Shown: positions 1 through 64,000 of the stretch, piece by piece
Layout of the letters: each line of letters opens with the position of its first letter
How positions within the stretch are numbered: position 1 is the first letter of the stretch
Virus record (IMG/VR): IMGVR_UViG_3300017917_002466
Span: 124,001-188,000 of that record
Length of the DNA: 64,000 nucleotides
Direction: 5' to 3' (one strand)
Program-made: the position numbers and the translations under genes
Notes under the pieces: model-generated
Told to the model about the DNA's origin: nothing
The model's input: the letters and a program-made list of their open reading frames with translations, nothing else
Databases searched by the model: none

Positions 1-235
1 CAAAGTCATAACACTTTTGAACAAAGCAATCTCTAGCCCCTGTGCAGTTATATTATTCTGATTGCGAAAAGTTGCGAATGATTCAGCATCAGAAATAACA
101 GACCTACGGAAAATATTTACCATACTTTCCAAAGCATCTTCACAATGCTTATCCCAGACTTTCGTTACGTCTTTCATTTAAATCTCCTTTCAATATGAAT
201 ATAACATATTCTTTCAAACTAATCAAGCTCTACTA

Positions 236-598
236 TTATTTATCTATAGCTTTGTCTGAATTCTTGAATTCCATTCTCTCGTTCTCTTTCATATTACGAA
301 GTCCTTTTCTTTTCTCAATGTCAAACTTAACATCATTGAGAATAAGCGCACTCAAGAAGCGAATGGATTCTTTTTCGTGCTGATAAATCTCCTTCGCAAT
401 CTTCTTGCTTCTTTTCTGCAACATTTGCAGAACAGTTTCCCTCATAGGATGCTTGACAAGAATATCCGACCATCCACTAAAAGAATCCTCATCTTCATAG
501 TCCTGTACAGCCATTTCAGGATAAAGATCATCCCAAATACGAACTTTGAGAGTTAGGTATTCAGGGACTGGAGGCTTCACAAACTTTTTCTTAGCCAT
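236..598 (-). CDS. hypothetical phage protein, paralog of 25333..25620
   Basis: 120 aa ORF; shares FSGW[ST]DI and HxKES[IV]RFL with 25333..25620. Confidence 0.7.
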   Translation of the reverse strand: MAKKKFVKPPVPEYLTLKVRIWDDLYPEMAVQDYEDEDSFSGWSDILVKHPMRETVLQMLQKRSKKIAKEIYQHEKESIRFLSALILNDVKFDIEKRKGLRNMKENERMEFKNSDKAIDK

Positions 599-903
599 TA
601 GAACTTCCTCACTTCTGCAAGTTCAACTTTGATACCGGCCTTATGAAGTGCAATACTGTTCAGAATATGTGCGGAGAATCCTTCGGGGAAGTTCACTTCA
701 CCCAACTGGGCTCCCATAAAATCCGCACACATAACACAAAAGAATCCGCAGTCATTATTGCTAGGATATTCGGTGGGACAAGGAAGATCAGTTCTTCCAA
801 GTGTCTTCAACACACAGCTATCATCATAAACCTTCGGGAAGATACCGCTGTTGTTAAGGACTTCCAAGATGTCTTTCAGAGCCGGATTGCTAGGACCTTT
901 CAT
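598..903 (-). CDS. hypothetical protein
   Basis: 101 aa ORF overlapping neighbours' start/stop codons. Confidence 0.6.
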   Translation of the reverse strand: MKGPSNPALKDILEVLNNSGIFPKVYDDSCVLKTLGRTDLPCPTEYPSNNDCGFFCVMCADFMGAQLGEVNFPEGFSAHILNSIALHKAGIKVELAEVRKF

Positions 904-1136
904 TGTAGGACTTCTTTCTTCTTCTGTTGGGGAATATCTTTCTTGTTAGCCACATCTATCAATCTTGAAAAGTAAACCATCACATCAACAATCTGTTGAG
1001 CGCCAACTTCTCCCTTATCAGCCCTTTTATCCATATCTTCTATCATAAACTTCAGACGAAGAAATCTTCCACCACCGTCTGCACCGGCCATACAGTCCAT
1101 AATGTTATCAAAATGCTTTTGTGTTTCTTTTCTCAT
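900..1136 (-). CDS. hypothetical protein
   Basis: 78 aa ORF directly downstream of a TTGACA/TATATT promoter. Confidence 0.6.
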   Translation of the reverse strand: MRKETQKHFDNIMDCMAGADGGGRFLRLKFMIEDMDKRADKGEVGAQQIVDVMVYFSRLIDVANKKDIPQQKKKEVLQ

Positions 1137-1167
1137 ATTCTTAATATAAACCCAAAAAACGATTTTG

Positions 1168-1485
1168 TCAATACAAATCTTCGCTCAGCAATGTCTTTGT
1201 AATGCCACTATCCTCAATTTGTCCATTATCAACAGCCAACTTATAGGCTTCCTGTCGGTTCAAGAATCTATCATAGCTTGTAACAAATCCCTGCACATTC
1301 TCAATATGTACTGGTGGTTCAGTCTCAGGTCTTCCCTCAATGATCCTTCTTGTCATAAAGCAGTTATGATGCCTTCGACCACAAACAACATAACCACTCG
1401 TTATATTCTTTGGCTGATGAAGGTATTCCTTTCCATCCTTAAAATGAATGGCTGCACAGAGAATATATTCTATCTTATCTTCCAT
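1168..1485 (-). CDS. conserved phage hypothetical protein
   Basis: ILCAAI, GRRHHNC, QGF..S..RFLNR.EA and LLSEDLY motifs typical of a widespread phage family. Confidence 0.7.
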   Translation of the reverse strand: MEDKIEYILCAAIHFKDGKEYLHQPKNITSGYVVCGRRHHNCFMTRRIIEGRPETEPPVHIENVQGFVTSYDRFLNRQEAYKLAVDNGQIEDSGITKTLLSEDLY

Positions 1486-2170
1486 TTTTACTCCAGTCTC
1501 GGATGATAATTTTCACACTTATCATTCACAAGAGGCTTACCACATTCATCACAACAAGATACCTTCCTAAAGTAACTACCACAGCTACAAGTCAACACAA
1601 AGTAATAATCCGTATAAACCTGTACACCATTCACCTGATGTTCTTTACTTTCAGTCATTCTTTTATTACCAGCCAAGCACATCAGTACTTGCATATTCTA
1701 CCCCCTTAAAAACCATATCTCCTTTCTCCCTTCAATATAAACCAAAGTCCATAGATTGTCAAGAAGCCAATTTATTTTTACAAGGTTCCCAAAGGGATTC
1801 CTTAACAATTTCCTAGAAAAAGGGGGGAGGGGTCATTGGATGGATTTTAGAACTAATAAAGGTCAAAGAGAAAGGGCTTTTGTGGAATTCAAAGATTTTG
1901 GGGGAAAAACAAGAACAAAAAAGGCTTTCAAAGATTTTGAGGAAAAACGGGCTTGATAGTCAAGGCTCGGAAAATCCGAACCCCCTATTTTCCCGATTTT
2001 TTGGTTTTCCTATAACCTGGATTTGGCCCCCTACCACCTCCAGCATATACCCAGCCCCCACCCCCTTTATTATATGTAAGCCCCTCCATATCCCCCTTAC
2101 ACATTAGAATACCCCGGCCCCACCCCCATATTCTTTTAAGTTAATCAAGCCTCCCCCGGCCCCCCATAAT

Positions 2171-2209
2171 AAAAAAAGGTATGGCCCCAGTACATAGCCG
2201 GGGGCCACC
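2171..2209 (-). terminator. intrinsic terminator
   Basis: GC-rich hairpin tggcccc...ggggcca next to an A-tract (U-tract on the minus strand). Confidence 0.55.
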
Positions 2210-2358
2210 CTTCCCCCAGCATAGCTATACTTTCTTGTGGGATCGGGTGAGGCTACCTATACTGTATAATATAGTTTTTAAAACTAATATTAAAGATTCT
2301 AATACTATATCAAATACCCTTAACAGGCGATAGAGTATGGTGTAAGTGGTTGTGTTCA

Positions 2359-2748
2359 TTAAGATTCTTTTGTGTTAAGTTGTTCTTCTATTCTCTGTAT
2401 CTCTGCGGTATCTTTGGCCACTCTGGCTCTTAAATACTGAAGCCTTCTCTTGGTCTTGCCAGTCAGTATGCCTTGGTCAATATTGGCCTTGTCACCAACA
2501 GTACCGCCTTGCTTGACAATGGTATAACGAGAATCAGGGGCTCCGAATTTTTGGTCGATGGTGGTACTGAATCCAGTGGTATTGCGGAACTCTTTGCCAG
2601 TCTTGGAGCAAAGAATAACTTGGTAGGTCAAGCCATTGTCCCAGAAACTCTTCCCGATTTCAGTTACCTTCCAGTACTTCAGAACAGTAGTTTGGTTCCA
2701 CCTATTGCACAGTACGCTGAAGATGTCACCGACTGAAAGCTTGGGCAT
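2359..2748 (-). CDS. hypothetical protein
   Basis: 129 aa ORF with coiled-coil-like C-terminus. Confidence 0.65.
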   Translation of the reverse strand: MPKLSVGDIFSVLCNRWNQTTVLKYWKVTEIGKSFWDNGLTYQVILCSKTGKEFRNTTGFSTTIDQKFGAPDSRYTIVKQGGTVGDKANIDQGILTGKTKRRLQYLRARVAKDTAEIQRIEEQLNTKES

Positions 2749-2751
2749 AGC

Positions 2752-3159
2752 TTATCCTTTTGGGTTGTAAGTATATGGCTGGTTCCACTTGCCGATATTG
2801 ATATGAGTGTACCAACCAACATCAAAAAAATCTACTTGGGCGTCACTGTTGTCGTGGTTGCCGACATTCATAGCCTCTATCAGTTCAGCCAGACAAGCCT
2901 TGGCCTGACCAGTGAAGTGCTCGTGGAACCAGTACTCATTGACTTGCAGGTGGCCGTCAAGCACTGTGCTTCGGTTGTTACGGTCGGCCTCAACCATCCG
3001 GTTGAAGTTACCCACAAAGTCAATTGGTCCTGACTTGATGTTCAGCACCAGAGTACTGTGGTGACGAACGGCCAGTGTGGCCTTGAGTCCGTACTTTCGG
3101 AGTATGGACTGGATGGCTGGGGTTAGTGACCGCTTGTTCTGCTGGCTCATGTAAGCCAT
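2752..3159 (-). CDS. phage protein resembling LPD29-like polyvalent-protein domain
   Basis: GNHDNSDAQVDFFDVGWY motif; own promoter and AAGGAG RBS. Confidence 0.55.
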   Translation of the reverse strand: MAYMSQQNKRSLTPAIQSILRKYGLKATLAVRHHSTLVLNIKSGPIDFVGNFNRMVEADRNNRSTVLDGHLQVNEYWFHEHFTGQAKACLAELIEAMNVGNHDNSDAQVDFFDVGWYTHINIGKWNQPYTYNPKG

Positions 3160-3505
3160 AGGTTACTCCTTTCTTACTAATTAATATACATTCGGAAGTT
3201 CAGACTGTCAAGTTTTATTTTTGTGACTTACCTACTCTTATCAAGCACCTTGAAAGCCAGTTCACTGAAGGAATGAACTGGAGTAACCACGGTCTATATG
3301 GTTGGCACATTGACCATATAATACCTTGTTCTTCATTTGACTTGACAAAGCCGGAAGAACTTGCTAAGTGTTTTCACTATACTAACCTTCAACCACTTTG
3401 GGCTAAAGATAACTTATCAAAAGGCTCCACTTAATTTACTCGGCTAAACCAGAAGACGACCTCGCCCTCGGGTCACTTTTAATATAATACAAAGTGGCCT
3501 GAATG

Positions 3506-3790
3506 TCAAGCCCTCTTTAGATTCTTTCGGTGAGACTGTGGGTAGTTAACTCTTAACCACTTCATCCATTTAACAGAGTCAATGGTTATGGTTCCAACCA
3601 CATTTACTTCCCCGTCTTCCCTTGCAAGCTTCGCTGCGTGGTATCTGGCCGCACTTACTGAATTGAGTCCCTTCCAGTCTCGCGAGTAGACTATTAAGCT
3701 TTCAATTCCGGGATACCACTCCCACTCGCCCTTTTCAGACAAGTAGTATGGCTGGCCACTAATGCAAACATAAGGAACGTAGAACTTCAT
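3506..3790 (-). CDS. hypothetical protein
   Basis: ORF, likely start MKFYVP. Confidence 0.55.
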   Translation of the reverse strand: MKFYVPYVCISGQPYYLSEKGEWEWYPGIESLIVYSRDWKGLNSVSAARYHAAKLAREDGEVNVVGTITIDSVKWMKWLRVNYPQSHRKNLKRA

Positions 3791-4074
3791 GTTAGGCTCT
3801 TTCAATTGTGATAAGGTGGAAGCCATTAAAGACTTTGTGGTTCTTTCGGACTATGAAGGAAGCCCAATCCAACTCAATCCGCTGACCAAGGAAAGCACCG
3901 AAGTCGACTCGGCCAAAGTGAGGAAGAACAAAGGAAGTACCAGCCGAAGCCCTTGTCAGCTTCTTCTGGACGATTGAGGAGAGAATGTGATTGAGAACTT
4001 TGAACATATCGTTCCCCTTTCTGTACATCTAATATAATACAAAGGGGCCTGAATGTCAAGCCCCTTTTTGTATT

Positions 4075-4186
4075 TGGTGGCAGCGGCTGGATTCGAACCA
4101 GCATCGGGACGACCACTACTTATCTAGAATGTTCGTGACCGTCAGGCACACCATTGGCCCTTTGTGTATTTGTCCTACACGCTGCC
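4075..4186 (-). ncRNA. tRNA-like RNA (112 nt) with non-canonical anticodon region
   Basis: Acceptor stem GGCAGCG/CGCTGCC + A + CCA; T-arm GCTGG-TTCGAAT-CCAGC; central part too long and branched for a standard tRNA. Confidence 0.7.
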
Positions 4187-4206
4187 AGTAAGCTTGTTGA
4201 AGTTGA

Positions 4207-4509
4207 TTACACAAACTCGTAGCACTCGACAGCCGGACCGTTCCGCATATTCTCACTGACAATCACAGCCTGAACCATCGGCCACTCGGCACGGTCGATG
4301 TTGCGCCACTTGGCGATGTAGGAAACATTCTTGGCGCAAGCTATCGGCTCGTCACAACACATTGAGCCAATCTTGTAGCCGTTCTTGTCCATGAACTTCT
4401 CAGCCTGACTCTCAGCCTCAAAGTCCTCGGTGGACTCAAAGCGGGCGATCATCACAGCCTTGCGACCAGTTTCCCTTGCGATCGTCTCAGCGGTTGACTT
4501 GTTGCTCAT
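4207..4509 (-). CDS. hypothetical protein
   Basis: ORF MSNKSTAE with AAAGG RBS and own promoter. Confidence 0.65.
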   Translation of the reverse strand: MSNKSTAETIARETGRKAVMIARFESTEDFEAESQAEKFMDKNGYKIGSMCCDEPIACAKNVSYIAKWRNIDRAEWPMVQAVIVSENMRNGPAVECYEFV

Positions 4510-4823
4510 TGATTGTTTTCCTTTCTGTACATTCAATATACATCAAGCGAGTCGGTTTGTCAAGCTCTATTTTTGGTATTTCCGTACAGACATAATACTT
4601 GATACTCTTCACCATCAGAGTAAGGAATCTTTTTATTTGACATTTCAGCAAAAACAAACCGAACACCTTGATTTCGAAGGTCTTGAGCAGCTGCTTGAAG
4701 GTCAGAAATTAACTCTTCTACCGAACCACCTACGCTTATTTCAACTTCTACTCTTCGCATATTCCCTCCTTTTGTACATATAATATACAACAAATGAGCT
4801 TGAAAGTCAAACTCTTTTTATAT

Positions 4824-5591
4824 TTAGTAACATCTAAGCAAGCGCTTTGTGTGCAGGGCCCCGGCGGGAAGGTGGCGTCCGTCAAGTGAATACGTCTCCA
4901 GTCGACCGGGGCGCACCGCGACCGGCGGTCTGTGGCGGCTGTCCAATACACCCGCCCTGGGCACCAGAGAAAACAATCCGGAAAGCGTACTGATACTGTG
5001 ATTGTCGTAGTTGCTCAACTGGATATAACAGGCGTCCGACTGCGGGAGATCGGTGCCCACGGTCCAGAGCCATGAACTGCCGCTGAGCCGTGCGGTCGTC
5101 AACGTCTGGAAATTGATACCGCCGTCGGTTGACAGTTCGACGCGCAGGTCGGCCTGAAGACCGATCTGCCAGGTAATCTCATACGTCGAACCCAATTCGA
5201 TATTCTCTCCGCCGGTAGGCGTCAGGACGAGAAATGGAACATCCTCCTGCACCGTTACCGATATACTGTCAACGACGGTAAACTCTCCGTCGTAGGCAGA
5301 CAACTGGAACACGTACGCTCCCGCCATCGAGAACACAACCAGAGACGACTTCGCGCCCGGAGCCCGGATATCGGCTCCGCCGGCAGGCCCGTCAACCTGC
5401 GTCCACTGATATTGCAGTTGTGCATTGAGCAGGCTGTCGTCCGTCGCAGTGGCGAAAAACCGGAAGGTCTGTCCAAGTCGAAACGTCGTATCGTGTCCGG
5501 CATTGACAACCGGCGGATTATTCTGAACGCCCCACACCCCGGACGACAGCATCAAAATACCCAGAATTGCGGAAAAACCGAGCCGAGTCAT
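4824..5591 (-). CDS. secreted PKD/Ig-like domain protein of bacterial type, possibly C-terminally truncated
   Basis: Signal peptide; NNPPVVNAGHD, YQWTQVDGP and GAYVFQLSAYDG PKD/REJ-like motifs; second Ig-like domain (PTGGE, LSTDGGINF); YSLDGR tail; GC-rich. Confidence 0.75.
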   Translation of the reverse strand: MTRLGFSAILGILMLSSGVWGVQNNPPVVNAGHDTTFRLGQTFRFFATATDDSLLNAQLQYQWTQVDGPAGGADIRAPGAKSSLVVFSMAGAYVFQLSAYDGEFTVVDSISVTVQEDVPFLVLTPTGGENIELGSTYEITWQIGLQADLRVELSTDGGINFQTLTTARLSGSSWLWTVGTDLPQSDACYIQLSNYDNHSISTLSGLFSLVPRAGVLDSRHRPPVAVRPGRLETYSLDGRHLPAGALHTKRLLRCY

Positions 5592-5621
5592 AAAACATCA
5601 CCCCCATTTAATTCACATTGC

Positions 5622-5718
5622 CTACAACGTTTACGCAATGGGCGAAGCGCACCGTCTACAAAAAAGTTTATCTTCCTCCTTACCACAAACGGTGCATTTT
5701 GCCCTTGCGCTGTTGTGT
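5622..5718 (-). repeat. attC-like site
   Basis: Minus strand ACACAAC agcgcaagggc...gcaccgt...acggtgc...gcccattgcgtaaac GTTGTAG. Confidence 0.8.
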
Positions 5719-5734
5719 GATGTGTTGCGAGTAC

Positions 5735-5881
5735 CTAAATGTTAATAGCTATTGTTGTACAAATAAACCCTGATAATAATCCAATCCCACTACCAGCAGA
5801 TGGAGGTAAATTAAAAAGAATGCTTATGCCACAACTAATGAAACATCCAATAACAAAACCAATAATCACACGACACAACAT
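5735..5881 (-). CDS. cassette-borne 48 aa membrane peptide
   Basis: AGGAGG RBS; MLCRVIIGFVIGCFISCGISILF..., two hydrophobic segments. Confidence 0.6.
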   Translation of the reverse strand: MLCRVIIGFVIGCFISCGISILFNLPPSAGSGIGLLSGFICTTIAINI

Positions 5882-5924
5882 AATACCTCCTTTAAAAATT
5901 TAAGAGCAACATTTTGCACAACGT

Positions 5925-6170
5925 TTACGCAACGGTAGATGTGTTGCGCTTACTTGGTTCACAAATATCATCTACAAACTTAAACTGACAATCGGGATAC
6001 CACTTGCACTTCAAACATTGGCGCAACATTTCTACCTTGCGGTGTTGTGTGTTGCGGAGGAAGGCTACCTCAGATTCCAGAGCAATTATGCGCTTTTGAC
6101 TACGCACACAAACCAACATTTGAAAAAAACCGATTGCCACCAAAACGATGATTGAAATTGAGTTAAGCAT
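5925..6170 (-). CDS. cassette ORF (TM, coiled coil, Cys-rich tail encoded in attC)
   Basis: AGGAG RBS; reads through attC 5917-6050. Confidence 0.65.
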   Translation of the reverse strand: MLNSISIIVLVAIGFFQMLVCVRSQKRIIALESEVAFLRNTQHRKVEMLRQCLKCKWYPDCQFKFVDDICEPSKRNTSTVA

Positions 6171-6252
6171 AATTGCTCCTATAATGATAAAAAGCCGACC
6201 GTAGTTTCACACAACGGTTTGCCGTGTGTTGTGTGATGTTTAACCGCGCCTC

Positions 6253-6399
6253 CTAATTTTCTTTCGGCGCAGGCACTTGAGTAAACTTACCATCAAGAGT
6301 AACCTCGAAATAATTACCACAACAATCCCGAACCAATTCTATATCACGATAACCGCCTACAGGCTCGTAACCAAGTTTGCGAAGAATATAGCAGTTCAT
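6253..6399 (-). CDS. cassette-borne 48 aa protein
   Basis: AAGGAG RBS; MNCYILRKLGYEP... Confidence 0.55.
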   Translation of the reverse strand: MNCYILRKLGYEPVGGYRDIELVRDCCGNYFEVTLDGKFTQVPAPKEN

Positions 6400-6455
6400 T
6401 TTTGCTCCTTGCGCCGAACTATTAATTCAAAGCGCGGTTAAATTTCGCACAACGT

Positions 6456-6761
6456 TCAGCGCACAGCCGATGCGGTACGCCCCGTGCTACGCTTCCCACG
6501 TTTCGGCTTGCGCTTGTTGGCCGATGTGCCTGCCGACTCAAATTTTACCAGCGGGCGACCCGGCGTAGTTACGAGAAGTCGAAGAAAGTAAATCGCTGCA
6601 TCGTTAGCCACTTTGTGCAGCTTTTTATAAGAATCGCGGCAGCCTTGTTGCCTGAACGTGTCAACAAAAGCCATTGCGATATTCGACTGCCACGCATATC
6701 GATACCCTTCGTCTTTTTTCAGGGCTGCCGCCACCATTTTGAATGCCTGTTGAAACTTCAT
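6456..6761 (-). CDS. cassette ORF, paralog of 33538..33795
   Basis: MKFQQAFK..AL..D.G...A.Q.NIAMA shared with 33538..33795; basic tail encoded by attC. Confidence 0.7.
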   Translation of the reverse strand: MKFQQAFKMVAAALKKDEGYRYAWQSNIAMAFVDTFRQQGCRDSYKKLHKVANDAAIYFLRLLVTTPGRPLVKFESAGTSANKRKPKRGKRSTGRTASAVR

Positions 6762-6818
6762 TTTGCTCCTTTCGCCCGCCTACAAGATGGTTCGGCAGGC
6801 ATTTTGGCCAACGTGTTG

Positions 6819-7061
6819 CTAAACGGCTGATAGTTGCCGAATAGCCTGCAAAGATTGTCGAGCCAACACATACTGACCGTTGGACGTATACTCATCGTAA
6901 TCACGCAAACGTGAGGCAATTTCAGCCTTTAGTTGTTGTAGGCTGTTTGAGGAGGCTTCCATCAATTTTGCAGCACAAACAAGTGCCGCCTCTGCACTTC
7001 CAATATCTCCAACACTTAAAGCCAATTGAGCATTATGAATGTGTGATAGTATGTGCTGCAT
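6819..7061 (-). CDS. cassette ORF
   Basis: GGAG RBS; reads through attC. Confidence 0.6.
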   Translation of the reverse strand: MQHILSHIHNAQLALSVGDIGSAEAALVCAAKLMEASSNSLQQLKAEIASRLRDYDEYTSNGQYVLARQSLQAIRQLSAV

Positions 7062-7350
7062 ATAACTCCAATGAAAAGTTTATTTCCACCAACGTTGACA
7101 AATGCTGAAGTGCCCGCCTATATAACCTCTACCTTAATGTCAGCGGGCATTTGGGTCGAGGCATCCGAGCCAGCATTTGTTTGTTGTGTGCTGTGACGAC
7201 CGGCTACCTTGATTTTCTGTGCGGCGACCTTACGCAACTTATTGGCAACGACTTCCGCAACAGGATCGGGGCCGATGACTTCGATATTCATATGATTCCT
7301 TTCGCCGCACCTATTTATAGAAAAGCCGGGCGGCATGGCATCACAACGTT

Positions 7351-7617
7351 TCAGGCACTCGCCTGTTGTTTTTCTGCGACTCTATATTGACAAGACTCTG
7401 CCACGCAATACCCACGATTGACATTTAATGGGCACTTATGTTCCGATCCGAGACAGCAGAAAAATTGCAGGCTGCCTGTGTTGTATGAAGGTTTTGTTGA
7501 CTCCACCAGTGCTGCTTTTATGCGAAGCCACGCAAGATACTGGAGTCGCGACATACCGATATCACCCCAAGCCGAATCAACACTTTCTATATCTTCTTGT
7601 AGCATAAAAGCCTCCAA
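7351..7617 (-). CDS. first cassette ORF of array 1 (start may be 7605)
   Basis: Directly follows attI-like site; Cys-rich tail encoded in attC. Confidence 0.6.
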   Translation of the reverse strand: MEAFMLQEDIESVDSAWGDIGMSRLQYLAWLRIKAALVESTKPSYNTGSLQFFCCLGSEHKCPLNVNRGYCVAESCQYRVAEKQQASA

Positions 7618-7640
7618 TACGGTTCAACAAAACTTTTGTA

Positions 7641-7680
7641 CAACTAGTTAAATGATGTCATTCCCTTGTCTAACTCTTTG
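7641..7680 (-). other. attI-like recombination site, copy 1
   Basis: 40 bp identical to 33852-33891; ends at the GTT of the first cassette. Confidence 0.8.
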
Positions 7681-7697
7681 TTTTCTCCTATACATTT

Positions 7698-7726
7698 AAT
7701 ATACAACAGGAAACCGTTCTTGTCAA
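7698..7726 (-). promoter_or_regulatory. promoter facing cassette array 1 (Pc-like position)
   Basis: TTGACA-N17-TATATT immediately upstream of the attI-like site. Confidence 0.8.
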
Positions 7727-7991
7727 GCCCTTTCTTACATCACCGAAACAAACAGATTCACGTCAGGGGCTTCCATTGCCTTCTTCAAAAATTCAACATC
7801 GGCATCTGTAATGGGCCGAAGGAACTTCTTCTGATTCTCAACCATATCGCTCTTGGCGATTACCAAGGCACGATAGTTGTCATACTCTCGCTTCGTCCAA
7901 CCACCAGTGAAATTCATGTTGCCTCCCTTTCTTACTATCAATATACACTATGGAAGAAGGATTGTCAAGCCCCAAAGTTGAAGTCCTTTTA

Positions 7992-8074
7992 TTTAATCGT
8001 TTAAAAATCCACCGTAGGCTTTATCCTTGGCTTACTAAACCCTCGGCTTTATCCTGTCTTCTTAAGCGATTAAA
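7992..8074. repeat. paired-palindrome module TTTAANCGNTTAAA x2
   Basis: Same layout at 12067-12150; inverted half copy at 10640-10661. Confidence 0.7.
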
Positions 8075-8134
8075 TAAGGGTAAAAAAAGAAGGGGAAACC
8101 TTTGCTTCCCCCAGTTAGATCACATCTTCGGTTC

Positions 8135-8320
8135 TTAGGCAGCCAAACTTGCTACCCAGTTGTAACCAGCAATCAAGTAAGGCACTATTGTATTATAGAC
8201 CTGAATAGCCAGACTCCATACCTGAGGAACGAGAGCCACGACGAAGGTTACCAGAGTCACAACCACCATCACCATAAAACTGAACACTGTCACCAGAATC
8301 CCACCGATTGTTGCGAACAT
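8135..8320 (-). CDS. small hydrophobic membrane protein
   Basis: MFATIGGILVTVFSF...; followed by hairpin plus U-tract at about 8082-8112. Confidence 0.6.
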   Translation of the reverse strand: MFATIGGILVTVFSFMVMVVVTLVTFVVALVPQVWSLAIQVYNTIVPYLIAGYNWVASLAA

Positions 8321-8649
8321 CTTCCTTCTCCTTTGATTGTTTGTGTCTTCCCTACCGACACATATAATATAAGCTCTGCAAACCAATTTGTCAAGCCCTA
8401 AAAAAGAAAACCGGGACCGATAGAGAAGGGGAGAGGGAGGAATCGATCCCGGTTTCTTTGAAGCAACTTTAAAGATGGTAGCTTTTTGATTTGTCTTTTA
8501 GCCGCATCAACTCGGCGCAGTCAACTACCGAAACTGCTTGCAATCTTAATATACATTACTCGGGTCGTTTTGTCAAGTCCTTTTAATAAAAAAATAAAAG
8601 CTATCGAGAACCGATAGCTTTTCAAGCAAGGAAGGATAAAATGAGGAAA

Positions 8650-9117
8650 TTACTGAGCAGATGCCATATCGGCTTTTGCTGAGGCTTCTGCATTTGCATC
8701 AACCGGGATTTCATCATTGACGATCACCTCAGGAATATCTATAATATTTTCCGGATGAACGACTTTCTGCTTACGGCTTTTATTTACCCGACTTGAATTG
8801 GACTTACTTTCTTTGGTCACGATTGCAATACCATTTTTCTTGAGCATTGCAACGATTTTTGAAACGCTCATACCAGTCTTTTTCGCAATTTCACTGGCTG
8901 TACGTTTTCCTTTACGACCAAGAGCAAGAACACGATATTTCGCTCTTCGACCAGCAACTTTGTCAGACCCTTTTGTATTTGCATACACAGTCTGATAAGT
9001 CATCCCGGTCATCTCAGCAGCTTCTGCAAGCGTCTTACCAGCAGCAACCAAAGCCTTCGCTGCGGCTGTTCGAGACTTGTACTCTACACCTTCAATCTTC
9101 ACACTCTGCTTAGCCAT
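8650..9117 (-). CDS. putative HTH DNA-binding protein
   Basis: TLAEAAEMTGMTYQTVY and TASEIAKKTGMSVSKI HTH-like motifs; AGGAGG RBS before MAKQS. Confidence 0.6.
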   Translation of the reverse strand: MAKQSVKIEGVEYKSRTAAAKALVAAGKTLAEAAEMTGMTYQTVYANTKGSDKVAGRRAKYRVLALGRKGKRTASEIAKKTGMSVSKIVAMLKKNGIAIVTKESKSNSSRVNKSRKQKVVHPENIIDIPEVIVNDEIPVDANAEASAKADMASAQ

Positions 9118-9197
9118 TTGGCCCTCCTTATTGGTTTGTTGTTTGCAGAGTCCTATTTGGACTTTCAATATCAATATACAATGTTTTCCCGAACTTG

Positions 9198-9515
9198 TCA
9201 AGTCCCTTCTTCAACGGAGAAAGCCATCAGAATCTTGTTCACCTGTTCACTGGTGATGCTTCCAAAGTCAAGCCCTCGGTCATAGTTGAACAAGAGCTTT
9301 TCACGATAGAAGCCAGGCCAAACATTTGTCTTGGAAATAATCAATTTGGAAACCCGACCTTCGTTGATACCGAAGATTGAGGGGTTTACATAGACCTTGG
9401 ATTGAAACCAATGTCCATCAACCTGACCCGTGACCCAGTTGCCTGAGCTTTCGGTGACTTCCACACCCTCAACCTGTTGATAGGAACCTACATAATCATT
9501 AAGATAGTTAATCAT
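9198..9515 (-). CDS. hypothetical protein
   Basis: S.FGINEGRVSKL motif; own promoter. Confidence 0.6.
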   Translation of the reverse strand: MINYLNDYVGSYQQVEGVEVTESSGNWVTGQVDGHWFQSKVYVNPSIFGINEGRVSKLIISKTNVWPGFYREKLLFNYDRGLDFGSITSEQVNKILMAFSVEEGT

Positions 9516-9574
9516 TTTGTTTTCCTTTCTGTACATTCAATATACATCAAGAAGACTGTTTTATCAAGCACATT

Positions 9575-9796
9575 TCAATCATATTCAGGAACTTCAAAAT
9601 CTTTGCGATCATCATATCCGCCGCCGTGAAACAACTGAGCACAATCCTCACAACAAAAATCCTGATCTTTGTCGGAAGGCTCAAATTCACATCCGCACCA
9701 CCGGCACACTCTTTTCTCATCTTTCCAAGCTTCTGGGCATCCTTGTTCGTGACAAAGTAATCCATTGATAACAAGAGATTCACAAGATGAACACAT
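9575..9796 (-). CDS. Cys-rich zinc-binding protein, paralog of 17633..17811
   Basis: MC.SCE.LVING.LCHE.GCP.AW shared. Confidence 0.7.
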   Translation of the reverse strand: MCSSCESLVINGLLCHEQGCPEAWKDEKRVCRWCGCEFEPSDKDQDFCCEDCAQLFHGGGYDDRKDFEVPEYD

Positions 9797-12163
9797 ATTA
9801 AATGATCTCCATTTCTAGAGAATCTTCCATCGCGCTGATGGTCGCCATCTCGGTCAGCCACTCATCGTCGTCCCAACGTCCGTCTTCCTCGGTCACGACC
9901 ACGTTTAGATTCTCGTTCATATTCCCTCCCTTTCTGTACTTCTAATATACATCAAAGGAACGGATTTGTCAAGTCCTAATCTTCGTAATCTTGAAGAAAG
10001 CCATCCAGATGCCAAGCCTCAATACAGGCCCGAACTGGGGCAGACTTCTGACCACGCCAAGAAATGCCGGCTTCAGTCAAGTCGATTTGTGCATCCCATT
10101 CACCTTCGTTGGCCAATTCAATGGCCTGCTTGGCAAGGCCGAACACACATCCGGGAAGCGGCGGGTAGTGGTTGGACTGAAGGTGCCAACGAAGTGCAAT
10201 GTCGGCATCAGTCAGTTCAAGCATTGATTCAAGTCCCATTCGGCCCATTATCCATTCTCCCTGTTCATTTTGACGCACTCGTCCTGCACCACCGGATGCC
10301 AGACTCCAGAAATCTCGGTGAGGGGCTTATAGTTCTCTCTGGCCCACTTGCGGAACTCGACTTCTTCTGCTGCGGTCAATTCACGAAAGAGTATCATATC
10401 TTATCTCCCTTCCTTTCTCCTGTAACTCAGCACAACATTATTATAACATTGCCCGCATCGAGATTTAAGATCAACCAATTCGCCTTGGTTAGACATTGAA
10501 AATATAATGAACTCAAACGGAACCCATCTTTTACATTCGGCACATTGAACATATATGTGTTTGTTCGTTATCATAAGAATAATATACATCAAAGAGGCTG
10601 GTTTGTCAAGCTCTATCTTCATCTTTGTTTTAACATCTATTTAATCGTTTAAGAAGACAGGCAAAAAGAAAGGGAAGGTAATAACATACCTTCCCAATCA
10701 ATCTGAACCGGAGATGTTGTATAAAGTCTTAACCCCGAACAAGCATACGCATTTTGATCGCGTAAACAGTTTGTGGTCGAATTCCAGTCTTCCGAGCAAT
10801 CTCCGAATCCGACATATTGCTGTTGACGAGCAGGGTCCGAACATACGCGGAACGGGAACGATACTTTACGACACCAATCTTCTTCGCCTTCATCTGAACA
10901 CCTTTCGTTAAGGATTGTTTGTCTTGCTTACACATCTAATATACTCAAAAGAAACTGATTTGTCAAGCCCTATCAGTTCATTTCAAAAGAAATATCGGCA
11001 TCAGCACGGAATGAACCATCAACATAATCACCATCAGGAAGGGGAATAGTCTCATCTTCTTCCGCAATCCGAATAGCATCTTCAAGACATTTTGCTTCGA
11101 CGGTTACAACACCGTACATTTCCCAAGAAACCGCAACATTGAATTTTGCCATCTTGTCTCTCCCTTTGTTTGTTGTTTCCCCTACCGACACATATAATAT
11201 ACAAAGAGAATACTGATTTGTCAAGTCCCTAATTGAAGTTTCTTACAGGATCGCCATAACTATAAAAGAAATAATGACTACTACAACAAATGCAAAAACT
11301 AATCCACCTAAATCACAAATTATTGACCATAACAACCAAAGAAGTTTAACTGCTGCCACAAGCAGAATAAGCCCACCAATAATAACCGCAGCAAAAGTAA
11401 GCAATGTAGTTACCATTCATTTCTCCTTTGATGTTTAATTTTACGAGAATACTTGGTCTTATCACGCATTACTTGACCTTGCTTTTGACCACGCAGCTTT
11501 AAAATAAGAACTCCATTAATAGAGACTAAACCACCGTAAGTATATTTTGAGGACTTCATTTTTCTTTCCTTCTTTCGCATATTCAATATACATTAAAAAT
11601 ACTGATCTGTCAAGCCTTATGTTTCAATGGTGAAAAGTTCTCTCTAATGTATTTGATTTTGTTTTGAATCTCATCAAAACTATTTCCACAAAAAGTTGCA
11701 CCTGTACGATTACAATTAAACGTACATAGTGAAAATTTTTCACTGTAAAACATTCCTATGAATTCTACATCTTCAAATTCATTGGCTAAATCTTTGCCCA
11801 ACTCTTCAAGCATCTTCAATCTCCTTCAAGGTATAGAATCTATATTATATCATCTTGCGGGCGCTTTGACAAGTATTTATACAAGAAGGGATTGTATTCT
11901 CTCTTCCTCACATCTAATATACTCACGAAATACCGTCTTGTCAAGCCCTATTTTTTATTAAAGAAAGGGCTTGACTTTATAGCTTCTATAGCTTATATTA
12001 AAGGTGTGGCAAGGCCAGCGAACGGGGAGGTCGTCTTTAAGTTTAAGCGATTAAATAAGAGTTCTATTTAAGCGATTCAAATTCAATCGTAGGCTTTAGG
12101 TGAGGGATTACTAGGGATAGCTTCTTAACCTGTCTTCTTAAGCGATTAAACGATGATTAAAAC

Positions 12164-12264
12164 TATAAATACTGTTGTAGTAGGGAGACAGAGGAGTCGA
12201 CACCTTTTCTCAACCATACTTGAGATTATCCCTACTTAATCTACTTAACCTGTATGGAGGGAAT
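12164..12264 (+). ncRNA. TATAAATA promoter plus structured pseudoknot leader RNA, copy 1
   Basis: P1 agtaggga/tccctact; P3 tctcaa-ccatac-ttgaga; loop pairs with gtatgg overlapping the SD. Confidence 0.75.
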
Positions 12265-12957
12265 ATGCAAAAACTTTCTAAAGAAGATTTCATTTCCAAG
12301 GCTAATCAAATCCACCAAAATCGTTTTGATTATTCAAAAGTTGAATACTACGATAATAAAACTAAGGTTTGTATTATTTGCAAAGAACATAAAGAGTTCT
12401 ATCAACAACCAAGCAAACATCTTCTTGGTCAAGGTTGTCCAATATGTTCAGACCAAAAATTAACATTAGATAAGTTTATTTCAAAAGCAAATCAAACTCA
12501 TAACTTCTATTACGATTATTCTGAAGTTGTTTATGTTAACTGGAAAACTAAAATTTGTGTGGTATGTCCAGCACACGGAAAGTTCTGGCAAAGACCAGAT
12601 GTTCATTCGTCTGGTCAAGGATGTCCTATATGTAAATCTTCAAAAGGCGAAAAAGAAGTTGAAAAATGTTTAACCAACAAAGGAATTACATTCATTCCAC
12701 AAAAACGATTTGAAGATTGTCGTGGTAAAGTCAAACCTTTACCTTTTGACTTTTACTTACCAGAACATAATATTTGTATTGAATACCAAGGTAAACAACA
12801 CTACCTAAAAGAAAGTAAGTTCTATTCGGAAGAACTTTTACAGAATGATAAAACAAAAGCCCAGTATTGTTTCGATAACAACATTAGGCTTATCGTGATC
12901 CCATATTGGGAAGACGTTTATAAATGTCTACGATTTTTTGGTAGCGAAAGAGGTTGA
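12265..12957 (+). CDS. free-standing endonuclease (two zinc-ribbon repeats plus DUF559/Vsr-like PD-(D/E)xK domain)
   Basis: FISKANQIH...YDYS...C..H...GCPIC repeats; PFDFYLP...IEYQGKQH; GGAGG RBS. Confidence 0.8.
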   Translation: MQKLSKEDFISKANQIHQNRFDYSKVEYYDNKTKVCIICKEHKEFYQQPSKHLLGQGCPICSDQKLTLDKFISKANQTHNFYYDYSEVVYVNWKTKICVVCPAHGKFWQRPDVHSSGQGCPICKSSKGEKEVEKCLTNKGITFIPQKRFEDCRGKVKPLPFDFYLPEHNICIEYQGKQHYLKESKFYSEELLQNDKTKAQYCFDNNIRLIVIPYWEDVYKCLRFFGSERG

Positions 12958-13092
12958 CTTTAAAAAAACATTAAATCCTTTCTGTAAAGAAATGAAAGGG
13001 CTCTGGTCGCTTGGCGTCCGTGGCCCCTTCCCCCAATTTACCAACCCATTGACTTGATACATACAATATATATCAAAAAAAGTTGTTTTGTC

Positions 13093-13190
13093 AAATGGAA
13101 TTTGTTTATGTAAAGATTGTCATAAAAAATTTCACAGTATGTTTGGTATAAAACATACTGTAAAATCTATGATAGACGATTTTTTAAAAA
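13093..13190 (+). pseudogene. HNH endonuclease C-terminal remnant
   Basis: Translates NGICLCKDCHKKFHSMFG, similar to the end of 24660..25343. Confidence 0.7.
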
Positions 13191-13457
13191 CTACCAACCC
13201 ATCGACTTAACCATCTCACGACATTTGATTTGAGCAGGAGTATATTCGAGGTCTTTCTTCCATTCACCAGTCGTCTTGTCTCTATAGGCGATAATATCGC
13301 TGGTATACACACTTCCGCACTCCGTCTCAAAGCCATAGACCCGACAGATGGTCGTGGAACCACGGGCTGAACCAAGAACGTCGGCTTCCCAGCCGTTGCG
13401 CTGCATCACCCGAAAGCCCTTCTTGTTCTTCGCATCCCACAGTTCGGCAGTCTTCAT
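13191..13457 (-). CDS. hypothetical protein
   Basis: ORF MKTAELWD with own promoter. Confidence 0.6.
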   Translation of the reverse strand: MKTAELWDAKNKKGFRVMQRNGWEADVLGSARGSTTICRVYGFETECGSVYTSDIIAYRDKTTGEWKKDLEYTPAQIKCREMVKSMGW

Positions 13458-13540
13458 TCCCCATCCCTTCGTTAAATGTTTGTTTCTCTCACCTACACAT
13501 TTAATATACAACAGAAAAGGGATTTTGTCAAGCCCTATAT

Positions 13541-13909
13541 TCACCACGAAGACTGGTAGATACAAGGCTTGTTTGCGGCGATGGCATTGTCCAGAATCTT
13601 CAAGGTGGACTCCAAGTCCTGAATGTAGTATTCGTCATAGTCCGTTCCACCGAAGAAAAATCCGCCCTGAGTAGGAAGCATTTTTTCCGCCAGAGAGAAG
13701 TCGCTCTTCTTGGCAGCGGCCAAGACCTTGTTGACGGTTGAACGAAGGGACTTCAGCTTGGTGACAGAGACGAGGGACCCCTGGCATTCGTCAATACCCT
13801 TCTGGCAGTTCTGTACGAACCATTTGTGAATTGCGTTGGCCTTGCGCCAATATCCGACATTAACGTTCTGGCCATTCACATTGCGGAACAAATACATATC
13901 CAGACCCAT
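13541..13909 (-). CDS. conserved phage hypothetical protein
   Basis: MGLDMYL, YWRKANAIH.WF, LPTQ.GFFFG and YQSSW family motifs. Confidence 0.75.
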   Translation of the reverse strand: MGLDMYLFRNVNGQNVNVGYWRKANAIHKWFVQNCQKGIDECQGSLVSVTKLKSLRSTVNKVLAAAKKSDFSLAEKMLPTQGGFFFGGTDYDEYYIQDLESTLKILDNAIAANKPCIYQSSW

Positions 13910-14234
13910 ACGCCTCCCTTATGTTGATTGTTTCTTTTCCCTACATATCTAATATACATCAAGGAAATTGTTTTGTCAAGCCTTAATTACGAAAAGAATC
14001 AACTCGCATTAGTTGATCTTTTCAAGAGAAAATGTTTCGCCTTCATAAACATATTTCAACTGAACATCTTCTGCTTCTGCTCTTGTCAAGATTTTGGGGT
14101 TTGCACCCTTTGCACCCTTTGCAACATAAATCGGCATCCCTTGAACAGTTCCCTCAAAGACCCAAACTTTCCCCTCTGCATCTGTTACCTTTGCAATGTA
14201 TAATTCTTTCATATTTGTTTTTCCCCATCCTCTC

Positions 14235-14645
14235 TTAATTTGTTTTTCCATAGTTGTCAAGGAATTTTTGAATTGCAGGAAGAAGAACATTATGAAAAGA
14301 ATCAACGATTATTTTAGCCGATTCATAATCTGGTGCTAAGTCTTCATTAGTCACGACGAATCCTGCATCCATATTGGACTGACCTTGATTAAAAATATTT
14401 ATAAAGACTTCCTTTGCCATTTGAAGAACAATATCGTCATCTTCATTAATGTTTGAATTAACAAGATTGGTTTTGAAAAACATATCTGCTTCCCAATCTT
14501 CTTTGGCGGCATTATATTCTTTTTGAACAAAAGTGTCAAAAGAAATTTTTTCATTGAGGGTTTTTTCAATATCATAATGCATTGAATGAAGTTCTTTCAA
14601 ACCAATATCATCAATCCATTCGATAAGACTGGGGAACTGAATCAT
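14235..14645 (-). CDS. hypothetical acidic protein
   Basis: 136 aa; GGAGG RBS; own promoter. Confidence 0.6.
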   Translation of the reverse strand: MIQFPSLIEWIDDIGLKELHSMHYDIEKTLNEKISFDTFVQKEYNAAKEDWEADMFFKTNLVNSNINEDDDIVLQMAKEVFINIFNQGQSNMDAGFVVTNEDLAPDYESAKIIVDSFHNVLLPAIQKFLDNYGKTN

Positions 14646-14715
14646 ATTTCCTCCCTCGTTAATGTTGTTCTTTCAACACATATAATATACAACAAGAACT
14701 GAAAAAAGTCAATCC

Positions 14716-15066
14716 CTATTTGACATTATCAAATTTTACCATAGCTGCATTTTTGCTATTAAAAGACCAGGCCCAATCACCAAACGATTCATTACCTGGA
14801 AACATTTCCGAAGGTGGATAATTATATACTTGACCTTTCTTTTTACCGTGCTTTTGAATCAATGAATATCCTTTTTGAACCTTAATCAAAAAGACTTCGT
14901 ATCCGACAGTCTTGCCGACCTCTCCATTGATTTCTTTTTCTATCTTTTGTTCGTAGACAGCTGCCTTGTCTGAACGACAGACCTGAACGTATTCGTATCC
15001 GTTCTTGGACTTCGTCTGAGGCAGCTTCTCGTAGGTCTTTGGGGCAGGTGCTTTGGTTCGTGCCAT
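14716..15066 (-). CDS. hypothetical protein
   Basis: GYEVF and E.FP.NE.FG.WAW; own promoter. Confidence 0.65.
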   Translation of the reverse strand: MARTKAPAPKTYEKLPQTKSKNGYEYVQVCRSDKAAVYEQKIEKEINGEVGKTVGYEVFLIKVQKGYSLIQKHGKKKGQVYNYPPSEMFPGNESFGDWAWSFNSKNAAMVKFDNVK

Positions 15067-15178
15067 TGTTCTTTCTCCCTTCCCTAATAATATACATCAC
15101 GGACGAAGGATTGTCAAGCCCTAAAAAAATGAATATGCCGCCAGTTTGGAATCCTTTCAGTTAAAGTTATCTTCTTTC

Positions 15179-15502
15179 CTATATAAAATTGACAATTCTT
15201 GAAATTCGATTTCGATAAACTTCGGTCTCAGTTATCGTTCTCTTTTTGCAATCTACGGTCACAAGGTATTCAATGTCTCCGTGCATATTGGTTCCGATGC
15301 CGTAGCCAGTCTCGCCAGCCTCATCGCCGCGAACCATCTCACAGAAGATGATGCGAGCAAGATATTCAGGATCATCCTGGCGGCCCTTCCCAACAGGACT
15401 GTTGACAGCCTTCACAACCTTATCCATCAGATTGTCGCCATCCCAATGCTGGTACAGATAGACACCTTCATCCTTGATAAACACCTGCGCTCTTGTTCCC
15501 AT
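15179..15502 (-). CDS. conserved phage hypothetical protein
   Basis: MGTRA, YLYQHWDG and HGDIEY motifs. Confidence 0.7.
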   Translation of the reverse strand: MGTRAQVFIKDEGVYLYQHWDGDNLMDKVVKAVNSPVGKGRQDDPEYLARIIFCEMVRGDEAGETGYGIGTNMHGDIEYLVTVDCKKRTITETEVYRNRISRIVNFI

Positions 15503-15552
15503 TGTTTTCCTCTCTTTCTATACAGATAATATACATCAAGGAAATTATTTTG

Positions 15553-15858
15553 TCAAGACCTTTTATTTCCACATTGACCACAGTAATTATCTTTGTCATT
15601 AAAAGCGTTTCCGCAATTACGACAATAATTATCTTTCTTACAATTTTTCACGGGAGTTGTAGCCAATGTACTTATTAATCCTTCATCTCTTGCTTCGTCA
15701 ATATGCCTGCAATTTTTACGATATTCAAATCCTCTACAATCACAAGTAATAACACCATCAACAAACTTAATAGTATAATCATTTCCACTGTATGAATGAC
15801 ATATAATCTCATGACATTCATCATTCATTATCAATTCAAAATCATCTTTAAAACTCAT
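15553..15858 (-). CDS. SWIM zinc finger plus zinc ribbon protein
   Basis: TCDC.GF.YR..CRHI; C-terminal CxxC...CxxC. Confidence 0.7.
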   Translation of the reverse strand: MSFKDDFELIMNDECHEIICHSYSGNDYTIKFVDGVITCDCRGFEYRKNCRHIDEARDEGLISTLATTPVKNCKKDNYCRNCGNAFNDKDNYCGQCGNKRS

Positions 15859-17418
15859 TGGGTAACCTTTCGTTTATATTCCACAATATTCACATGATCC
15901 ATTGATATGAAACAAATGATAATTTCTCTCAGTGATATATCCGTAATCATACATGCCATGTTTAACAGGAACCATAAACTTATTAGGTCGAGTTTTCCAA
16001 GTCTTCACTTTGCCGTTGACTCTCCAACGAACACAAGTACCATCAGCATTCATTTCATCATTCATCGCGAGAACATCATGATAATGAAGATTTTTAGCTT
16101 TATCAATTGTCAATGCAACCATCTTATTCCTCGCCTTCTATTCTGTCAATGTTGATTTCTTGTTCATCATTGTTAGTATCATTTTCGATACCGGCAACTT
16201 CACAAAGAGAATCCCAGACTCCAATTTCGATAGCATAATCTGTTAAATCACTTTTACGAAGTACCATATTGTTTCTCCCTTCAACAATAATATACAACAA
16301 AACATCCGATTTGTCAAGCCCTAAAATCTCTCGACAACCGTAAAGTGATCACCTTTCCCTCTTGCGGCGATCTCAGGCAATTGTTTTTCGCAACCAGCCA
16401 GAGTCCTGAAGCCTGACCAATCCATCTCGTCATAAAGAATAAGGAAGTTTGCGCTCTCAACATTTCCCCTTGGTTCACTTACCTTAATGAACGAACCAAA
16501 ATGTTCCTGACAGTAGATTAATTGGTCCATGATGTTTAGCCTTTCATTAGTTAGTTATCTTACGCCTGTAGTATCCATACGGAACTGACATATCAGGAGT
16601 ATTGACTTTATTACCAAAAAGCTGTTCACCTACACTCTTCCATTTTCTGTAGATCGGTTCATTGCGAACCATCAAAGACACATCATCACCCTTGACAATT
16701 ATCTCCCCAATGTTCAACAGACGATAACCCTCGCCAGGATAAACCACTTCGTAAAAGAAAGCTTTCATAGTTCACATACTCCAATAGGTTTCGGATGAAG
16801 GATCGCAACACAAGGGAGTGTTTACGGGCTGTGTGAATTCTTTGCCACTTATCAAATTCTTTTTTGTCACCTGCTTTTCGATTTTAGTATGAAAGATAGA
16901 TTCGTCTTCGATAGCATAATCGTCTTTATTTGTTAAAACTATTCCCATATCATTAAACTCTCTTTTCATAACACGAGTCATGAATCCCTTTGCAGTTCTT
17001 TTAAATGTAAACCTTTTGGGATTTAATGAACCACCTAATAGTCTTGTAGTCTTTTTATTGTATATGATATACATATTAAATCCTTTCTATGCATTTAATA
17101 TAATACATAAAAGAAGAAAAGTCAAGCCCTATTTTAATCTATTTAATAAATCAATTGCTTGCTGTTGATACTTTTCAACTTTATTAAAATTATCTGTGAT
17201 AAAGAAATAATCGGTTCCGGTGTTTCCTAATACACATGAACTATCCATCCAATATGAATATCCATCCGAGTCTGTATAAGACCAATAAAATCCATCAGAA
17301 GTCTTTATACTTAGGCTAACTCTTTTTGAATATTCCCATTCACTTTTGTCTCTATTCCATTGACGAGTAAATACATTATTCTTTGTAAAGACTAAATCAG
17401 TTATATTGTAATTCATAA

Positions 17419-17622
17419 TCAATCCTCCTTAAAAAACTTTTTTGTTTTATTCCTCGGCAATTCGTTCCAATTTCTTACCGCTATTTTATGATCAAATTCG
17501 TCTGCGTGTTCGTCATTACGACCATTATTTTGTTTGGGACCAGTCATCAAACACACATTACATTCGACATAAACATAACGATCATTCAGATCAGTACTAC
17601 CACAATTAGGACAAGGTTTCAT
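17419..17622 (-). CDS. Lar-like restriction alleviation zinc ribbon protein
   Basis: MKPCPNCGS, VECNVC, A...WN pattern. Confidence 0.55.
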   Translation of the reverse strand: MKPCPNCGSTDLNDRYVYVECNVCLMTGPKQNNGRNDEHADEFDHKIAVRNWNELPRNKTKKFFKED

Positions 17623-17632
17623 TTGATTTCTC

Positions 17633-17811
17633 CTAGCTGTTATGATTATAATAACAATCATCAGAACAACAAGTTTGATTATTAGATTCTGGCTTAAAAT
17701 CACAACCACACCAAAGACAATTACGAACTTCATTCATCCATGCATCAGGACAACCATGTTCATGACAAAGAACACCATTAATAACGAGAGTTTCACATGA
17801 TCGACACATAG
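17633..17811 (-). CDS. Cys-rich protein, paralog of 9575..9796
   Basis: MCRSCETLVINGVLCHEHGCPDAW. Confidence 0.65.
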
Positions 17812-17869
17812 ATTGTTTTATCCTTTCTGTATATCTAATATACATCAGAATGATTATTATGTCAAGCCC

Positions 17870-18590
17870 TATTTTCTTTTATTTGGGGCTTGACAATATT
17901 AAGCCCGTGTTGTATATTATAATCATAGGGTGACGAAAGTCATCAGAAGAGGCCAAGGGCGAGGGTAGCCCGCCCAGCCGGAGACGGGTTTAAGCGCTTA
18001 AACAAAGGCCCTCAAAAATCCTCCCTCACCAAACCCCTATTTAAACGCTTCAAATTCCATCGTAGATAGGAGCCTTTGTTGCCCCTATAAGGCCCCCTGC
18101 TACAGGATCAAACCTAGTGTCTATTTAAGCGGTTTGAATCAATTCCCATTGACACAATGTGGCGAGGCTGTGACACATCAAAATTGGGCTTAAGCGGTTA
18201 GCCTATTTAAACGATTAACAAAAAAAGAAAGGGCTTGACAAACACTCTGCTATGATGTATATTAATAGTACTGGAAGCCTCCAGCGAACGGGGAGATCGC
18301 TCTTTGATTTAACCGCTTAAATGAATGCTTAAGTTTCTTCGCCTTTGTCAATCCTTTTAGTCAATCTTCTCTGTCAATTTATCCCCTCTGAAACAGCTAA
18401 ATATAATCTCTCATTATCCCCTATGAAAACAAGCCCTATTATCCCCTCTGAAATATCCCCCAAAGGCTCATTGACAATTACCTTCTAATATGTTATCTTG
18501 TATTATAGGTGGTGAAAGAGCCTATCCGAGCGTTTGCGGGCTTATGGGGGCTCTAGTACCCACGTATTTAAGCCCTTAAAAAGGAGCCTT
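17870..18590. promoter_or_regulatory. divergent non-coding control region with plus-strand promoters, palindromic sites and direct repeats
   Basis: TTGACA promoters at about 17890, 18235, 18471; TTTAANCGNTTAAA-like sites; three ttatcccct[ca]tgaaa repeats at about 18379-18454. Confidence 0.65.
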
Positions 18591-18595
18591 GACAG

Positions 18596-18865
18596 ATGAT
18601 GAAACTAGTCCATTCCTTCTTGCGATTCATATGGAGTAACCTCATAGGCATTCTCAGTTGGCTATGGTTGATATGGGTGACTGCAAGCCTATTGGATATG
18701 GGAAGCAGGCTTGACAAATTAGAGAAGCAAAATGGGCTTATCTTAGAATGGATATTGATGCAGGGGCAAGATGTTGGAAAGCTTAAACAGGCTCCGAATG
18801 AATCCGATACATCACAAGTCCCATATGGAAATTCGGATAGATGGAAAGGCTTAAATTGGCTTTAA
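18596..18865 (+). CDS. membrane-anchored hypothetical protein
   Basis: N-terminal hydrophobic helix followed by short coiled coil. Confidence 0.55.
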   Translation: MMKLVHSFLRFIWSNLIGILSWLWLIWVTASLLDMGSRLDKLEKQNGLILEWILMQGQDVGKLKQAPNESDTSQVPYGNSDRWKGLNWL

Positions 18866-19032
18866 GCATATGGAAATGTGGATGGATGGAAAGAGTTTGG
18901 GAGGCTTGATTAAGCCCACAACGAGAGAGTGAATAGGCCCTATCTTTATTAAAGTGGGAGATTGTGGGATAAAGTGGGCCTTCGTGGGGAAATCTGGATA
19001 GAAAATCAATAGCTTACGCGGGAGCCTTCCTT

Positions 19033-22000
19033 ATGGAAAGATGGAGAATTAGACCTGATGATTGTCATTTTGATTCTGTTTGCCCCTTTTATGATTCAAA
19101 GAAAAATAGATGTACTAATATCAAAATGGCCTTTAGAAAGAAGTGTATTGTTTGGGAAGCCCTTCCTGTATCAAACTTTGATATATTGATAGACCTTGGA
19201 GTTAATCGTGATGATGAATGGTCAAGGGAAGAAGTTTTACAATGGAGAGAGTTTGGAAATCTGGATGGATTTTCTGGGAGTTAAGCCTATTATGGAAAGA
19301 TGGATTATCAGTAAAACATATTCGGAATACATTAAAGATGTTATGGACATTGTGGTTCGTATGAATAAGTATAAAGATGTTGCGACTAATTTATTTGGCA
19401 ACTGTCTTAATGGGCCTTTTTTGTTAGATAGGGTTGAGAATGGTTTGTTTAAGTCTAATGCTATGGTTTCTGTTGACAAGGTAAAAGATAATGAAAAGTT
19501 TAACTTTGTAATGTATGTTGAGTCTGGAAATCTGGATGGATAATCTATATGAGAAGATTTTATACTTTAAAGAAACACTGGGACAAGGATTGTTTAAAAG
19601 CCTTTGAGTCTCGTATGACGGATATATTAGAATACATTGATTACTATAAAAGAAGTAATATATGGTTAGATTCTGATATTAAAAGCATTGAGAATTGTAG
19701 AGAAGATGTTACTATAATTTACAATGGATTAAGAACGAAAGGAACTATATAAGAAGGTGGGAAGGTAACAAAGTATGATAGAAGATTGAACGGAAACCTT
19801 TATGAAGCAGAATTTCGGATGGATGTTTTGGTATGGAAGTCTTCATTTGGGCAAATGGGGAGTACTGATACTGATTTTGAATTCTTCTTTAACTACTTGG
19901 AGAATATGAATGATAAGATGGCATATTAAAAAGATCAAAGCCAAGTGGTGGAAGATAACCTTCCCTTGGTTAGATAAGATAACTAAGATAAGAGTTGACA
20001 GAAGGTTAGATGTAATGGTAGCTATTAATTTCTTGAAAGGTTGTCGTCACGAAGGTGGTATTCCTTGCGTTGAAAGAATGTATGTTGAAGGTAAAGGATA
20101 CACAAGCCTCTATGAAAGAAAGAACTATCTTGATTGTTTGGAGAATGGAGTTTGACTTATGCAAAGATGGAAGATTGATAGAGTATTTTTCTCTGAGGAA
20201 GAAGCCGAAGGTATGCTTGGTGAATGGCTTGATGTTCGTCTTCACTTAGACTATTTGGAAAATGATTGGCACGGCCAGAAGCTTCTTGAAACGCTTGAGG
20301 AAGATCAAGTATGATAAAATATAAAGGGTTTAAAAACGACCACGATAAAGCAAGAAAAGAAGTCCTTGAAAAAATGAAGGATATGATTGAACTAAGGGAA
20401 TGGTGTGTTAGACATAATTCTCTTTCTTGTGACTTAGATGATTTTAATAATTTCCTTGAGATAATTGAAAAAGGTGGCAATGATAATGTATAAGTGGAGA
20501 ATTCTTAAATTCAAGACAAGAAAGGATGCTGAGTTTATACTTGAACAAAGGTTAGATGTTTTGAAGTATGTTCCGACAGTAATTAACAAGGAACCATATT
20601 TTGAAATGCTTGAGTATGATGAAGAGCTAATAGAAGAAGAGACATTTAACAAAGACAGGTCTTTACTGTAGATACATAATAAGGTGAAGCTAATATGAAA
20701 AGATGGAAGACAAGAGACAAGAAGCCAGAAACAGTAGAACTCTATATGGACATATTAAAGGCTGAAGAGTTCTTCAAATTCTTGGATAATGAAAGTATAT
20801 TTGACAAAAAGCAAAGATACCCTGATAACTTTCAAAGATACATTATCAAGTCCGAGTTCGGTAACAATGAAGGTAAATATGTATAGATGGAAAGTTCAAA
20901 GGCTAAGTAGGAACAAAGAGATGCTTGAAAGGCGAATGGATGCCTTAGTAGCAAAAGAATATATTCTACATAACAAGTTTGAAGAAAGTATTATTGCTTG
21001 GAGTGGTGGCCCTCATCTCATTAAAAAGTTTGAACATTATTTGACGTTTCTTGAGAGTGGAATAATGGAGAAATAAAGTTAGCTAAATGTATGTAACCCA
21101 TTGGAGGACTTATGATAAGATGGGTTTCAAAAAAGGTCAAAACAGTTCCAGCAACAGACTGGATTACAATGGAGAAAACTGAGCAAGAATTATTGGATGA
21201 ATTGGCGTATCAGATGGATATTCAAATAGTTAAGCAGCTAATGTCAAAAGAAGGTGGGTGTTTTGTCAGGGTGTTTTGATGACTGATATAGAAGAATACC
21301 TTGAATGTTTGGAGAATTCAGTATGAGAAGGTGGAGTTTCAAAAAGAACGGGAACAATGAAGAGTTTGATTCTTTTAGACTTATGACTGATATTTTAGTT
21401 TATTTGAATAATATGAAAGAGATAACAGCCAAATCTGTTAGTAATCCAGAAACCCTGAAATTCTATATCCAACATCAAACGGATAAAATAATTGCTTCAA
21501 TTGAAGAAGGAGATGGCTCAAATGGTTAGATGGCATATTGTCAAAGGAAGAAAAGAAGAACCCGAACTTACCAAGAGATTCACCGATGTTCAGTATGAAA
21601 TTGATTGTTGGAAGTCTCTTAAACTAACCGCGGGATGGGCTGACGAAAAAGGAATTCAAGAAGCAGTTAAAAATACTTTACATAGTCTTGAGTTTGGAAG
21701 GTAGACAAATGGTAAAATGGAGATTCCATAAACTTTGTTTAGATGCTGATGAGTTGCACGAAGAATGTCTTGACATAATAACACGACGAAGAAATTTGTT
21801 TAGAAGATATGAGGATGAAGAAATGGATTGTTTAATACAAGAAGATTGGAAGTCCGAACTAAGGTCAATAGAATATGATTAAGTGGAGCGCAAACGGTTC
21901 AAATGGTCAAAGAAGAAAGAGGATAATAGCCACATTATCTGATTTAAAGATATGTGAAGCTTGCATTAATGAATATGATACTTTTCAAAATTACTTAGAA

Positions 22001-22723
22001 ATTCTTGAAGATGGTCAAGACGATGGGAAGTTTCCTGCTCAAATTCAAAATAAAATTATTGTAGGTATTGAAAAATTAAATTGGACTGATTTTAACTTTT
22101 CTATGTAAAGATTTTATATGATACGTTGGAAAATCTATAAATCGAAAAACAAGAGTTCTATAAGAGCCAGAAACAATATGATGAACTTTTATAATTGGAG
22201 TAACGCTATTAAACAAGTCGGGAAAAAAATTAATGCAGATTATTCTAAACATATTAGCGAAAGATTAACATTAATTGAGTCAGAAGAAGTTTATATAATT
22301 AAAAGGAATATTTAAGCTTGCATAACTTATTGGAAAATATTATATTATGATAAGGAAATGGAGGGTTAATAAAGGAAAGTCAGTTCAGGCTAGCTTTACT
22401 ATTTCTAAGCTAGGCCATCAAGGATTTATTTCACCAAACCCAAAAGACTTTGAAAAGTACTGTGACATAATGAGTGATGAATTAAAGTTCAGAAAACTAT
22501 TTACTGATCCAAATACTATTAAAAGATACGAAGAATTTTTGGAGAATGACTGATGCAAAGGTGGATAGTTCCAAAACAGATTCGTAAGTGGGAAGCTGTC
22601 ATTGAGGAAAGGGATCGTTGTATGGATGTTTTGAAAGATATTGAATATTACTCAGGAATTTGTTTGGTTAGAGTAGACCCTTTAAAAGTTAGAATGGCTG
22701 AACTATCTGTATGGGAAAACTAA
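19033..22723 (+). other. tandem run of about 17 small ORFs, about 15 starting M-x-[RK]-W or a close variant
   Basis: MERWRI, MERWII, MIRWHI, MQRWKI, MYKWRI, MKRWKT, MYRWKV, MIRWVS, MRRWSF, MVRWHI, MVKWRF, MIKWSA, MIRWKI, MIRKWRV, MQRWIV. Confidence 0.8.
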
Positions 22724-22995
22724 TTGTATTTAATTATGTAAAGTTATGATAAAATTTATGTACGAACAAGTTTCTATGTTTACTTTTTGGTTTGAAATTC
22801 GTGGAAATTATGGTGAATTACTTTATCCAAAATCGACAATATCTGCACCTGCAATGTCTATAATAAAAGAAATTTTGACAGACTATTTGTTTGCCAGAGA
22901 AATTAATAATAATACTTCTAAGATATTTAATAATGAAAGTTTAAGCCCTGAAGAACAAATAGATTTATTAACAATAATAATTCACAAACTAGAGG

Positions 22996-23604
22996 ATGCT
23001 GACAATGACAAATAATGATAAAACTTTTATTGGTTGGGCGATAAATGAATGTATTAAAGAAGGTGTTAGTGTTCATTTAGTTCCTAAACAATCTATTAAA
23101 TTTGATAACGAAGATTGTGCTGGTTGTTTTAGTGATGGAGACAGAGAACTTTATGTAGCCACTAAAACTTCATTTAAAAATTTCTTTCCAACGTTTCTTC
23201 ACGAATTTTGTCACTTTAAACAATGGCAAACAAAAGAACCATCATATATGAAAGTCTGCAATAATCCTGAAGTTGATGCTGATATGTGGGAATGGATCGA
23301 GGGAAAAGATATTCCGATGAAAAGAGTTAGAAAGTCAATTCACTCTTATAGATTAATGGAGTTGAACTGTGAGAAGATGGCCTTAAATTATATAAAGAAT
23401 TTTGATTTATCTATTAACAAAGAGCATTATATTGTAGCCGCAAATGTCTATGTGTTGTTCTATGGGGTGATTGAGGAAACAAGAAAGTGGTTCAAGTACT
23501 CTCCTTATGATGATAGACTCTTTGATTTGGTACCAAAGAATTTTGTAAGGAGTTTCAGACTTCCGAAGGGGTTTAAAAAGAGGGCGTTGTCAGTGTGTTA
23601 TTGA
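22996..23604 (+). CDS. putative zincin-like metalloprotein
   Basis: FLHEFCH HExxH motif with downstream E. Confidence 0.6.
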   Translation: MLTMTNNDKTFIGWAINECIKEGVSVHLVPKQSIKFDNEDCAGCFSDGDRELYVATKTSFKNFFPTFLHEFCHFKQWQTKEPSYMKVCNNPEVDADMWEWIEGKDIPMKRVRKSIHSYRLMELNCEKMALNYIKNFDLSINKEHYIVAANVYVLFYGVIEETRKWFKYSPYDDRLFDLVPKNFVRSFRLPKGFKKRALSVCY

Positions 23605-23712
23605 ACTTATCATTTTGATACTTTTTGAAGACGAACATTCTTACCAGTCTTTTCACAGTAAGATTTTATCCACTTCTTTTCAGATTGTCTTTTGACAGTC
23701 TGACCACAATGT

Positions 23713-24174
23713 TTACAGTGATATTTTTGTGCTTTCATATTTCAACAGTTCTTCGTCACCCCAGTTTTCATCTATTGCTACAAATCCAAGCTTCTTGAAA
23801 AGATGATTAGATACTTTGTTTTCTTTAGTTGTGGAAGTATAGATTGGAACATCTGGTGGGGCTTCTTGAAGAATAAGTTTAATTGCATTAGTAGCTATTC
23901 TTTTCTTTCGGAAATTTGGATGGATCATTAGCCTTTGAATCCAAAAACCGGGAGCTTCTTCTCCTTTTTCAATTCCATAAGAAACCATACCACAGTCAAT
24001 CCAATTGCCGGTAGATTCATCTTTAGCCTGAATCCATCTGATACAATCAGAATATACTTTGAAAGACTCGGCAGCCCCAACTACAAAGTTTTCTTCTTCA
24101 TCAACTGAAACGTATTCTATTTTTAGGGCTTCATCCAAATCAGTACCGGAAAGTTGTATAAGTCGGATTTGCAT
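23713..24174 (-). CDS. GNAT family acetyltransferase
   Basis: IQRLMIHPNFRKKRIA and N..S..LFKKLGF motifs. Confidence 0.8.
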   Translation of the reverse strand: MQIRLIQLSGTDLDEALKIEYVSVDEEENFVVGAAESFKVYSDCIRWIQAKDESTGNWIDCGMVSYGIEKGEEAPGFWIQRLMIHPNFRKKRIATNAIKLILQEAPPDVPIYTSTTKENKVSNHLFKKLGFVAIDENWGDEELLKYESTKISL

Positions 24175-24484
24175 ATCTTATCTCTTGTTTTCCCAAGTAT
24201 ACATCTCGTTCTTCCAATGTCATTTCTTCAACAGAGTAACTATCAATACAATAGTTTGCGATTCTGGCAAGGTCTGTACACACTCCGTTCTTCATATGTA
24301 GAATTCTAAATACCTTTTCTTTACAAATTTTCAGGGCTGTTTCAAAGGTTTCGTTATTTCTAAGTACAAATTTCTTGACGAAACTTACCCTGTTCTTCCT
24401 AATATAAAGTTCTATTATACCACCACGAAGGCCGGTATAATTAACTCTCCACCTAACTATTCCTCTTTCAACCGCTTCATTCAT
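24140..24484 (-). CDS. hypothetical protein
   Basis: 114 aa ORF below a minus-strand promoter. Confidence 0.55.
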   Translation of the reverse strand: MNEAVERGIVRWRVNYTGLRGGIIELYIRKNRVSFVKKFVLRNNETFETALKICKEKVFRILHMKNGVCTDLARIANYCIDSYSVEEMTLEERDVYLGKQEIRYANPTYTTFRY

Positions 24485-24558
24485 GCTTCAGCCAATCTAT
24501 TTTGGAGTTTATACATATAATTATATCATTTGATATTTGATTTGTCAAGAAGTAATAT

Positions 24559-24659
24559 CATAAATATTTGTAGAAGTTAGGAGACAGCCTCCGGCCGGTG
24601 GTTTCTTTACCGCAATAAAGATTATCTTAACTTCCTTACTTAACCTTTGCGGAGGAGCC
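24559..24659 (+). ncRNA. late-type promoter plus structured pseudoknot leader RNA, copy 2
   Basis: gaagttagga/tcttaacttc; tcttta-ccgcaa-taaaga; ttgcgg(agg). Confidence 0.8.
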
Positions 24660-25343
24660 ATGATTCTTTCTAAAACTGTTCAAGTTAAAATTAGCCGAAG
24701 AAATATTAAACATTATTTGTCTCTTGGTTATGTTATTCCAAAACATACTGATATTTATAATCGCCTTTGTAATCAAATAGGGATTCTAATTGAAGTATCT
24801 ATTGGACATTTACTCAAAGGAAGTAAAGTAAAAGTTCTTTGTAAATGTGACGAATGTGGAAAAGAAAATTTAACTTATTACAACGAATCTCTTAAATTCA
24901 AATATATTTGTAAAAATTGTGCTGCTAACCAACCTAAAAGATTAGAAAAGTTAAAAAATGCTATGACTGGTAAAAAACATTCCGAAGAAACTAAAAAGAA
25001 AATGAGTGAACATAATTGGGCAAAGAATCATACTGGAAAACTACATCCTTGTTACAATTCTAATCTTACTTTTGAAGACCGATATCTAGGTAGAAATAGA
25101 AATGTACAGCCAGAAAATTATCAATGGAAAAAGAAAGTTAAAGAAAGAGATAATCATATTTGCCAAAAATGTGGCTCAAAAGAAAATCTATGCGTTCATC
25201 ATCTTAACAACTATAAATCATTTGAAAACGAAAGGTATGACATTAAAAATGGAATTACCTTATGTGTTGGATGTCATAAGGAATTCCATAAAAGATATGG
25301 TCGTTTAACTACCAAAGAGCAAATAAAGGATTTTATAGGGTAA
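24660..25343 (+). CDS. HNH homing endonuclease with NUMOD3-like motif
   Basis: KHSEETKKKMSE; RDNHICQKCG...VHH...NGITLCVGCHKEFH. Confidence 0.85.
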   Translation: MILSKTVQVKISRRNIKHYLSLGYVIPKHTDIYNRLCNQIGILIEVSIGHLLKGSKVKVLCKCDECGKENLTYYNESLKFKYICKNCAANQPKRLEKLKNAMTGKKHSEETKKKMSEHNWAKNHTGKLHPCYNSNLTFEDRYLGRNRNVQPENYQWKKKVKERDNHICQKCGSKENLCVHHLNNYKSFENERYDIKNGITLCVGCHKEFHKRYGRLTTKEQIKDFIG

Positions 25344-25620
25344 TGCTAGAACGATCCACAACTTCAAAAGGCTCTCGTTTCATTACTTTATCAGCCAAAA
25401 ATCTAACTGACTCTTTCTTGTGTTTGCAAAGAAGTACAGCCATCTTACGGCCTTCGTCGTTATCTTTGTTGTCAACCATCTTAATGACCATCTTGAGCAA
25501 GTCGGTATCCATTCGGATAATGTCAGTCCATCCACTGAAGGCTTCATCTGTGTCTTCATCCTGAATAGACATCTCAAATGCATTGGCATACTTTCTATAC
25601 TTTTCAATCAATACTGCCAT
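25333..25620 (-). CDS. hypothetical protein, paralog of 236..598
   Basis: FSGWTDI and HKKESVRFL. Confidence 0.65.
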   Translation of the reverse strand: MAVLIEKYRKYANAFEMSIQDEDTDEAFSGWTDIIRMDTDLLKMVIKMVDNKDNDEGRKMAVLLCKHKKESVRFLADKVMKREPFEVVDRSSITL

Positions 25621-25632
25621 TATTCAAACCTC

Positions 25633-26481
25633 CTAACGGGCATTTCGCACAACAGTGTCCTGCGCGGGGCTTCTTAGCGCATGGATGCGCTCTTCTGCTA
25701 TCCGGCAGTATTTCTCTTCCTTCTCAATTCCGATGTAATTCCGGCCAGTATTAATACAAGCGATTGCAGTAGTACCGGAACCAATGAACGGGTCTAAAAT
25801 TGTATCACCACAAAAAGAATAATAAGAAATCGCTTTTGTAGCCAACTCTAATGGGAACGGAGCTGGATGTCTATTACGCTCCGGGTTGATTTTCCATACA
25901 TTTGTTCTTTCGTAACCATCCAGCACTTTGGATTTTTTTATTATCTCTTGTGAATGAGAACGAATTGATTTGTCCAGTAAGCACCCCGGCTTTGAAAACA
26001 CCAGTATATATTCTGTAATATTAAATGTTTTGTACGCAACTGGTCTACGATGGTGCGAAAATTTGATTGCTCGACTTGATGCACCATCTGGCTTTACCCA
26101 TATAATGTCGTCTAAGAATGTCCATTTTTTTGAAAGCATAGAACAAACATCAAACGGTATTGGTATTCGTTTTGATTCTGTGCTTCTTTTTTTCCTCGCT
26201 TCAATAACGCATGACAAGTTCAGCACAAATATTCCCGCCGGTTTTATCTTTGTATGTGCCGTATTAAAAACTGTGTCTAAAAAAGATAGATACGAGGCAT
26301 ACGATTCGTATTTTGAATAACACCTTGCATTATAATACGGCGGTGATGTTAAAATCATATCCACGCTCTCGTCTGGTATAGTCTGCATGACTTCGAGGCA
26401 GTCCCCGCATGTTACGGTATTTGTCTTCGGCGCAGGACGCGCCGTGTCTTGCCCCGCGCCTATAATTTCAGAATTTGCCAT
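25633..26481 (-). CDS. DNA methyltransferase (N4-C/N6-A, beta-type motif order), last unit of array 2
   Basis: GDCLE, ILTSPPY, HPAPFP, ILDPFIGSGTT, GIE; ATG 5 nt after GTTAGGT. Confidence 0.9.
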   Translation of the reverse strand: MANSEIIGAGQDTARPAPKTNTVTCGDCLEVMQTIPDESVDMILTSPPYYNARCYSKYESYASYLSFLDTVFNTAHTKIKPAGIFVLNLSCVIEARKKRSTESKRIPIPFDVCSMLSKKWTFLDDIIWVKPDGASSRAIKFSHHRRPVAYKTFNITEYILVFSKPGCLLDKSIRSHSQEIIKKSKVLDGYERTNVWKINPERNRHPAPFPLELATKAISYYSFCGDTILDPFIGSGTTAIACINTGRNYIGIEKEEKYCRIAEERIHALRSPAQDTVVRNAR

Positions 26482-26516
26482 ATTGCACCTAACGGTTCGG
26501 CAAACGTAAGCCGTGC

Positions 26517-26738
26517 CTACGAATGCGTGCGACAAGGATATTTTACGTGAACGCACTGACGGTCGTAATTCTCCACACAGCACGTTGTTTGGCATGGCTT
26601 GCTTTGCCTGTTGTTTGTCTGTTGAGCGAGTACAGCGGATTTCAGAGTTTGCCAATGCAACCGCCCCTTAGTTTGCAAGTGCTCCGATAACTCATCAAAC
26701 CATTGAACCGCATCAGATATTTCGTTACTCATTGGCAA
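26517..26738 (-). CDS. cassette ORF with attC-encoded Cys-rich tail
   Basis: One ORF per cassette; AGGAG RBS. Confidence 0.55.
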   Translation of the reverse strand: MPMSNEISDAVQWFDELSEHLQTKGRLHWQTLKSAVLAQQTNNRQSKPCQTTCCVENYDRQCVHVKYPCRTHS

Positions 26739-26780
26739 ACTCCTATCAGTAAATTTAAGAGCGAAATTGCAAACAACGTA

Positions 26781-27095
26781 TCACGCACCCGCCCGTTGTT
26801 TGTCCGTTATCCACTTACAGCACCGAGGGCACCAAGCATCTATACCGCTATATGGATACACTGGTGCCTTACCACATGTAGGACAAATTACGGGCTGCGT
26901 GTGTTGTGGGACCGTGGGCAATTCTACCGCAATCTCTGCGCGGCGATCTTTTACCCATTGCTCCATTTCGATTTGATCATTACTCAATACCACCAACGCA
27001 TCATTAGGGATTTTCCCACCATGACGAAAAGGTGCCGTGACCTTGTTGACTCGGCAAAGGAACATCTCAAGCCTGTGTATGTCTTCGACGCGCAT
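26781..27095 (-). CDS. cassette ORF with attC-encoded zinc ribbon
   Basis: CPTCGK...CPRC lies inside attC 26771-26909. Confidence 0.6.
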   Translation of the reverse strand: MRVEDIHRLEMFLCRVNKVTAPFRHGGKIPNDALVVLSNDQIEMEQWVKDRRAEIAVELPTVPQHTQPVICPTCGKAPVYPYSGIDAWCPRCCKWITDKQRAGA

Positions 27096-27721
27096 AATAA
27101 TTCCTTTTGAATTGCCCATGTACCACAACGTTTAGCGCACGGGTGATAGTTTGCCCGTGGCTCGACAAAGCCCACACTTTACCATACCAGTACCAGGATC
27201 GTCGGATAAATACTCGCCACTACCCATACACGTAGGGCAAATTTTACCCTGCGCTTGTTGGTTGATGCGGAGGGAAGCCACCTCAGCCTCCAGCGTGGCG
27301 ATAGCCCGTTCAAGAGACAAAAACCGATTCATAACAAATGATGGATCAGAGAAATCAATTTCGTTTACCACGCCACACCTCCATGTATAAAAAGCTGACC
27401 GAAGTTTCAACCAACGTCTGCCCTATGCTGACGTTTCTGTTTCAGAAATGTGGGAGTCATCGACCGAACAGCATTGGGCTGTTGTTTGCTGTGCGCTCGC
27501 TTCCACAAAACCTGCGGTTTGCGGAGTATCGAGAGGGCACCAATTTGGTATTTCAAAAGTAACATTGATAACAGACCTACCGCCATATAGAGGATGGTTG
27601 CAAATAAATCCACTCTGACTGTAGCACAAGGGACATTCGTTACAGCAACTAATTTTGATTACACGCATGAGCAAACCGCCTATCTATTCTCAAAAGAGCG
27701 CATTGCAACCAACGGTATCGG

Positions 27722-27958
27722 CTACGCCTGAAGTTTGCCCGTACCGTGACAACGCCAACAGTCCTTACCATTGTTATAATTATTGGTAGAACCAGACCCA
27801 GCAGGGAAACAGTCAGGGCAAATTTTAGGCTGGCCGTGTTGGTGGATGTGACGCTTGCTTCCACCAATTTTGCGGCGGGTCTTAAACTGATCCTCGCCAT
27901 AGTGGCCGGTTATGTAATTATCAAGTTCCTGACTCATGCGCTTATCGTTGCCGAACAT
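27722..27958 (-). CDS. cassette ORF with DnaJ-like Cys-rich tail
   Basis: ICPDC..GSG...CWRCHGTGK; GGAGG RBS. Confidence 0.6.
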   Translation of the reverse strand: MFGNDKRMSQELDNYITGHYGEDQFKTRRKIGGSKRHIHQHGQPKICPDCFPAGSGSTNNYNNGKDCWRCHGTGKLQA

Positions 27959-28590
27959 ATTTCCTCCCGCCGCTTACCAGTTAAAAGCAAGCGGCATTTA
28001 CACCAAGTTTGGCGCATTCGCACGAAGTTACGCCGTCTTATCGCACCAACAAGTAGAACACTGCTTGTGAGCAACATCAAACGGGCATATATCCAAGCCC
28101 CATTTACAAGAAGGCGTAATTTTGTGCTGCGCCTGTTGGTGGATGTGCCGCGTTTCTTCCGCAATGTCAGGCTGGCAATCTTCCAGCATGATAGGGCAAG
28201 AACCGGCGTGATCCACTATTTCATCTTGAGTGCCAAAGAAGCCGCAATATTTACATTTGCCAGCCATATAATAAACCTTTCTTGAAACGCGGCATTTACA
28301 CCAACGTTTGCTCAACCGCACGATAGTTGTCGCAATCGATCTACCACTGCTGTAACATAAGACACATAAACCTTGTGCTCAACAAACTCTTTGTAAAGAC
28401 TATCGGCTATTGCGGCAATTTCGTGCTTGAGCTGTTGTACGTCTGTGGAAGGAGCGGCTTCCTCAGCTTTAAGTGCTCGCATCACGGCAGGGCAACGGTC
28501 TACGTTTATACCCATACCGCTACACGGCAAAATGAATGACTTGTTATCCACGCGAGCACCTCCTAAATCGTAAAGAGCGACTGGAATTGC

Positions 28591-28722
28591 GTACAACGGT
28601 TCAGCAACGTGCGCCGTGCCTACAGGGCTTCACGGCAATATGGACACCACACAAACCCAGTATGGGCCTTGCCAAGACGAAGCCACTCGTGAAATTGGCA
28701 TGGCGTACTTGCCGTGTTGTGC
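28591..28722 (-). repeat. attC-like site, near-identical to 29438-29570
   Basis: About 105 bp internal identity with 2 visible substitutions; encodes NTASTPCQ[FY]HEWLRLGK.HTGFVWCPYCREAL. Confidence 0.85.
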
Positions 28723-28844
28723 GATGAATTTGTTGACTCCCTAATGTAAGCGCGAATTGCTTCTAACGCGGTAAAATCTTTTGAATATTTACACATTCTC
28801 TCTACTTGCAAAACGGCTTCGTGTATATCCATTCGCGCCTCCAA
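28620..28844 (-). CDS. cassette ORF (body family shared with 31415..31663)
   Basis: ALE.IRA...ESTNSSHN shared; tail shared with 29468 cassette. Confidence 0.65.
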   Translation of the reverse strand: MEARMDIHEAVLQVERMCKYSKDFTALEAIRAYIRESTNSSHNTASTPCQFHEWLRLGKAHTGFVWCPYCREAL

Positions 28845-28895
28845 TATGGTTCAACAAACTTTTGCACAACGGTTCGGCAAACGGGCGAAGTTGGT

Positions 28896-29063
28896 TTACC
28901 TCGACACGGAGGGCTGTTCTACGCCAATTTCGCCCTTTGCCTGTTGTGCGATGTTGTTTTTAATTACCTTAATTTCAGCGGCGATTTCTCGTAACCGAAG
29001 ATTATTAGCTACAACAAAGCACCACAACGATAAATAAGCCAGAAAGACAAAAAACCATTTCAT
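28896..29063 (-). CDS. cassette-borne 55 aa membrane protein
   Basis: MKWFFVFLAYLSLWCFVV... Confidence 0.55.
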   Translation of the reverse strand: MKWFFVFLAYLSLWCFVVANNLRLREIAAEIKVIKNNIAQQAKGEIGVEQPSVSR

Positions 29064-29109
29064 AATCGCCGCCTATAAATCAAAGATTAAAAACCATTTC
29101 GCCTAACGT

Positions 29110-29406
29110 CTACCGCATCGCACGAAGTTGCCGCGCCCAAACCCACAACCTACGATAAACCCCTGACGGTAGATTATTGTTATTGTCTACAAAGGCTTCC
29201 ATTTCTGCGGCAATTTTGTGCTGCGGTTGTTGCACGGGGCGCTTCGCCCGAACCGTTCGGCCCGTTTCCAAATTATCCAGCGCGGTGCGGACTGCTATTG
29301 CCCCGCTGTGGCCGAGAGAATAATTGACAACGGCAACCGCTTTGCCGTTACGACATACCTCAAACGCATAGCCAGTATCTTCTATCTCATATTTGGCACC
29401 GCGCAT
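29110..29406 (-). CDS. cassette ORF
   Basis: AGGA RBS; tail ..WARQLRA shared with 30599 cassette. Confidence 0.6.
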   Translation of the reverse strand: MRGAKYEIEDTGYAFEVCRNGKAVAVVNYSLGHSGAIAVRTALDNLETGRTVRAKRPVQQPQHKIAAEMEAFVDNNNNLPSGVYRRLWVWARQLRAMR

Positions 29407-29437
29407 ATTAACATCCTATCTTTAAGGGCCGAATGGC

Positions 29438-29570
29438 GTGCAACGTTCTCGGCAATGTACGCCGTGCCTACAGGGCTTCACGGCAATATGGACACCACAC
29501 AAACCCAGTATGGTCCTTGCCAAGACGAAGCCACTCGTGATATTGGCATGGCGTACTTGCCGTGTTAGGC
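29438..29570 (-). repeat. attC-like site, near-identical to 28591-28722
   Basis: GCCTAAC...GTTGCAC. Confidence 0.85.
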
Positions 29571-29701
29571 GATGTAGAAAGCGACTCCTTAACGTCCTCA
29601 AATTTGACAAATTCACCGTCGTCGCACTCCTCCATCCGAGCATGCGTGCCATACATATCGCTCGTGACCTTATAATCGTACCGTGTCAAATTTACATCCA
29701 T
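29468..29701 (-). CDS. cassette ORF (NLTRY...G..VKF.D.KE body family)
   Basis: Body related to 32217..32474 and 31696..31962. Confidence 0.6.
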   Translation of the reverse strand: MDVNLTRYDYKVTSDMYGTHARMEECDDGEFVKFEDVKESLSTSPNTASTPCQYHEWLRLGKDHTGFVWCPYCREAL

Positions 29702-30598
29702 ATATCGCTCTCGCTTTCTATTTCGCATAACGTCTGCCACACGGTTGATCGTTACGGCCTACCTTGCCAATCACCAGATTCACGTTCAGGAACATCATAT
29801 CGCCGTTTAGATAAATCTCCATAATATGAATAGGCCGTAATGTCAACCTGTGGCTGTTGTACGTCTGTGGAAGGAGCGGATTCTTTAGTTAATGCGGTGC
29901 AGCCATGACCGACACCCTGAACACCTTGCCACTCCCACCGAGCTTGTATATAGTGACGACAATCTTTGAACATTTGCACCGCCTTATAGATCGTTTAGAG
30001 CGACTGGAATAGCGTACAACGTGTGCCAAAGTATGAAGGTGTGAAACAATTTGCGAAGCGAACATACTTTGGCTGTTGTGTGTTGGTTTTCGCTCCACAA
30101 TATTAAAAAGCAATTTGGCGATTGTAACGAGGCCAACTCAACCACCCTCGTATCCCATCGGGCGTCCCCTTTGGTGGTCTACATAGCCGTGGACGGCTTA
30201 GCCAAATTGCCTATAAATTCAAAGAGCGAAAACTTACACACAACGTATACGCTATTGTGAAGTAACTATGTTATTTAGGCGCTCCTCTAACTGTGAAATA
30301 AGCGACAATGCCTGTGGATACGACTCCATTGCTGACGGAACTGAATCCCGTAGAAACTTGAGCGCCGCCACAATAGCGTTGTTGTGCGAAGGTTTTAACG
30401 CCTCCTCACAAAACATTTTTATGCGACCCCACGCCAGTTGTTCAGACGAAGACCCTTTTGCATTAACAAGTGCGCTAACAGATGATAGTTCATTTTCAAG
30501 CATAAAAACTCCTAAATAAAAAGCGTTAAAACTTTTGCACAACGGGATCAGGCATTGCCCGACAGTTTGCGCGGTGCTTCACAAGCGATACAAACGCT

Positions 30599-30895
30599 TC
30601 ACAAAGCGCGAAGTTGCCGCGCCCATTTACTTAACTGCTCTGCACTTGGTACGCCACCGATATTTGCTATGCGCACACCATCCTCAAGCTCAGTGGCAAT
30701 TTGGGCGATAGCCGCGCTTTGTGTGTTGGTTGATGTGGAAGGAATGCCCACCTTATTTTTCTTTCGGCGGGTAATCTTTCTCCACCACGAATGAACAACG
30801 GAACAGATAATAGCAACCAATCCTATTGCCAACGCTACGCCAAGGAACACCAGCCCAAACACATCATGAAACGTCCATACGAAAATAGAACCCAT
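30599..30895 (-). CDS. cassette ORF, membrane protein
   Basis: AGGAG RBS; long hydrophobic segment. Confidence 0.6.
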   Translation of the reverse strand: MGSIFVWTFHDVFGLVFLGVALAIGLVAIICSVVHSWWRKITRRKKNKVGIPSTSTNTQSAAIAQIATELEDGVRIANIGGVPSAEQLSKWARQLRAL

Positions 30896-30954
30896 TTTTT
30901 TCTCCTTACCCGCCGAACTATTAATTCAAAAGCGGGATTTATTTTGCACAACGG

Positions 30955-31131
30955 TCAGCGCACAGCCGATGCGGTACGCTTACCATTTTTGCTACCCCGT
31001 TTCGGCTTGCGCTTGTTGTGTGCTGTTCGGCGCGACTCTAATCGCTCCCAGGCGGCCAGCTCCGCATCACCACGGGCCTCCGCCGCACCCATCACAGCAT
31101 CAAAATCATCAGGACCATAATCGTTTTTCAT
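30955..31131 (-). CDS. cassette ORF of 58 aa; basic tail shared with 6456..6761
   Basis: HNKRKPKRGSKNGKRTASAVR vs ANKRKPKRGKRSTGRTASAVR. Confidence 0.6.
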   Translation of the reverse strand: MKNDYGPDDFDAVMGAAEARGDAELAAWERLESRRTAHNKRKPKRGSKNGKRTASAVR

Positions 31132-31414
31132 TTGGCCGCCTTTACAATAACGCTCTCACGCCGAATGGCATCACAACGTTCACCGCACGCCGGATGCGGT
31201 ACTCCGTTTACGGCTGCGGGTGTTGTGCGAAGTGCGGCCCGCTTCCGCAAGTATTGGCGCGACTTCGCTACGGTGCGCCCACTGACCTTCCTTGTCAAAC
31301 ACAAACCTTGCAATTACTTTTCCACAGCAAATCTCAGTTTTCAATGAATACCACTGCAGTTTTTTTCGCGCCATTATAACCTCCAAAAGGGCCGCATTTT
31401 GCACAACGTCTGCG

Positions 31415-31663
31415 CTACTGGTGCTGTGCGCATACTAAGCAGGCATGTTTTTTACACTTTCGACTAGTAATTACACCACAGTCGTAACCAGCTCCGATGT
31501 GCGCTTCGCATGGCACCATAGCGCTGTTGTGCGATGAATTTGTTGACTCCGCCAGTGCTGCGCGAATGGTTTCCAATGCACATTTACAATCTGGACACTG
31601 GTGTTGATCCACGACTATTTGAAAATGAGCCAAGGCTTTCTTAATTTCCATTCGCGCCTCCAA
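31415..31663 (-). CDS. cassette ORF
   Basis: 5' end near-identical to that of the 28620 cassette. Confidence 0.6.
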   Translation of the reverse strand: MEARMEIKKALAHFQIVVDQHQCPDCKCALETIRAALAESTNSSHNSAMVPCEAHIGAGYDCGVITSRKCKKHACLVCAQHQ

Positions 31664-31695
31664 TATGGTTCAGCAAATTTTTCGCACAACGTATG

Positions 31696-31962
31696 CTAAA
31701 CGGCTGATGCCTTGCGCTGGATAAAATAGTCGTGAACATCTGGATACCACACACATTTACGACATTTATATAAATCCTCGTAATCGCTACCATAGTACGT
31801 TTCACATTCCTTACAGCGCAAGGTTTCAGCCTTTAGCGGTTGGTTGCCTGTTTGTGAAAGCTCCTTAGTGTCGGCAAATTTTAAATATACTCCGTCACCA
31901 CCTTGATGTATGTCGCAATCACAATCGCAACTATTAAACACAAATGTTCTGAAATTTGCCAT
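31696..31962 (-). CDS. cassette ORF with zinc-binding tail
   Basis: AAGGAG RBS; CKEC...CRKC inside attC. Confidence 0.6.
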   Translation of the reverse strand: MANFRTFVFNSCDCDCDIHQGGDGVYLKFADTKELSQTGNQPLKAETLRCKECETYYGSDYEDLYKCRKCVWYPDVHDYFIQRKASAV

Positions 31963-32216
31963 ATAATATCGCTCCTTTCACAAATTGCAACCAACGGTTG
32001 CCAAAGTATGAAGTTTACGTTTCGTAAATTTGCGAAGCGAACATACTTTGGCTGTTGTGTGTTGGTTTTCGCTTCACAATAATGTAAGGCGCGGGGCTGC
32101 ATAGGCTGAGTAGTGACCACCGCAGCATATATCTCCACCGAAAGTACGGTGAACCCTCAATTGTCACCGCGCCATATAAATTCCAAAGAGCGAAAACTTT
32201 CACACAACGGTTCGCA

Positions 32217-32474
32217 CTACTGCTGTTCGTGCCAATCGGTTCGTTTGCCAGTAAACCTACTGCACGCATGGCACGTGGGGCTGACACAACCACCTATGTT
32301 ACGTTTGCAAGATTGGCATGACAGCATAGCGCTGTTGTGCGATGAATTTAGAAGCTCCTTAATGTCGTCAAATTTAACCCAAGCCCCCTCATCGGATGCA
32401 ACCATTTGATGAAAATTATCCATAGTTTTAGTACGGTTAAACCACTCTAAATTATAACGGGTTAAATTTGCCAT
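32217..32474 (-). CDS. cassette ORF with zinc-binding tail
   Basis: 5' UTR identical to the 31696 cassette, different attC. Confidence 0.6.
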   Translation of the reverse strand: MANLTRYNLEWFNRTKTMDNFHQMVASDEGAWVKFDDIKELLNSSHNSAMLSCQSCKRNIGGCVSPTCHACSRFTGKRTDWHEQQ

Positions 32475-32868
32475 ATAATATCGCTCCTTTCACAAATTGC
32501 AACCAACGTTTACGCAACGGGTGAAGTCGCCACAACTTTTAGATTATGACAATACCCTTGCTTTAATGTACAATGATCCGATAAACACTTTAAACTACAC
32601 TCGATTTCACCCTTGCGTTGTTGGTTGTCTGTAAAATTTTCTACCTTAGATGCAAGAGCGGCACACCATACGAGATGGGTATACTGCTCCTTATCTAACG
32701 TAGATTTACAACCAATACTATCAAACCATTCTCTACAAGTGCCGCTCATATAAACTCCAAAGAAAATTTTATTGCAACCAACGTTTGACAAATGGTGAAG
32801 TCGTGTACTCACGATTTAGGCTTTTCGTTACCATTTGTTTGTTGTAAGATGTTTATGCCACTTCCTTA

Positions 32869-33165
32869 TTATCCGTTGGCGCATCTTTGTTTTTTGATAT
32901 AGTCTAAAAGTGTAACCTGTTCTTTTTCTGGTAACTGTTCAATCACTTTTTTATTGAAAAAATATTCATCCGTAAAACCACCAACAAAATCTAACCATTT
33001 TCCTGAAATCTTTGGTAATGGTAACTCGGTGCCCCGATAAGATGCAGACATAAATATCTCTGCTGGTACGCCGTTTAATTTCCGGTAAAGTGTTCCCCCA
33101 CCACTTTTCTGATGTTCCTCTGGATACGGTGGGTTCCAAACGCCTGTGAATTTTAGTTTTTGCAT
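32869..33165 (-). CDS. cassette ORF ending before its attC
   Basis: AGGAG RBS; 98 aa. Confidence 0.65.
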   Translation of the reverse strand: MQKLKFTGVWNPPYPEEHQKSGGGTLYRKLNGVPAEIFMSASYRGTELPLPKISGKWLDFVGGFTDEYFFNKKVIEQLPEKEQVTLLDYIKKQRCANG

Positions 33166-33496
33166 TTTTTCTCCTGCGCCAACATCTGAATATCAGAGTG
33201 GCATAAATTTCTTACAACGTTCACCGCACAGCCGATGAATTGCGCTGCCAGTTACAAGAAAGATTTTTTACACATACATCACCAAACCCTGCTTGATAAC
33301 TACACATTCCACTATATGCACAAAGCAATTTTTCGGCTTGCGGTTGTTGTGGGATGTGGAGCGCAGGTTCCTTAGTGTCCTGCGCGGCACGCTTCGCCCA
33401 AAAATCAATCCATTCATCACGAGTAATAGCTGGTTTAGATGGCATAATGTGACTTTCTATGAGCCGCGCCTATCATATAGACCTGCGCGGAATTTA

Positions 33497-33560
33497 CCAC
33501 AACGTCTGCGCAACTGCGCGTAGTTGGGCCTTGACAATTACGACGCTTGCGCTGTTGGTG
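33497..33560 (-). repeat. attC-like site of first cassette of array 2
   Basis: CACCAAC agcgcaa...ttgcgcagac GTTGTGG; R'' matches the cassette start GTTGGTG. Confidence 0.85.
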
Positions 33561-33795
33561 GATGTGCCTGCCGACTCCGCTTGCTCTGCGGGCGAACCGG
33601 CGTCAACAACAGCGCGAGGAAATGATCGGCGGCGCGATTGCCTATAGTGTGCCGTTTGGCCGATGAATCACGGCTACCCTCCCAACGAGCACAGTCGTAA
33701 TACGCCATGGCGATGTTGGCCTGATAGGCACGGTACAGCCCCTTGTCGCGCCGTAACGCCCTTGTGAATACCTTGAACGCCTCTTGAAACTCCAC
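33538..33795 (-). CDS. first cassette ORF of array 2, paralog of 6456..6761
   Basis: AGGAGG RBS; GTG start. Confidence 0.7.
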   Translation of the reverse strand: MEFQEAFKVFTRALRRDKGLYRAYQANIAMAYYDCARWEGSRDSSAKRHTIGNRAADHFLALLLTPVRPQSKRSRQAHPPTAQAS

Positions 33796-33851
33796 AGGCG
33801 CCTCCTTATTGTTCGCCCGCCTACAATCGCGTTCTCGGCAGGCATTTACAC

Positions 33852-33891
33852 CAACTAGTTAAATGATGTCATTCCCTTGTCTAACTCTTTG
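33852..33891 (-). other. attI-like recombination site, copy 2
   Basis: CAAAGAGTTAGACAAGGGAATGACATCATTTAACTAGTTG, identical to 7641-7680. Confidence 0.8.
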
Positions 33892-34095
33892 ATTTTCATA
33901 AAATTTTTTAAACTTATTGCTCAATTTATCTAATGGATAACCGTCTTGTATTAAAGCCCTTATTACAGCATACCGAATATATTTAGAACGAGTAATTTTT
34001 AGCTTTTCTCCTTGATGCAAACAACCAGTTGCTAAAACTGGTTCTAAATATATCTTATAGTCACTTCTTATCTTATCAGACCATTTTGCTTTCAT
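33859..34095 (-). CDS. small basic protein, possible ribbon-helix-helix DNA-binding protein, overlapping the attI-like site
   Basis: ITRSKYIRYAV motif; promoter TTGACA-N17-TATATT at 34102-34130. Confidence 0.5.
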   Translation of the reverse strand: MKAKWSDKIRSDYKIYLEPVLATGCLHQGEKLKITRSKYIRYAVIRALIQDGYPLDKLSNKFKKFYENQRVRQGNDII

Positions 34096-34368
34096 ATTTT
34101 AAATATATATTATTTTAATGAATTTGTCAACCCCTCTGAACAATTATATCATCAGCCAACATTGCAATACCTTTGTTATCGCTTCTTCTATTTAAAATTG
34201 CGGTCTTGAAATCTCTTGTCATTAACTTCTTTGCGACTTCGTATTCTTCATCAGTCAAATTGAATGTAGATGGATATACCCTCATATTTCGGTTGATCGC
34301 AGACATATCCCAAACTTCAAGAACCTTTGTCTTGCTTGTCAGTTTAAAGTAAGGCTGAATACGTTCCA

Positions 34369-34740
34369 TTAGGCAACCTTTCGACTTTCCTTGTACTTCC
34401 TGAAGTTCTCTACAATCTGATTATGTTTTTCTCTTGAGCAGTAAAAACACCAGTTGCCTTGTAGTTTGTTTGAGTCCGGCAAAAGACAACCAAACATTGT
34501 TTTCTCAACTCCATTAATAACTATTCTCTCAATTGAAACAATACGGGCTTGTTCAAAGTCAATATCAAATTCACAGTTTGAAGCTTCTTCCGCTTTCTTC
34601 TTTATCTGGTCGGCATAATCTCGATTCATCCGTTCAATGACGTTACGAAGCTCTCCGTTCTCTTTCTCCAATTTCTCAACCTTATCTTGAAGAAGTTTGG
34701 CGTCAACTAGATAATCCAATCCTTTGAAGAAATTCCACAT
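34369..34740 (-). CDS. hypothetical coiled-coil protein
   Basis: AGGAG RBS; own promoter. Confidence 0.6.
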   Translation of the reverse strand: MWNFFKGLDYLVDAKLLQDKVEKLEKENGELRNVIERMNRDYADQIKKKAEEASNCEFDIDFEQARIVSIERIVINGVEKTMFGCLLPDSNKLQGNWCFYCSREKHNQIVENFRKYKESRKVA

Positions 34741-34795
34741 AAAGTTCTCCTTTTCTATAATATAATGATTGCCAAATGTTTTGTCAAGGTCTTTC

Positions 34796-34990
34796 TATAA
34801 ATACATATAGAAGTTAAGAGACAGCGACTGATCCTCGTTTCTTTGCTTACCCAAAGATTATCTTAGCTTCCTCACTTAAACTCGGTAAGGAGTATCTTAT
34901 GCCAAGAAAATCCACTCGTGAAGAATTCATTACTAAAGCTAATCAAATCCACAATTTCAAATATGATTACTCCAATACAACGAATCAATT
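34796..34990 (+). pseudogene. leader RNA copy 3 plus N-terminal endonuclease remnant
   Basis: cttacc/ggtaag pseudoknot; ATG 34899 MPRKSTREEFITKANQIHNFKYDYS then homology lost. Confidence 0.75.
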
Positions 34991-35835
34991 ACGGAAACTT
35001 TGTCCCATCTATAACAGACTGTTTTTGTAATTCATCAATCTTAAACTGCGCTAACTTTCCTAGCTTTTCGTGTTTGATATAAAGGATGGCTCCCGTATCT
35101 GAAGCCATTATTTTTTCAAATCCATCCTTCTCGTCTTCGGTTAGAGTATCTCTGTAGATTTCTTTGTAGTGTTCGTCAACAACATGGCAATCAAACAACT
35201 TCACATCACCCAAAGTTGTTACCTGTAAAATTGGATTGATAAAGTACTTAAGCATCTTGAACAATTGGAGTAAAGTTGTCCTGAGTCCAAGAGAATCTTA
35301 AACAGTTTAAACAAGGAATTTGACCAGAATAACAATAAGGTTTTCCAGATGTTACCATTAGATAAAGCTGATATGAACCACAATTCTTACAATCATCACT
35401 CATATGCTGACCTCCTTTACATTTGGAACAATTTCTATCCTGTATGCATTCTCTATCTTCTATATTTTTCATCTAAGAAAAACATCGCCTCTTTTAAGTG
35501 AATCTATGATTTTAGATTCTTCTTCCTCTTTTGTCTTCTCCATCATTTTTTGAAAGTCTACTCTAGTTGATTTATCCGGTCTGTCACCACATTCTTGACA
35601 AGTCATTTTATTAGTAGTTACATCAACCGAGATATTAAAACTACCACATTTTTGACATTTATAAACACTGTTACAATCAACATCAAGTTCACCGTCTAAA
35701 AAAGGATTTGGTACTCCTTGTTTAGTAGTTGGTGAAATATTTTTTAATGTATTTTTACTTGGGATTAATTTATTTTTTTGTTTATATTCATTATATAGAT
35801 TTTCTAATTCTCCTTGCATAATTATTCCTCCTTTA

Positions 35836-36082
35836 TATAAATATATATATGAAGTTAGAAGACAGGGAGTAATTAACCTTTCTTTGCCAATCCAAAGATT
35901 ATTCTGACTTCCTTGTTGTGGCTCTAAAAAACATCTTCAAGCCCATCATATTAACAACTTCAGAGATTTCAAAGAACAAAGGCTTCTAGTCGAAAACGGT
36001 ATTACTTTGTGTCAAGAATGTCATAAATTAATTCATAAACAATTCGGTCGTTTAACTAATAGAAAAAACTTAAACGAATTTA
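35836..36082 (+). pseudogene. leader RNA copy 4 fused to HNH C-terminal remnant
   Basis: Leader breaks after P1; CCGSKKHLQAHH...NGITLCQECHKLIHKQFGRLT. Confidence 0.75.
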
Positions 36083-36826
36083 TGAATCTTCAATCTTCTT
36101 GAAAACATCTATTTCACAAATTTCATTTTCTTGATGTTGAAAAACTAAACGGTAATGATCTCTTATTTCTTTTTTGAGTTTTTCACTTCTTTCTCTATTA
36201 ACAACTGAAACTATTAAAGAATCTTTTCCATCTGATTGTTTAATCACTTGTTGAAATATTGGAAAGAAAAAAGAGTCCGTTGTCAAAGTATAAGGCTTCC
36301 AAATTTCATTTTTCATTCTTCTTTTTCCTTTTGTATTTTACCTTAATCTTTTTAAATTCTTTTTGACTTTTTTCAATTGACTTTTGCCCTTCTTGTACTA
36401 TTGAAATAATTATTTTATCTTCGAGATTGATGGGATGGTCTATCTCAATAGTACTTTGACTTTCTCTTACATATTCGTGTATTCCAGAAAAAGACTTTGT
36501 CCAAATGCTAAAACAGTATTCTTTCCAGATAACTTCATATCCTATTACTTTATCAATAAATTTTCTAACTTCTTTATTGTTATGAGTACGATTAAGAATT
36601 GCAGTCTTACCAGTGTCAGAACAAATCTTCTTTATTAAAGAAATATGATTAATATTAATAAAACTTTCATAGATAAAAGAGTTGTTAATATCAGTATAAT
36701 AATTTAATATCTTCAAAGGAATACTGTTATCAGCAACAGCAATAAAAGCCTTTGGAGCTTTACCGTATTTAATACAATAGACTGTAAGTTTCTTTTTCAT
36801 TTTTCTCATTTCTATTTATTATCTTA

Positions 36827-37486
36827 TTAAGATTTTCCATTGTCAATCCTCACAAACTTTTTTGAAAAATGATTATAGATAATACCCCATTTATTTTTAA
36901 GATGTTCTTTGACTTTAATTGGAAATCCTTTATAAATAAAAGCACATCTATTTAAAGAACAAGTTACCGATGACTTAAAATAATTCTTACAAAAATTAAA
37001 ATGTGGTTTAGAAATTAATTTTAAAAGATAAGGATTTGTAATATATAAAGTTTGAATTTCAGCAAGTTCATCGTGTATTTCATTATTACTATACTCGTTA
37101 AGATAAAGTCTTTGAATTGGAAATTTTTTAATATAATCTTGAATTATTGTTGGATAAATTTGATATTGAAGTAAGTGTGAAAATTCGTGAATAGTAATAC
37201 CAAAAAGAGTTATATCTTGAAGACTACCGGGACAATAAGGCTCTTCAAAATCTTGTTTTTCGACTTCGTTCTGATTCTTGCATATTAATGGATTAACAAA
37301 AATTCTATACTTTTGACCTTTCTCAAAAGGTTTATATAATCCTGCTTCTACACTAGAAAAATCATAAGCAATAGATAAGTTTATATTGATTTTATTTTTC
37401 TTTAAAAATTTTTCAATAAGAATTATTGCTGCTTGAGTATCATCGAGTGGAACGTCAACCTCAACCCAAATTTTCTTCTTTGTCAT
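36827..37486 (-). CDS. putative zinc metalloprotein
   Basis: IHEFSH and DELAE motifs. Confidence 0.55.
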   Translation of the reverse strand: MTKKKIWVEVDVPLDDTQAAIILIEKFLKKNKININLSIAYDFSSVEAGLYKPFEKGQKYRIFVNPLICKNQNEVEKQDFEEPYCPGSLQDITLFGITIHEFSHLLQYQIYPTIIQDYIKKFPIQRLYLNEYSNNEIHDELAEIQTLYITNPYLLKLISKPHFNFCKNYFKSSVTCSLNRCAFIYKGFPIKVKEHLKNKWGIIYNHFSKKFVRIDNGKS

Positions 37487-38198
37487 TTTCTTTTTCCTTG
37501 GCTATAACAATTAAAGAATTAATAATAATATTTTTGGGAATGATAGTATTTTCTTCTTTACTATTTTTTACCAGTAAAGAAGAAAGTCGATTTTCATTAG
37601 CTAATCTAAGATCATTTTCCCAAATATTAATTATGTTTTCTTTTTCTGATTCATCAAACCATTTTCCAATAAAAATAATATTTTGCGCCTGATTTAATTC
37701 AATTCGATACCTCATTAATAAACCTCCTTATAAATCTTAAAAATTTTTTATTTAGCATAATATCCAGCTAATAGTCTGTCCAAAAGAAGTTTAAAGTGTT
37801 GTAACGTACATCTTGGGCAAATGTTTGTGTTACAATGATTGTCGTCTGAGCATTCTTCGCCCCAAGGAATACTTGCAACCATTGGAGTATCACCACTAGA
37901 AGCTAGATTTATTTCTCTGTCTTTTGGAATTTTATGCTTTGGAGCGATCTTAGCGATTATCTCTGGCATATTCGCGTGAACAAACTTAAAGGAACCAAAG
38001 TCCTGCTGTTCCTTTAGCTGTGCAATCTTTTCTGTTATTGCTTCGGAGTCTTGAGTCTTCTTTTGAAGTTTGACTTTCAAGATTTCTAATTCTTCAATTA
38101 GCTTCTCCTGTTCTTCCTGAAGTTCCTTCATTTGTTTCATATCAATCTCCTGTTAAATATTCATTAATATTATATCATTTTTTCAAAAAGTTAAAAAA

Positions 38199-38858
38199 TT
38201 ATCTAAACTTACCAACATCTTTGTGACCGTGATTTAAATTAAGATTTCCAATTTCACAAATTTTTTGTACTCCAATTTGATAGTTATTTATGAAAATTTC
38301 ATATTGTCCTTTATATAAATTTAAAAAAGACTGAATTCCTTCTCTTGGATGTATCCACATACATCCATTTTCTTTATAAGTTTCAAATTCTTTGTGTGAA
38401 ATATAAAACCAATTGTCCTCAACCAACATATTAAAATCATCAAAAAGAAGTATTCCATTTTCTTTTAAAATTCTCCAAGATAAAATTGCGTCTTCTAATA
38501 CAGATGGTGCAAAATGGTCACCATCAATATATATCAAATCATACTTATTACCTCTAACATATTCCTCAAGTAAAGAAGAAAATGAATAATCGCACTTCCA
38601 TTTAAATCTACTAATGTCATTATCTTTTGACCATTCTTTAAAATTATGACTAAAGTTAGGCTCGTGTGCATTTGGATCAATTGTCGTTAGTTTACAATTT
38701 GGTAAATTTTCCAGAAGATAAAAAGTTGTTTTTCCTTCAAAAGTTCCAATTTCAAGTATTTCAGGACAAGTATTGTGTTTAAAATGACTTACTATCTTTT
38801 CAAAGTTTTTGTAATGAAAATCGTTCCAAAAGTCCATACTGAACTTATAATCTTTCAT
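38199..38858 (-). CDS. class I SAM-dependent methyltransferase (Methyltransf_24-like)
   Basis: LEIGTFEG, YDLIYIDGDH, GILLFDD. Confidence 0.85.
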   Translation of the reverse strand: MKDYKFSMDFWNDFHYKNFEKIVSHFKHNTCPEILEIGTFEGKTTFYLLENLPNCKLTTIDPNAHEPNFSHNFKEWSKDNDISRFKWKCDYSFSSLLEEYVRGNKYDLIYIDGDHFAPSVLEDAILSWRILKENGILLFDDFNMLVEDNWFYISHKEFETYKENGCMWIHPREGIQSFLNLYKGQYEIFINNYQIGVQKICEIGNLNLNHGHKDVGKFR

Positions 38859-39049
38859 ATTGCCTCGTTTTCAGAAATTTTTCTTCCATCTTCCTTCATC
38901 TTGCGATAGGCCCGACATTGTTGAACAGTGGCTGCAGAACCACTCTTTGAAGCATTCTTACACTTGCAGAATTCGTATTGACCCCATTTACAACAATATA
39001 TGCTTGGGCAATCATAATTATCCATATCAACCTCCTATTTTTATTATAA

Positions 39050-39171
39050 CATATTTATCAAAAAACGACAAAATTAAAAATAACTTTTGTAAACAAAATA
39101 ATATCACCCTTATAAAAATTACTTATAAAGATGATATTACAAATTATTTAAATATGTGCGTCATAAATTGA
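39050..39171 (+). pseudogene. DUF559-like endonuclease C-terminal remnant
   Basis: KNDKIKNNFCKQNNITLIKITY resembles QNDKTKAQYCFDNNIRLIVIPY of 12265..12957. Confidence 0.6.
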
Positions 39172-39663
39172 AAGAAGAGTATCATCGGGTAATCCTATCA
39201 ATGTAGTGTTGGACTTCAAGCCAATCCCAATAAGGCTTGGTATATGGAACAGGCTTAGTTAACTTTTTGGTCTCCATCTTTCTTCTCCTTCTTTACTTTC
39301 TTGTGCATTGAGTAAGAACCCCAACAAGTGCATCCTGCATATGGTACGCCGGGATTCTCTTTATGAAAATCACAGGTATGACTCTCAGTCCTACATTCGT
39401 AGTCGTCTGGGTTATAGTCTACTTGCATATGATTCAACCTCCCGTTCAAATTCAACAATAATAGAAATAAGTTGTTCCTTTGTCATGTTCTTATACTTTT
39501 CTTTTATCGGATGGCAAACTCCATATTCTTCTGGTACCAATCCCAATTGATCTTTGATGTAATTGTAAGTATGTTCGGGATGATCTATTGGTAAACAATC
39601 CCTACGATACATCATTCCGCCGTGACTCCACCATACAGGAATTTCAATTTCAGACTTCATATC

Positions 39664-40152
39664 CTAATCCTTCTTATAAGCCCTAAAAATACAACCCAAG
39701 TATTGTCTTACCTCTTGGAAAATCTTTGTTGACTCTTCTGGGTCTTTTCCGCGATTTCCGGCAACATTCAATATTACAATATTGTTTTTATCAATCCAAT
39801 CTGTGACATCAAAAATAAATGGTAAATCTTTTAAATCACATTCAAATGATAACTTATTATAAAATTGAATAGCTTTTTTAGTACAGATTGTTCCAGGTGA
39901 ATTAAAATCGTTTGCTATAAGAAGAGTTGCATCACTATCTTTTACATTACAGTATGTTCTTGGTGAATAGTTTGGAGAAGTATGCTCTATCAATCCGAGT
40001 TTGGCAAGAGATGGTCTGGGTCCATATACTGTTTTATATCCAAGAGGAGCAGTACCACCAGTAATTAACCCACAATCTCTAGCAGCAGCCAACGCAGCTA
40101 AATCAACTCCATATTGTCCACCACTGTAAATTGTTGTTAAAGTTTTTTTCAT
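39664..40152 (-). CDS. SLOG-family putative molybdenum carrier (YpsA-like) protein
   Basis: SGGQYGVD.AAL, RT..NVKDSDATL, LNVAGNR. Confidence 0.8.
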   Translation of the reverse strand: MKKTLTTIYSGGQYGVDLAALAAARDCGLITGGTAPLGYKTVYGPRPSLAKLGLIEHTSPNYSPRTYCNVKDSDATLLIANDFNSPGTICTKKAIQFYNKLSFECDLKDLPFIFDVTDWIDKNNIVILNVAGNRGKDPEESTKIFQEVRQYLGCIFRAYKKD

Positions 40153-40573
40153 ATGATTAATATACCATTTTGTTGTCAATCTGTCAATAGAAAACTATAA
40201 ACACCTAAAGATGATATTAAAATTAAACTTCAAAACAATCTTTTACCAATCTCATATAAATCTACCGAAAAACGCCGATGCATCAACCTAACAGTAAAGT
40301 ACTCTCTTAAAGTATGTCTGGCATTTTCATCTTCAAAAAAACTGTTCGTTGAAGGTCTGTCGCCGTGTTCTAAGAGTAAAGGATGTTTAATGTACAATAC
40401 ACACCATTTCAACTCAGCAGACTTTGTTACAATCATATCAATATTTGATATTATTTTTGGGTTGAGTCCACTTATCCATATCTTTTCAGAAAATATCAAA
40501 GTATCAAAGTCAACTCCGAACTGAATAGAATAAAATCCTTTCTTGGTGCTTCCGCGATCTATTATCAGTTTCA

Positions 40574-41320
40574 TTACTTCTTTGCGTTTACCAATTGTGC
40601 CTGAAACTCTGGCATCGCAGTAGTGTTATTTGAAAAACTTTGGTTCCTCAACTGAGTTATCTTATCAGGAGTCAGAAGACTTATTCCAAGTTTCTGCTCG
40701 TCATTCGTTCCCCATCCATTAGCGTCAATCTTTCCATACTTCTCATAGTATTCATCAACGCCAATTGTAAAGCTTTGCTTCGGTCTTACAATCCAATTCT
40801 TAATCCTTTCATACATTGAGTTACCATCAATGATAGTAACTGGGTCGTTCCTTGTCTCAAAATGCTCTTGGAGCATTAAAGCTAGCCCTTCAATCCGCAA
40901 TCCATATCCTTCGTACTGATGAATTGCTTCATTGACTCCATCACCCTTATTGTACAGTTCATCGGAAACTGGATTGTCTGTCCATATATGCCAAACGAAG
41001 TTATTAAAATACCTTGGGTTCCAATGATATTTTTGTGCAATATTTATTAGATTTACAAACTGGTCAACGTGTTGTTCAGGAGCATAAAAGAAAACATAAG
41101 CCTGGCTATTGTGGTGGGTTTTCGGTTCTTCTTCTTTCTCGTAAGAATATCCACAGCAAGAAAACTTCGGTATCATACCGATTCGGGCAAGTTCAAAGAC
41201 TAGCGGACGAATCGGTTTGTCAACGCATTCCCAAACTGTTCTCTTGTCTCTATCAGCGTTTATCTTTTTGAATCTTTTCTGAAAGGCTTTCCTCTGAATC
41301 GGCGTGACTCTGGACTCCAT
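40574..41320 (-). CDS. hypothetical protein
   Basis: VD..I.PLV..L...G..P.FSCCG motif; AAGGAG RBS before MESRV. Confidence 0.6.
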   Translation of the reverse strand: MESRVTPIQRKAFQKRFKKINADRDKRTVWECVDKPIRPLVFELARIGMIPKFSCCGYSYEKEEEPKTHHNSQAYVFFYAPEQHVDQFVNLINIAQKYHWNPRYFNNFVWHIWTDNPVSDELYNKGDGVNEAIHQYEGYGLRIEGLALMLQEHFETRNDPVTIIDGNSMYERIKNWIVRPKQSFTIGVDEYYEKYGKIDANGWGTNDEQKLGISLLTPDKITQLRNQSFSNNTTAMPEFQAQLVNAKK

Positions 41321-41618
41321 TATCAACTCCTTGTTGAAGTTCTCTTTCAATTTTATCAATCTCAATTTGGATTCTATTTTTATCCGAAGTCAATTTAGCA
41401 AGAGCGGTCTTCAAGTTGTTCTCTCTGTCAGCCGCATTTATTTGTTTACAAAATGGACAACGCCTTTCTCTTGTAGGGTCAAAAGTACTCATTGTGCTTG
41501 AAACATCTATATCGTAAGTCTCTCCACATAAGTCACACACAAATTCAGCCCAAATCTTTTCAAGAGGGTCAGACCTTTTACTTTTATAACCGCTTCCAAA
41601 ATAACGTAAAAATCGCAT
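41253..41618 (-). CDS. zinc ribbon plus coiled-coil protein
   Basis: CDLC...CPFC. Confidence 0.55.
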   Translation of the reverse strand: MRFLRYFGSGYKSKRSDPLEKIWAEFVCDLCGETYDIDVSSTMSTFDPTRERRCPFCKQINAADRENNLKTALAKLTSDKNRIQIEIDKIERELQQGVDNGVQSHADSEESLSEKIQKDKR

Positions 41619-42061
41619 AAAATTTCCTTTCTTAATATTTTGTTAGTAAACCTTCTAACTTTCTCCAAGGATTTTTCCAATTGAGATAATATTCGTAAAC
41701 TCTTCCGACTGCCCAATATCCTATAAAAAATAAAATACTAGAAGTAATAGAAATACTAAATCCAATAATAAAACAATATATATAATCATTTATCATAAAA
41801 TATCCTGAAGTGAGTTTTTTTCTTTTTTTCTTTTCTTTTCCTTTTTTTCTTTCTTTTTTTGTTTTTTATCAGAGCAAGTTTTTCTTATTTTATTTTTATT
41901 ATCATCTAATTCCGATTCTATTTCAACTTTTCCTTTTTTAATTCGACGATAGTAAGAACATCCAGTTTTTGGATCAGGTTTTTTAATAAGAATTGTTTTA
42001 AAGAAACAATCTTTATTATAAAGATGACAGTTCGTAATTTCGCAGTCCATTAATTTTTCTT

Positions 42062-42460
42062 TTAAAATTTTTGCTGATTTTTTATAAATAAATTTCTTTT
42101 ATATTCATTTCTATGATCGGGACACATTTTTGGATATACAAAAATATTTGGAAATATTTTGATTTTAAACTCGTTATTACAACCTGGAAGTTTACAATTA
42201 GCCTTAATTATAACTGGGTTAGTATAACTATGCATAATAGTTTGATTTGGGTTACGAGATTCTTCTTCGGCTTTCTTGGTGGCGATCTTGGCGGCATCAA
42301 TTATCTTACGATATTTACGATGACGGTGTTCTGTACAAAATTTTCCCTTTCCAGTCATTTTTTGTTTTATTTTACATCCTGGAAAAGCACACTTCTTAAA
42401 TTTAAGTTTTTCACAATGCTGCTTACCAGATTTCTTTGGAACTATAAATGGTACGCTCAT
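42062..42460 (-). CDS. Cys-rich basic protein
   Basis: Two C..PGC...C..HR repeats. Confidence 0.6.
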   Translation of the reverse strand: MSVPFIVPKKSGKQHCEKLKFKKCAFPGCKIKQKMTGKGKFCTEHRHRKYRKIIDAAKIATKKAEEESRNPNQTIMHSYTNPVIIKANCKLPGCNNEFKIKIFPNIFVYPKMCPDHRNEYKRNLFIKNQQKF

Positions 42461-42565
42461 AAACCTCCAATAAATAAAATTAAACCGATGAGGTTCTTGT
42501 TATAATATACAAAATCCTATCTATAATATAATATTAGGAAACCGTTTTGTCAATAAAATTTTTTG

Positions 42566-43456
42566 TCAATTACAAGCTATTATAGAAGGTTTATTAGCCA
42601 TTTCTTCTCCGACTCTCTTGTATTGGTCAAGAAATTGAACTCCGTCAAGCTTATCAATAGCCTTTGGAATAGCAATGTCATAGTAGCTCATTGAAATCTT
42701 TTTCTTTGAAGAATTACACATTGCCTGTAATCCATAGACTTGTTCTTGACGAACTTGTTCTCTGGCTAGTCCACCATCATCAATTTCAAGGAAAGAAAGA
42801 ATCTGACGAACAAATTTATACTTTTTAGCTTTATTGAATAAAATATTTTCATCAGAAAATCCACAACCAATAATATCAAAATGCCAATTTTCATTTGGCC
42901 AAAGAATGAAAGCATCAACAAGACCATAAGCAATAGGAATATTGGCTACTCCCATTCCACCATCCATCCATACGGATTTATTTTGTTCGTCAATCAATGT
43001 TCCGAAATAGAAAGGAGCAGCAAAAGACTTACATGTCGAAGTAACAAGATATTCTTGTCCATCCTTTTGTTCCCAAGACTTAAAGAAGTGATTTCTCTTG
43101 TCACAAAGATTAACAGAAGTTATTTGAACTTTTGTCAAACAATCAGCCATTTTTATCATTCCAATTTCTTTGACAAAAATTTCAATGAAGTGTTTTCTAT
43201 TATACATTGGAATTGGTGGAAGCCATTGTCTTTCAAATATCTTCTTGACCATACTTGGATAAATAGCTTCAAGATAATCCATTGTAATCTTTCCAGAAGC
43301 TATCATTGCGGCATTGATAGCCCCAACAGAGCTTCCTACAATCAAGTCATAATATTTGGAAAGAGGACCAACTTCAGCTTCTTTCTTTTTCAAAACTTGG
43401 GCTTGTGCGTAGCCTTTTACACCACCACCGCTTAGAATCATTATTCGTTTAGACAT
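42566..43456 (-). CDS. patatin-like phospholipase
   Basis: SGGGVKG, GSSVG, DGG motifs. Confidence 0.9.
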   Translation of the reverse strand: MSKRIMILSGGGVKGYAQAQVLKKKEAEVGPLSKYYDLIVGSSVGAINAAMIASGKITMDYLEAIYPSMVKKIFERQWLPPIPMYNRKHFIEIFVKEIGMIKMADCLTKVQITSVNLCDKRNHFFKSWEQKDGQEYLVTSTCKSFAAPFYFGTLIDEQNKSVWMDGGMGVANIPIAYGLVDAFILWPNENWHFDIIGCGFSDENILFNKAKKYKFVRQILSFLEIDDGGLAREQVRQEQVYGLQAMCNSSKKKISMSYYDIAIPKAIDKLDGVQFLDQYKRVGEEMANKPSIIACN

Positions 43457-43785
43457 TTTTTAATTCCTCTTTATCTTGATTAAAGTTTTCACATTTTTCT
43501 TTTAATAAATGTCCGCATTTTTCCCATTCAAAACAATTTTTACAACAAGAATTATTCCATTTTTCTCTTAAAGATGATGCACTTAGTTCAATCATTTCTA
43601 AAACAAATTTTTCACCTGGGTCTTTTCCTTTATTAATTCCATCAAAATATTTTGCATCATTCAAATATTTAATTTCTACTTTTATAAATCTTTGGTCTTT
43701 TTGAGACATTTTTGCTCCTTTTCATATAAATACTATATGAAGAAAAAATTAGGATAAACCCTAATCAAAAAGGAGTCAATTTTAA

Positions 43786-43899
43786 ATGAAAAATTATTCT
43801 ACATCTTTTATAAAAAGATCAAATATTATACATAAAAATAAGTATGAATATTCTGAAATTATTTATATTAATAATAAAACTAAAGTCAAAATATATTGA
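43786..43899 (+). pseudogene. N-terminal endonuclease remnant behind a TATAAATA promoter
   Basis: MKNYSTSFIKRSNIIHKNKYEYSEIIYINNKTKVKI; TATAAATA at about 43725; AAGGAG RBS. Confidence 0.6.
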
Positions 43900-43935
43900 A
43901 AATATTTTAATAAGTAAAATATTCTAAAGGCTTTA

Positions 43936-45240
43936 CTAAATTCTGTTATCTTCAAATCGGTCTAGAAAAGTTTTAAATCCCCACATCACAGGAGGATTAG
44001 AGTTTTTTGTACTCATAAGCCACAATACTTTACATTTTGGTTGGTGGGGAGGAGAAGCACAACCATCAGTATAAACTACCAATCCATCAACCTTTTCTTT
44101 ATCAGCTAAATTCATTATTTGCTCAAAGTCAGTTCCTCCCCTACCAAGACAAGTAAAACTCTTTCTGGCTTTTCTAAAGTTCTTTTCCACAATTTTTATT
44201 TCTGTATCAAACTCCACAAAAGTTATCTTACAATAGTGAAGTAGTTTATTCACAACACCAAAACCATATGCCAAATCTTCATCAGTCATTGAACCAGAAC
44301 TATCAACAGCAAAGATAACGTGTGGCATATAAACTCGTCTATAACCTGGGAGTTCAATATCCCAACGTCTATTCAAACGCATACGGCTACTAATACTTTT
44401 TCCTGTCAATACAGAAGCGCCAAATTTTCTAATAACATCTGAAGCTCTTACTTTTGGTTCAAGAGTCGCAAGAATTGATGCCTGTGCAGTACCAGTATAT
44501 CGTCCCCATTGTCTTGTCCTATGACGAACTTTATCAACGAAAGTCTTTATATCAGTATCAAATCCATTATTCTTTCCCCAACCCTGATTGCCATTACTAT
44601 TAGGGTCAGTATATTTCGTCATTGCTTCTTTTTCATTATCAAACTCTTGGAATCCATCACCATCAGCATTTTCATCTCGTTGGTCTTGTTCATCTTCAGT
44701 TTGAGAGATTACTTTTTGAACCATATCTTTCTTTTGTTCGTCAGACATTGACCCCCAAATCTTTTGAATTTGTTTATTGACCTTATCGGCTCTTTCTAAA
44801 AGTTCTCGGAAATATTCTTCAAAAGCTAAATTATCTTTCAAACCAAATCTTTTTGGGTCGGGAGTTATTTCATCAATTCCTTGGAGAAGTTTCTCAACAT
44901 CACCGTTTGAAAGTTGATTAATTGCTAAAGAAGAAGAAAGGTGAGCGATGTTTGCCGGTTCTTTCAGTCTGGTGGTGGGGTGACGAAGAAGCACACGCAT
45001 ACCTTCCGTATAAAGTACCAATTCAAGTTTTTCAAGAGAGATTGTAGTAATAAAGTTTGGGTTATACCTAAGAGATACTCGGTCTTGTCTAGTAACATCA
45101 ATACCCATTGTGTCATATTGTGGGTCTGGAATCTTATCCAACATTGACAAAGCACCAAATAAAACATTATCTTTTCTCCAAAGAGAAAAAATAACCTTAT
45201 CTATTTTTTGTTTGGCTCTTTCTATATTTTCATTATTCAT
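43936..45240 (-). CDS. DUF2201-type protein with C-terminal VWA domain
   Basis: DSSGSM MIDAS, GRGGTDF, YTDG. Confidence 0.85.
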   Translation of the reverse strand: MNNENIERAKQKIDKVIFSLWRKDNVLFGALSMLDKIPDPQYDTMGIDVTRQDRVSLRYNPNFITTISLEKLELVLYTEGMRVLLRHPTTRLKEPANIAHLSSSLAINQLSNGDVEKLLQGIDEITPDPKRFGLKDNLAFEEYFRELLERADKVNKQIQKIWGSMSDEQKKDMVQKVISQTEDEQDQRDENADGDGFQEFDNEKEAMTKYTDPNSNGNQGWGKNNGFDTDIKTFVDKVRHRTRQWGRYTGTAQASILATLEPKVRASDVIRKFGASVLTGKSISSRMRLNRRWDIELPGYRRVYMPHVIFAVDSSGSMTDEDLAYGFGVVNKLLHYCKITFVEFDTEIKIVEKNFRKARKSFTCLGRGGTDFEQIMNLADKEKVDGLVVYTDGCASPPHQPKCKVLWLMSTKNSNPPVMWGFKTFLDRFEDNRI

Positions 45241-45279
45241 TTAGAATATTCTTTCTATCAAATATAATATATAAATAAC

Positions 45280-45370
45280 AAACAGAAGATGACATTATTA
45301 GACTAAATCATTTTACTAACTTAGAGTTATTGACAGTAGAAGATCACAAGAAAATACATTCTGGTGATCT
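45280..45370 (+). pseudogene. HNH endonuclease remnant
   Basis: TEDDIIRLNHFTNLELLTVEDHKKIHSG. Confidence 0.55.
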
Positions 45371-45382
45371 TCTACTAAACGA

Positions 45383-46648
45383 TTAGCCTTTTAGTAACTC
45401 ATCAATGTCAGGATCGTTGAAATGGTTTTCCTCATCCTCTTTCTCTTTCGGTGTTTTCCCGTGAATTAGGTCTATAAAATCATCCACTAATCCTTTGATA
45501 TTACTGGAAAGTAATTTATCGGGCCACGATTTGTGATTCTCGGTTGTTGCTTCACTGATGTAGTCATAAAAATCACAGCGAAGTTCATTGGGAAGGCACT
45601 TGAGATATTGGTACACATTAAATGCGTACTTATCGGCCTGTTTCTTTCCAGTGGGACTTTCCATCTCTCCAAAGTACTGTTCTTCTTCCTCTTCAAGATG
45701 AATTGATAATTCAAGGTTTAGTAACAAAATTTCTTGGTTGGAACATTTCTTGACTTTTTCTTCCAAATCTTTTGTCCAGTTTGTTACGATACTTCCAGGA
45801 TTTATCCCCTTCTTCTGTTCCTTGATGAAAGCATAGAAAGCCGAAGATGCACTTTCTCCAATGATTCCAGCCGAAATATCCCTAAGTGTAACAAAGTCTT
45901 CTTCGTTCAAAATCTTTGGATTCTTCTTGATGATATTGCTCATCCTTACCCAAGAACGTCGGGAAGGATAGACTACGCCCATCTTTCCGTTAGATGGAGG
46001 GTCAAGGTGCAATGCTCCGAACTTGGCAATGAATCCGATAACAAGCTTATGAACCTTTGCATCAATAGCCCAGTAAATCCATTCCTTGCGTGAAGGAGCG
46101 AACCCATAAACATTGAATCGGTCAAAAAGGGCTGGGTCAAGCTCGGTAACCTGATATCCAAACTTATCGTCAAGAGGATTGATTGCAGCGATGATTCGGG
46201 TGCAATCAGGAAGCTTCAATCCGTTGAGTTGACGGTTGAGAGCCATATCCATAATGCACTGATAGACCTCGGGCTTTCCTCGGTTGAACTCATCAAGGAA
46301 AAGAACGAGCTTGGTATTATTGTCTCTCGGCCACCATTTTGGTGGTGCGAATTCTGTTATTTTCTGTGAAACTTCTTTTCCATCATAAATGAAAGTAACT
46401 ATAGTTCGATCTGGCAAACCAATCAAATCACCAGCATCAGCCATCTGGCCAAGGAAAAGCATAATGACGGCATACCCACGCTTCTCAAAATAAGCCTTCA
46501 TAAACTCGGATTTGCCGATACCGTGAATACCAACGGCCATAATGGCTTGGTCTTCTGGAGTCATTTCAAGAATGTTTATCCAGTCTTTTGCCTCAAGCTC
46601 ACGAACCATATCCAAGGAACCGTTTGAACCACCTTCAATCTTGGACAT
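45383..46648 (-). CDS. MoxR-like AAA+ ATPase
   Basis: GIHGIGKS Walker A, LFLDEFNR Walker B, LDPALFDRF. Confidence 0.9.
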   Translation of the reverse strand: MSKIEGGSNGSLDMVRELEAKDWINILEMTPEDQAIMAVGIHGIGKSEFMKAYFEKRGYAVIMLFLGQMADAGDLIGLPDRTIVTFIYDGKEVSQKITEFAPPKWWPRDNNTKLVLFLDEFNRGKPEVYQCIMDMALNRQLNGLKLPDCTRIIAAINPLDDKFGYQVTELDPALFDRFNVYGFAPSRKEWIYWAIDAKVHKLVIGFIAKFGALHLDPPSNGKMGVVYPSRRSWVRMSNIIKKNPKILNEEDFVTLRDISAGIIGESASSAFYAFIKEQKKGINPGSIVTNWTKDLEEKVKKCSNQEILLLNLELSIHLEEEEEQYFGEMESPTGKKQADKYAFNVYQYLKCLPNELRCDFYDYISEATTENHKSWPDKLLSSNIKGLVDDFIDLIHGKTPKEKEDEENHFNDPDIDELLKG

Positions 46649-47339
46649 TATGAACCCCTTTCAATTGGTGTTACTTATGAAGCTCTTCGTCTATTTCTTC
46701 TTCGTACTCTTCATCTTCTTCAAGACTATCAAGGTCTATCTTTCTAAGGTAATCTTTTACCTTCTGTCTACTTTTCTTTTGAGACTTGCCGACTTTCTCC
46801 ATTCCATAGTTGTCAGCGTCATAATAGTTTTCACGGAAAGTCTTACTCATTTGATTAGGCTCCTTTTCCCTTTCTTACTCTTTTGAAAAAGCAACGAGTA
46901 CATTGCGTTAAATTGTTTGCATCAGCAGGCTGAATGAAATATTGGTTGCAGAATTTACAACGACAAATCTTCCCAGTCCACATAATGCGGATACGTTCAA
47001 AAATGTTATAGTGCTTTGGTATTGTTCCAAACAAAGAAAACTTCTTGAGCCAGCATTGTATTGGATTCTTGATTGATAATTCGTATTCATTGATTTCTTG
47101 GAAGACATTGCATTCTTTGACTTGGTCAAAAAGCATACTGAAGTGTTCAAAACTGCCATCCCCTTTATGTAAGAAGTGGCAAAAACCATTCTCTTGATGT
47201 GGTTTGTCTTTTTGAATTGACCAATATGGGCAAGTTCCATCACTATCCCAACAATATATTCCCTGTGGAATATTCTCAATTTTTCTTTCTTTCATACTTT
47301 CAATATACATCTGTTTGCGAAAAAGTCAAGTAGTAAAAT

Positions 47340-47476
47340 CATAAATATTTATAGAAGTTAAGAGACAGCGACTGATCCTCGTTTCTTTGCCAGTACAAAG
47401 ATTATCTTAACTTCATCTACACAAACCGTACTGGAGGTTCTATGATAGTTTCTAAAACAATTCTAATAAAAGAGTT
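47340..47476 (+). pseudogene. leader RNA copy 5 plus minimal HNH remnant
   Basis: ccagta/tactgg pseudoknot; ATG 47442 MIVSKTILIKEF resembles MILSKTV...IKDF ends of 24660..25343. Confidence 0.7.
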
Positions 47477-48051
47477 TATGAATTTATAACACGAAAAGCA
47501 TCAACAACAAATCTAATTTGATATTTACAATCGCTTATTGCGTTATGTTTCTGATCTTTGTCATCTGAATATTTACTTGTTGATATTTTTGAAAGCCAAG
47601 TTATTGTTCTACAATCAAATATATGCTTATAACTCCAAGGAGTTATAAGATTATATTCATTATAAGCTTGATTTAAAAGAGGAATATCAAAACCATTGCC
47701 CCAAACCTTAAAATTCTCTACAAGATTATTAGAACAAAAATCATTAAGTAAATTCAAACATTCCAATAAACTAATATTCCTATATGCTTCACTTTGTTCT
47801 TTTCTTACATTTTCGGGTTGGTTAAACCAAAATTTAATAGAACCCCATTCAATGTTTCTATTTGTTTGAGTTTCAATAATTGGATAAATTTCAAACTCTT
47901 TCCCCAATGTTCCATCTGTAATATTAAAACAAACTGCTCCAATACTTAAAACTACTGCATTCGTTTGAACTCCAAGAGTTTCAAGGTCTATCATAAGATG
48001 ATGTAGCTTCTTACTTTCTGCGGCCGGTACTGCGTTTATTTCTTCTGACAT
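47476..48051 (-). CDS. DEDD 3'-5' exonuclease (exonuclease VIII/Rv2179c-like)
   Basis: MIDLETLG, WGNG.D, DCRT, HNAISDC. Confidence 0.85.
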   Translation of the reverse strand: MSEEINAVPAAESKKLHHLMIDLETLGVQTNAVVLSIGAVCFNITDGTLGKEFEIYPIIETQTNRNIEWGSIKFWFNQPENVRKEQSEAYRNISLLECLNLLNDFCSNNLVENFKVWGNGFDIPLLNQAYNEYNLITPWSYKHIFDCRTITWLSKISTSKYSDDKDQKHNAISDCKYQIRFVVDAFRVINS

Positions 48052-48595
48052 CTGTAGTCCTTTCTCGGAGCGCGTCAAAGAATGCATCCTCGCCATAATC
48101 GTCGTCACAATCTTCTTTACAAACATTCGTTTTCTTTACCTTTACAGGCTTCTCTTTGGATTCAAGTTCCTTTATTCTATTTCTAAGCCTTTCTATTTCT
48201 TCCTCATATCGTGAAACATCTGAGTTAGCGTGACCAACAACGGTCTTTCCTTTCTCTACAATCACTGGCTTGAGGACTTGAAAATTATCGTGGAATGAAT
48301 TCTTATTCTCATTTATCATATCTAATCCTTTATGAAGTCCATCTTCTTGCTTCTACGTTTCAGTATCATCCATCCTGTGCGAATGACAGAGAATCCCATC
48401 ACAAGTACAGTCAATATTGCTATTGATAGTTTCACAATGATAAGAGCATTGCTGTCTTGGTCGTCTATCTCAATCATGTGTTACCTTCTTTATCTCTTTC
48501 AACACAATAGCATAAATAAAGACCATAAAAAAGTACCAAACCAATACCACCAACTATTACAATAACAAGAGAAGCTATTAACCATTGTGGCAATA

Positions 48596-49579
48596 TCATA
48601 GATAATTTTTTCTGGCTATTTCAATAGCCCTTTCAACTACAGTCTTCACATTGCATCCGTAAAGACCGGCACAACTGAAGCTGTTCAACTCCATTACCGA
48701 AAACTTATCTTGAGCATTCTTACAAATATCAACTGTGTACATCGGGTCGGGCTGATATACTTTAGCAGTCGCCTTCGCAAGCTCCAATGCCTGTTCCTCA
48801 AAGGAAGGAGAATAGTCTGATTCACTTTCCTTCTTGTATTGACTACCCGTAATGATTTCACCCTCAGCAGCAATGAATCTCCACTCAGCCACGATTCTAT
48901 CTTCATGACCAACCGGCCGAGCAAGAAGCAGTATATCTTCTTCCTTGGTTCCTTCACGAACCCAGAACCAATCCGAAGACCAGTATGGTTCATTTACTAT
49001 AAAAACCATACCAGTAAAAGGTTTCAATCCAGAGCTTGGTCTAATGAAGATTCGGCCTGTCTGTGGTTCCCCTATTGACTCTATGTATTTTTCAATACCT
49101 TTCTCTACGTTTATCCTTGAATCAAACAAACAGTAACCATTGAACAATGGGATTCCTGCGCTTTGAAGAATTGGGTAATACCGGCAACATTCGTAGTTTT
49201 CAACAGTAAGCCACGGTCCGGGCTTCCAATTAGTCTGCTTCTTAATCTGAAGCGCAAAGTTTATAGAAGTTTGAGTGAGTACGAAATCATCCTTGTCAAT
49301 GAAAGACAAGTCCATTCCTTCTATCGGAATGTACTTCTCAACGTGAACATCACATCCTTGTTTCTTGGCTTCTTCAGCCAAATCACCAAAGCGATTGTCA
49401 GGATGAAAGTCTTCTATAAACCATCTTGGATTAATCATTTGATATTTCCCATTTCTATCCTTTTCTATAATATAATATGTAACTCCAAGTTTGTCAAGAG
49501 CTTTCTTCCAAATTTCTGTTTCTTGACGAAGACATTCGGATTTCCAGACTGGAAAGCCTTCTATGATGAATTTAATCAT
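48596..49579 (-). CDS. ATP-grasp domain protein (DUF4343/R2K-like)
   Basis: FIRPSSGLKPFTG, EWRF, VDI, VMELNSFSCAGLY. Confidence 0.8.
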   Translation of the reverse strand: MIKFIIEGFPVWKSECLRQETEIWKKALDKLGVTYYIIEKDRNGKYQMINPRWFIEDFHPDNRFGDLAEEAKKQGCDVHVEKYIPIEGMDLSFIDKDDFVLTQTSINFALQIKKQTNWKPGPWLTVENYECCRYYPILQSAGIPLFNGYCLFDSRINVEKGIEKYIESIGEPQTGRIFIRPSSGLKPFTGMVFIVNEPYWSSDWFWVREGTKEEDILLLARPVGHEDRIVAEWRFIAAEGEIITGSQYKKESESDYSPSFEEQALELAKATAKVYQPDPMYTVDICKNAQDKFSVMELNSFSCAGLYGCNVKTVVERAIEIARKNYL

Positions 49580-49753
49580 TTGGCTTCCTTAAATATTATG
49601 CAACCACAATACTTACATCCACAAGGATACATTTCTGCATAAGTATCAAAGTGTCGGTAATAAGGATGGCCGCAAGTACAGACTCTATCATCCCCGTAGT
49701 TAGGATTGTAATGTCTATCAGTTAATACTCTCTTTGTAATGATATATGGCTTC

Positions 49754-49945
49754 TCAGGCTTTTTCATTCTTCAATTCCTTCTTGGCCTGCTTCTCCAAAG
49801 CATCCCACTTCTTTTGGTCAGCTACGATTTGAATTGCTTGACCCATTTCCTCAAGGACTTTCATTGAAGCATGAGAGCCTTGGACGATTTGTTTTCCACG
49901 CCTCATATTCAAATCCTTACGCATTACTATTACTTGTTTGACCAT
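49754..49945 (-). pseudogene. truncated Pth2-type peptidyl-tRNA hydrolase
   Basis: MVKQVIVMRKDLNMRRGK..QGSHAS is the Pth2 N-terminus; remainder absent. Confidence 0.65.
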
Positions 49946-49946
49946 A

Positions 49947-50300
49947 TTATAGTTTCTCCCAAAGGAAAGGAACATACTGTGCTTGAATTCCATAATCCTC
50001 AAAGAGCTTAATCATCAATTTTGCGGCTGGACGGTTAATTGAATGAACGAAAATCTGATTCGGAACTCTGTCTCGGTTCTGAACCAACCACTTCACAACT
50101 CCATATCCGGTATTATCACCGGCTAGTACATATGTCTTACCACCAAGGTCGTGGTCAAGCATCAACACATCAAATTCAAAGGACTCCAAAGCAGCAATAC
50201 AATCTTTTGAAGTTGTAGTAAAGACTACATCGTTTCCGATAAGCTTCTGCTGAAATGTCTTGGTCCTTTCTGGACAGTCTTCAAGAATTAATATCTTCAT
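49947..50300 (-). CDS. cyclic-phosphate processing receiver domain protein
   Basis: ILILED, LDHDLG, TGY, VHS.N motifs. Confidence 0.75.
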   Translation of the reverse strand: MKILILEDCPERTKTFQQKLIGNDVVFTTTSKDCIAALESFEFDVLMLDHDLGGKTYVLAGDNTGYGVVKWLVQNRDRVPNQIFVHSINRPAAKLMIKLFEDYGIQAQYVPFLWEKL

Positions 50301-50301
50301 A

Positions 50302-51126
50302 TTACTCCTTGTCTACATCAACCCATTTCTGAATATAGTTTCTGTCTTGTGTGAAGATAGGAATTTCAGTATCAATAACATATTCTGTTCTTATTGTAGG
50401 ATTTCCAAGTATCTGTAGTCTATCTTCTTTTGATTTAGGAAATCCATCTTTATCATCCAAGTTATATGTGAGTCCATCTTTAATACAAACACTTCTTTTA
50501 TAGACGCAAGTTCCCCTTTTCTTGTGAGTTTCTGTATCATTCCAGTTGATACCTTTCTGTGAGAAAAGCATTTCCTGAATTGCTTCACAAGACTTATGGT
50601 CAAGTTCCTTGTGAGAGAAGTGGGCTCTTCCAACCATCTGAATAGAGTTGCGAGTACAGTCCTGCTGTCTCCAAATTATCACATTAACAACATCATCTTT
50701 CGGAACGTTAAATGCTCTGGCATCAAACAAAGCTGGCTTTTTATCATATCTTTCAGGAAATTTAGCCATAAACTCGTGATTAAAGAAAGCAGTTGCCATT
50801 GAAGCCGCAACAGACTCAACTTTACTTTTACGATAGTCAAACCAAGCACAGGTTTCAATTCTTGTATAATCAGTTAAAAGTAGCGTAATTTCATCGCTTT
50901 GAGTATAACCGAACGAACAACCTTCAATATTCTTTACAAGAGCTTGAGTTGTTCTTTGCATACATTCAATAAGATTATCGTCAAAAGGTCTATTCATTCC
51001 TCTTGTTAAAGTATGAAAAGCGCACCCATCCAAACGAATAATAACTGGTACGCGTCTAGTCAAATATATTTCGGTTGCCTTTTCATATTCTTTACATCTA
51101 TCGCCTAATGATCTTTTGTCTGACAT
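50302..51126 (-). CDS. tRNA(His) guanylyltransferase Thg1-like protein
   Basis: IRLDG.AFH, YTQSDEI, FDARAF, WRQQD..RNS, GINWND. Confidence 0.9.
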   Translation of the reverse strand: MSDKRSLGDRCKEYEKATEIYLTRRVPVIIRLDGCAFHTLTRGMNRPFDDNLIECMQRTTQALVKNIEGCSFGYTQSDEITLLLTDYTRIETCAWFDYRKSKVESVAASMATAFFNHEFMAKFPERYDKKPALFDARAFNVPKDDVVNVIIWRQQDCTRNSIQMVGRAHFSHKELDHKSCEAIQEMLFSQKGINWNDTETHKKRGTCVYKRSVCIKDGLTYNLDDKDGFPKSKEDRLQILGNPTIRTEYVIDTEIPIFTQDRNYIQKWVDVDKE

Positions 51127-51181
51127 AGATACTCCTTGGTAATATAATATGGTCGCGGCTAGTTTGTCAACTAGCCACAAC

Positions 51182-52108
51182 CTATTTGGTGAGAAGAGCT
51201 TCCAGTTTGTCAAGACGCTCCCAAACATCTTTAACAGAAATGTACTCTGTAGTCTGTTTTTTCATTCCACTCTCACTACCATACCATTGTTCAATAGCAT
51301 TAGCGAGAAGAACTTTAAGTTCTCCTGTTCTTGGTTGTGGGGAAATTGTGGTTTGATTAAGAGATTTCTTTTCAAGAATATCCAATCTTTCAAGAGCATA
51401 CTTCTCAAACCTTTCCCAAGTTCCCCAAGTACCTTCTCTCATACTTTTGGCTTCTTCTTTATTATTCATCAAATCAATAGTTCCGTTATCCAAAACCTGA
51501 TTGATTTGGTCAATGAGCCTCAATATTTGAGAAGCTTGTTTAACATCCATTCCAAACTGTTCAAGCATAAATTGTCTCTTAGGGTTTTCGGTTTTACCTC
51601 TTTTAATATCATTTCTCATACGATGAAGCTGTGCAAAAGCATAACCCTTAAAAGCCATTACTGTTCTAAGAGATAAAAACTTCTCAGCATTATCTCTTAG
51701 CATCCAAGCAATATCTGTACCAAAGGTAACCAAGTGTCTTCTAACAAAAAGACATTCAATAAGATTTGGTGAACCTTTAATTCCAGTAAGATAAAAAAAT
51801 CTAACTAAACTATTCCACTCTCCTTCAACATCAGTCTTACCATCAGGAGTAAGAATTCTACTTTTTTCTCCTTTGACTTCTTTACTTTCAAAATTGGGAA
51901 CATTATCAAAACCAATTACATATCCGTACTTTTGAGGAAAAAGATGGACTTCTTGTGGCATAACTAATGCGACAATATCAATATCTGATTGCGGAGTATT
52001 AAGTCCATAAGCTTGGCTTCCGACAATACACTCATAAAGTAAATTTTCTCTAATCCAAAGTTCTTGTTTTTGAAATTTTTCTTGAACAAATAAATCCGTG
52101 TAAATCAT
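51182..52108 (-). CDS. DNA polymerase beta superfamily nucleotidyltransferase
   Basis: GSQAYGLNTPQSDID, PNLIE, FKGYA..Q. Confidence 0.85.
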   Translation of the reverse strand: MIYTDLFVQEKFQKQELWIRENLLYECIVGSQAYGLNTPQSDIDIVALVMPQEVHLFPQKYGYVIGFDNVPNFESKEVKGEKSRILTPDGKTDVEGEWNSLVRFFYLTGIKGSPNLIECLFVRRHLVTFGTDIAWMLRDNAEKFLSLRTVMAFKGYAFAQLHRMRNDIKRGKTENPKRQFMLEQFGMDVKQASQILRLIDQINQVLDNGTIDLMNNKEEAKSMREGTWGTWERFEKYALERLDILEKKSLNQTTISPQPRTGELKVLLANAIEQWYGSESGMKKQTTEYISVKDVWERLDKLEALLTK

Positions 52109-52982
52109 TATATCCTTCCTTTTTGAAAACCTTTATCTTTTCATTTCGTTGTTTCGGAATAGGACATCTTTCAAATCCATAAATCAACCATTGGCTTTGA
52201 CACCACTCTTCATCACGACTATCCATATCCCAGTATGGACAAACTATTTTCCCAACTGAACATTTATGTTTCTTCATAAATCTTCTTTCCTTTGTCTATC
52301 GCAAAAGTTTCAATCCATGAACCAGATACTTCCTTTGAAGCTTCCTTTGCTTTCTTCTTGGTTGAATACACTCCATAAATGGACTGTGGATTGAACTGGC
52401 AACAGTAGAACATGACTATGTAGACTTTCTTCATTTATTTTCCCCTTATAAGTCTTCCAACACTTTGCCATTTCTTTACGAAGTTTGCAATCAGTGATAT
52501 AACCAAAACCAAGATGCTTACTACACCGTTTCTTGTAAAGACCATTAACGTCATTACACTGCAGTTCCTGACTGGTATGCTGATAAGGACAATGAAGTTC
52601 CTCAATCGGGAGAGGCTTCTCACCATTAAGCCAATCCTTGTAAGCGACTCCAAACTTTGAGAAGTGAATAGTTTTTCCTTCTATAGTTTAATTCTTTTTC
52701 TTCCAAATTCCAGTACTAAAACAATTATTACACAAAATCTTCATTGGTCGACCAACCCAAGCATGAAATATATCGCTTGGCTTTACTTCAAGAGCCATCC
52801 ATCCACCGTCCAGTTCAAAATTTGAATCCCAATGAGTTTCTAGTTTGCGACCACAACAGCAACAGAAATGAACAATGCGAATGCCTTTATCTTTTATAGA
52901 TTGGACTCTGGCGGTTCTTTGTAGCCTTCGGTCCTCGGCAGTTTCAATCCGTCCGATATTTTCATCTGTGCCTTCAAACATT

Positions 52983-53816
52983 TTATTGACACTTTTCGTT
53001 TTCGTCCAGAATGAGATTGATAGCTTTTCCAATTCTGCTGACAAGAGGAATCACAGCATCAACAGTTTCCTTCTTCAAGTTGTCAGCATACTTGTCAATG
53101 TATTCGTATGTGTTCTTTGTACCAGCCTTCAAACCAAACATCCTCATAAGTACGGCTGCTCCGAACTCTGCGACAATCTCTTGGTTAGAATCTTGACCAG
53201 CCTTGATTGCTCCCTGCACCTTCTCGTCTGCGGCATGGACAAGTTCGTGAAAAAATGCCTGCTGGTCGTCCGTTGCCATCACAATTTCTTTGCGTTCAGG
53301 TGAGAAGTATGCATAGAAAGAAGGGTTATCAAATCCCTGCCTGACCTTCATCCCCCAATTTTTTGCGACCTTCTCACAGAGGAACTGTGGCATTTCCTTG
53401 TCAACCTTGTAGTCTACATCTTTCCCTTCAGTCTTTTCCACTCCCCAAACTGCGATAGGGTTGAAGCCCACCAAAATCGGAATCTTCTTTTCCTTTCCAT
53501 CCTTATCCAGTACAGGCTTCCCGTCGTTGTCAAGGACTGGCTTCAGCCAAAGCTTCGGGGCGATGATACAGAAGTTCCCCGCCTTCGTAACCTTGCGTCC
53601 AACCTTGAACCAAGCCCTCGGGCCTCTTGCGTCAAAAGTACCGTGACGCATCATAATCAGTCGGTTCAGGATTGACCAGTTGTCAGAAGGAATGTCTATA
53701 CCTCTGCGGAACATAGACTTCGCCACAGTCTCCAAAGACTCTGGCTCCTTGAACATCTTCAACAGCCCTTCAATTTCCCCTCGCACCTTGTCGTTGGACA
53801 ACATACTTCTGGCCAT
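52983..53816 (-). CDS. ArdC-like antirestriction protein (ssDNA-binding plus zincin domain)
   Basis: WS..N.L, W...GRKV.K, FFHELVH, EIVAE.GA. Confidence 0.7.
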   Translation of the reverse strand: MARSMLSNDKVRGEIEGLLKMFKEPESLETVAKSMFRRGIDIPSDNWSILNRLIMMRHGTFDARGPRAWFKVGRKVTKAGNFCIIAPKLWLKPVLDNDGKPVLDKDGKEKKIPILVGFNPIAVWGVEKTEGKDVDYKVDKEMPQFLCEKVAKNWGMKVRQGFDNPSFYAYFSPERKEIVMATDDQQAFFHELVHAADEKVQGAIKAGQDSNQEIVAEFGAAVLMRMFGLKAGTKNTYEYIDKYADNLKKETVDAVIPLVSRIGKAINLILDENEKCQ

Positions 53817-53875
53817 ACAAACCTTCCTTTCTTATGATTATAATATACATCAAAGGAAAGAAAATGTCAAGAGGA

Positions 53876-53912
53876 AAATAAAAAAGATTGCCGGGCTTAA
53901 GACCCGGCAATC
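53876..53912 (-). terminator. intrinsic terminator
   Basis: agattgccggg-cttaaga-cccggcaatct next to an A-tract. Confidence 0.75.
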
Positions 53913-53988
53913 TCCAGTCCGTGAGTGGTTTGGGACGCTCAAGCAAGAAGCGCTAGCGTACTTGCCTGCTGTGTTGCTCCCGCCTTGT

Positions 53989-55188
53989 TCACTTCGTGTT
54001 TCCTGCTCCTTCAACACCCAAGTCAAGCGCAAGGTCTTTGGCTGTCTTGGCTGTCAGGAGATTGACAAGTTCATTAGCCCCTGAAGCCGACCTGCTATTA
54101 CCTTCACCCATGACAACAGTCGGAACCCAGTTACCAGCATAACCCTTGATAGCTTCAGCATATGCCTTGTTGATTTCAACAATTGCCTCAATCTTCTGTT
54201 CAAGGGCTCCGTTAGCCTGCATAACAAGCCTCTTATATGATGCCTCACCTTCTCCACGAAGGATGTTTGCACGCTTCTCCTGCTCGGCGGTCTTTGCTTC
54301 AAGTGTAGCAACTTCAAGCTTCTGCTGAGCTTCTGTTACTGCCGTTGCTTTAATTACTTCTTGATCCCACTTTGCCTTGGCTGCATCGGCCTCTCCGTTC
54401 TTGGCAACAGTGATAGCCCTCTGCTCGGCCTTCTTGGCTTCTGCTATGGAAGTTTGAACGTCCATTGTAATCTGTTGCTGTTGCTTAATCTGGTCTTCAA
54501 CAGCCTTGTCATACGGAAGCTGGTCAATCGCAAAGTTGAAGGTACGGATTCCGAAGTCCTTGATGGCTGACTCTTCCTGACGGGCAAGAAGTCCACTACT
54601 ATCTTTGACAATCTCAACCAAAGTTACAGTCTTCTCTGCACCTGTCATTTGGTCATTGGTCTTAACTTCTTTAGAGATAGTCTTGTACACACCATTGGAA
54701 ATCTGGTCTTCTACATATGAGATAAGGTAGTTGCGCTTCTCGGCATAAGACTCCTTGGAACTCATAAGAGGGCCAGTCATATAGATTGCCTTGTTCACAA
54801 TAGTCTGAATCAACTGAGTTTCAAGGGATGCCTGATTACTAAACTTATTCTGAACCTTGGTAAGATAATCCTTATTCAGTGGCATTTCATACTGAACTGA
54901 TCCCATCATTGTTCCGTGTCCACCATCATTGAAACGAACGGAAGTCTTGAACTGATAGATGGAACGCTTCTTGTACTTGGTGACCTTTCCGAAACCTTGC
55001 CACTTGATACCTGCATCGGTATACCAAGCGAGCTTTCCTGCGATGGGTGACTGAATACAAGCGATTTCGTCAGTATCTACGTTCTCAAAGATGTTACCCG
55101 CAAAAGCGATAACAATGATACCGACGACTACGATACTAACGATAGATGCAATTACTCCAACCGGATTGCGCTTCAATTGCTGGGTCAT
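53989..55188 (-). CDS. SPFH/Band 7 domain membrane protein
   Basis: N-terminal TM, VRFNDGG, coiled coil with EA repeats. Confidence 0.8.
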   Translation of the reverse strand: MTQQLKRNPVGVIASIVSIVVVGIIVIAFAGNIFENVDTDEIACIQSPIAGKLAWYTDAGIKWQGFGKVTKYKKRSIYQFKTSVRFNDGGHGTMMGSVQYEMPLNKDYLTKVQNKFSNQASLETQLIQTIVNKAIYMTGPLMSSKESYAEKRNYLISYVEDQISNGVYKTISKEVKTNDQMTGAEKTVTLVEIVKDSSGLLARQEESAIKDFGIRTFNFAIDQLPYDKAVEDQIKQQQQITMDVQTSIAEAKKAEQRAITVAKNGEADAAKAKWDQEVIKATAVTEAQQKLEVATLEAKTAEQEKRANILRGEGEASYKRLVMQANGALEQKIEAIVEINKAYAEAIKGYAGNWVPTVVMGEGNSRSASGANELVNLLTAKTAKDLALDLGVEGAGNTK

Positions 55189-55457
55189 AAACTAACTTCT
55201 CCTTTTGGTTTTGATTGTTTTACGAATTTCACGAGCTTCTTTTTCCAAATCAACTTCAGAGGATTCCTGATTGAGTTCGCGAATTTCACTCTGAATCTTC
55301 TGTTCCTTTTGGAACATTGGGAACATCTTGGTTCCTTTTAGTGACGGGACTAACATTTGAGTGACAATTAGAATCATCACCGTCACGCATACAGCGAACT
55401 CAAACAGTGAAAGAAAGAACATACCTTGACCTCCTTTCTTTTTTAAAACTTTAAATA

Positions 55458-56312
55458 TTATTCACCATCAACACAATCATAACCACAATCAGGACAATTA
55501 TAGATTTTACCATTCTTGCCGTTTTCAATATTCATTTCACACCCACATTCTGGACAATCATTATCTTCTTCATCTTCTTCTGTACCAATGAGTAAAAGCT
55601 CATAATCGCAAGAATCAGCTATCAACTCTCCTTTTTTATTAGTAAGACCTTCGCTAATTAATATATCTTGTAACAAACAAGCAGCTGTATAACCAATGCT
55701 TAAACCTTTTTGAATTGTAAAAGGGTTTGCGTTTCCTTCATCATAAACTAATTTAACAGTTTTAGTAAAGTATTTTTCTTTCAATTCTTTTTTGTGTTTT
55801 TCTTTTGCTTCTTTTGCTTCCTCTGCTTCTTTTTTTCTAGCTAATCTTTTTTCTTCTGCTTTATTTGTTACTTCATATTCTTCTTCGTATTCTTGATTTT
55901 CCAAATATTCTTCTGTTGATTGAAAAGAATCTTGATAATCTTCTCTATTCGGCGTTAGAGAATCATCAAGCTCTTGTAGTCTCTCAAGCTCCTTATCAAG
56001 CTTCTTTTGATTTCTCTTGCTTATAAAAGAACCAGCGGAAATGCCGGCTCCAAAAGAAAGAGATTCGTTTCTACTGTTTCTCTTTTCATTATCCGATCTT
56101 TTTCTTTCAGCATCTTTTTCGTTTCTCATCCTTCTTTCATAGTCACCAATCGTTTCAGTTGATCTTGAACCACAACTCAAACACTTCCTGTCTTTGAAAG
56201 ATTTTGAAGGGCAACTATTATTACTACATCCAGTACTACCACAATCTTTGCATCGGTATATCCAACCGCTGCATCTAATATGATTATGGACTGCTTCACA
56301 CAAAGTTTTCAT
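55458..56312 (-). CDS. hypothetical protein with zinc ribbons and possible FtsK-gamma-like segment
   Basis: Terminal CxxC motifs; IQKGLSIGY..A..L.D.L..EG. Confidence 0.5.
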   Translation of the reverse strand: MKTLCEAVHNHIRCSGWIYRCKDCGSTGCSNNSCPSKSFKDRKCLSCGSRSTETIGDYERRMRNEKDAERKRSDNEKRNSRNESLSFGAGISAGSFISKRNQKKLDKELERLQELDDSLTPNREDYQDSFQSTEEYLENQEYEEEYEVTNKAEEKRLARKKEAEEAKEAKEKHKKELKEKYFTKTVKLVYDEGNANPFTIQKGLSIGYTAACLLQDILISEGLTNKKGELIADSCDYELLLIGTEEDEEDNDCPECGCEMNIENGKNGKIYNCPDCGYDCVDGE

Positions 56313-56322
56313 ATTAAACCTT

Positions 56323-57489
56323 TTATATCTTATCTAAGCAACTTTTGAGATAATTAAAATAATCTTGATCTTCTGTCATAGACTTGGAAATATTATTGCT
56401 AAGTTTACAAACAGGTAGTCCATTAACAGAAATCTGCTTACAAACATTTTGTAGTGGCTCAAGTCCAAGATCATTAGATAAATAAGTTCCAATCCCGAAC
56501 ATAGTTTTTATTCTATGATTAAAACGAATAGCTAACTCAAACATCTTTGGAAAATCAAGTCCGTCAGAAAAAATCAATACCTTATTTTTTGGGTTAATTC
56601 CCAAAGCATTATAGTGATTTAGTACCATCTCACCCCAGACTATAGGATCACCAGAGTCGTGCCTCAAACCAGAACTTCTATTAGCAATATCTGGTGATAG
56701 ATCAAGTAACATTTTTTTATCACCTAACGTATCAGACAAAAGAATTCCTAAATCATTTCCATAAAAATCTAACCAAGTTTCAATCGCCATTTTCTGACTG
56801 TTCATAGGATGAGTAAAGGCTTGGAACAAAGTAAAAAACTCGTGTGCCATTGTGCCTATAGGTTTGATATTGAAACGCCTTGCCAAATCCACATCACTAG
56901 TTCCAATAATAACTCCATTATCAGCAAGATTTTTTGTTATGAACTCGTGCCATTCTGTAGTGTACGCTCTCCTACCCCCAAATTCTGCAATCAAAGGAGT
57001 ATAGCCATTCTTGCGTTCAAATTCTTTGAACATCGCAATTTTCTGAACAAGCCTATTTCTACCTTCAGAAATAAGATTATCATTAATAGGATTTACATTC
57101 CTACTATAAACCTCATGTACAATTTTCAAAACAAATATTTCAAATAGACTTACGTTTGTTAATGGTCCTTCCATTTCAATAGCCAAATTCCCATCTTTCT
57201 CACCAACATTAATATAATGCCTTTTGAGTCTGAAATCATCAAGATAGTTTATAAAACATTCACTAAAATAAGGAATAACAGCAAGATATTCAAGTTCATC
57301 ATTAGTAAAATTCAAATCACATAAACAGTCGATCTCATCTTCAATCTCTTTTTTAAATGGTAAGAGATTGATTCCGACATTTCTACACTTGAATTTATAC
57401 TTTGCTAATACATTAGGAAACTTCTGAAAAAAGATATTCAACATCGTCAGTTTGTAATAGTCTTGACTCAATAAACTTTTGATTATCAT
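56323..57489 (-). CDS. pncB: nicotinate phosphoribosyltransferase
   Basis: DYYKLTM, EFG.RR, GTMAHE, RHDSGDP, IFSDGL, FGIGT. Confidence 0.92.
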   Translation of the reverse strand: MIIKSLLSQDYYKLTMLNIFFQKFPNVLAKYKFKCRNVGINLLPFKKEIEDEIDCLCDLNFTNDELEYLAVIPYFSECFINYLDDFRLKRHYINVGEKDGNLAIEMEGPLTNVSLFEIFVLKIVHEVYSRNVNPINDNLISEGRNRLVQKIAMFKEFERKNGYTPLIAEFGGRRAYTTEWHEFITKNLADNGVIIGTSDVDLARRFNIKPIGTMAHEFFTLFQAFTHPMNSQKMAIETWLDFYGNDLGILLSDTLGDKKMLLDLSPDIANRSSGLRHDSGDPIVWGEMVLNHYNALGINPKNKVLIFSDGLDFPKMFELAIRFNHRIKTMFGIGTYLSNDLGLEPLQNVCKQISVNGLPVCKLSNNISKSMTEDQDYFNYLKSCLDKI

Positions 57490-58185
57490 TCAATTCCTCT
57501 TTCTTACTTCAATACACTTTCAATACGATTCTTTATTGCGGTCTTTAATTGAAGTTCCTTTTTATACATCTAATATAAATCAAGGTAAAGGATTTGTCAA
57601 GTTATTTCTTTCTTGCTTCTCTAAATTGTTTCAATTGTTCAAGCTTACCATTTAAAAACTTAGCTGGTAAAAAGAAAATATCTCCACACACTTGAAGAAA
57701 TTCCACAATAGGTTCAAGTGTTTCAATTGCAACAACAAGTTCTTTATCAGCAATTGCTTCACCAACACGAAGTCTATTCAAAACATCCGAAGTTGTTTGA
57801 TGTTCGGATTTCATCTATCCTCCCTTCCAAAAGTCTCCATCCAATATGTTAAAATTTTAATAGATTCTTTATTATTAACTTTAAACTTCTTTTCAATATA
57901 TGGAGCAGCTCCAAACATGTTAGTTTTACCTGACTCTCTTAATTCATCAAGAAAGTCAAGATGATCTTGAGTTACATAATCTGGTCTTGACATTTAATCA
58001 TTCTCCATTGGTAGTGATTCTACAATTAATTTTCTTCCCCACTTAATATCCAGTTCTTCAATAGTAAAAGCTCTTCCTTTATCAATTTCATTTAGTTGAT
58101 GTACAATTTTGATTTCATCATTATCAGCATAATGAATTTTAGCAGGAAAATTAATCATGACTTAGACTCCTTCGTTTAGAATAAT

Positions 58186-58554
58186 TTAAATTACCCTCAT
58201 ATAAAGAGTTTTGAAATACTTACCGTATTCAATACTATCGTCTATCATTAAATCAATATTTTGTTGCTTACAATATTTGGCTTTAGCATAGTTCCAATCT
58301 TCATTTTTGAAAAATGGATCATTAGGAGTCTTCCAATAAACTTCTTTACCTTGCGAAAGAAGATCGTCTGCTATGCTATAAAAATGAGTGTATTGAATTC
58401 CAAATTCTTTTAATTGAGATTCTATTTCAGGAGTTCTTTGCGAACCAGTTATAATGTAAACATTATGACCTTGTTCAATCAACCTTTTAGTAAAGGTTGT
58501 AAAAAACTTTGGCTTTGCATCAATTGTGTTATGTATGTCTACTCCGAACCGCAT
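58186..58554 (-). CDS. HAD-superfamily hydrolase-like protein
   Basis: FGVDIHNTI, IITG, IDLMIDD. Confidence 0.65.
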   Translation of the reverse strand: MRFGVDIHNTIDAKPKFFTTFTKRLIEQGHNVYIITGSQRTPEIESQLKEFGIQYTHFYSIADDLLSQGKEVYWKTPNDPFFKNEDWNYAKAKYCKQQNIDLMIDDSIEYGKYFKTLYMRVI

Positions 58555-59818
58555 AACAACTTTAAGCCTTTCTAAACCAATCCCACAAATAGTTCTTTCC
58601 CTTAAACTCTGGCTGGAGACTAAAGCTGTCTATTGTATTGTACTCTCCGTACACATCAACCCAATCCCCTCGGAACCCTTTGATTTTGTAGGTCTTGTTT
58701 TTGAAGAAAGCACATCCGACTGGGTCAGAAATTTCTGGAACATCTCGTTCTGCAAGGAGAAAATCATTTGGAACAATTACCTCAAAGCATTCCATAAACG
58801 TATCCTTTCTATGTAACTAATATAATATCTGTGAAAGGATTTGTCAATGGTTATTTGAAATATTCATAACCATTTGTGCCAAAGCTCCAATATCATCTGA
58901 AATAAAATCAAGGGCTTTAGAAAGTTCTCTTCTTGTTACCATTTTATCTGGACTTCTTTTCATCTTTTCTACAAAGCTATCCCAATCTTTTTGTCTAAGT
59001 TCAGAATCTTTATTTTCCGTTTTCATAGTAAACTTCATTCCACTTCTGATTCTTCTTTCTTGATATTGAACTTTTTGCCTTTCACGCTATTGCCGTGAAC
59101 GCATTCGTGTTCAATGTTGTTGGGCTTTGAACCTTGACACCAACGATAGTTCTTAGTGTAGGGAGCATAAACTGGACATTCACAACACTTCATAGAAACC
59201 TCCTATTCTGAAATTATATCAAACTGGTCACCGATTTTATTCAAAGTATTGGCAAGTTGTTTGGCCAAAGACTTTAGCCATTCCTCAGACCTACCATTCA
59301 TTACCCTGTCTTGTTCTTCTTCTGATAAGTCTTCAAAGACAACATTAGCATACTTCTTGGTATCTTCGTTCAAAGTCCTGAAATAAATGCCCGAAAGTTT
59401 TCTACGTTCTTTAGCCATTTTCTAATCTCCTTTATCTGTTTCATTAAGGATTCTATTAGCCCTACGTTTAACATTACCCGGCTTCTTATACATCATTTTC
59501 AAATAATCTTCAGCAGAAATTGAAGCACTCGAGACAGTAGGACGATAAGTACCAGAAACTGTTCTACCATCCATCGTAGTTGCTGTCAAAGGATTAAAGC
59601 CATTGTCATACATTCTATTATAATGATCTACTTCTTTCCTTATATCTTCAATGTAGTCTGTATTCTTCTTAGCCTTCTCAATCACTACTTTCATTGTAGG
59701 AGTTACTGTTTTCGGTGGCCTTGGCTTAGGCTTCGGAAGCATTGCCTTGATTGTTTTCAATTCTTCAAGAAGATTCTTGAAAGTTGAATCAAGGAAATCA
59801 ACATACTTCAAGTAAAGC

Positions 59819-60427
59819 TTAATCATATAATTCACCTTCAATTTTAAAAAAATTTCTACCAATAAAAGAATTAAAAATTAACCAAGCTTTTGCACTTATT
59901 TTATTATTTGGATTTTCTAAAATTTCTTGAACTTTATTTTTGTCGGCTATAATAATTTCTATTTCTTCACTTGATTCATTATTTTTATTTGAGATTTCTC
60001 CTTCAGCTTCACAAAAAACAATTGAAATTGATTCATCTGAAAGACCCGCGCTGTTTATAATAAATGGACTTATATGTTTTATTTTTGTCACATTTAGTCC
60101 AACTTCTTCAAAAAATTCCCTACGAGCAGCTTCTTCAATACTTTCATTTTTGTCAATTAATCCTGCTGGCAGAGAAAATTCATAATCCTGAAGTGGAACT
60201 CGGAACTCTTTGATAACTACAAGCCTCAAATCTCTTTGATATCCTGCACCAACTGGCATTGTAATCCATCCCTTATCAACAACAGCCGCAATATAAACTG
60301 CCTTCATTCCGTTTGGTCTAGAACACCAAGTCCAATAATTTGTTTGATTTTTTTTATTAAGATATTCAGTTGCAAGTAAATCAAGAAATTGTGTTTTAAT
60401 TAGTGGTTTAGTTCTCAATATTTTCAT
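59819..60427 (-). CDS. NUDIX hydrolase (ADP-ribose pyrophosphatase-like)
   Basis: PAGLIDKNESIEEAARREFFEEVG Nudix box; EFRVP; SAGLSDE. Confidence 0.9.
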   Translation of the reverse strand: MKILRTKPLIKTQFLDLLATEYLNKKNQTNYWTWCSRPNGMKAVYIAAVVDKGWITMPVGAGYQRDLRLVVIKEFRVPLQDYEFSLPAGLIDKNESIEEAARREFFEEVGLNVTKIKHISPFIINSAGLSDESISIVFCEAEGEISNKNNESSEEIEIIIADKNKVQEILENPNNKISAKAWLIFNSFIGRNFFKIEGELYD

Positions 60428-61004
60428 AAAGCTTTTCCTTTTTAATAAAACGTACAATTTTTTTATTTGTCAATGCAGTAGCACAATTAAAATTACCCCG
60501 ACTCAAAAGCTTTCTTATATAAGTAGAACTACATTCACAATTTTTTATAAGCAACATTTGATGTGGCTTAATTAAATACCAAGTTTCAAGATGTTGTTCG
60601 ATATAATCGCCTCTTTCAAAAATAATAAATGGAACTGATTGTATTAATGATTCATAATTAGCCCAAGTATTAATATGGTCTGCACAGTCCCTTCCTATAA
60701 TAACACTAAAATTATATTTTTCAAACATAAAACGAAGAATAGCTATCATATCATACATACGACCACTTATATTCATTTCTTCATATCGCTTAACCTTAAT
60801 ACGACCAAATAAACTAGGAAATATTAATTTACACATTTTAATTCTATGTTCAAAAGATACTTGATTATTTTTATGTGGATGGTTATAAGTAGGAAGTACC
60901 CAAACTTCATTAACAAGATTCTTTTCCAAACAAGCTTTTACAATTGCTAGATGTGAAATGTGGGGTGGATTAAAAGAACCCCCTAGTATTCCGATCTTTT
61001 TCAT
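60408..61004 (-). CDS. nadD: nicotinate-nucleotide adenylyltransferase
   Basis: GGSFNPPH..H, IIG.D, SSTYIR. Confidence 0.9.
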   Translation of the reverse strand: MKKIGILGGSFNPPHISHLAIVKACLEKNLVNEVWVLPTYNHPHKNNQVSFEHRIKMCKLIFPSLFGRIKVKRYEEMNISGRMYDMIAILRFMFEKYNFSVIIGRDCADHINTWANYESLIQSVPFIIFERGDYIEQHLETWYLIKPHQMLLIKNCECSSTYIRKLLSRGNFNCATALTNKKIVRFIKKEKLYENIEN

Positions 61005-61012
61005 ATTATTCT

Positions 61013-61321
61013 TTACGGAAGAATGATACCACTCTTAGTCTTATTACCAACTGTTCCTGGTTTTCCACCCGTAATTACTGATACAATCTGCTGAAAGTTA
61101 TGGTTCAGAGCATCCATATTATGCATCATCGTTACTGACATTTGAGCCAAACCTTCAATGTTTCCAGAAACGAACTCAACAACTTCCAAGAGTTCGGACT
61201 TGGTAACAGTTGCATCAGGATTATCTTTCAAATCCTGAACAAAAGCATCCCACTTAGCTTTGCGGGCTTCGTATTCTTTCTTCATTTCCTCTTTGGTCAT
61301 TTCCTTCTGTGGCTGTTCCAT
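61013..61321 (-). CDS. hypothetical protein, paralog of 58844..59038
   Basis: WD.FV......PD..VT..EL....F.S..I..LAQM shared. Confidence 0.65.
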   Translation of the reverse strand: MEQPQKEMTKEEMKKEYEARKAKWDAFVQDLKDNPDATVTKSELLEVVEFVSGNIEGLAQMSVTMMHNMDALNHNFQQIVSVITGGKPGTVGNKTKSGIILP

Positions 61322-61344
61322 TTTAGCTTCTTGGTATGATGATT

Positions 61345-62127
61345 TTATGTCTTATTAAGTTTACAGATTGGTGGCATATTCATTTTATGAAAACTATTAT
61401 TATGTCTCTTAACATAAATTGTTAAAATTTCTTTTTGTCTATCTGTTAATTCTATAAACATTCTTTCATAAACTTTTACTGGCAAATATGAATACTTTTC
61501 ATAATATTCCATTGCCCATTCAAGTTCAGGATAAGTTGCACCTATCTGATCTTCATCCGAACGATCATCTTCCCATAATCCGTCTGTAGGTTTTGCTTCA
61601 ACAATCTCTTTATTAATATCAAAATGTTTAGACAAATCCCATACTTCAGTCTTCAATAAATCACCAATTGGACTAATATCAACTCCACCATCTCCATACT
61701 TTGTAAAAAAACCTACACCAAAATCTTCAACTTTATTTCCAGTACCAGCTACAACATACCCATAACTATTAGCAAAGTTATACAAAGTCACCATTCTTAA
61801 ACGCGATCTGGCATTTACTAAAGCTAAATCTGAAATTGCATCAAATGGAATACTTTTTTTCCATACTTCAAAAGTTTCCGTCAAATCAACCTCAAAAGAA
61901 GTAACATTCGTAAAATTCCTTTTCAACCAATTCATATGGTTATGGGCTCTATCTAAATGAGATTTTGGTTGATGAATTGGCATTGAAACAACAATAACGG
62001 GTTTTTTAGTTTTAGCACAAAGAGTACTAACTAATGCAGAGTCAACCCCACCACTAATACCAATAACAAAACCATTGTAACTCTGTAGCCAATTAACAAT
62101 TTGTTTTTCAACTTTAATGCAGTCCAT
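61345..62127 (-). CDS. nadE: NH3-dependent NAD+ synthetase
   Basis: GISGGVDS, N.RSRLRM, GTGNK.E, GFFTKYGDG, PTDGLW. Confidence 0.93.
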   Translation of the reverse strand: MDCIKVEKQIVNWLQSYNGFVIGISGGVDSALVSTLCAKTKKPVIVVSMPIHQPKSHLDRAHNHMNWLKRNFTNVTSFEVDLTETFEVWKKSIPFDAISDLALVNARSRLRMVTLYNFANSYGYVVAGTGNKVEDFGVGFFTKYGDGGVDISPIGDLLKTEVWDLSKHFDINKEIVEAKPTDGLWEDDRSDEDQIGATYPELEWAMEYYEKYSYLPVKVYERMFIELTDRQKEILTIYVKRHNNSFHKMNMPPICKLNKT

Positions 62128-62144
62128 AACACTTTATTTTCGTA

Positions 62145-62675
62145 TTAAAGTTTTGCTACTGCAAAGTGCGCTCCAGCAGCGCGCATTTCTTTGATTGCTA
62201 CTTCGGTAGTTTCTGGAGCAACCCCAGCAATTGCATTCTCAAAGACGTAAGTCTTAATCCCAAGTTTACAAAGACCAAGAACAGCCGCCTTCACACAGTA
62301 GTCAGTGGCAACTCCAGCGATCCAAGCATCAGTAATCTTATTCTTTTTCAACCAATCTACAATCTCCTTGCTTCCAAGTTCTGGATGAAAAACATCATAA
62401 GTCTTTTTATTAAAAACCACTGCTTTATTAGCGGCACATTCTATTATACTAGCTTGTCCGCTGGTTTCTGTTATACAATGAGGTGGAAAAATCTTAAACT
62501 CTGGATCGTTGACATCGTGACAGTCCATTGTCTTGATAAGAAGAATATTGTCTTCTTTAACCATTTCTGTAATTTTGGCAAGAACTGGCCTAATTTTATC
62601 GGTATTCGGAACAGCCAGTGTTCCACCAAAAAAGAAATCATTTTGACAATCAACTAGAACAATTACCTTTTTCAT
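62145..62675 (-). CDS. pncA: nicotinamidase
   Basis: VDCQNDF..GGTLAV, PPHC, GVATDYCV. Confidence 0.9.
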   Translation of the reverse strand: MKKVIVLVDCQNDFFFGGTLAVPNTDKIRPVLAKITEMVKEDNILLIKTMDCHDVNDPEFKIFPPHCITETSGQASIIECAANKAVVFNKKTYDVFHPELGSKEIVDWLKKNKITDAWIAGVATDYCVKAAVLGLCKLGIKTYVFENAIAGVAPETTEVAIKEMRAAGAHFAVAKL

Positions 62676-62741
62676 ACTATATACTCCTTTGTTGAGTTCA
62701 CAATAATATAATATCTTGTAACAAGTTTGTCAAGGACAATC

Positions 62742-62897
62742 TATAAATACCTTTAGAAGTTGGGAGACAAGGGCCGTACACCTTTTTCTTGCCAATCCAA
62801 GAATTACCTCAACTTCCTTACTTATACCTGATTGGAGAGCTATTGTCATAAAGATATTCATAAAAGATTTAGTAAATTTACAACAGAAGAATACTTA
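62742..62897 (+). pseudogene. leader RNA copy 6 fused to HNH C-terminal remnant
   Basis: ccaatc/gattgg pseudoknot; CHKDIHKRFSKFTTEE. Confidence 0.7.
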
Positions 62898-63172
62898 ATT
62901 CTGTTTATCTAGTTTATTAGATTCGTCAAAATATTGTTTGATTATTTTCAAAACTTGAACCCAGAACACCTTTATTGAAAGTTCTTTGGATTCTCTCATA
63001 TTGTTATCCACGTATCTTATCCCTTTTTCAAAATCCAGAGTATCGTGCAAAAAACCTATAAGAATATAATCAAGTTTATTATTCATCTTATTTGGAACCA
63101 TAGACTGAAGTTCAGCTAATTCCTTTATCATCTTGATAACTAAATCTTTCTTAGTCTGATTTTTTCTTACGT

Positions 63173-63275
63173 TCATAGAATGTAGACCTTGACTGTTGTT
63201 TCACCAAAACATTCGTTAATCATCTTCTCAACGATTGACCACTCACCATTGGTCAACCCACAACCAATCTTTATA
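63173..63275 (-). pseudogene. macrodomain C-terminal remnant
   Basis: KIGCGLTNGEWSIVEKMINECF...VKVY matches the macrodomain (P)xIGCGLxGGxW motif. Confidence 0.6.
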
Positions 63276-63552
63276 CTTAATCATTAAAACAACACTCCCT
63301 CGTCCATAAGACGAATCTTTTTTTCTTTTTCACATTTTTCAATACATTCATCACATAGGGCTACTTGATAGACATTTCCATCAAAAAGACTTCCGTATGG
63401 CATTTGAAGAAGAAAAGTCACCCCACCGTTTACATTGTTGAATGATTTGTTAAGGATACTCTCAAGCTTCTTTCCGCAAATCATACAGACTGGCTTCTTA
63501 AATTTCTTCTTGTTGTTCATTTCTTCCTCCGTTAAATATTTATCATTAAAAA

Positions 63553-63656
63553 TATAAATACAAGTAGAAGTTAAAAGACAGCGTAGGCATACGTTTCTTT
63601 GCTCACTCAAAGATTATTTTAACTTCACTAACATAAACCTAGTGAGAGGTATATCT
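63553..63656 (+). ncRNA. TATAAATA promoter plus structured pseudoknot leader RNA, copy 7
   Basis: gaagttaaaa/ttttaacttc; tctttg-ctcact-caaaga; agtgag(agg). Confidence 0.8.
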
Positions 63657-64000
63657 ATGCGTCCTAAAATTATCAAAGATGAATTTATCCAGAAAGCTAA
63701 TTTTATTCATAATAATAAATTTAATTATGATTTAGTTGTTTTTAACAACGCAAATGATAAAATAACTATCAAATGTAATGATTGTCAAAATATATTTATT
63801 CAAAGATTAAGTTCACACATAGAAAAAAATCACCCTAAAGGATGCCCAAATTGTGCAATAAAACAACAATCCAATGTTCGTTTATATAAAGCATCAAACA
63901 AATTTCATAAAACTATTCAAATTAAACAACCAGATATTGATTTTTCAAAAGATACTTATAGTGGTTGGAATAAGCCTTATAAATGTATTTGTAAAAAATG
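63657..64000 (+). CDS. free-standing endonuclease-type protein with zinc-ribbon repeat, runs off the window
   Basis: MRPKIIKDEFIQKANFIHNNKFNY...C..C...GCPNC, same N-terminal family as 12265..12957. Confidence 0.7.
   Translation, partial: MRPKIIKDEFIQKANFIHNNKFNYDLVVFNNANDKITIKCNDCQNIFIQRLSSHIEKNHPKGCPNCAIKQQSNVRLYKASNKFHKTIQIKQPDIDFSKDTYSGWNKPYKCICKK

Follow-up and report, generated by a model that had tools for sequence, protein, structure and literature searches.

Phage-encoded tRNAs are well known and so are, since the description of RNA C and RNA D of T4, tRNA-like stable RNAs in phages. RNA C (species 1 RNA, rnaC) and RNA D are phage-encoded stable small RNAs, and RNA C, with 139 nt, belongs to the same size class as the 112-nt element described here. 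RNA C possesses a canonical T-arm, whose GGUUCGAAUCC core is shared with our element, an acceptor-like closing stem and, also like our element, long hairpins where a tRNA has its D and anticodon arms. No biological role has yet been assigned to RNA C (PMC3014915). The architecture of our element, combining a T-arm and a closing acceptor-like stem with D and anticodon arms that are not those of a tRNA, is of the same type, a likeness of kind only, and RNA C is the closest analogue. RNA C differs in that it lies within the tRNA cluster, its acceptor stem is imperfect, no CCA is encoded and the arm spacing of a tRNA is not kept, whereas our element stands alone in an early-gene region and on the other strand. 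Homology between the two is confined to the T-arm (12.9 bits with R1, a covariance model built from the single sequence of the element).

Other RNAs share parts of this layout. Class II tRNAs and class I tRNAs with a gained variable arm have the same five arms with all other segments canonical. In our element, in contrast, U33 and the purine at position 37 are absent, the D-arm is out of register and tRNA models do not recognise the molecule. The nev-tRNAs of nematodes are class I tRNAs with a gained variable arm as well (PMC3333845). In tmRNA, too, a tRNA-like domain with acceptor stem, T-arm and reduced D region is joined to an RNA that is otherwise not a tRNA, but our element has neither G3:U70 nor a conserved tag ORF nor pseudoknots and is one third the size. 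YrlA (RF02553) is a non-coding RNA with a tRNA-like module mimicking the tRNA elbow. A loop caps its acceptor-like stem, and both ends of the molecule are part of the Ro-binding stem, whereas the ends of our element form a normal acceptor stem with CCA. The 3' tRNA-like structures of plant viruses and the vtRNAs of gammaherpesvirus 68 are mimics from eukaryotic viruses which engage host tRNA-processing enzymes via their acceptor/T half and do not decode; those of plant viruses stand at the 3' end of the genome and are aminoacylated. Both groups differ from our element in hosts, polymerases and architecture and show no homology to it.

The element and its source

The element is located in a jumbo phage of 253.7 kb (253,664 bp) with direct terminal repeats, which originates from a freshwater pond metagenome, and is present there in a single copy. 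Coordinates refer to the window, i.e. the whole stretch of 64,000 nucleotides that was analysed (Table 1). We propose that the element originated from a tRNA gene and encodes a small tRNA-like, non-decoding RNA, a mimic that would act via its acceptor/T/CCA half, and assign to this reading a probability of roughly 0.5. Its components differ in strength: the element is almost certainly real and derived from a tRNA, it is likely not a decoding tRNA, and it is probably made as a discrete, processed and functional RNA. A first-pass annotation of the DNA had suggested a tRNA mimic and, more specifically, a decoy for anticodon nucleases, a Y-RNA-like or mini tmRNA-like molecule or an intron-containing tRNA. 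The general idea of a mimic fits our results; the specific options failed when tested or found no support.

Table 1. Features of the tRNA-like element and its surroundings (position in the RNA = 4187 minus window position)
Feature	Window position	Strand	RNA position	Remarks
Sigma-70-type promoter	4535..4563	minus		TTGACA, 17-nt spacer, TATATT; 11/12 consensus matches
Small upstream ORF	4207..4509	minus		100 aa + stop; stop codon 20 nt before the element
Whole tRNA-like RNA	4075..4186	minus	1-112	112 nt
Acceptor stem, 5' strand	4180..4186	minus	1-7	GGCAGCG; pair probability 0.998-1.0 for six pairs
D-arm-like hairpin	4165..4179	minus	8-22	UGUA-GGACAAA-UACA; 4-bp stem, 7-nt loop; predicted, pair probability 0.95-0.97
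17-nt arm at the canonical anticodon-arm position	4144..4160	minus	27-43	pair probability ~0.93
36-nt extra arm, variable region	4108..4143	minus	44-79	9-bp helix + 18-nt loop, or register 46-82
T-arm, canonical	4086..4102	minus	85-101	GCUGG-UUCGAAU-CCAGC; pair probability 0.99
Acceptor stem, 3' strand, discriminator and CCA	4075..4085	minus	102-112	CGCUGCC (102-108), A109, encoded CCA (110-112)
Direct repeat, 15 nt, second copy	4062..4076	minus		first copy at 4158-4172 inside the element; 96 nt apart
Terminator-like hairpin	4041..4067	minus		7 nt past CCA; overlap of loop and 3' arm with the -35 box of the following promoter (4031-4059)
Thg1 gene	50302-51228
RlaP gene	51182-52108

The upper half corresponds to a tRNA-Met gene

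The perfect 7-bp acceptor stem, the encoded CCA and the canonical T-arm described in the first-pass annotation were all read again in the minus-strand RNA. With a 5-bp T-stem including a G53:C61-type pair, a UUCRANY-type T-loop and a 3' discriminator, this half of the molecule has all features of a canonical tRNA. G1 is preceded by a U at position -1, and the junction of the two would be the expected cleavage site of RNase P.

Acceptor stem, U8 G9, T-arm, A73 and CCA (RNA positions 1-9 and 85-112) are identical in 37 of 37 bases to the tRNA-Met(CAU) of locus L212. A string of 24 nt from the T-arm and acceptor stem was found in 11 GTDB genomes, and ARAGORN, applied to 8 of these 11 loci, called a tRNA-Met(CAT) at the string match in six. 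At locus L205 the sole tRNA-Met call was elsewhere, and L203 and L210 gave no call. A generic signature of the upper half (T-arm, 7-bp closure 93-200 nt upstream and NCCA) occurred in simulated 253-kb genomes at a rate of about 0.075 per genome and is therefore by itself only moderately improbable; it is the identity to a real tRNA-Met(CAU) gene that excludes a chance origin. Judged by its bases, the element has the upper half of a tRNA-Met(CAU)-type gene.

The frame of a tRNA extends over the whole molecule. Segment by segment the element consists of 7 + 19 (15 + 4) + 17 + [36] + 5 + 17 + 7 + 4 nt, and without the extra arm in brackets 76 nt remain (112 - 36), in which the arm spacing of a tRNA is exactly kept. 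Relative to a tRNA-Met-type gene, the D-arm has been replaced by a shifted hairpin, U33 and purine 37 have been lost and a 36-nt arm has been added in the variable region.

A copy of a tRNA 3' end as found at attP sites was considered as well and rejected: the 5' strand and U8 G9 are also present, no tyrosine integrase (PF00589) is encoded in the genome and the genome has direct terminal repeats.

The lower half departs from a tRNA

The short hairpin following the acceptor stem, already seen in the first pass, is predicted with high probability (Table 1) and is shifted by 2 nt toward the 5' end compared to a real D-arm. In a canonical D-arm, spanning positions 10-25, U8 and N9 are unpaired, whereas the sole hairpin of the element pairs 8-11 with 19-22, and a pairing of 10-13 with 22-25 is impossible. 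The GG at the start of its loop is a candidate for the contact between D-loop and T-loop at the elbow. In the arm at the position of the anticodon arm, loop 32-38 reads AAUGGUG, with A33 instead of U33 and U37 instead of a purine, and folding predicts that it closes to a tetraloop. This is not a canonical anticodon loop, in agreement with the earlier statement that no anticodon can be assigned. For the same reason a decoy for anticodon nucleases was rejected, the loop offering no mimic of an anticodon loop as bait. MetRS requires the CAU anticodon (PMC9976931), which likewise argues against a decoding tRNA.

The extra arm was present in all low-energy predicted folds and gives the molecule the layout of class II tRNAs, an additional stem-loop with the other arms at canonical length. 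It is separated from the T-arm by a 5-nt variable loop, the variable region thus comprising 41 nt; usual extra arms are about half as long as the 36 nt found here. Two competing registers of about equal probability (each ~0.5) were predicted for region 44-82, the 9-bp helix 44-52/71-79 and an irregular helix over 46-82. The loop contains the palindrome UCUAGA. The ensemble fold shows five arms, in which those at 27-43 and 44-82 stand side by side. The stem ggg.cca/tggtcgtccc, which had been thought to enclose two hairpins, has a pair probability of about 0.001, and forcing it raises the energy from -37.1 to -31.2 kcal/mol, a penalty of about 6 kcal/mol. Compared to shuffled sequences the whole RNA folds with z = -2.0, the interior (23-84) with z ~0 and thus without any gain in stability. 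A search of the phage genome for antisense targets of the interior gave no complementarity above the chance level.

A direct repeat of the pattern CAAATACA[A/C]AAAGGG has its first copy inside the element and its second copy at 4062-4076. Both match the pattern perfectly; if 2 mismatches are allowed, 0.9 matches would be expected over the window as a whole.

Comparison with models of tRNAs and other RNA classes

ARAGORN (default, intron and tmRNA settings) and Rfam at gathering scores gave no match, thus no tRNA, tmRNA or Y RNA was called. At E<=10 the only match of Rfam within the tRNA clan was tRNA-Sec with 17.2 bits, compared to a threshold of 47 bits, and there was no match to RF00005. The other tRNAs of the same phage score 32-66 bits. 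Five deletion variants of the element, with the extra arm or other segments removed, remained uncalled by ARAGORN at default and 90% stringency. The R1 model was run on 32 loci, 46 whole phage records, the phage tRNA cluster and the T4 tRNA region and found only ordinary tRNAs; the top scores were class II tRNAs, with tRNA-Leu genes as the best.

The phage has a tRNA complement of about 40 genes, including tRNA-Pro(UGG). Its working tRNAs are very divergent in sequence, some carry C33 for U33, and class I tRNAs often have an expanded variable region (Lys, Asn and Ile, 85-87 nt). These peculiarities, the exactly canonical spacing and the class II tRNAs among the best matches of the covariance model would suit an aberrant but working class-II-type tRNA, in which 27-43 is the anticodon arm (UGG in the anticodon frame) and the 36 nt are an oversized variable arm. 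We consider this quite improbable: A33 and U37 are incompatible with the usual geometry of an anticodon loop, for which folding moreover predicts closure to 4 nt, the D-arm is out of register, the Rfam scores fall short of those of the phage's other tRNAs, trimming of the extra arm does not lead to a call, and a tRNA-Pro(UGG) is already available. Recoding by the CUA suppressor tRNA of the phage was rejected; readthrough of TAG gave the smallest ORF gain of the three stops and, therefore, there is no sign of an altered code. A separate locus of the phage genome (91581-91646) gives a sub-threshold match to the tRNA-like module of YrlA (33.8 bits, permuted module).

An intron-containing or split tRNA, cut and rejoined to a normal tRNA e.g. 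by RtcB of the phage, would be consistent with the 76 nt that 112 - 36 leaves. However, removal of the 36-nt arm or of other segments restores no callable cloverleaf, ARAGORN -i was negative at default settings, Rfam detected no group I or other intron family, no bulge-helix-bulge motif was seen by eye, and the insert is in the variable region and not in the anticodon loop. This part of the earlier annotation is, in our view, very unlikely to hold.

The same applies to a miniature tmRNA-like or Y-RNA-like molecule serving ribosome rescue or a Ro-type partner, which has hardly any probability left. Such an origin could be suspected from the tRNA-like upper half with reduced D region, as in the tRNA-like domain of tmRNA, from the sole internal ORF (AUG33..UAG69-71, 12 codons) and from 14 bits with the permuted-tmRNA model of Rfam. 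But the element has C3:G70 instead of G3:U70, the stop codon of the ORF is changed from UAG to UGG in the related copy of run X3, so that no tag is conserved, and both ARAGORN -m and the Rfam tmRNA models were negative. Concerning Y RNAs, the YrlA model gave no match at E<=10, and the topology is wrong, the 5' and 3' ends forming an acceptor stem with free ACCA instead of a Ro-binding stem. A gene for a Ro/TROVE protein (PF05731) is absent from the complete phage genome, control genomes being positive; Ro could be encoded by the host.

Transcription unit

The element is part of an early unit composed of a sigma-70-type promoter, a small ORF, the element itself and a terminator-like hairpin. 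The locus was recovered in no RNA run. Downstream of the promoter follows the conserved leader TGTACAGAAAGG, and with 46 sites in the window compared to 1.9 expected, promoters of this type are 25-fold enriched. The upstream ORF has no match in Pfam or PHROG, its homologues in freshwater metagenomes showing 47-86% identity; for the two ORFs downstream of the element no homologues were found. Nearly all proteins encoded in the neighbourhood are singleton 90% clusters.

The element might be a cis-acting module forming the 3' end of the mRNA of the upstream ORF, with the tRNA-like fold recruiting RNase P and 3' trimming and the released RNA as a by-product. In some eukaryotic long RNAs, tRNA-like structures define or stabilise the 3' end. 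The short distance to the stop codon, with neither an own promoter of the element nor a terminator in between, and the presence of all RNase P determinants (7 + 5 bp stack, RCCA, U at -1) would agree with such a role. It is nevertheless improbable, since homologues of the same ORF in relatives are directly followed by another gene and lack the element, such a structure is not found at the end of any of the 40-odd other promoter units of the window, and conservation of the tRNA frame below the upper half would be left unexplained.

Relatives and divergence of the element

Two diverged copies of the element were detected in one other freshwater run, X3, which belongs to a different study. The first exhibits 7 differences in 91 positions and adjoins the same downstream gene. 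The second, more strongly diverged at its 3' end (ACCA, acceptor CACUACC, T-stem CCAUC), is followed by the same hairpin. Within RNA positions 54-82 the X3 comparison shows three substitutions, all located in the loop of the extra arm, and the changes preserve either the palindrome (UCUAGA to UCCGGA) or the pair 61:70 (U-A to C-G). The divergence of 7/91 compared to 5/202 in the flanking gene and promoter (Fisher p = 0.053) argues for weak constraint or fast change in the element.

All other searches were without result. Blastn of window positions 3000-6000 against 50,697 phage records gave no match, pattern searches (exact and degenerate) for the 3' end and the 71-101 region were negative in IMG/VR and GTDB genomes, and the element is absent from 46 related phage records. 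A metagenome scan with a loose pattern yielded at least 122 matches; among those listed were 104 tRNA-Tyr, 3 tRNA-Met and 1 CUA tRNA, with no homologue of the element. It is not contained in any of 63 loci surrounding homologues of the 2752-3159 gene, nor in the contigs retrieved around homologues of the upstream ORF, in which another small gene follows the ORF stop where the contig extends. Missing downstream of the ORF homologues, in IMG/VR, in GTDB and in the 46 phage records, the element is dispensable for the lineage.

This distribution and the divergence above that of the flanks could also be expected from a decaying pseudogene, formerly of the tRNA-Met type, whose D and anticodon arms degenerated, which gained an insertion and has no function of its own. 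The non-canonical D-arm and anticodon loop and the thermodynamically unremarkable interior point in the same direction, and the 15-nt direct repeat hints at a past rearrangement. We still regard decay as unlikely. All 37 bases of the upper half including CCA are those of a bona fide tRNA, while the phage's own tRNAs are very divergent. Furthermore, all arm lengths of the tRNA frame are exact, the element is flanked precisely by a stop codon and a terminator-like hairpin within an early unit and is kept in two diverged relatives, and the visible substitutions are of a kind preserving pairs or the palindrome.

Possible synthesis and function

If the element is indeed a gene for a non-decoding tRNA-like RNA, it would be transcribed early by the host RNA polymerase together with the 100-aa ORF. 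RNase P, whose recognition is limited to the acceptor/T stack and the RCCA end, would cut at G1, and trimming of the 3' trailer to the encoded CCA would result in a stable RNA of 112 nt. The intact half may then present acceptor stem, elbow and CCA end to proteins reading only those parts.

In the version we prefer, the RNA would act as a decoy or sponge against host toxins whose targets are the ends or acceptor stems of tRNAs. Toxins modifying the CCA end or reading and extending acceptor stems are known, and some of them are implicated in phage defence (10.1101/2021.04.30.441581; 10.1101/2024.07.05.602228; PMC10435456). Examples for possible targets would be toxSAS/CapRel-type pyrophosphokinases, MenT/AbiE-type nucleotidyltransferases and acceptor-stem nucleases. 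As mentioned in the first-pass annotation, the phage encodes Thg1 and other RNA-end enzymes; we identified RlaP and, elsewhere in the genome, RtcB and a CCA-adding-type enzyme, and these end-repair enzymes might keep the decoy usable. Their genes are at least 46 kb away from the element, without physical linkage. We put forward a decoy role only tentatively, with a rather low probability.

Alternatively, the RNA could be a non-ribosomal carrier of an aminoacyl group. A minimal tRNA-Leu devoid of anticodon and variable arms can still be charged with leucine, provided that A73 and the D/T contacts are present (PMC9976931). LeuRS would be the best candidate for charging, since it depends on A73 and the D/T-loop elbow, whereas anticodon and variable arm are both dispensable for it.

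The element is an unusually clean case, combining an exact tRNA-Met upper half, CCA and tRNA spacing with a non-decoding lower half. If expressed, it would be a small and easily tested substrate for upper-half mimicry against tRNA-end defences or for aminoacyl carriage. If it is a decaying gene, it would show how a tRNA gene erodes from the bottom up, the RNase P/CCA half persisting. The most far-reaching interpretation, and a rather speculative one that we consider unlikely, is a dedicated early acceptor-end mimic that soaks up immune toxins or is sacrificially modified by them and regenerated by phage enzymes, or else a charged carrier outside translation. If true, phages would have a new class of RNA serving counter-defence or acting as a cofactor, and the puzzle that T4 RNA C has posed for 50 years might be solved as well.

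Structure of the tRNA-like element

The element is the reverse complement of window positions 4075-4186 (RNA position = 4187 minus window position) and belongs to phage DNA found in a pond metagenome run, in a virus record of 253,664 bp that is complete with direct terminal repeats. As described in the first-pass annotation, it has a perfect acceptor stem (GGCAGCG with CGCUGCC, 7 bp), an encoded CCA following discriminator A, a T-arm of textbook form (GCUGG-UUCGAAU-CCAGC) and, immediately 3' of the acceptor 5' strand, a short D-like hairpin (UGUA-GGACAAA-UACA). That no anticodon can be assigned was confirmed as well: ARAGORN called no gene at the element with default, intron or tmRNA settings, and Rfam matched no family at gathering thresholds. 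At E<=10, Rfam returned solely tRNA-Sec (17.2 bits, threshold 47) and permuted-tmRNA (14 bits).

In the predicted folding ensemble the acceptor stem (P about 1), the T-arm (P 0.99), the D-like hairpin 8-22 (P 0.95-0.97) and a 17-nt hairpin at RNA 27-43 (P about 0.93) were accompanied by a third arm that alternates between two registers of ~0.5 each, one a 9-bp helix (44-52/71-79; 18-nt loop), the other an irregular 46-82 helix. The stem thought to enclose the interior hairpins (GGG27-29/CCC79-81 with CCA/UGG) was not supported, with a pair probability of about 0.001 and a forced fold of -31.2 versus -37.1 kcal/mol for the best one. Segment lengths of 7, 15+4, 17, 36, 5, 17, 7 and 4 correspond to an exact 76-nt tRNA frame (anticodon arm 27-43, 5-nt variable loop) plus a 36-nt arm between positions 43 and 44. 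As modelled, this layout matches a long-variable-arm tRNA, but the lower half does not have the content of a tRNA. The D-like hairpin sits 2 nt off register, and the loop at RNA 32-38 reads AAUGGUG (A33, U37), with closure to a tetraloop predicted. Compared with shuffled sequence, the whole RNA gave z = -2.0 and the interior alone z about 0.

Several proposed identities were abandoned. ARAGORN still made no tRNA call on versions with the extra arm (RNA 44-79) trimmed or deleted, and with ARAGORN -i, Rfam and these deletion tests all negative, an intron-containing tRNA is rejected. A mini tmRNA is contradicted by C3:G70, by negative detection tools and by the loss of the only ORF's stop in a related copy from X3, a freshwater metagenome run. 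A Y RNA would have another topology; moreover, the YrlA model was unmatched and the phage has no TROVE gene. An attP remnant is likewise contradicted by the presence of the 5' strand and the lack of an integrase.

Transcriptional context

Near-perfect TTGACA-N17-TATATT promoters occur 46 times in the window (1.9 expected), mostly on the minus strand, and the conserved leader TGTACAGAAAGG comes after ten of them. In several cases the -35 box falls within the terminator-like hairpin of the unit before it (e.g. 4041-4067, 3496-3512). Judged by sequence, this minus-strand array resembles an early region transcribed by host polymerase. The unit containing the element is listed in the table below; no family could be assigned to its flanking ORFs. 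Directly 3' lies an ORF of 71 aa, or of 78 aa with the alternative start, that is equipped with a promoter and leader of its own. Neither version was present in a 15-billion-protein collection, and searches gave no homologues; the ORF may have escaped gene calling or may be no gene at all.

We also detected a 15-nt direct repeat, CAAATACA[C/A]AAAGGG, at window 4158-4172 and 4062-4076 (minus strand, 96 nt apart). One copy lies inside the element (RNA 15-29), the other across the CCA end and trailer (RNA 111-125). The repeat is not a general promoter-upstream motif and may be the scar of a rearrangement that made the element.

Coordinates of the element, its neighbours and further features of the phage
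Feature	Position	Strand	Remark
Promoter of the unit	window 4563-4535	minus	
Upstream 100-aa ORF	window 4509-4207	minus	followed by 20-nt spacer
Element	window 4186-4075	minus	
Terminator-like hairpin	window 4067-4041	minus	7 nt past element; overlaps next promoter
ORF 3' of element	window 3795-4028	minus	
Patatin-like phospholipase	window 42566-43456	minus	
VWA/DUF2201	window 43936-45240	minus	with MoxR-type protein
MoxR-type AAA protein	window 45383-46648	minus	
R2K ATP-grasp	window 48596-49579	minus	
Thg1-like	window 50302-51228	minus	overlaps RlaP
RlaP	window 51182-52108	minus	
SPFH/Band 7	window 53989-55188	minus	
Nicotinate phosphoribosyltransferase	window 56323-57489	minus	
tRNA set	genome 87395-95663		phage locus L213
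tRNA-Lys(UUU)	genome 87819-87903		
tRNA-Asn(GUU)	genome 87915-88001		
tRNA genes with C33	genome 88037-88112, 88545-88633		
Permuted tRNA-like module	genome (G000:C1) 91581-91646	plus	L213:4582-4647
tRNA-like gene	genome 92121-92199		
tRNA-Ile(UAU)	genome 94338-94422		
CUA tRNA	genome 108207-108280	minus	amber-reading; 2 kb from RtcB gene
RtcB RNA ligase	genome 110249-111463	minus	with CUA tRNA, phage loci L214, L199
CCA-adding-type nucleotidyltransferase	genome, near 197.6 kb		

Origin and distribution

Among the matches listed for a loose 3'-end pattern in metagenomes, most were tRNA-Tyr and few tRNA-Met. The exact 24-nt T-arm/acceptor string is present in 11 GTDB genomes, namely ten Chloroflexi MAGs, nine of them carrying the label Dehalococcoidia or that of one of its orders, and a single gammaproteobacterial MAG. 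ARAGORN placed a tRNA-Met(CAT) at the match in six of eight such loci analysed; the sole tRNA-Met call in L205 lies away from the match, and L203 and L210 gave no call. Over RNA 1-9 and 85-112 the element matches the gammaproteobacterial gene (L212) at every base, and the three bases directly following the CCA, AAT, are common to both as well. Sequence comparison thus assigns the upper half to a tRNA-Met(CAU)-type gene and excludes chance. A generic top-half signature on its own is expected about 0.075 times by chance per genome of this size. At protein level, the L212 contig showed no likeness to the phage. About 40 tRNA genes of the phage lie at 87-95 kb on the strand opposite to the element's, with neither tRNA-Met nor tRNA-Cys among them.

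Homologues of the upstream ORF (47-86% identity) occur in freshwater assemblies. In fetched contigs reaching past its stop codon, likeness to the phage ends about 14 nt beyond the stop and other sequence takes the place of the element. In one Logan contig of a related phage (L198:602-925), the homologue is followed by 320 nt without a called gene. This stretch is G+C-rich, has complementary ends and closes with a strong terminator immediately ahead of a consensus promoter; it had no Rfam match at E<=1 and might represent a structured RNA.

No copy of the element emerged when IMG/VR and GTDB were scanned with patterns, or when 46 related phage records were searched with a covariance model. The sole source of relatives was X3, which stems from a different study. 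One X3 contig of 350 nt covers window 3862-4063 and 4074-4164, with 57 other bases in place of the 10-nt 3' trailer stretch preceding the hairpin; it differs at 5/202 positions in the flank and at 7/91 in the element, the latter being more divergent (p = 0.053). A decaying tRNA pseudogene is the main rival reading, and an unlikely one. Within RNA 54-82 there are exactly three differences (U61C, A62G, A70G), all in the extra-arm loop. They preserve a palindrome (UCUAGA to UCCGGA) and equally the pairs 61:70 (U-A to C-G) and 62:69 (A-U to G-U), which is a hint from a single comparison, not proof. A second X3 contig carries the same hairpin and a diverged 3' end (ACCA, acceptor CACUACC, T-stem CCAUC). 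Counting these two relatives, the element persists in at least three diverged phages, but as an accessory cassette.

RNA-end enzymes and tRNA genes of the phage

The RNA-end enzymes claimed previously are indeed encoded, Thg1-like and RlaP in the window, RtcB and a CCA-adding-type enzyme elsewhere, each 46 kb or more from the element. The window also holds a run of genes that would suit conflict with the host (42566-57489, minus strand).

The tRNA genes are unusual in structure. Class I tRNAs for Lys, Asn and Ile have long variable regions (85-87 nt), two genes have C33 for U33, one tRNA-like gene scored 32 bits in Rfam without an ARAGORN call, and nearly all tRNAs of the cluster have an encoded CCA. 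The expanded variable regions and C33 would suit an aberrant yet working tRNA. For the element, however, this reading is made very improbable by A33 and U37, a closed loop and a D-arm that is shifted.

Within the cluster lies a circularly permuted module (T-arm, acceptor 3' strand, 9-nt loop, acceptor 5' strand, D-arm) resembling the tRNA-like part of Rfam YrlA (33.8 bits, threshold 69; E = 7e-6 for a 301-nt search). Its long closing stem was not predicted and the phage lacks a TROVE gene. Despite the CUA tRNA, ORF statistics gave no sign of TAG recoding: TAG terminates 20 of 203 long frames, and its read-through gain is the smallest of the three stops.

Possible function

The element derives from a tRNA gene, has kept the upper half intact and sits in an early transcription unit. 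The acceptor/T stack, elbow and CCA end are the sole parts read by RNase P, CCA enzymes, T-loop modification enzymes, EF-Tu and several toxins, and all are intact here, down to a GG in the D-like loop that would serve the elbow contact. RNase P would cleave at G1 and the trailer would be trimmed back to CCA, giving a stable 112-nt RNA that could act as a mimic of the tRNA upper half. Besides a dead gene, a mere processing signal is the sober alternative, and a rather improbable one.

MetRS should not charge the element, since it requires the CAU anticodon (PMC9976931). LeuRS, which minimally needs A73 and D/T-loop contacts without anticodon arm or variable arm, is the one synthetase whose known minimal needs the element could satisfy (PMC9976931). 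A role as aminoacyl carrier would be our second choice. Toxins are known that add pyrophosphate to the CCA end or lengthen acceptor stems, and toxSAS enzymes, one of which reads the acceptor stem, are implicated in phage defence (10.1101/2021.04.30.441581; 10.1101/2024.07.05.602228; PMC10435456). With its CCA-adding, Thg1-like, RlaP and RtcB enzymes, the phage clearly faces damage to tRNA ends. Given such toxins and the damage implied by the repair enzymes, we tentatively favour a decoy for end-targeting defences (probability roughly 20-25%). A decoy for anticodon nucleases, as suggested originally, is implausible because there is no anticodon-loop mimic.

Closest in kind is T4 RNA C, of unknown function (PMC3014915), in which hairpins replace the lower half below a T-arm and acceptor-like stem. 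The two are not homologous, and unlike T4 RNA C the element has a perfect tRNA-Met upper half with encoded CCA, keeps the full tRNA frame and lies outside the tRNA cluster. We rate it, on sequence features, as belonging with the phage tRNA-like stable RNAs, an already known kind.

What the first reader, a model, noticed from the sequence alone, without database searches (positions are those of the whole stretch)
4824..5628. Host-type secreted PKD protein as the terminal cassette; clue to host
Seen: the last unit of array 1 starts at a GTTGTAG junction and carries a markedly GC-rich gene with a signal peptide, PKD/Ig domains and a YSLDGR tail. It ends abruptly in AT-rich phage DNA with no attC. 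Inference: a bacterial cassette or chromosomal gene captured through the same recombination system. The tail resembles C-terminal sorting tails of Fibrobacterota/Bacteroidota secreted proteins, suggesting an FCB-group host whose integrase may act in trans.
Basis: inference. Interest (0 to 1): 0.6.

Follow-up and report, generated by a model that had tools for sequence, protein, structure and literature searches.

The report
Foreign secreted PKD gene in phage
A giant T4-like pond phage carries a recently acquired, GC-rich, bacterial-type gene for a secreted two-domain Ig-like (PKD) protein; it sits between two short repeated phage motifs, which looks like ordinary modular gene shuffling rather than an integron, and it does not reveal the host.

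Summary
ORF 4824-5591(-) is intact (255 aa) and has the highest GC in a 253.7-kb, 33.5%-GC phage (57.7%; GC3 0.67 vs 0.23). It encodes a Sec-type signal peptide, a K319L-type PKD domain, a second Ig/Fn3-like beta-sandwich and a 45-aa unstructured tail containing YSLDGR. A second assembler confirms both junctions.

The integron reading fails. The abundant repeats are sigma70 early promoters, some with stem-loops, as in the PeSL cassettes of T4-type phages. GTTGTAG belongs to a second linear junction motif (M2, about 18 copies) with no hairpin, no GTTRRRY core and no integrase in the genome.

The GC-rich DNA stops exactly at a third repeated motif (M3, CACACAACAGCGC), so the last nine codons are phage sequence. 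The gene occupies an M2-M3 slot like its neighbours, so capture by shared junctions is supported in that general sense.

The tail is not a detectable T9SS sorting domain, although 57% of domain-2 relatives are T9SS cargo. No donor above 48% per-domain identity exists in 1.84 billion representatives. Consensus TTGACA/TATATT promoters and 69% Shine-Dalgarno use argue against a Bacteroidota host. Modest interest.

The parts
4824..5591 (-). Intact CDS of 255 aa plus stop. GC 57.7%, GC3 0.67. Foreign secreted PKD/Ig-like protein.
5529..5591 (-). Residues 1-21. Sec-type signal peptide (MTR, a 17-residue hydrophobic core, VWG|VQ). No lipobox.
   Evidence: Read from the sequence. Inference; no predictor was run.
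5244..5522 (-). Residues 24-116. K319L-type PKD domain.
   Evidence: 26.9 bits, E 4.8e-6. (62.8 bits to the K319L-type PKD repeat of P0069)..
4959..5234 (-). Residues 120-211. Second Ig/Fn3-like beta-sandwich with an Asp-box-like STDGG motif (Kre9_KNH / Reelin-subrepeat-B-like repeat family).
   Evidence: AF2 pLDDT above 90. Nearest solved folds are Fn3-like modules.
4827..4958 (-). Residues 212-255. Tail with no homologues, predicted unstructured. YSLDGR at 4875-4892. Residues 247-255 (HTKRLLRCY) are coded by phage motif M3 and the DNA after it.
4842..4854 (-). M3 junction motif GCACACAAAGCGC (consensus CACACAACAGCGC). The GC-rich insert ends here.
   Evidence: 17 copies on the - strand in the two blocks and 4 elsewhere in the genome.
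5617..5637 (-). Candidate non-sigma70-consensus promoter or recombination linker.
5597..5605 (-). Shine-Dalgarno-like GGGGGTGAT, 5 nt upstream of the ATG.
4782..4814 (-). Stem-loop GAGTTTGACTTTCAAGCTC (4796-4814) overlapping the -35 of a sigma70-type early promoter, TTGACT-N17-TATATT (4782-4810), for the next gene. PeSL-like element that closes the unit.
5631..5741 (-). Start-less relic of a small 'SHN / CxxC..CxxC' family gene (LGTRNTSHNSARAKCTVCGKEEDKLFCRRCASPIA*). It carries an M3 copy at 5707-5721 and ends in M2.
7698..7726 (-). Sigma70-type early promoter heading the roughly 2.9-kb, 8-gene block in which the PKD gene is last.

Best explanation
The window lies in the hyperplastic early region of a 253.7-kb, DTR-bounded jumbo myovirus of the T4 superfamily, recovered from a pond metagenome. 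ORF 4824-5591(-) is a recently acquired foreign gene, most likely bacterial. The acquired DNA brought its own start codon and signal peptide but lost its native 3' end. The GC-rich DNA begins at the ATG, about 30 nt after a repeated phage junction motif (M2, ...GCGTAAACGTTGTR..AAT). It stops exactly at a second repeated phage motif (M3, CACACAA(C)AGCGC). Reading then runs 9 codons into phage sequence and reaches a stop, followed by a stem-loop and an early promoter.

Neighbouring units in the same operon and in a second block (26.6-33.6 kb) have the same M2 ... M3 layout with unrelated N-terminal modules, and some are reduced to relics. The most likely mechanism is therefore recombination at short conserved regulatory or junction sequences, the same logic as PeSL-mediated modular shuffling in T4-type phages. 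It is not integron attC x attI recombination.

Inferred function: the gene is transcribed as the last gene of the block headed by the sigma70 promoter at 7698-7726, and perhaps also from M2. It is translated from its Shine-Dalgarno site and exported by Sec. It would then act as a soluble, envelope-located binding protein made of two Ig-like domains, for example by masking a surface structure (superinfection exclusion, or preventing readsorption of progeny). It may equally be a neutral recent passenger.

Shown: composition, domains, junction motifs, physical linkage, and absence of attC structure and of an integrase. Inferred: the recombination mechanism, expression, export and function.
For: Phage identity: DTR record of 253,664 bp; tail sheath, baseplate wedge and portal; portal 30% identical to T4-like gp20; pond metagenome.

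Foreign origin: GC 57.7% vs 33.5%, GC3 0.67 vs 0.23 +/- 0.11. No PHROG, phage or IMG/VR relative. No second copy of domain 2 in the genome. 10,862 domain-level relatives, nearly all giant bacterial-type repeat proteins.

Boundaries: sharp GC drop at 4850. M3 at 4842-4854; background is 4 matches in the rest of the genome, so a chance match within +/-15 nt of the boundary has a probability of about 2e-4. M2 at 5617-5637. Map of both blocks. Relics that show deletion or replacement at the same motifs.

Physical reality: a Logan contig of the source run spans 4518 to about 7670 with 0 differences, at a depth (60) similar to flanking phage contigs (38-70).

Promoters: 78 near-perfect TTGACA-N16-18-TATATT sites against 12-29 in shuffles, of which 28 lie in window 1-16 kb on the - strand. 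Some are embedded in stem-loops.

Precedent: PeSL cassettes and mini-circles (PMC2839356, PMC4122927).

Structure: domain 2 is a confident beta-sandwich and the tail is unstructured.
Against: No related phage or donor sequence was found. The insertion event therefore cannot be reconstructed by comparison, and a native phage gene with unusual composition is not strictly excluded. Only 4-5 of 25 early promoters have a strong stem-loop, so PeSL membership is partial. The gene's 5' side is M2, not a PeSL. The function of M2 and M3 (promoter, protein-binding site, or merely conserved parts of a duplicated gene family) is untested. No RNA data exist. The second assembly uses the same reads as the first. 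The signal peptide was judged by eye.
Confidence: 0.68

Rival explanations
1. The gene is the terminal cassette of an integron-like array, captured by attC/attI site-specific recombination carried out by a host (FCB-group) integrase acting in trans.
For: Units in the block are separated by a recurring motif containing GTTGTR, which superficially resembles the GTTRRRY core. The foreign gene sits at the end of the array.
Against: M2 has no predicted consensus structure (0 pairs). The stretch between CACAAC and GTTGTAG folds no better than shuffles as ssDNA (z -0.9). Most copies have T at the fifth core position, where a purine is required. The upstream half of M2 is in-frame coding sequence of the preceding genes (...SAVR*...SPVA*). 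No PF00589 recombinase is present in the complete genome, while all 14 control genomes gave a match. The units carry SD sites, and the region is full of sigma70 promoters.
Confidence: 0.04
2. The donor is the phage's own host and belongs to the FCB group, and the protein is a T9SS cargo whose tail is a sorting signal.
For: 36 of 63 domain-2-type relatives and 8 of 86 PKD-type relatives end in T9SS type-A CTDs. Pfam finds Por_Secre_tail in 42 and CHU_C in 11 of 149 C-termini. Atlas look-alikes are small PKD + Por_Secre_tail proteins, but these are leads only, with scores of 0.82 or less. TYSLDGRHLPAG aligns weakly to the '..tldas.lasG' strand of the CTD.
Against: The tail scores -0.3 and -0.6 bits against CTD profiles. 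Pfam and NCBIfam give nothing at E up to 10, and no other frame scores better. The 35 native tail residues are too few for an 80-90-aa CTD, and AF2 predicts no structure there. The closest PKD relatives (40-48% identity) lack a CTD. Phage promoters are TTGACA/TATATT and 69% of genes have an SD, which is incompatible with Bacteroidota expression signals (PMC6847099, PMC7797042, PMC3155529). A truncated CTD could not direct T9SS export in any case.
Confidence: 0.1
3. Assembly chimera: a fragment of a GC-rich bacterial genome was mis-joined into the phage contig.
For: The sample is a metagenome, only one run holds the sequence, and the contigs break at nearby repeats.
Against: An independent assembler (Logan) gives one contig across both junctions with 0 differences and a phage-like depth. 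The insert is exactly one ORF with an SD, placed between two phage motifs. A chimera would need shared 31-mers at both ends.
Confidence: 0.03
4. A long-resident phage gene whose high GC reflects amino-acid composition or selection rather than recent transfer.
For: Other small genes of the same blocks also have raised GC (0.40-0.59). One of these, 6456-6761, has a homologue in an AT-rich phage.
Against: GC3 of 0.67 is the genome maximum and about 4 SD above the mean. The composition changes within about 40 nt, exactly at M3. No phage homologue was found.
Confidence: 0.1

Closest known systems
PeSL (promoter-early stem-loop) mobile regulatory cassettes of T4-type phage hyperplastic regions (Arbiol, Comeau, Krisch 2010, PMC2839356; Comeau 2014, PMC4122927)
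   Same: The genome is of the T4 superfamily. It has a dense array of small ORFan genes, each preceded by a near-consensus sigma70 early promoter, and some promoters are embedded in G/C stem-loops (including the one directly after the PKD gene). Content is mosaic, with indels and relics at the repeated motifs. No dedicated recombinase is present.
   Different: The PKD gene has a PeSL-like element only on its 3' side. Its actual boundaries are two other motifs: M2, which is intergenic and not of sigma70 consensus, and M3, which lies inside genes and codes 'SHN'. Only 4-5 of 25 promoters have a strong stem-loop. Neither mini-circles nor sister genomes could be examined.
Integron gene cassettes (attC / IntI)
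   Same: Tandem short units in one orientation, separated by a recurring motif, with an unrelated foreign gene at one end.
   Different: There is no attC hairpin, no GTTRRRY core, no IntI and no attI/Pc. The motif overlaps coding 3' ends, and the units have their own expression signals.
Phage morons / auxiliary genes acquired by horizontal transfer
   Same: A single compositionally deviant gene with its own translation signal, inserted between phage genes and dispensable for the core functions.
   Different: It lies in an early-gene array of a virulent-type T4-like phage, not in a prophage late region. It is C-terminally truncated at the junction.
T9SS cargo proteins of FCB bacteria (signal peptide - PKD/Ig repeats - Por_Secre_tail)
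   Same: The N-terminal signal peptide, the K319L-type PKD domain and the Asp-box Ig-like repeat are the building blocks of such proteins, and 57% of domain-2-type relatives carry a CTD.
   Different: No CTD is detectable here. The tail is short, unstructured and ends in phage-derived codons.
Ig-like domains displayed on phage virions (for example T4 Hoc; from my own knowledge of Fraser et al. 2006 and Barr et al. 2013, neither looked up here)
   Same: PKD/Ig-like folds carried by a tailed phage.
   Different: Those are fused to or assembled on structural proteins and lack signal peptides. This protein is free-standing, predicted to be exported, and lies in the early region.

Membership tests
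Integron cassette / attC | Imperfect inverted repeats (R''-L'' / L'-R') that fold into a hairpin recombination site | tested here: not met
   RNAalifold predicts 0 pairs on 18 aligned M2 copies. ssDNA fold of 5605-5735 gives z -0.9, and 39 of 200 shuffles fold as well.
Integron cassette / attC | R' core GTTRRRY at the cassette boundary | tested here: not met
   The copies read GTTG[T/G][G/T/A]. The fifth base is T in most copies, including GTTGTAG.
Integron cassette / attC | IntI tyrosine recombinase with attI and Pc next to the array | tested here: not met
   PF00589 gives no match in the complete 253.7-kb genome, while all 14 control genomes gave a match. An enzyme acting in trans cannot be tested.
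PeSL cassette (T4-type HPR) | T4-type phage genome with hyperplastic regions of small ORFans | tested here: met
   Sheath, baseplate wedge and portal families. Portal 30% identical to T4-like gp20. ORFan content.
PeSL cassette (T4-type HPR) | Repeated sigma70-consensus early promoters preceding the ORFans | tested here: met
   78 sites against 12-29 in shuffles, of which 28 lie in window 1-16 kb on the - strand, 20-45 nt upstream of SD + ATG.
PeSL cassette (T4-type HPR) | Stable stem-loop adjoining each promoter | tested here: inconclusive
   4 of 25 have z below -2 (at 3509, 4059, 11944, 14712). The one after the PKD gene (4810) has an 8-bp stem, -9.1 kcal/mol, z -1.7.
PeSL cassette (T4-type HPR) | The mobile gene is flanked by PeSLs on both sides | tested here: not met
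   The 3' side is a PeSL-like element (4782-4814). The 5' side is M2 (5617-5637), and there is no sigma70 promoter between 4810 and 7726.
PeSL cassette (T4-type HPR) | Indels between sister phages, or mini-circles, with crossovers in the motif | not testable with these tools
   No related genome in IMG/VR or the phage collection. Only one run holds the sequence.
T9SS cargo (type A CTD) | C-terminal 80-100-aa sorting domain (PF18962 / TIGR04183) | tested here: not met
   No hit in Pfam or NCBIfam at E up to 10. -0.3 and -0.6 bits against CTD profiles built from relatives. No CTD in other frames. AF2 gives the tail pLDDT 52-72 and no strands.
T9SS cargo (type A CTD) | N-terminal Sec signal peptide | tested here: inconclusive
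   The sequence fits the n/h/c-region pattern and the -3/-1 rule (VWG|V). No predictor was available.
PKD domain (K319L-like, PF22352) | Match to the family profile at or above the gathering score | tested here: inconclusive
   26.9 bits against a cut-off of 27, E 4.8e-6, full profile 1-84 covered. Supported by 56-63-bit pairwise matches to repeats of proteins that Pfam scores at 130-336 bits.

The most novel reading that the evidence does not exclude
M2 (...GTTGCGYWRACGTTGKG..AAAT) and M3 (CACACAACAGCGC, whose core is the reverse complement of the GTTGTG in M2) may together form a previously undescribed, recombinase-independent module-swapping system in a T4-superfamily jumbo phage. In this reading, the N-terminal half of a multicopy small zinc-ribbon gene family serves as a landing slot. 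Unrelated genes, up to a bacterial secreted-protein gene, would be exchanged into that slot and placed under a phage-specific (middle-type) promoter.
Probability: 0.2. Interest if true: 0.6.

Novelty: new variant of a known kind. Interest (0 to 1): 0.36.

Why it matters
The locus shows at base-pair resolution how a virulent-type jumbo phage takes up a bacterial gene. The insert is bounded on both sides by short conserved phage motifs, and its reading frame is closed by phage sequence. If M2 and M3 prove to be functional exchange points, they would extend the PeSL concept of regulatory sequences that also act as recombination handles to new motif types, one of which lies inside genes. The case also shows the limits of host inference from a single gene: composition and domain type point to one lineage, while the phage's own expression signals point elsewhere. 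The gene product itself is an ordinary Ig-like binding module of unknown ligand.

Tried and rejected
1. Word-index protein searches with the whole protein and with residues 117-255 found only the protein itself. The length window limits these searches, so the exhaustive HMMER search was used as well. It found no relative above 43% by its own figure (48% per domain in the MAFFT alignment), and nothing matched the tail.
2. tblastn against 50,697 phage records gave no match. IMG/VR and GTDB genome scans gave only a 34% PKD match in a Verrucomicrobia MAG.
3. An IMG/VR pattern scan for M2 gave 71 single, chance-like hits and no arrays.
4. IMG/VR scans with the 101-aa neighbour and with the SHN family gave one unrelated AT-rich phage homologue and nothing else.
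5. Single-sequence AF2 of the whole protein was useless, with pLDDT 33. A mixed two-domain MSA stacked domain 2 onto domain 1 and was discarded. Domain 2 plus the tail was folded separately.
6. The first ad hoc CTD profile was contaminated by PKD segments and was rebuilt from PNPF-containing seeds.
7. A PF22352 search of the phage's own genome failed to find even the known copy, so it says nothing about other PKD genes.
8. The AsiA search was uninformative because none of the control genomes gave a match.
9. GC difference was rejected as an argument against host origin. From my own knowledge, T4-like phages can be 15 or more GC points below their hosts.
10. No alternative genetic code was used.
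11. Two early searches failed for technical reasons and were repeated.
Full report
**Context.** The window is bases 124,001-188,000 of a 253,664-bp IMG/VR virus record with direct terminal repeats. Genome GC is 33.5%. The genome encodes a contractile tail sheath, a baseplate wedge, a portal, an SbcC-like nuclease, RNR and an NAD-dependent ligase. Its portal is about 30% identical to gp20 of T4-like phages. A 140-aa open frame with a Sigma70_r2-like match, probably a gp55-type late factor, is also present. The phage is therefore a distant jumbo myovirus of the T4 superfamily. The only public run that holds the sequence is a pond metagenome.

**The observation.** ORF 4824-5591(-) is an uninterrupted 255-codon frame.
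- Its GC is 57.7%, against a gene mean of 34.5 +/- 7.0%. This is the highest of all ORFs of 100 aa or more.
- GC3 is 0.67, against 0.23 +/- 0.11 for 133 long genes. This is the genome maximum.
- The N-terminus (MTR, a 17-residue hydrophobic stretch, VWG|VQ) has the form of a Sec signal peptide and has no lipobox. This was judged from the sequence.
- Residues 24-116 match the K319L-like PKD profile over its full length. The score is 26.9 bits against a cut-off of 27 (E 4.8e-6). Pairwise matches to PKD repeats reach 56-63 bits in proteins that Pfam scores very strongly.
- Residues 120-211 belong to a second repeat family (Kre9_KNH / Reelin-subrepeat-B-like, with an Asp-box-like STDGG motif).
- With a 61-row alignment, AF2 folds this second domain as a confident beta-sandwich (pLDDT above 90). 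Residues 212-255 have pLDDT 52-72 and no secondary structure. The nearest solved folds are generic Fn3/Ig modules.
- YSLDGR is residues 234-239.
- GC falls from 0.70 to 0.25 within about 40 nt at the stop codon.

**Is it real?** Logan's independent assembly of the source run yields one contig covering 4518 to about 7670 with no differences. Its depth is 60, comparable to neighbouring phage contigs (38-70). That contig breaks only at the repeated promoters. A chimera is very unlikely, although the reads are the same as those of the original assembly.

**What the 'array' is.**
- The commonest repeat of the region is (G)GGCTTGACAAA-N17-(TG)TATATT on the - strand, followed by 20-45 nt, a strong SD and the ATG. 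There are 78 near-perfect sites in the genome against 12-29 in shuffles, and 28 of them lie in window 1-16 kb. These are sigma70-type early promoters.
- Some promoters are embedded in G/C stem-loops, for example AAAGGGGCTTGACATTCAGGCCCCTTT at 4041-4067. The element right after the PKD stop codon is another (GAGTTTGACTTTCAAGCTC, 4796-4814). Only 4-5 of 25 have a clearly stable stem.
- This matches, in part, the PeSL 'mobile regulatory cassettes' described for hyperplastic regions of T4-type phages. In those phages, recombination between the motifs moves ORFans and produces mini-circles without any dedicated recombinase (PMC2839356, PMC4122927).

**The GTTGTAG junction (M2).**
- GTTGTAG alone is not enriched (8 hits vs 5.7 expected). 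It is part of TGCGTAAACGTTGTAGGCAAT (5617-5637).
- That sequence is one of about 18 copies of a longer motif, M2..CAAC.ATC.sC.GT..GCG.t.A-ACGTTGkG-..AAAT.
- All copies are on the - strand, in two GC-richer blocks (5.6-7.4 kb and 26.7-33.5 kb). The ACGTTG core occurs 21 times there against 0.68 expected (P 3e-24).
- M2 lies 37-75 nt upstream of start codons. Its upstream half is the in-frame 3' end of the preceding gene (...TSPVA*...LSPVR*...SAVR*...LSAV*).
- M2 has no conserved secondary structure (0 pairs). The stretch upstream of the PKD gene folds no better than shuffles as ssDNA (z -0.9).
- The core does not fit GTTRRRY, and the complete genome has no tyrosine recombinase although all 14 control genomes gave a match.
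- M2 is therefore not an attC. It could be a second class of promoter: a TGn-extended weak -10 (..AAAT) with a conserved upstream box would resemble the layout of T4 middle promoters. This was not tested.

- The GC-rich DNA ends at GCACACAAAGCGC (4842-4854). This is a copy of a third repeat, M3, with consensus CACACAACAGCGC.
- M3 has 17 copies on the - strand in the same two blocks and only 4 elsewhere in the genome. A chance match within +/-15 nt of the compositional boundary has a probability of about 2e-4.
- In intact members of a small ORFan family, M3 encodes the hinge '..S(S/T)HN(S/T)A..' between a variable N-terminal half and a Cys-rich C-terminal half.
- In the PKD gene, M3 is read in another frame. 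Residues 247-255 (HTKRLLRCY) and the stop codon therefore come from phage sequence, and the native C-terminus of the foreign protein is missing.

**The same layout in the neighbours.**
- The 143-nt 'intergenic' stretch upstream of the PKD gene is a start-less relic of a family member (LGTRNTSHNSARAKCTVCGKEEDKLFCRRCASPIA*).
- The 48-aa genes at 5735-5881 and 6253-6399 each lie between an M2 and an M3 relic.
- The 101-aa gene 6456-6761 carries a fused M3-type tail (...TSANKRKPKRGKRSTGRTASAVR*) that its homologue in another phage lacks.

The PKD gene thus occupies an M2...M3 slot like its neighbours, and the slot is closed by the PeSL-like element at 4782-4814. This supports the general idea of capture at shared junctions. 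The likely mechanism is recombination at short repeats, as in PeSL shuffling, rather than site-specific integration.

**Origin of the gene.**
- No relative of comparable length exists in the 5.8-billion-protein index, in phage records, in IMG/VR or in GTDB representative genomes, where the only hit is a 34% PKD match in a Verrucomicrobia MAG.
- The exhaustive HMMER search of 1.84 billion cluster representatives gives 10,862 hits. All are domain-level matches to giant repeat proteins, at most 43% identical by the search's figure and at most 48% per domain. None covers residues 217-255.
- Only one of the 149 relatives (P0129) has a single match spanning PKD into domain 2 (query residues 23-199).
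- The donor lineage is therefore unsampled.
- Of the 149 best relatives, Pfam finds Por_Secre_tail in 42 C-termini and CHU_C in 11. Split by type, 36 of 63 domain-2-type relatives and 8 of 86 PKD-type relatives carry a type-A CTD.
- A donor from a T9SS-bearing (FCB) lineage is thus plausible. The closest PKD matches lack a CTD, and one of them carries a cohesin domain.

**The tail.**
- Pfam and NCBIfam report no sorting domain, even at E up to 10.
- phmmer of the tail against the 149 C-termini gives E above 1.
- CTD profiles built from the relatives score the tail at -0.3 and -0.6 bits. The only alignment is TYSLDGRHLPAG to '..tldas.lasG'. Other reading frames score worse.
- About 35 native residues cannot form an 80-90-aa CTD.
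- The resemblance is a possible remnant at best. It is not a functional sorting signal.

**Host.**
- The phage relies on near-consensus TTGACA/TATATT promoters.
- 69% of 302 ORFs have a GGAG/GAGG/AGGA site at a start, against 6% at internal control positions.
- Bacteroidota use -33/-7 TTTG/TANNTTTG promoters. They do not express E. coli-type promoters, and their mRNAs lack SD sequences (PMC6847099, PMC7797042, PMC3155529). A Bacteroidota host is therefore unlikely.
- Nothing can be said about other FCB phyla.
- GC content does not settle whether the donor is the host. From my own knowledge, T4-like phages can be far more AT-rich than their hosts.

**Function (inference).** The gene has an SD (GGGGGTGAT, 5597-5605). 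It is the last gene of a block headed by the early promoter at 7698-7726, with M2 directly upstream. If made, the protein would be exported and act as a soluble or envelope-associated binding module. A role in masking a surface structure is a reasonable guess, for example in superinfection exclusion or in avoiding readsorption. A neutral, recently acquired passenger is about equally likely, given the unameliorated composition and the truncated end.

**Verdict.** The feature is an ordinary kind of event, gene gain in a T4-type hyperplastic region, with unusually clear breakpoints. The surrounding M2/M3 architecture is the more interesting and still unexplained part.

Noticed in passing
window 5600-7400 and 26600-33600, - strand: Two GC-richer blocks (gene GC 0.33-0.59) are built from alternating motifs: M2 (ACGTTGkG core, about 18 copies) and M3 (CACACAACAGCGC, 17 copies). 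Each block is headed by one sigma70 promoter (7726 and 34130). The core of M3 is the reverse complement of the GTTGTG in M2. The function of both motifs is unknown.
   Followed up: partly
window 6228-6271 and 6410-6453: 44-nt inverted repeats (73% complementary) flank the 48-aa ORF 6253-6399. They consist of an M2 copy and an M3 relic, plus an extra shared TTTAACCGCGC. This is the only unit with such long terminal inverted repeats.
   Followed up: partly
window 7351-7617, 28620-28844, 29468-29740, 30252-30542, 31415-31663, 32217-32474 (-): A multicopy ORFan family of 74-96-aa proteins (some coordinates are longest-ORF starts). The N-terminal half is variable, the hinge is conserved (ESTNSSHN(S/T)A) and the C-terminal half is Cys-rich. 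No PHROG match (three members tested) and no IMG/VR relative.
   Followed up: partly
window 6456-6761 and 33538-33795 (-): Paralogous small proteins (...Y.YAWQSNIAMAF...). The second copy has 58.9% GC. A homologue with 63% identity over 51 aa lies in an AT-rich phage contig (L074:8001-8156) and lacks the basic ...KRKPKRG...TASAVR tail.
   Followed up: partly
window 27132-27410 (-): The 92-aa protein has a weak match to the zinc-ribbon region of Q-like antitermination proteins (phrog_6060, E 8.5e-6).
   Followed up: no
window 50302-52108, 56323-57489, 25633-26655, 43936-45240 (-): A Thg1-like tRNA-His guanylyltransferase lies next to a nucleotidyltransferase. The window also holds a NAMPT-like protein, a DNA methyltransferase and a 434-aa HNH endonuclease. 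No tRNA genes were found in the window.
   Followed up: no
L078:12726-16226 (G000:72726-76229, +): The ribonucleotide reductase large subunit is 1167 aa, and its family matches split into residues 26-264 and 666-1166. This suggests an insertion of roughly 400 aa, possibly an intein or homing element.
   Followed up: no
L086 (G000:51153-51287, +): A 140-aa open frame has a sub-threshold Sigma70_r2 match (20.5 bits). It is probably the gp55-type late sigma factor.
   Followed up: no

Follow-up and report, generated by a model that had tools for sequence, protein, structure and literature searches.

Among the closest known systems to the locus studied here are clusters of attC sites lacking an integron integrase (CALINs) in phage genomes, reported by Qi et al. 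2023 (PMC9892861). Those CALINs include cases in virulent phages whose sites are recombined by IntI1. They were found with the standard attC models in 10,705 isolate genomes, with a definition that required only two or more sites, and the phage cases so far are small clusters. We analyzed a 64-kb window (positions 124,001 to 188,000) of the 254-kb contig IMGVR_UViG_3300017917_002466, a virulent-type jumbo phage from a pond. As in the published cases, this phage carries co-oriented attC-type sites with single ORFs and no integrase nearby, a DNA methyltransferase among the cargo, and insertion next to GTT-containing sequence. In contrast, we found 7 + 25 sites and 34 cassettes in a single phage, a site family with mirrored bulges and coding interiors, a duplicated attI-like sequence, and the same cassette family in at least six other viral contigs.

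Sedentary chromosomal integron arrays, for example Vibrio superintegrons with homogeneous VCR sites, similarly have long arrays of small, mostly orphan, promoterless cassettes, with homogeneous site types, some long sites (about 130 nt), ORFs that may end inside the site, and one upstream promoter driving the array. Here, however, there is no intI next to attI, the replicon is a virulent-type phage, bulges lie on the other arm, the spacer is one-sided, terminal complementarity is extended, and whole protein modules are encoded in the site interior. With class-1 mobile integrons (attC structure described in PMC5027507), our sites share the AAC/GTT cores, the G|TT junction, the 6-bp spacing of unpaired features, the more stable G.T-rich bottom strand, and the layout of the attI simple site plus an upstream GTTRRRY repeat. 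They differ in that position 3 of RYYYAAC is usually A, and in bulge geometry, as detailed below. Finally, the promoter/stem-loop mobile regulatory cassettes of T4-type phages appear to be repeated intergenic units of early regions associated with gene shuffling, and the backbone of this phage follows that one-promoter-per-gene style. The arrays themselves contain no promoter motif, and their sites carry integron cores and cassette-specific R-box complementarity.

Organization of the cassette arrays

The original prediction described about eight cassettes with a common attC grammar at 4824-7644, in a GC-richer block without internal early promoters, and all of its checkable statements hold. 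The block (array 1, genes on the minus strand) contains eight co-oriented, promoterless cassettes, seven of which end in an attC-like hairpin, while the eighth keeps only a hairpin remnant. The features of array 1, and those of the second array (array 2) to which it is related, are as follows, with hairpins given in plus-strand coordinates:

7697..7726 (-), phage early promoter (TTGACAAG-N-TGTTGTATATTA), the only promoter motif upstream of array 1 and the presumed Pc equivalent
7645..7684 (-), attI-like leader, reading in gene sense GTTAGAC - 14 nt - ATTTAAC - TA - G|TTG, which duplicates the 3' end of ORF 33859-34095 preceding array 2
7347..7644 (-), cassette 1 (C1_7), ORF 7351-7605 (84 aa) with a Cys-rich tail encoded inside its hairpin 7341-7486 (50.2 bits); 5'UTR shared with array-2 cassettes i and s
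7093..7346 (-), cassette 2 (C1_6), ORF 7118-7291 (57 aa), hairpin 7087-7189 (30.1 bits)
6812..7092 (-), cassette 3 (C1_5), ORF 6819-7061 (80 aa), hairpin 6806-6941 (48.8 bits), the same type as 31684-31845
6453..6811 (-), cassette 4 (C1_4), ORF 6456-6761 (101 aa), combining the N-module of a widespread ~70-aa family with a basic tail encoded by the short hairpin 6447-6522
6215..6452 (-), cassette 5 (C1_3), ORF 6253-6399 (48 aa), flanked by a 44-nt inverted repeat, truncated mini-hairpin 6209-6234 (18.9 bits)
5922..6214 (-), cassette 6 (C1_2), ORF 5925-6170 (81 aa) with a membrane helix plus a Cys-rich tail inside hairpin 5916-6050 (82.2 bits)
5628..5921 (-), cassette 7 (C1_1), ORF 5735-5881 (48 aa, hydrophobic), hairpin 5622-5718 (46.9 bits)
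4824..5627 (-), terminal cassette (C1_0), ORF 4824-5591 (255 aa) with a signal peptide plus PKD and Ig-like domains, GC 0.58; only an R''/L'' remnant (about 4840-4853) is left of its site, without a covariance model hit
4781..4810 (-), the next phage early promoter, marking the distal end of array 1
25633..33855 (-), array 2, with 25 hairpins (26487-33560) and 26 cassettes, the last an N6/N4 DNA methyltransferase with a truncated site
33856..34095 (-), ORF 33859-34095 (78 aa), whose last 33 nt plus stop codon form the attI-like sequence in front of array 2

Each cassette consists of a short 5'UTR with its own Shine-Dalgarno sequence, one small ORF, and an imperfect hairpin site with CAAC/GTTG cores. 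The early promoter motif TTGACA-N-TATATTA recurs every 300-500 nt on the minus strand from 1 to 18.3 kb, but is absent between 4781-4810 and 7697-7726, as well as in array 2, and the T4-type arrangement of an early promoter plus stem-loop in each intergenic unit is therefore not what we observed. We infer that array 1 is read as one operon from the promoter at 7697-7726 through the attI-like leader. GC content was higher in the block (0.484) than in the flanks (0.39-0.42).

Structure and covariation of the attC-like sites

A covariance model built from 31 sites found the hairpins only in array 1 and in array 2, always on the plus strand, and nothing else in the 64-kb window. The mini-site 6209-6234, which was not used for training, scored E=7.5e-4. 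In 1.03 Mb of other phage DNA, the model gave one hit, itself next to a related methylase cassette. The methylase exists elsewhere as a cassette with its own site. AA of the core was invariant in 31/31 sites, and C/G were conserved in at least 90% of sites. The R helix was 97% paired, L-box pairs showed compensatory changes, and 80 cells changed on both sides against 37.8 in shuffles, with 0/500 shuffles as high.

The variable bases of each cassette's R'' match its own first bases rather than the adjacent partner, the hallmark of integron cassettes. As originally predicted, the 6456 gene starts GTTGGCC (reverse complement of 6806-6812) and its R'' is GGCCAAC (reverse complement of 6516-6522), while the 5925 gene starts GTTGTGT and its R'' is ACACAAC. 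Across the ORF, the four variable R-box bases matched at 22/28 positions in array 1 (shuffled mean 15.7, p=0.004) and 89/100 in array 2 (shuffled mean 52.3, p<1e-5), against 15/28 and 57/100 for the local partner. These statistics rule out a chance pattern. An assembly artifact is likewise excluded, given that array 1 was a single 3153-nt unitig at even depth in an independent assembly of the run and that related arrays occurred in contigs drawn from at least ten metagenome datasets other than that of the window, even though several related arrays end at contig ends.

The plus strand was more stable in 28/32 sites, and a G.T wobble lay next to the R box in 29/31 sites, as in attC bottom strands. 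However, the bulge geometry was the mirror image of class-1 attC sites: one-sided bulges were 54 on the 5' arm vs 4 on the 3' arm in the window, and 10 vs 1 in L047, a siphovirus contig encoding DnaB, RusA and DUF5131, while six class-1 sites folded the same way gave 1 vs 10. By the rule of PMC5027507, this would favor the opposite strand. The R and L boxes nearly abut, the spacer is 3-4 nt on one arm and 0-1 nt on the other, the R stem extends 20-40 nt, and ORFs read through the hairpin, whose interior often encodes Cys-rich mini-domains. Our model did not hit the class-1 qacF, aadB, VIM, IMP-1 or aac(6') sites, and Rfam searched at gathering score gave no match in the whole window. The site family may escape standard attC models.

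These differences raise the possibility that the sites are substrates of a dedicated, non-IntI phage enzyme, such as a different tyrosine recombinase, a Xer-type recombinase, or a single-strand HUH enzyme, which would make the system an integron analogue rather than an integron relative. The presence of break points at both cores and the detection of the site family only in viral or metagenome contigs, and not in 41 bacterial genome loci matching the 19-mer of one attC arm, are consistent with this reading. On the other hand, the cores are the integron AAC/GTT, box periodicity is 6 bp as in attC, the junction is attI1-like, and no Y1/HUH, serine or tyrosine recombinase domain was found in 131 kb of the 254-kb contig. 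By inspection of the aligned junctions, no 11-6-11 dif-like site was visible, as only a 4-5 bp core was constant and the flanking arms were hairpin stems that covary. We therefore consider this alternative unlikely.

Shared material between arrays and occurrence in other phages

The inference in the original prediction that both arrays draw on one cassette pool is supported, as the two share material at several levels. Both begin after the same 44-nt upstream junction (7641-7684 vs 33852-33895, 97.7% identical), with RYYYAAC-TA-G|TT and an upstream GTTRRRY spaced as in attI1. This layout parallels attI1 (GTTACGC - 15 nt - CTAAAAC - AAA - G|TTAGGC), whose 59-mer was validated at 100% identity in at least 5000 plasmids. 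The arrays share 5'UTR families that begin exactly at the cassette boundary, and the predicted resemblances are real: 7610-7644 matched 28837-28870 at 91% and 31656-31690 at 83%, and 6771-6812 matched 33812-33855 at 80%. They also share an attC type (6447-6522 vs 30946-31021, 84%) and protein modules (with C1 and C2 denoting cassettes of arrays 1 and 2): the C1_4 N-part resembled C2_z at 51% over 73 aa, the C1_4 tail C2_q at 62%, the C1_2 tail C2_t, and C1_7 both C2_o and C2_s. Two qualifications apply, namely that the sites are not canonical attC sites in every defining feature (bulge arm and spacer), and that the shared units are often modules smaller than, or straddling, a cassette, not whole cassettes.

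Related arrays occurred in at least six other viral contigs with terminase-, DnaB- and jumbo-type backbones (L047, L170 with a gpA terminase, L169, L171, L173 and L141) and in six metagenome contigs. Homology between cassettes starts exactly at position 1 or ends at the cassette end, and six copies of one site type from five contexts were conserved only from AAC of R'' to CGTTG of R'. The two genes upstream of the arrays in the window and in L047 were not similar.

Alternatively, the hairpins could be repeated intergenic elements with an RNA or transcription role (terminators, processing or translational signals), with genes shuffled by homologous recombination between these repeats, as may be the case for the promoter/stem-loop cassettes of T4-type phages. 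Consistent with this, homology blocks (3' arm + R' + 5'UTR) travel together and cross the supposed crossover R', and the phage backbone itself is built from repeated regulatory units. However, the wobble pairs and lower folding energy favor the strand antisense to the mRNA, the variable R-box bases covary across the ORF, the sites are read in all three frames, near-identical sites sit in backbones with no other similarity and with GC from 0.32 to 0.58, and the array/backbone junctions fall exactly at G|TT. This explanation thus seems doubtful.

Recombination and cargo

Array 1 is most likely an integron-type gene cassette array that fits the definition of a CALIN, with a new, phage-borne attC family recombined in trans. 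On this reading, cassettes are gained, lost and reshuffled by site-specific recombination at G|TTG of the hairpin sites. The enzyme is inferred to be, most likely, an integron-integrase-like tyrosine recombinase supplied by the host or by an unsampled part of the phage genome, and the folded plus strand would play the part of the attC bottom strand. No integrase or other recombinase was found among window ORFs, in contig 85.1-215.7 kb, or in about 24 kb of a 48-kb phage, and the genes next to both junctions were small phage ORFs with no recombinase domain, so that this is not a complete integron. Similarly, no Y1 HUH transposase domain, as expected for IS200/IS605-type or REP/RAYT hairpin elements, was found among the ORFs scanned or in the precomputed Pfam lists. 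Also against this reading, 15 of 36 homology blocks cross the supposed crossover R', break points also cluster at R'', and contigs of the source sample showed no alternative joints, although contigs hide rare variants.

Given the bulge geometry, we also considered a crossover at R'' (right arm). We do not favor it because the attI-like junction carries only the R' remainder, the spacer length fits cleavage on the plus strand, and the wobble pairs favor that strand, but it is not excluded. More speculatively, the system could be a phage-specific counterpart of the integron that circulates among unrelated phages, with its own site family and an as yet unseen recombinase. Both cores would then serve as crossover points, and the N-terminal module (5'UTR + ORF body) and the C-terminal module encoded inside the hairpin (zinc-ribbon or basic tails) would be exchanged independently, resulting in combinatorial diversification of small early proteins, a phage-side mirror of bacterial integrons that stockpile anti-phage defenses. 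We regard this only as a tentative possibility.

The cargo is accessory, comprising small orphan proteins, many with hairpin-encoded zinc-ribbon-like tails, plus one secreted PKD protein and, in array 2, an orphan DNA methylase, and plausibly serves host takeover or counter-defense. While integrons are regarded as bacterial devices, these results suggest that phages could maintain their own exchangeable library of accessory genes. If confirmed, the arrays would also represent a large unexplored pool of small proteins, a natural example of recombination sites that double as coding sequence, and a natural 'inverted' site on which rules of attC strand choice can be tested.

A blastn search of 4000-9000 against 50,697 phage records gave no match, and a tRNA scan of the window found none. 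None of the 41 bacterial genome loci sharing a 19-mer arm was attC-like, and the match in L004 lay in a coding region. A word-indexed homology search with the PKD protein found only itself, Pfam and PHROGs searches of array-1 ORFs gave no family, and the Atlas look-alikes were uninformative.

Genomic context and organization of the cassette block

The viral contig IMGVR_UViG_3300017917_002466, obtained from a pond metagenome, is 253,664 bp long, and window position 1 corresponds to about contig position 124,001. A DNA-level search with window positions 4000–9000 found no relative among 50,697 deposited phage genomes. The contig carries 35 tRNA genes just outside the window, in a block that covers most amino acids (contig 87.4–95.7 kb; positions 2265–10533 of contig segment L087), while no tRNA is called inside the window, although 4066–4100 (minus strand) looks like the 3′ half of a tRNA. 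The first 18 kb of the window are a chain of small minus-strand genes, nearly every one of which has its own promoter of the form TTGACAAA-N-TGnTGTATATTA. About 30 copies of this strong extended −10 promoter (TTGACAAA-N10-TGnTGTATATTA) are present on the minus strand between 1 and 18300.

Between 4810 and 7697 this promoter chain is interrupted by a block (array 1) with a GC content of 0.484, compared to 0.39–0.42 in the flanks, and with no promoter motif on the coding strand. The block contains eight minus-strand ORFs, each preceded by a Shine-Dalgarno sequence and separated by seven imperfect hairpins:

5622–5718, plus strand, hairpin
5916–6050, plus strand, hairpin
6209–6234, plus strand, hairpin (mini-site)
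6447–6522, plus strand, hairpin
6806–6941, plus strand, hairpin
7087–7189, plus strand, hairpin
7341–7486, plus strand, hairpin

On the plus strand, each hairpin reads xxxCAAC-G, followed by a 3–4 nt bulge, a 6-bp box, one extra C or T, further stem, a variable interior, the return stem, and T-GTTGxxx. The two examples given in the original prediction, a GTTGGCC start with R″ GGCCAAC for the 6456 gene and GTTGTGT with ACACAAC for the 5925 gene, are exact. A larger array (array 2; window 25633–33895) has 25 hairpin sites and 26 cassettes, and an HNH endonuclease with a NUMOD3 motif (24660–25343, plus strand) lies on the opposite strand just downstream of it. Further HNH and DUF723 genes occur elsewhere in the contig.

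Specificity and covariation of the hairpin sites

A covariance model built from 31 such sites in the window found only those sites, all on the plus strand, and nothing else in 64 kb. With filters off, it also found the mini-site 6209–6234, which had not been used for training (18.9 bits, E=7.5e-4), while the reverse strand of the same sites scored at most 10.8 bits. In 1.03 Mb of other phage DNA, the model gave one hit, which lies directly behind a related methylase gene. The stem pairs covary: 80 cells changed on both sides, compared to 37.8 in shuffles, with 0 of 500 shuffles as high, and sliding the partner destroyed the signal. An assembly artifact is excluded, as an independent assembly of the run holds array 1 as one 3153-nt unitig at even depth.

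The diagnostic property of integron cassettes is also present. The four variable bases of the right arm of one site match the left arm of the next site, across the ORF, at 22/28 positions in array 1 (p=0.004) and at 89/100 positions in array 2 (p<1e-5), while the site's own partner matches at only 15/28 and 57/100 positions, respectively. This is expected if cassettes circularize and re-insert by exchange within the GTT/AAC core.

Cassette anatomy

Cassettes are 213–436 nt long, mostly 285–300 nt, and three of their features go beyond the textbook cassette. First, the first 20–40 nt of a cassette are complementary to the 20–40 nt that end in its own R″, with a conserved two-base mismatch (mean score 11.2, compared to 3.3 ± 2.1 for non-self pairs; see also the inverted repeats I1 and I2). 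Second, most ORFs read through R″ and on through the hairpin, and in 19 of 29 sites the stop codon falls in the last 20 nt, often in the bulge next to R′. Third, the interiors of the long sites encode Cys-rich mini-domains, such as two CxxCxGxG repeats with weak DnaJ and Anti-TRAP hits and zinc-ribbon-like CxxC...CxxC patterns, while the short sites encode basic tails. In array 2, several cassettes encode DnaJ-type CxxCxGxG zinc-finger pairs inside the hairpin (27132–27371, 27722–27958). Given that the CAAC core is translated in all three frames (HN, QQ, TxxQ), the conserved motif is a DNA signal, not a peptide.

Ends of the arrays

Both arrays start after the same 44 nt (7641–7684 vs. 33852–33895, 97.7% identical). 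In array 2, this stretch is the 3′ end of an intact 78-aa ORF, while in array 1 only this stretch remains, fused to the promoter at 7697–7726, so array 1 was probably seeded from the array 2 locus. In gene sense, the junction reads GTTAGAC - 14 nt - ATTTAAC - TA - G|TTG, which has the same layout as attI1 (GTTACGC - 15 nt - CTAAAAC - AAA - G|TTAGGC), whose sequence we validated against at least 5000 plasmids.

At the far end, both arrays finish with a larger gene whose site is truncated, and no model hit follows either gene. In array 1 this gene encodes the PKD/Ig-like secreted protein (GC 0.58), and in array 2 an orphan N6/N4 DNA methyltransferase. Interestingly, a relative of the methylase exists in another viral contig (L141, IMGVR_UViG_3300031566_011348; positions 1–990) as a cassette with its own attC-like site (858–937), and homology to the window copy stops at 25654, just before a GTTG core. 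The two ends of this L141 cassette are 85–89% identical in DNA to the window methylase, but the middle is only about 39% identical in protein, indicating that the gene itself is a mosaic.

Shared cassette pool and related arrays in other phages

Arrays 1 and 2 draw on one cassette pool, as inferred in the original prediction: they share 5′UTR families that begin exactly at the cassette boundary, an attC type, and protein modules. Cassette C1_4 of array 1 is a mosaic, with an N-module resembling array 2 cassette z and a tail and site resembling array 2 cassette q. This N-module (ORF 6456–6761, N-terminal 65 residues) belongs to a widespread ~70-residue family with 475 representative clusters at E<=1e-3 and the motif WQANIAMAF..D..SRDS..H.IAN.AA..FL.LL, for which there is no Pfam or PHROG model. 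Only some members carry the cassette-type extension. Related arrays occur in the following contigs:

L047, a 48-kb siphovirus-like contig of GC about 0.58, with the array behind a DnaB-Gp157-RusA-DUF5131 module (seven model hits)
L170, a contig where the array lies next to a lambda-type large terminase
L169, L173, and L171, contigs of 168, 219, and 61 kb
L141, the viral contig carrying the methylase cassette
L057, L058, L062, L063, L067, L073, and L075, seven loci in six metagenome contigs

Six copies of one short site type from five contexts are conserved only from the AAC of R″ to the CGTTG of R′, and differ on both sides. One 19-mer arm occurs in 41 bacterial genome loci, but none of these is attC-like, and so far the family has been seen only in viral or unbinned DNA. 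Repeated hairpins acting at the RNA level, combined with homologous recombination, could in principle account for such shuffling. However, this seems unlikely to us, and less likely than a dedicated enzyme. Against it, the fold is favored on the strand antisense to the mRNA, the R-box bases covary across ORFs, and near-identical sites sit in backbones that share nothing else.

CALINs in virulent phages, with sites usable by IntI1, were reported in 2023 (PMC9892861). Our literature searches found no description of large arrays in jumbo phages, of mirrored attC geometry, or of sites with translated interiors.

Recombinase and comparison with canonical attC sites

The best-supported reading, which we hold with reasonable though not full confidence, is an integron-type array served in trans by an IntI-like recombinase and expressed from the upstream phage promoter. 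No tyrosine, serine, or HUH recombinase domain was found among the window ORFs, in contig positions 85.1–215.7 kb (based on precomputed Pfam annotations, with about 123 kb of the jumbo contig remaining unread), or in about 24 kb of the 48-kb phage. No further arrays lie in the 82 kb searched outside the window. The main alternative, a dedicated non-IntI enzyme acting on the same architecture, remains possible but is considerably less favored.

Six class-1 sites taken from annotated plasmids were folded in the same way as the phage sites. Both kinds show unpaired features at about base pairs 5–6, 11–12, and 17–18 from the base. In class-1 bottom strands, the one-sided bulges lie on the 3′ arm (10 vs. 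1) and the spacer is two-sided. In the phage sites, they lie on the 5′ arm, the arm that carries the crossover AAC (54 vs. 4, and 10 vs. 1 in L047), and the spacer is 3–4 nt on that arm and 0–1 nt on the other. Our model does not hit class-1 sites.

The position of the extrahelical bases steers the integrase to the bottom strand (PMC5027507), and by that rule alone the phage sites would be recombined on the gene-sense strand, at R″. However, four observations argue against this reading: the attI-like junction carries only the R′ remainder, the 5–6 nt between AA|C and the L box lie on the plus strand, G.T wobble pairs sit next to the R box in 29/31 sites, and the plus strand has lower folding energy in 28/32 sites. 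In an uncut self-comparison, break points clustered at both cores (8 at R′, 5 at R″), and 15 of 36 homology blocks ran across R′, for example 6399–6519 vs. 30896–31018. Therefore, either strand could be the one used, and possibly both cores.

Other genes of the contig

Outside the arrays, the window encodes a run of accessory enzymes (42566–52108): a patatin-like phospholipase, a VWA/metallopeptidase-like protein with a MoxR-type AAA partner (43936–46648), a 3′-5′ exoribonuclease, an R2K ATP-grasp, a Thg1-like guanylyltransferase, and an RlaP nucleotidyltransferase. Genes with Tad6 and ART-PolyVal Pfam hits lie beside a CCA-adding-enzyme-like gene at contig about 198–199 kb (positions 7393–8468 of contig segment L084), and may be counter-defense genes outside the arrays. 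Finally, an NAD+ salvage and synthesis cluster (window 55458–62675) comprises NAPRTase (56323–57489), a Nudix/NMNAT-like pair (59819–61004), NAD synthase (61345–62127), and an isochorismatase/nicotinamidase-like gene (62145–62675).

Follow-up and report, generated by a model that had tools for sequence, protein, structure and literature searches.

A structured leader RNA with a predicted kissing loop over the Shine-Dalgarno sequence of homing endonuclease genes in an uncultured giant phage

A leader RNA of about 90 nt, found in seven copies in a 64,000-nt stretch of the genome of an uncultured giant phage, is a genuine covarying structured RNA, in which the loop of one hairpin is predicted to kiss the loop of a second and thereby to cover the whole Shine-Dalgarno (SD) sequence of the gene behind it. 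We consider it probable that the leader is a portable promoter-to-start-codon module, and a translational throttle, before the homing endonuclease genes of a phage lineage. Large phages are rich in homing endonucleases, which are selfish genes, and to our knowledge little has been learned, outside T4, of how phages hold many of them in check.

Occurrence and fold of the leader

An unfiltered covariance model search of both strands of the window (the whole 64,000-nt stretch analysed) finds seven leaders at 63.6 to 92.7 bits, the best non-leader score on either strand being 12.7 bits. All seven lie on the plus strand at the sites, and with the layout, that a first-pass annotation of this DNA had described (Table 1), in the order (T/C)ATAAATA, a gap of some 6 nt, P1, AGACA, P2, P3 with its 6-nt loop, ATTA, the 3′ strand of P1, and a linker; the covariance model it proposed has been built and scanned, and bears out a covarying sense-strand three-way junction with tertiary pairing between a loop and the SD. 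Some 15 further contigs from phages or metagenomes carry about 17 more distinct copies, whereas searches of bacterial genomes and of GenBank phages found none. In distant homologues from other phages (L294, L308) the arrangement is plainer, with a 5′ hairpin, a spacer, and an SD mini-hairpin. The Rfam search likewise proposed returned no family in gathering or lax mode: there were zero matches to Rfam 15 over the entire window at gathering thresholds, no sense-orientation match on any leader at E<=5, and, for single leaders with lax filters, antisense noise only, at 7.7 and 16.8 bits. No published description of the leader was found in the literature searched.

Table 1. Positions of the leaders, the genes behind them, and one divergent promoter in the window.
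Feature	Coordinates	Strand	Score or match	Elements and remarks
Leader c1	12164..12264	+	75.0 bits	TATAAATA 12164-12171; junction GAC 12187-12189; P3 12208-12213/12220-12225; L3 CCATAC 12214-12219; junction UUA 12226-12228; P4 5′ arm CCT 12249-12251; L4 GTATGG 12252-12257; P4 3′ arm/SD AGG 12258-12260
c1 gene	12265..12957	+	phrog_559, 3e-56; fold search	intact 230-aa homing endonuclease
Divergent sigma70-type promoter	24520..24548	-	12/12	TTGACA-17-TATAAT with TG
Leader c2	24559..24659	+	78.6 bits	CATAAATA 24559-24566; GAC 24583-24585; L3 CCGCAA 24610-24615; UUA 24622-24624; P4 CCT 24644-24646; L4 TTGCGG 24647-24652; AGG 24653-24655
c2 gene	24660..25343	+		intact 227-aa NUMOD3 + HNH homing endonuclease
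Leader c3	34796..34898	+	92.7 bits	top model score in window; L3 CTTACC 34846-34851; L4 GGTAAG 34884-34889; P4 CTC/GAG
c3 gene	34899..35030	+		decayed 43-codon stub, zinc-finger-type endonuclease
Leader c4	35836..35911	+	63.6 bits	incomplete; L3 CCAATC 35887-35892
c4 gene	35917..36099	+	Pfam HNH, 4e-06	HNH C-terminal remnant, 60 codons
Leader c5	47340..47441	+	87.2 bits	L3 CCAGTA 47390-47395; L4 TACTGG 47429-47434; P4 CCG/AGG
c5 gene	47442..47489	+		15-codon stub, HNH-type endonuclease
Leader c6	62742..62838	+	79.7 bits	L3 CCAATC 62792-62797; L4 GATTGG 62830-62835
c6 remnant	to ~62912	+		~26 codons of HNH tail
Leader c7	63553..63656	+	80.7 bits	L3 CTCACT 63602-63607; L4 AGTGAG 63641-63646; P4 CCT/AGG
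c7 gene	63657..64000	+		zinc-finger-type endonuclease start, continues past window end (249 aa in locus L006)

Covariation was assessed over 26 distinct leader sequences, with slid partners and 500 shuffles as controls. Specifically, i) the proposed pairs are formed in 95.5% of cells, compared to 40-53% when the partners are slid; ii) compensatory double changes occur at 26 of 31 pairs; iii) none of the 500 shuffles attains the observed value on any of the five measures used; iv) G.U cells outnumber A.C cells by 45 to 7, and the fold is therefore that of a sense-strand RNA, the same counts ruling out a DNA or antisense-strand structure; and v) unguided RNAalifold recovers P1, P2, P3, and P4, while single-sequence folding yields the three-way junction in 5 of 6 window copies. 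Pattern matches across the whole collection tell the same story: those without P1 pairing have loops of 4-9 nt and a downstream complement for 1 of 21 six-nt loops, and those with a P1 of at least 5 bp have a 6-nt loop in 18 of 20 cases, with an exact complement for 15 of the 18. Because complements are concentrated in the P1-pairing matches, the loop/complement pattern exceeds chance.

The three-way junction is built from a P1 of 7-11 bp, a variable P2 hairpin whose closing pairs are invariant (A-U and G.U), and a P3 of 5-7 bp that is almost invariant in sequence. The only invariant unpaired bases, GAC between P1 and P2 and UUA between P3 and P1, lie at the junction itself; the junction bases and P3 have been kept even though divergence is saturated in P2, the linker, and the loops. 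The leader has the aptamer-like combination of conserved fold, covariation, and invariant unpaired nucleotides that would be expected of a riboswitch.

A small, phage-borne, multi-stem junction with few invariant bases and a 6-bp tertiary helix also recalls a self-cleaving ribozyme, which might process the 5′ end of the nuclease mRNA; the pistol ribozyme has a covarying loop pseudoknot of about 6 bp, formed with a downstream strand, and is found in phage-like contexts. The leader differs from pistol, however, in topology and conserved core, its partner being an SD hairpin loop, and does not match the Rfam pistol model; nor do Rfam models find in it the core of any ribozyme class (hammerhead, twister, twister-sister, pistol, hatchet, or HDV-like), even when single leaders are searched under lax filters. 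Outside the helices, no conserved dinucleotide presents itself as a candidate cleavage site, and we know of no resemblance between the junction sequences and hammerhead, twister, pistol, or hatchet cores. The ribozyme that had been suggested among other roles thus resembles the leader in general architecture and no further, and we regard it as very unlikely.

The predicted contact between L3 and L4

P4 is a mini-hairpin of 3-4 bp in which CCU at the end of the linker pairs with AGG of the GGAGG SD, and its 6-nt loop, L4, is Watson-Crick complementary to the 6-nt loop L3; L4 ends in two bases that double as the first two Gs of that SD. With L3 closed by P3 (100% paired) and L4 by P4 (93% paired), the two loops are stem-closed, complementary, and covarying, as a predicted kissing loop would be. 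The first-pass annotation had quoted six loop/partner pairs, all of them correct: a script finds the exact reverse complement of L3 22-24 nt past ATTA in the six complete copies, and no complement in the copy at 35836. The pairing of loop and SD therefore stands, with two amendments: the partner is the P4 loop rather than the single strand of a pseudoknot, and the "linker ending AACCT" is not all spacer, since the CCU in it pairs with the SD. The spacer that does precede P4, 8-14 nt long, is almost devoid of G (2 in 237 nt, P = 2.7e-16).

In the 26 sequences the kissing helix reaches 98.6% pairing and shows double changes at five of its six positions, and P4 itself covaries, from CCU/AGG to CUC/GAG, when the SD shifts register. 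P4 alone averages +0.2 kcal/mol, and the kissing duplex ranges from -3.7 to -7.8 kcal/mol; as P4 by itself is worth about 0 kcal/mol, SD occlusion would depend on the kiss. Covariation thus shows the structure and, at the level of predicted pairing, occlusion of the SD, the tertiary contact being a predicted intramolecular kissing loop that covers the SD entirely. No covarying competitor strand exists. A kissing loop this compact and strongly covarying, locking an SD hairpin through a loop that varies freely, would be an attractive test case for the evolution of RNA tertiary contacts, and for a programmable translational lock.

Downstream genes and control of nuclease translation

All 24 complete leaders lie upstream of homing endonucleases or stubs thereof. 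Within the window, the statement that the leader precedes endonuclease genes holds for c1, c2, and c7, the only copies with intact ORFs behind them; c3 and c5 head stubs, and c4 and c6 head C-terminal HNH remnants. Leader c4 retains the putative promoter and the complete three-way junction but has lost its linker, P4, L4, and SD to deletion, and the HNH remnant is joined directly to it without SD or start codon; in c6, decay has reached P4 and the SD (AGA), and the ATG is gone. The two nuclease families first proposed are indeed unrelated, one being HNH by Pfam, and the other Vsr/DUF559-like by fold: the c1 protein has two treble-clef zinc-finger repeats (DUF4379) and a C-terminal Vsr-like PD-(D/E)XK domain, with 1vsr and 1cw0 as best fold matches. 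The c5 stub resembles the c2 protein at its N-terminus, and the 5′ halves of the c3 and c5 leaders are identical. These two leaders have the highest model scores and head dead genes, which could indicate a role independent of the ORF; by rough estimate, their retention is statistically unsurprising.

At least five nuclease architectures follow the leader, which argues for a promoter-to-start-codon module, and the loop allele CCAGTA is found before HNH, zinc-finger, and GIY-YIG genes alike, so that the leader including its SD is a shared module. That one exchangeable RNA module of putative promoter, fold, and SD has been joined by recombination, within a single phage lineage, to five or more unrelated nuclease families points to common control of selfish genes rather than gene-by-gene solutions.

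Strict association with nuclease genes and hypervariable 6-mers might also be expected of an RNA cofactor or guide of the nucleases, or of an element acting as DNA, for instance a cruciform or a site of recombination or homing, and HEARO, the omega RNA of IscB, is likewise a structured RNA adjoining HNH-nuclease genes. HEARO is, however, a large guide RNA of one protein family, whereas the leader, at about 90 nt, sits upstream of the ORF, offers no unpaired guide segment, has no Rfam match, and is found with nucleases of unrelated folds. Each variable 6-mer is taken up by its partner in cis, so that none is free as a guide, and the sharing of one leader by at least five unrelated architectures makes the RNA partner envisaged in the first-pass annotation unlikely; taken together, we find these cofactor and DNA-level readings hardly tenable.

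In the throttling mechanism that we favor, the RNA would most likely start at or beside the base of P1; docking of the two loops would let P3, the kissing helix, and P4 stack, with every SD base paired; and 30S binding would be throttled, keeping the output of these potentially harmful nucleases low or, alternatively, allowing it only once something undocks the loops. A few members speak against such a transcription start: their P1 could pair up to 0-2 nt from the promoter-like ATAAATA, which is hard to square with transcription beginning some 6 nt past that motif. Because the fold buries the ribosome-binding site (RBS), it most likely limits nuclease output, repression being what we infer from the structure alone.

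RBS sequestration is an established restraint on homing endonucleases in T4-like phages (PMC3014915, PMC2988022). Like the RBS hairpins of I-TevI, I-TevII, I-TevIII, segB, and Aeh1 mobE, the leader is a cis RNA that pairs the nuclease SD within a helix upstream of a homing endonuclease ORF, adjoins a TATAAATA-type promoter (a putative one in the leader), and presumably serves to restrain a selfish nuclease (PMC2988022, PMC3014915). Those elements are simple gene-specific hairpins, in contrast to a single module common to at least five families. The T4 late promoter, moreover, lies inside the inhibitory hairpin, and late transcripts escape repression (PMC2988022), whereas the promoter-like motif of the leader is 5′ of the entire fold; escape by late transcripts lacking the 5′ arm therefore cannot apply, and the T4 analogy drawn earlier extends to SD sequestration but not to the placement of ATAAATA.

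Throttling leaves the invariant junction and P3 unexplained, since repression would need no more than a plain SD hairpin, and this suggests a further function. As a refinement of the throttling reading, a small molecule or a protein of phage or host origin might bind at the junction and P3 and stabilize or break the kiss, tying nuclease translation to the stage or state of infection. We regard such gating as possible, though doubtful. The six invariant junction bases and P3 persist despite saturated divergence elsewhere; P4 is marginal alone, as expected of a regulated docking element; the absence of a covarying competitor strand fits a docking switch; and the distribution of the leader, which follows phage lineage and not nuclease family (of 79 loci encoding relatives of the c1 nuclease, none has it), fits a lineage-specific trans factor. 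On the other hand, the search for a candidate ligand or protein came up empty, the window proteins scanned offering nothing beyond a generic HTH protein; the phylogenetic range of the family is narrow, so that recent ancestry may explain some of the conservation; and the downstream genes, although a coherent class, are uniformly homing endonucleases, which suggest no metabolite.

In the cobalamin riboswitch an L5-L13 loop-loop contact locks an RBS hairpin, and in the preQ1-III riboswitch a hairpin loop pairs with the SD tail; in both, docking rather than strand exchange sets RBS access. The leader resembles them in that a multi-helix domain would reach an RBS element through a tertiary helix; it differs in having no sequence or model similarity to them, no known ligand, a kissing sequence that is hypervariable rather than conserved, and selfish nucleases rather than metabolic genes as targets. 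More tentatively still, the leader may represent a new class of effector-sensing RNA switch for selfish nucleases, with the GAC/UUA junction and P3 as a putative binding pocket. If so, occupancy by the effector (a metabolite or a lineage-specific phage protein) would set docking of the kissing loop on the SD mini-hairpin, one signal would turn a set of unrelated homing endonucleases on or off, and the class of riboswitch or riboregulator would have an unusual regulon.

The ATAAATA motif and the upstream region

ATAAATA is invariant and lies outside all helices, 0-8 nt (mostly 6) 5′ of the first P1 base pair, at a distance from the junction that scales with P1 length; its invariance and spacing to P1 mark it as a putative promoter. 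A T4-type late promoter has TATAAATA at about -10 and is used late in infection with a gp55-type sigma. Against an expectation of 5.6, the window has 15 occurrences of TATAAATA, 5 of them being leaders, and no gp55-like protein was identified among the scanned window proteins.

Since P1 begins about 6 nt past ATAAATA in most members, the 5′ end of the RNA would be base-paired, and the leader might instead be an element for mRNA stability and ribosome loading, with a neutral or positive net effect on expression: the 5′-terminal P1 would block 5′-end-dependent decay, and the spacer, given its strong G depletion, would be a ribosome standby site. The hairpin, spacer, and SD mini-hairpin of the L294 and L308 homologues are in keeping with this reading, which we nonetheless judge rather unlikely, because it accounts neither for full pairing of the SD in two covarying helices nor for the invariant junction.

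Ten nt upstream of the c2 ATAAATA, GTCAAG is the -35 box of the minus-strand divergent promoter listed in Table 1; GTCAAG is found upstream of four copies, with equivalent divergent promoters at c3 (34759-34787), c5, and c6.

The kissing-loop fold of the leader

The first-pass annotation described seven leader copies (c1 to c7), and inspection of the window bears out both their places, all on the plus strand, and their layout, in which the promoter-like motif ATAAATA is followed by helix P1, conserved AGACA, helices P2 and P3 of a three-way junction, and ATTA. A script that required a perfect P3 stem along with the AGACA and ATTA motifs returned these seven sites alone on either strand of the window, and an unfiltered covariance model gave exactly seven matches (63.6 to 92.7 bits; runner-up 12.7 bits). 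An exact reverse complement of the P3 loop (L3) lies 22 to 24 nt past ATTA in six of the seven, and is missing from c4. Rfam 15 gave no family match for the element, whether the window was searched at gathering scores or at E<=5, or single leaders with lax filters; a self-cleaving ribozyme, one of the roles initially suggested, is not supported, since no Rfam model matched even then.

In a MAFFT alignment of 19 leaders, P1, P2, P3, and the pseudoknot are 94% paired as against 33-50% with slid partners, and 0 of 500 shuffles equal the observed pairing or covariation. RNAalifold, supplied with no structure, recovered P1, P2, and P3 together with a fourth helix, P4, in which the conserved CCU closing the "linker" pairs with AGG of the Shine-Dalgarno (SD) and encloses a 6-nt loop (L4) that is the exact partner of L3; P4 also covaries, CCU/AGG becoming CUC/GAG when the SD register shifts. 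The pseudoknot and helices P1 to P3 claimed at first pass thus stand as covarying pairings, but the partner of L3 is the loop of a mini-hairpin that had been missed. Guided by the model, an alignment enlarged to 26 distinct rows has 95.5% of cells paired and double changes at 26 of 31 pairs, with a bias towards the nested helices to which it was fitted; the kissing helix (L3 with L4), whose pairs lie outside the model, is 98.6% paired with five of six positions compensated; and none of the 500 shuffles matched any of five measures.

Because G.U cells exceed A.C cells 45 to 7, the fold is that of a sense-strand RNA, and the same asymmetry excludes an element acting as DNA. Among unpaired bases, invariance is confined to GAC, which joins P1 to P2, and UUA, which joins P3 to P1; at one locus (L272) G and C jointly replace the A of AGACA and the U following AUUA, supporting that closing pair. 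P3 is 5, 6, or 7 bp long and nearly invariant in sequence, with a loop of 6 nt throughout. The kissing helix is not wholly free of G.U, which is rare rather than absent (one instance, in L044).

A portable module of one phage lineage

Viral, metagenome, and genome collections, scanned by pattern and then by a structural filter and covariance-model searches, yielded about 17 more distinct leader copies on roughly 15 contigs, three of these copies lying on the source contig beyond the window. Metagenome hits lacking P1 pairing, which serve as an internal control, have loops of 4-9 nt and a downstream complement for 1 of 21 six-nt loops; among hits with a P1 of at least 5 bp the loop is 6 nt in 18 of 20, with an exact complement in 15 of those 18. 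Bacterial and archaeal genomes gave 120 pattern matches and no true leader by the P1, loop, and partner filter, the covariance model being negative too for 67 of these loci (L139-L205) and the filter serving as the only screen for L206-L258. The source contig (IMG/VR 3300017917_002466) spans 253,664 bp; the window covers positions ~124,001-188,000 of it and has a G+C of 37.7%. Its GenBank search found no phage match by megablast (15 kb) or blastn (one leader), and its nearest proteins belong to Bacillus Herelleviridae phages (~43% identity for a Thg1-like protein); we therefore regard it as an uncultured large phage, plausibly with a host in Bacillota.

Intact ORFs follow only three of the window's copies. 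The AlphaFold model of the c1 protein (mean pLDDT 82) best matches E. coli Vsr in the PDB and then other PD-(D/E)XK nucleases, with modest E-values (5.5e-3), lending the earlier "DUF559-like" label some fold-level support; PDB sequence searches with both intact nucleases returned nothing. On other contigs the leader precedes genes for a SegE-like GIY-YIG protein with NUMOD3, a LEM-3-like GIY-YIG protein, a DUF7487-type homing endonuclease, and a further zinc-finger protein whose C-terminal motif reads like HNH. All 24 complete leaders stand before homing endonuclease genes or stubs thereof. That one leader serves such diverse nucleases, and that both variable 6-mers are paired in cis, disfavours a guide or cofactor RNA of the nucleases.

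The leader appears at 0 of 79 loci at which other phages encode relatives 32-49% identical to the c1 nuclease, which rules out travel with the nuclease family; it is a property of the phage lineage. Loop allele CCAGTA/TACTGG is common to HNH, zinc-finger, and GIY-YIG genes, the SD-to-AUG spacer is shared as well, and we therefore conclude that the leader is a module extending up to the start codon and recombining onto various ORFs. Copies c3 and c5 share an identical 39-nt stretch and differ at five of six loop positions and in linker, L4, and gene, a pattern that indicates recombination or gene conversion inside the conserved core.

Three independent decayed cassettes, two in the window and one at another locus (L005), are internal deletions that have removed the N-terminal, DNA-binding portion and placed the C-terminal HNH motif region directly behind the leader. 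We see no evidence for an ORF-independent role keeping the leader in decayed copies: six deletions would all spare the core with P ~0.65, a rough estimate from a core of ~55 nt in a target of roughly 790 nt. Nor are cassettes always antisense to their neighbours, as is true of 7/7 in the window but not of L002, L004, L005, and L268. The module is not used by every nuclease gene of the phage, one minus-strand HNH endonuclease in the window lacking it. In two other phage contigs (L294 and L308), distant relatives of the zinc-finger nuclease lack the three-way junction and carry a simpler analogue: (T/G)ATAAATA, a 5'-terminal hairpin ~5 nt on, and, past a spacer, an SD-holding mini-hairpin, with no loop-loop complementarity by eye.

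A candidate translational lock

The mean energy of P4 by itself is +0.2 kcal/mol, with typical values from -1.5 to +0.8, and that of the kissing duplex, as a bimolecular estimate, lies between -3.7 and -7.8 kcal/mol. The kissing helix takes up the first two Gs of the SD GGAGG, and the 3' arm of P4 takes up its AGG, so that the SD is fully paired only with docked loops. The best-supported reading is that the leader is a translational lock on the nuclease genes: the three-way junction would display L3, the L3-L4 kiss would close the marginal P4 and wholly occlude the SD, and 30S binding would be throttled. Two arrangements are conceivable: i) low constitutive leakage may suffice, perhaps via a G-free standby spacer; or ii) some factor may undock or lock the kiss. 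In the spacer that separates P1 from P4, 2 of 237 nt are G, compared with a G share of 16.6% across the window strand (P = 2.7e-16), and this composition indicates selection to stay unstructured. An effector acting on the kiss (a lineage-specific protein more probably than a metabolite) would be a less likely addition; the invariant GAC/UUA junction, sequence-invariant P3, marginal P4, and lineage specificity make it plausible, and a search for a trans-acting factor among window proteins turned up a generic HTH protein alone. Extra copies of members' own L3 or L4 are no more frequent nearby than the control rate, which rules out a two-state strand-exchange switch with a covarying competitor; any switching in the proposed lock would therefore be docking. 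The loops are not orthogonal per genome against cross-kissing, since c3 (CTTACC) and a second copy of the same phage (L006b, CTTACT) are 1 nt apart.

T4-like phages sequester the ribosome binding site of I-TevI, I-TevII, I-TevIII, segB, and mobE (PMC3014915, PMC2988022), and the leader resembles these in RBS sequestration before homing endonuclease genes. The decisive difference is that T4 has its late promoter within the hairpin, so that late transcripts evade repression, whereas here every transcript would contain the whole fold. We found no description of the leader in the literature, and the main text of a 2023 IMG/VR catalogue of ~10,000 candidate structured RNAs (PMC10690425) holds no such motif, although an unannotated entry is possible. 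RBS-sequestering control of homing endonucleases is already known; the novelty lies in a conserved, portable module that achieves it with a three-way junction and a kissing loop.

Promoters and neighbouring genes

ATAAATA is invariant, and the longer P1 is, the farther the motif lies from the junction, the gap before P1 most commonly being 6 unpaired nt; by the T4 rule, transcription would start on the base adjoining P1. The motif is thereby a putative promoter. In a few members pairing is possible nearer to ATAAATA, and the window proteins scanned include no gp55-like factor. The window has 15 occurrences of TATAAATA against 5.6 expected, but beyond the leaders only a few are plausibly 5' of genes, e.g. 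11874(-) and 43860(-), and a general promoter role in this phage is conjectural.

GTCAAG, 5' of four copies, belongs not to the leader promoter but to a divergent sigma70-type promoter on the minus strand (TTGACA-17-TATAAT/TATATT), whose -35 box it forms; the promoter at c2 scores 12/12 with a TG extension. These promoters, which drive minus-strand gene blocks, stand back to back with the leaders, their -35 boxes 9-11 nt from ATAAATA, a geometry repeated at loci L010, L023, L031, L079, L086, and L308 of other contigs. Promoters embedded in T4 endonuclease cassettes are thought to promote cassette retention (PMC2988022).

Coordinates of leader copies, promoters, and neighbouring genes (window positions unless a locus is named)
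Feature	Position	Strand	Remarks
c1	12164	+	230 aa; two treble-clef zinc-finger repeats, C-terminal nuclease domain
c2	24559	+	227 aa; NUMOD3-HNH protein
c3	34796	+	decayed; stub of 43 codons
c4	35836-36099	+	decayed; leader fused to HNH C-terminal remnant
c5	47340	+	decayed; stub of 15 codons
c6	62742-62912	+	decayed; leader fused to HNH C-terminal remnant
c7	63553	+	zinc-finger type; extends past window end
Decayed cassette	L005:1695-1792		internal deletion
Identical c3/c5 core	34807-34845; 47351-47389	+	P1 through P3 5' arm
Simpler analogues	L294:1330-1512; L308:1330-1512
TATAAATA, non-leader	7312, 11874, 14396, 43860	-
TATAAATA, non-leader	36931, 42083, 43725, 45270	+
Divergent sigma70-type promoters	24520-24548, 34759-34787, ~47285-47330, ~62690-62734	-	strong
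DNA methyltransferase	25633-26655	-	phrog_67, 5e-64
DNA methyltransferase	38199-38858	-	phrog_2675, weaker
Leaderless HNH endonuclease	43936-45240	-	434 aa; phrog_1314, 9e-36
tRNA-His guanylyltransferase and adjoining nucleotidyltransferase	50302-52108	-	Thg1-like; phrog_4717, 3e-91
Anti-restriction-like protein	52983-53816
NAD-related cluster	56323-62127	-
NAMPT-like protein	56323-57489	-
NUDIX hydrolase	59819-60457	-
Cytidylyl/adenylyltransferase-like protein	60408-61004	-
NAD synthetase	61345-62127	-

No tRNA genes were found in the 64-kb window. Its NAD-related genes are clustered and suggest a phage pathway that salvages or reconstitutes NAD+.
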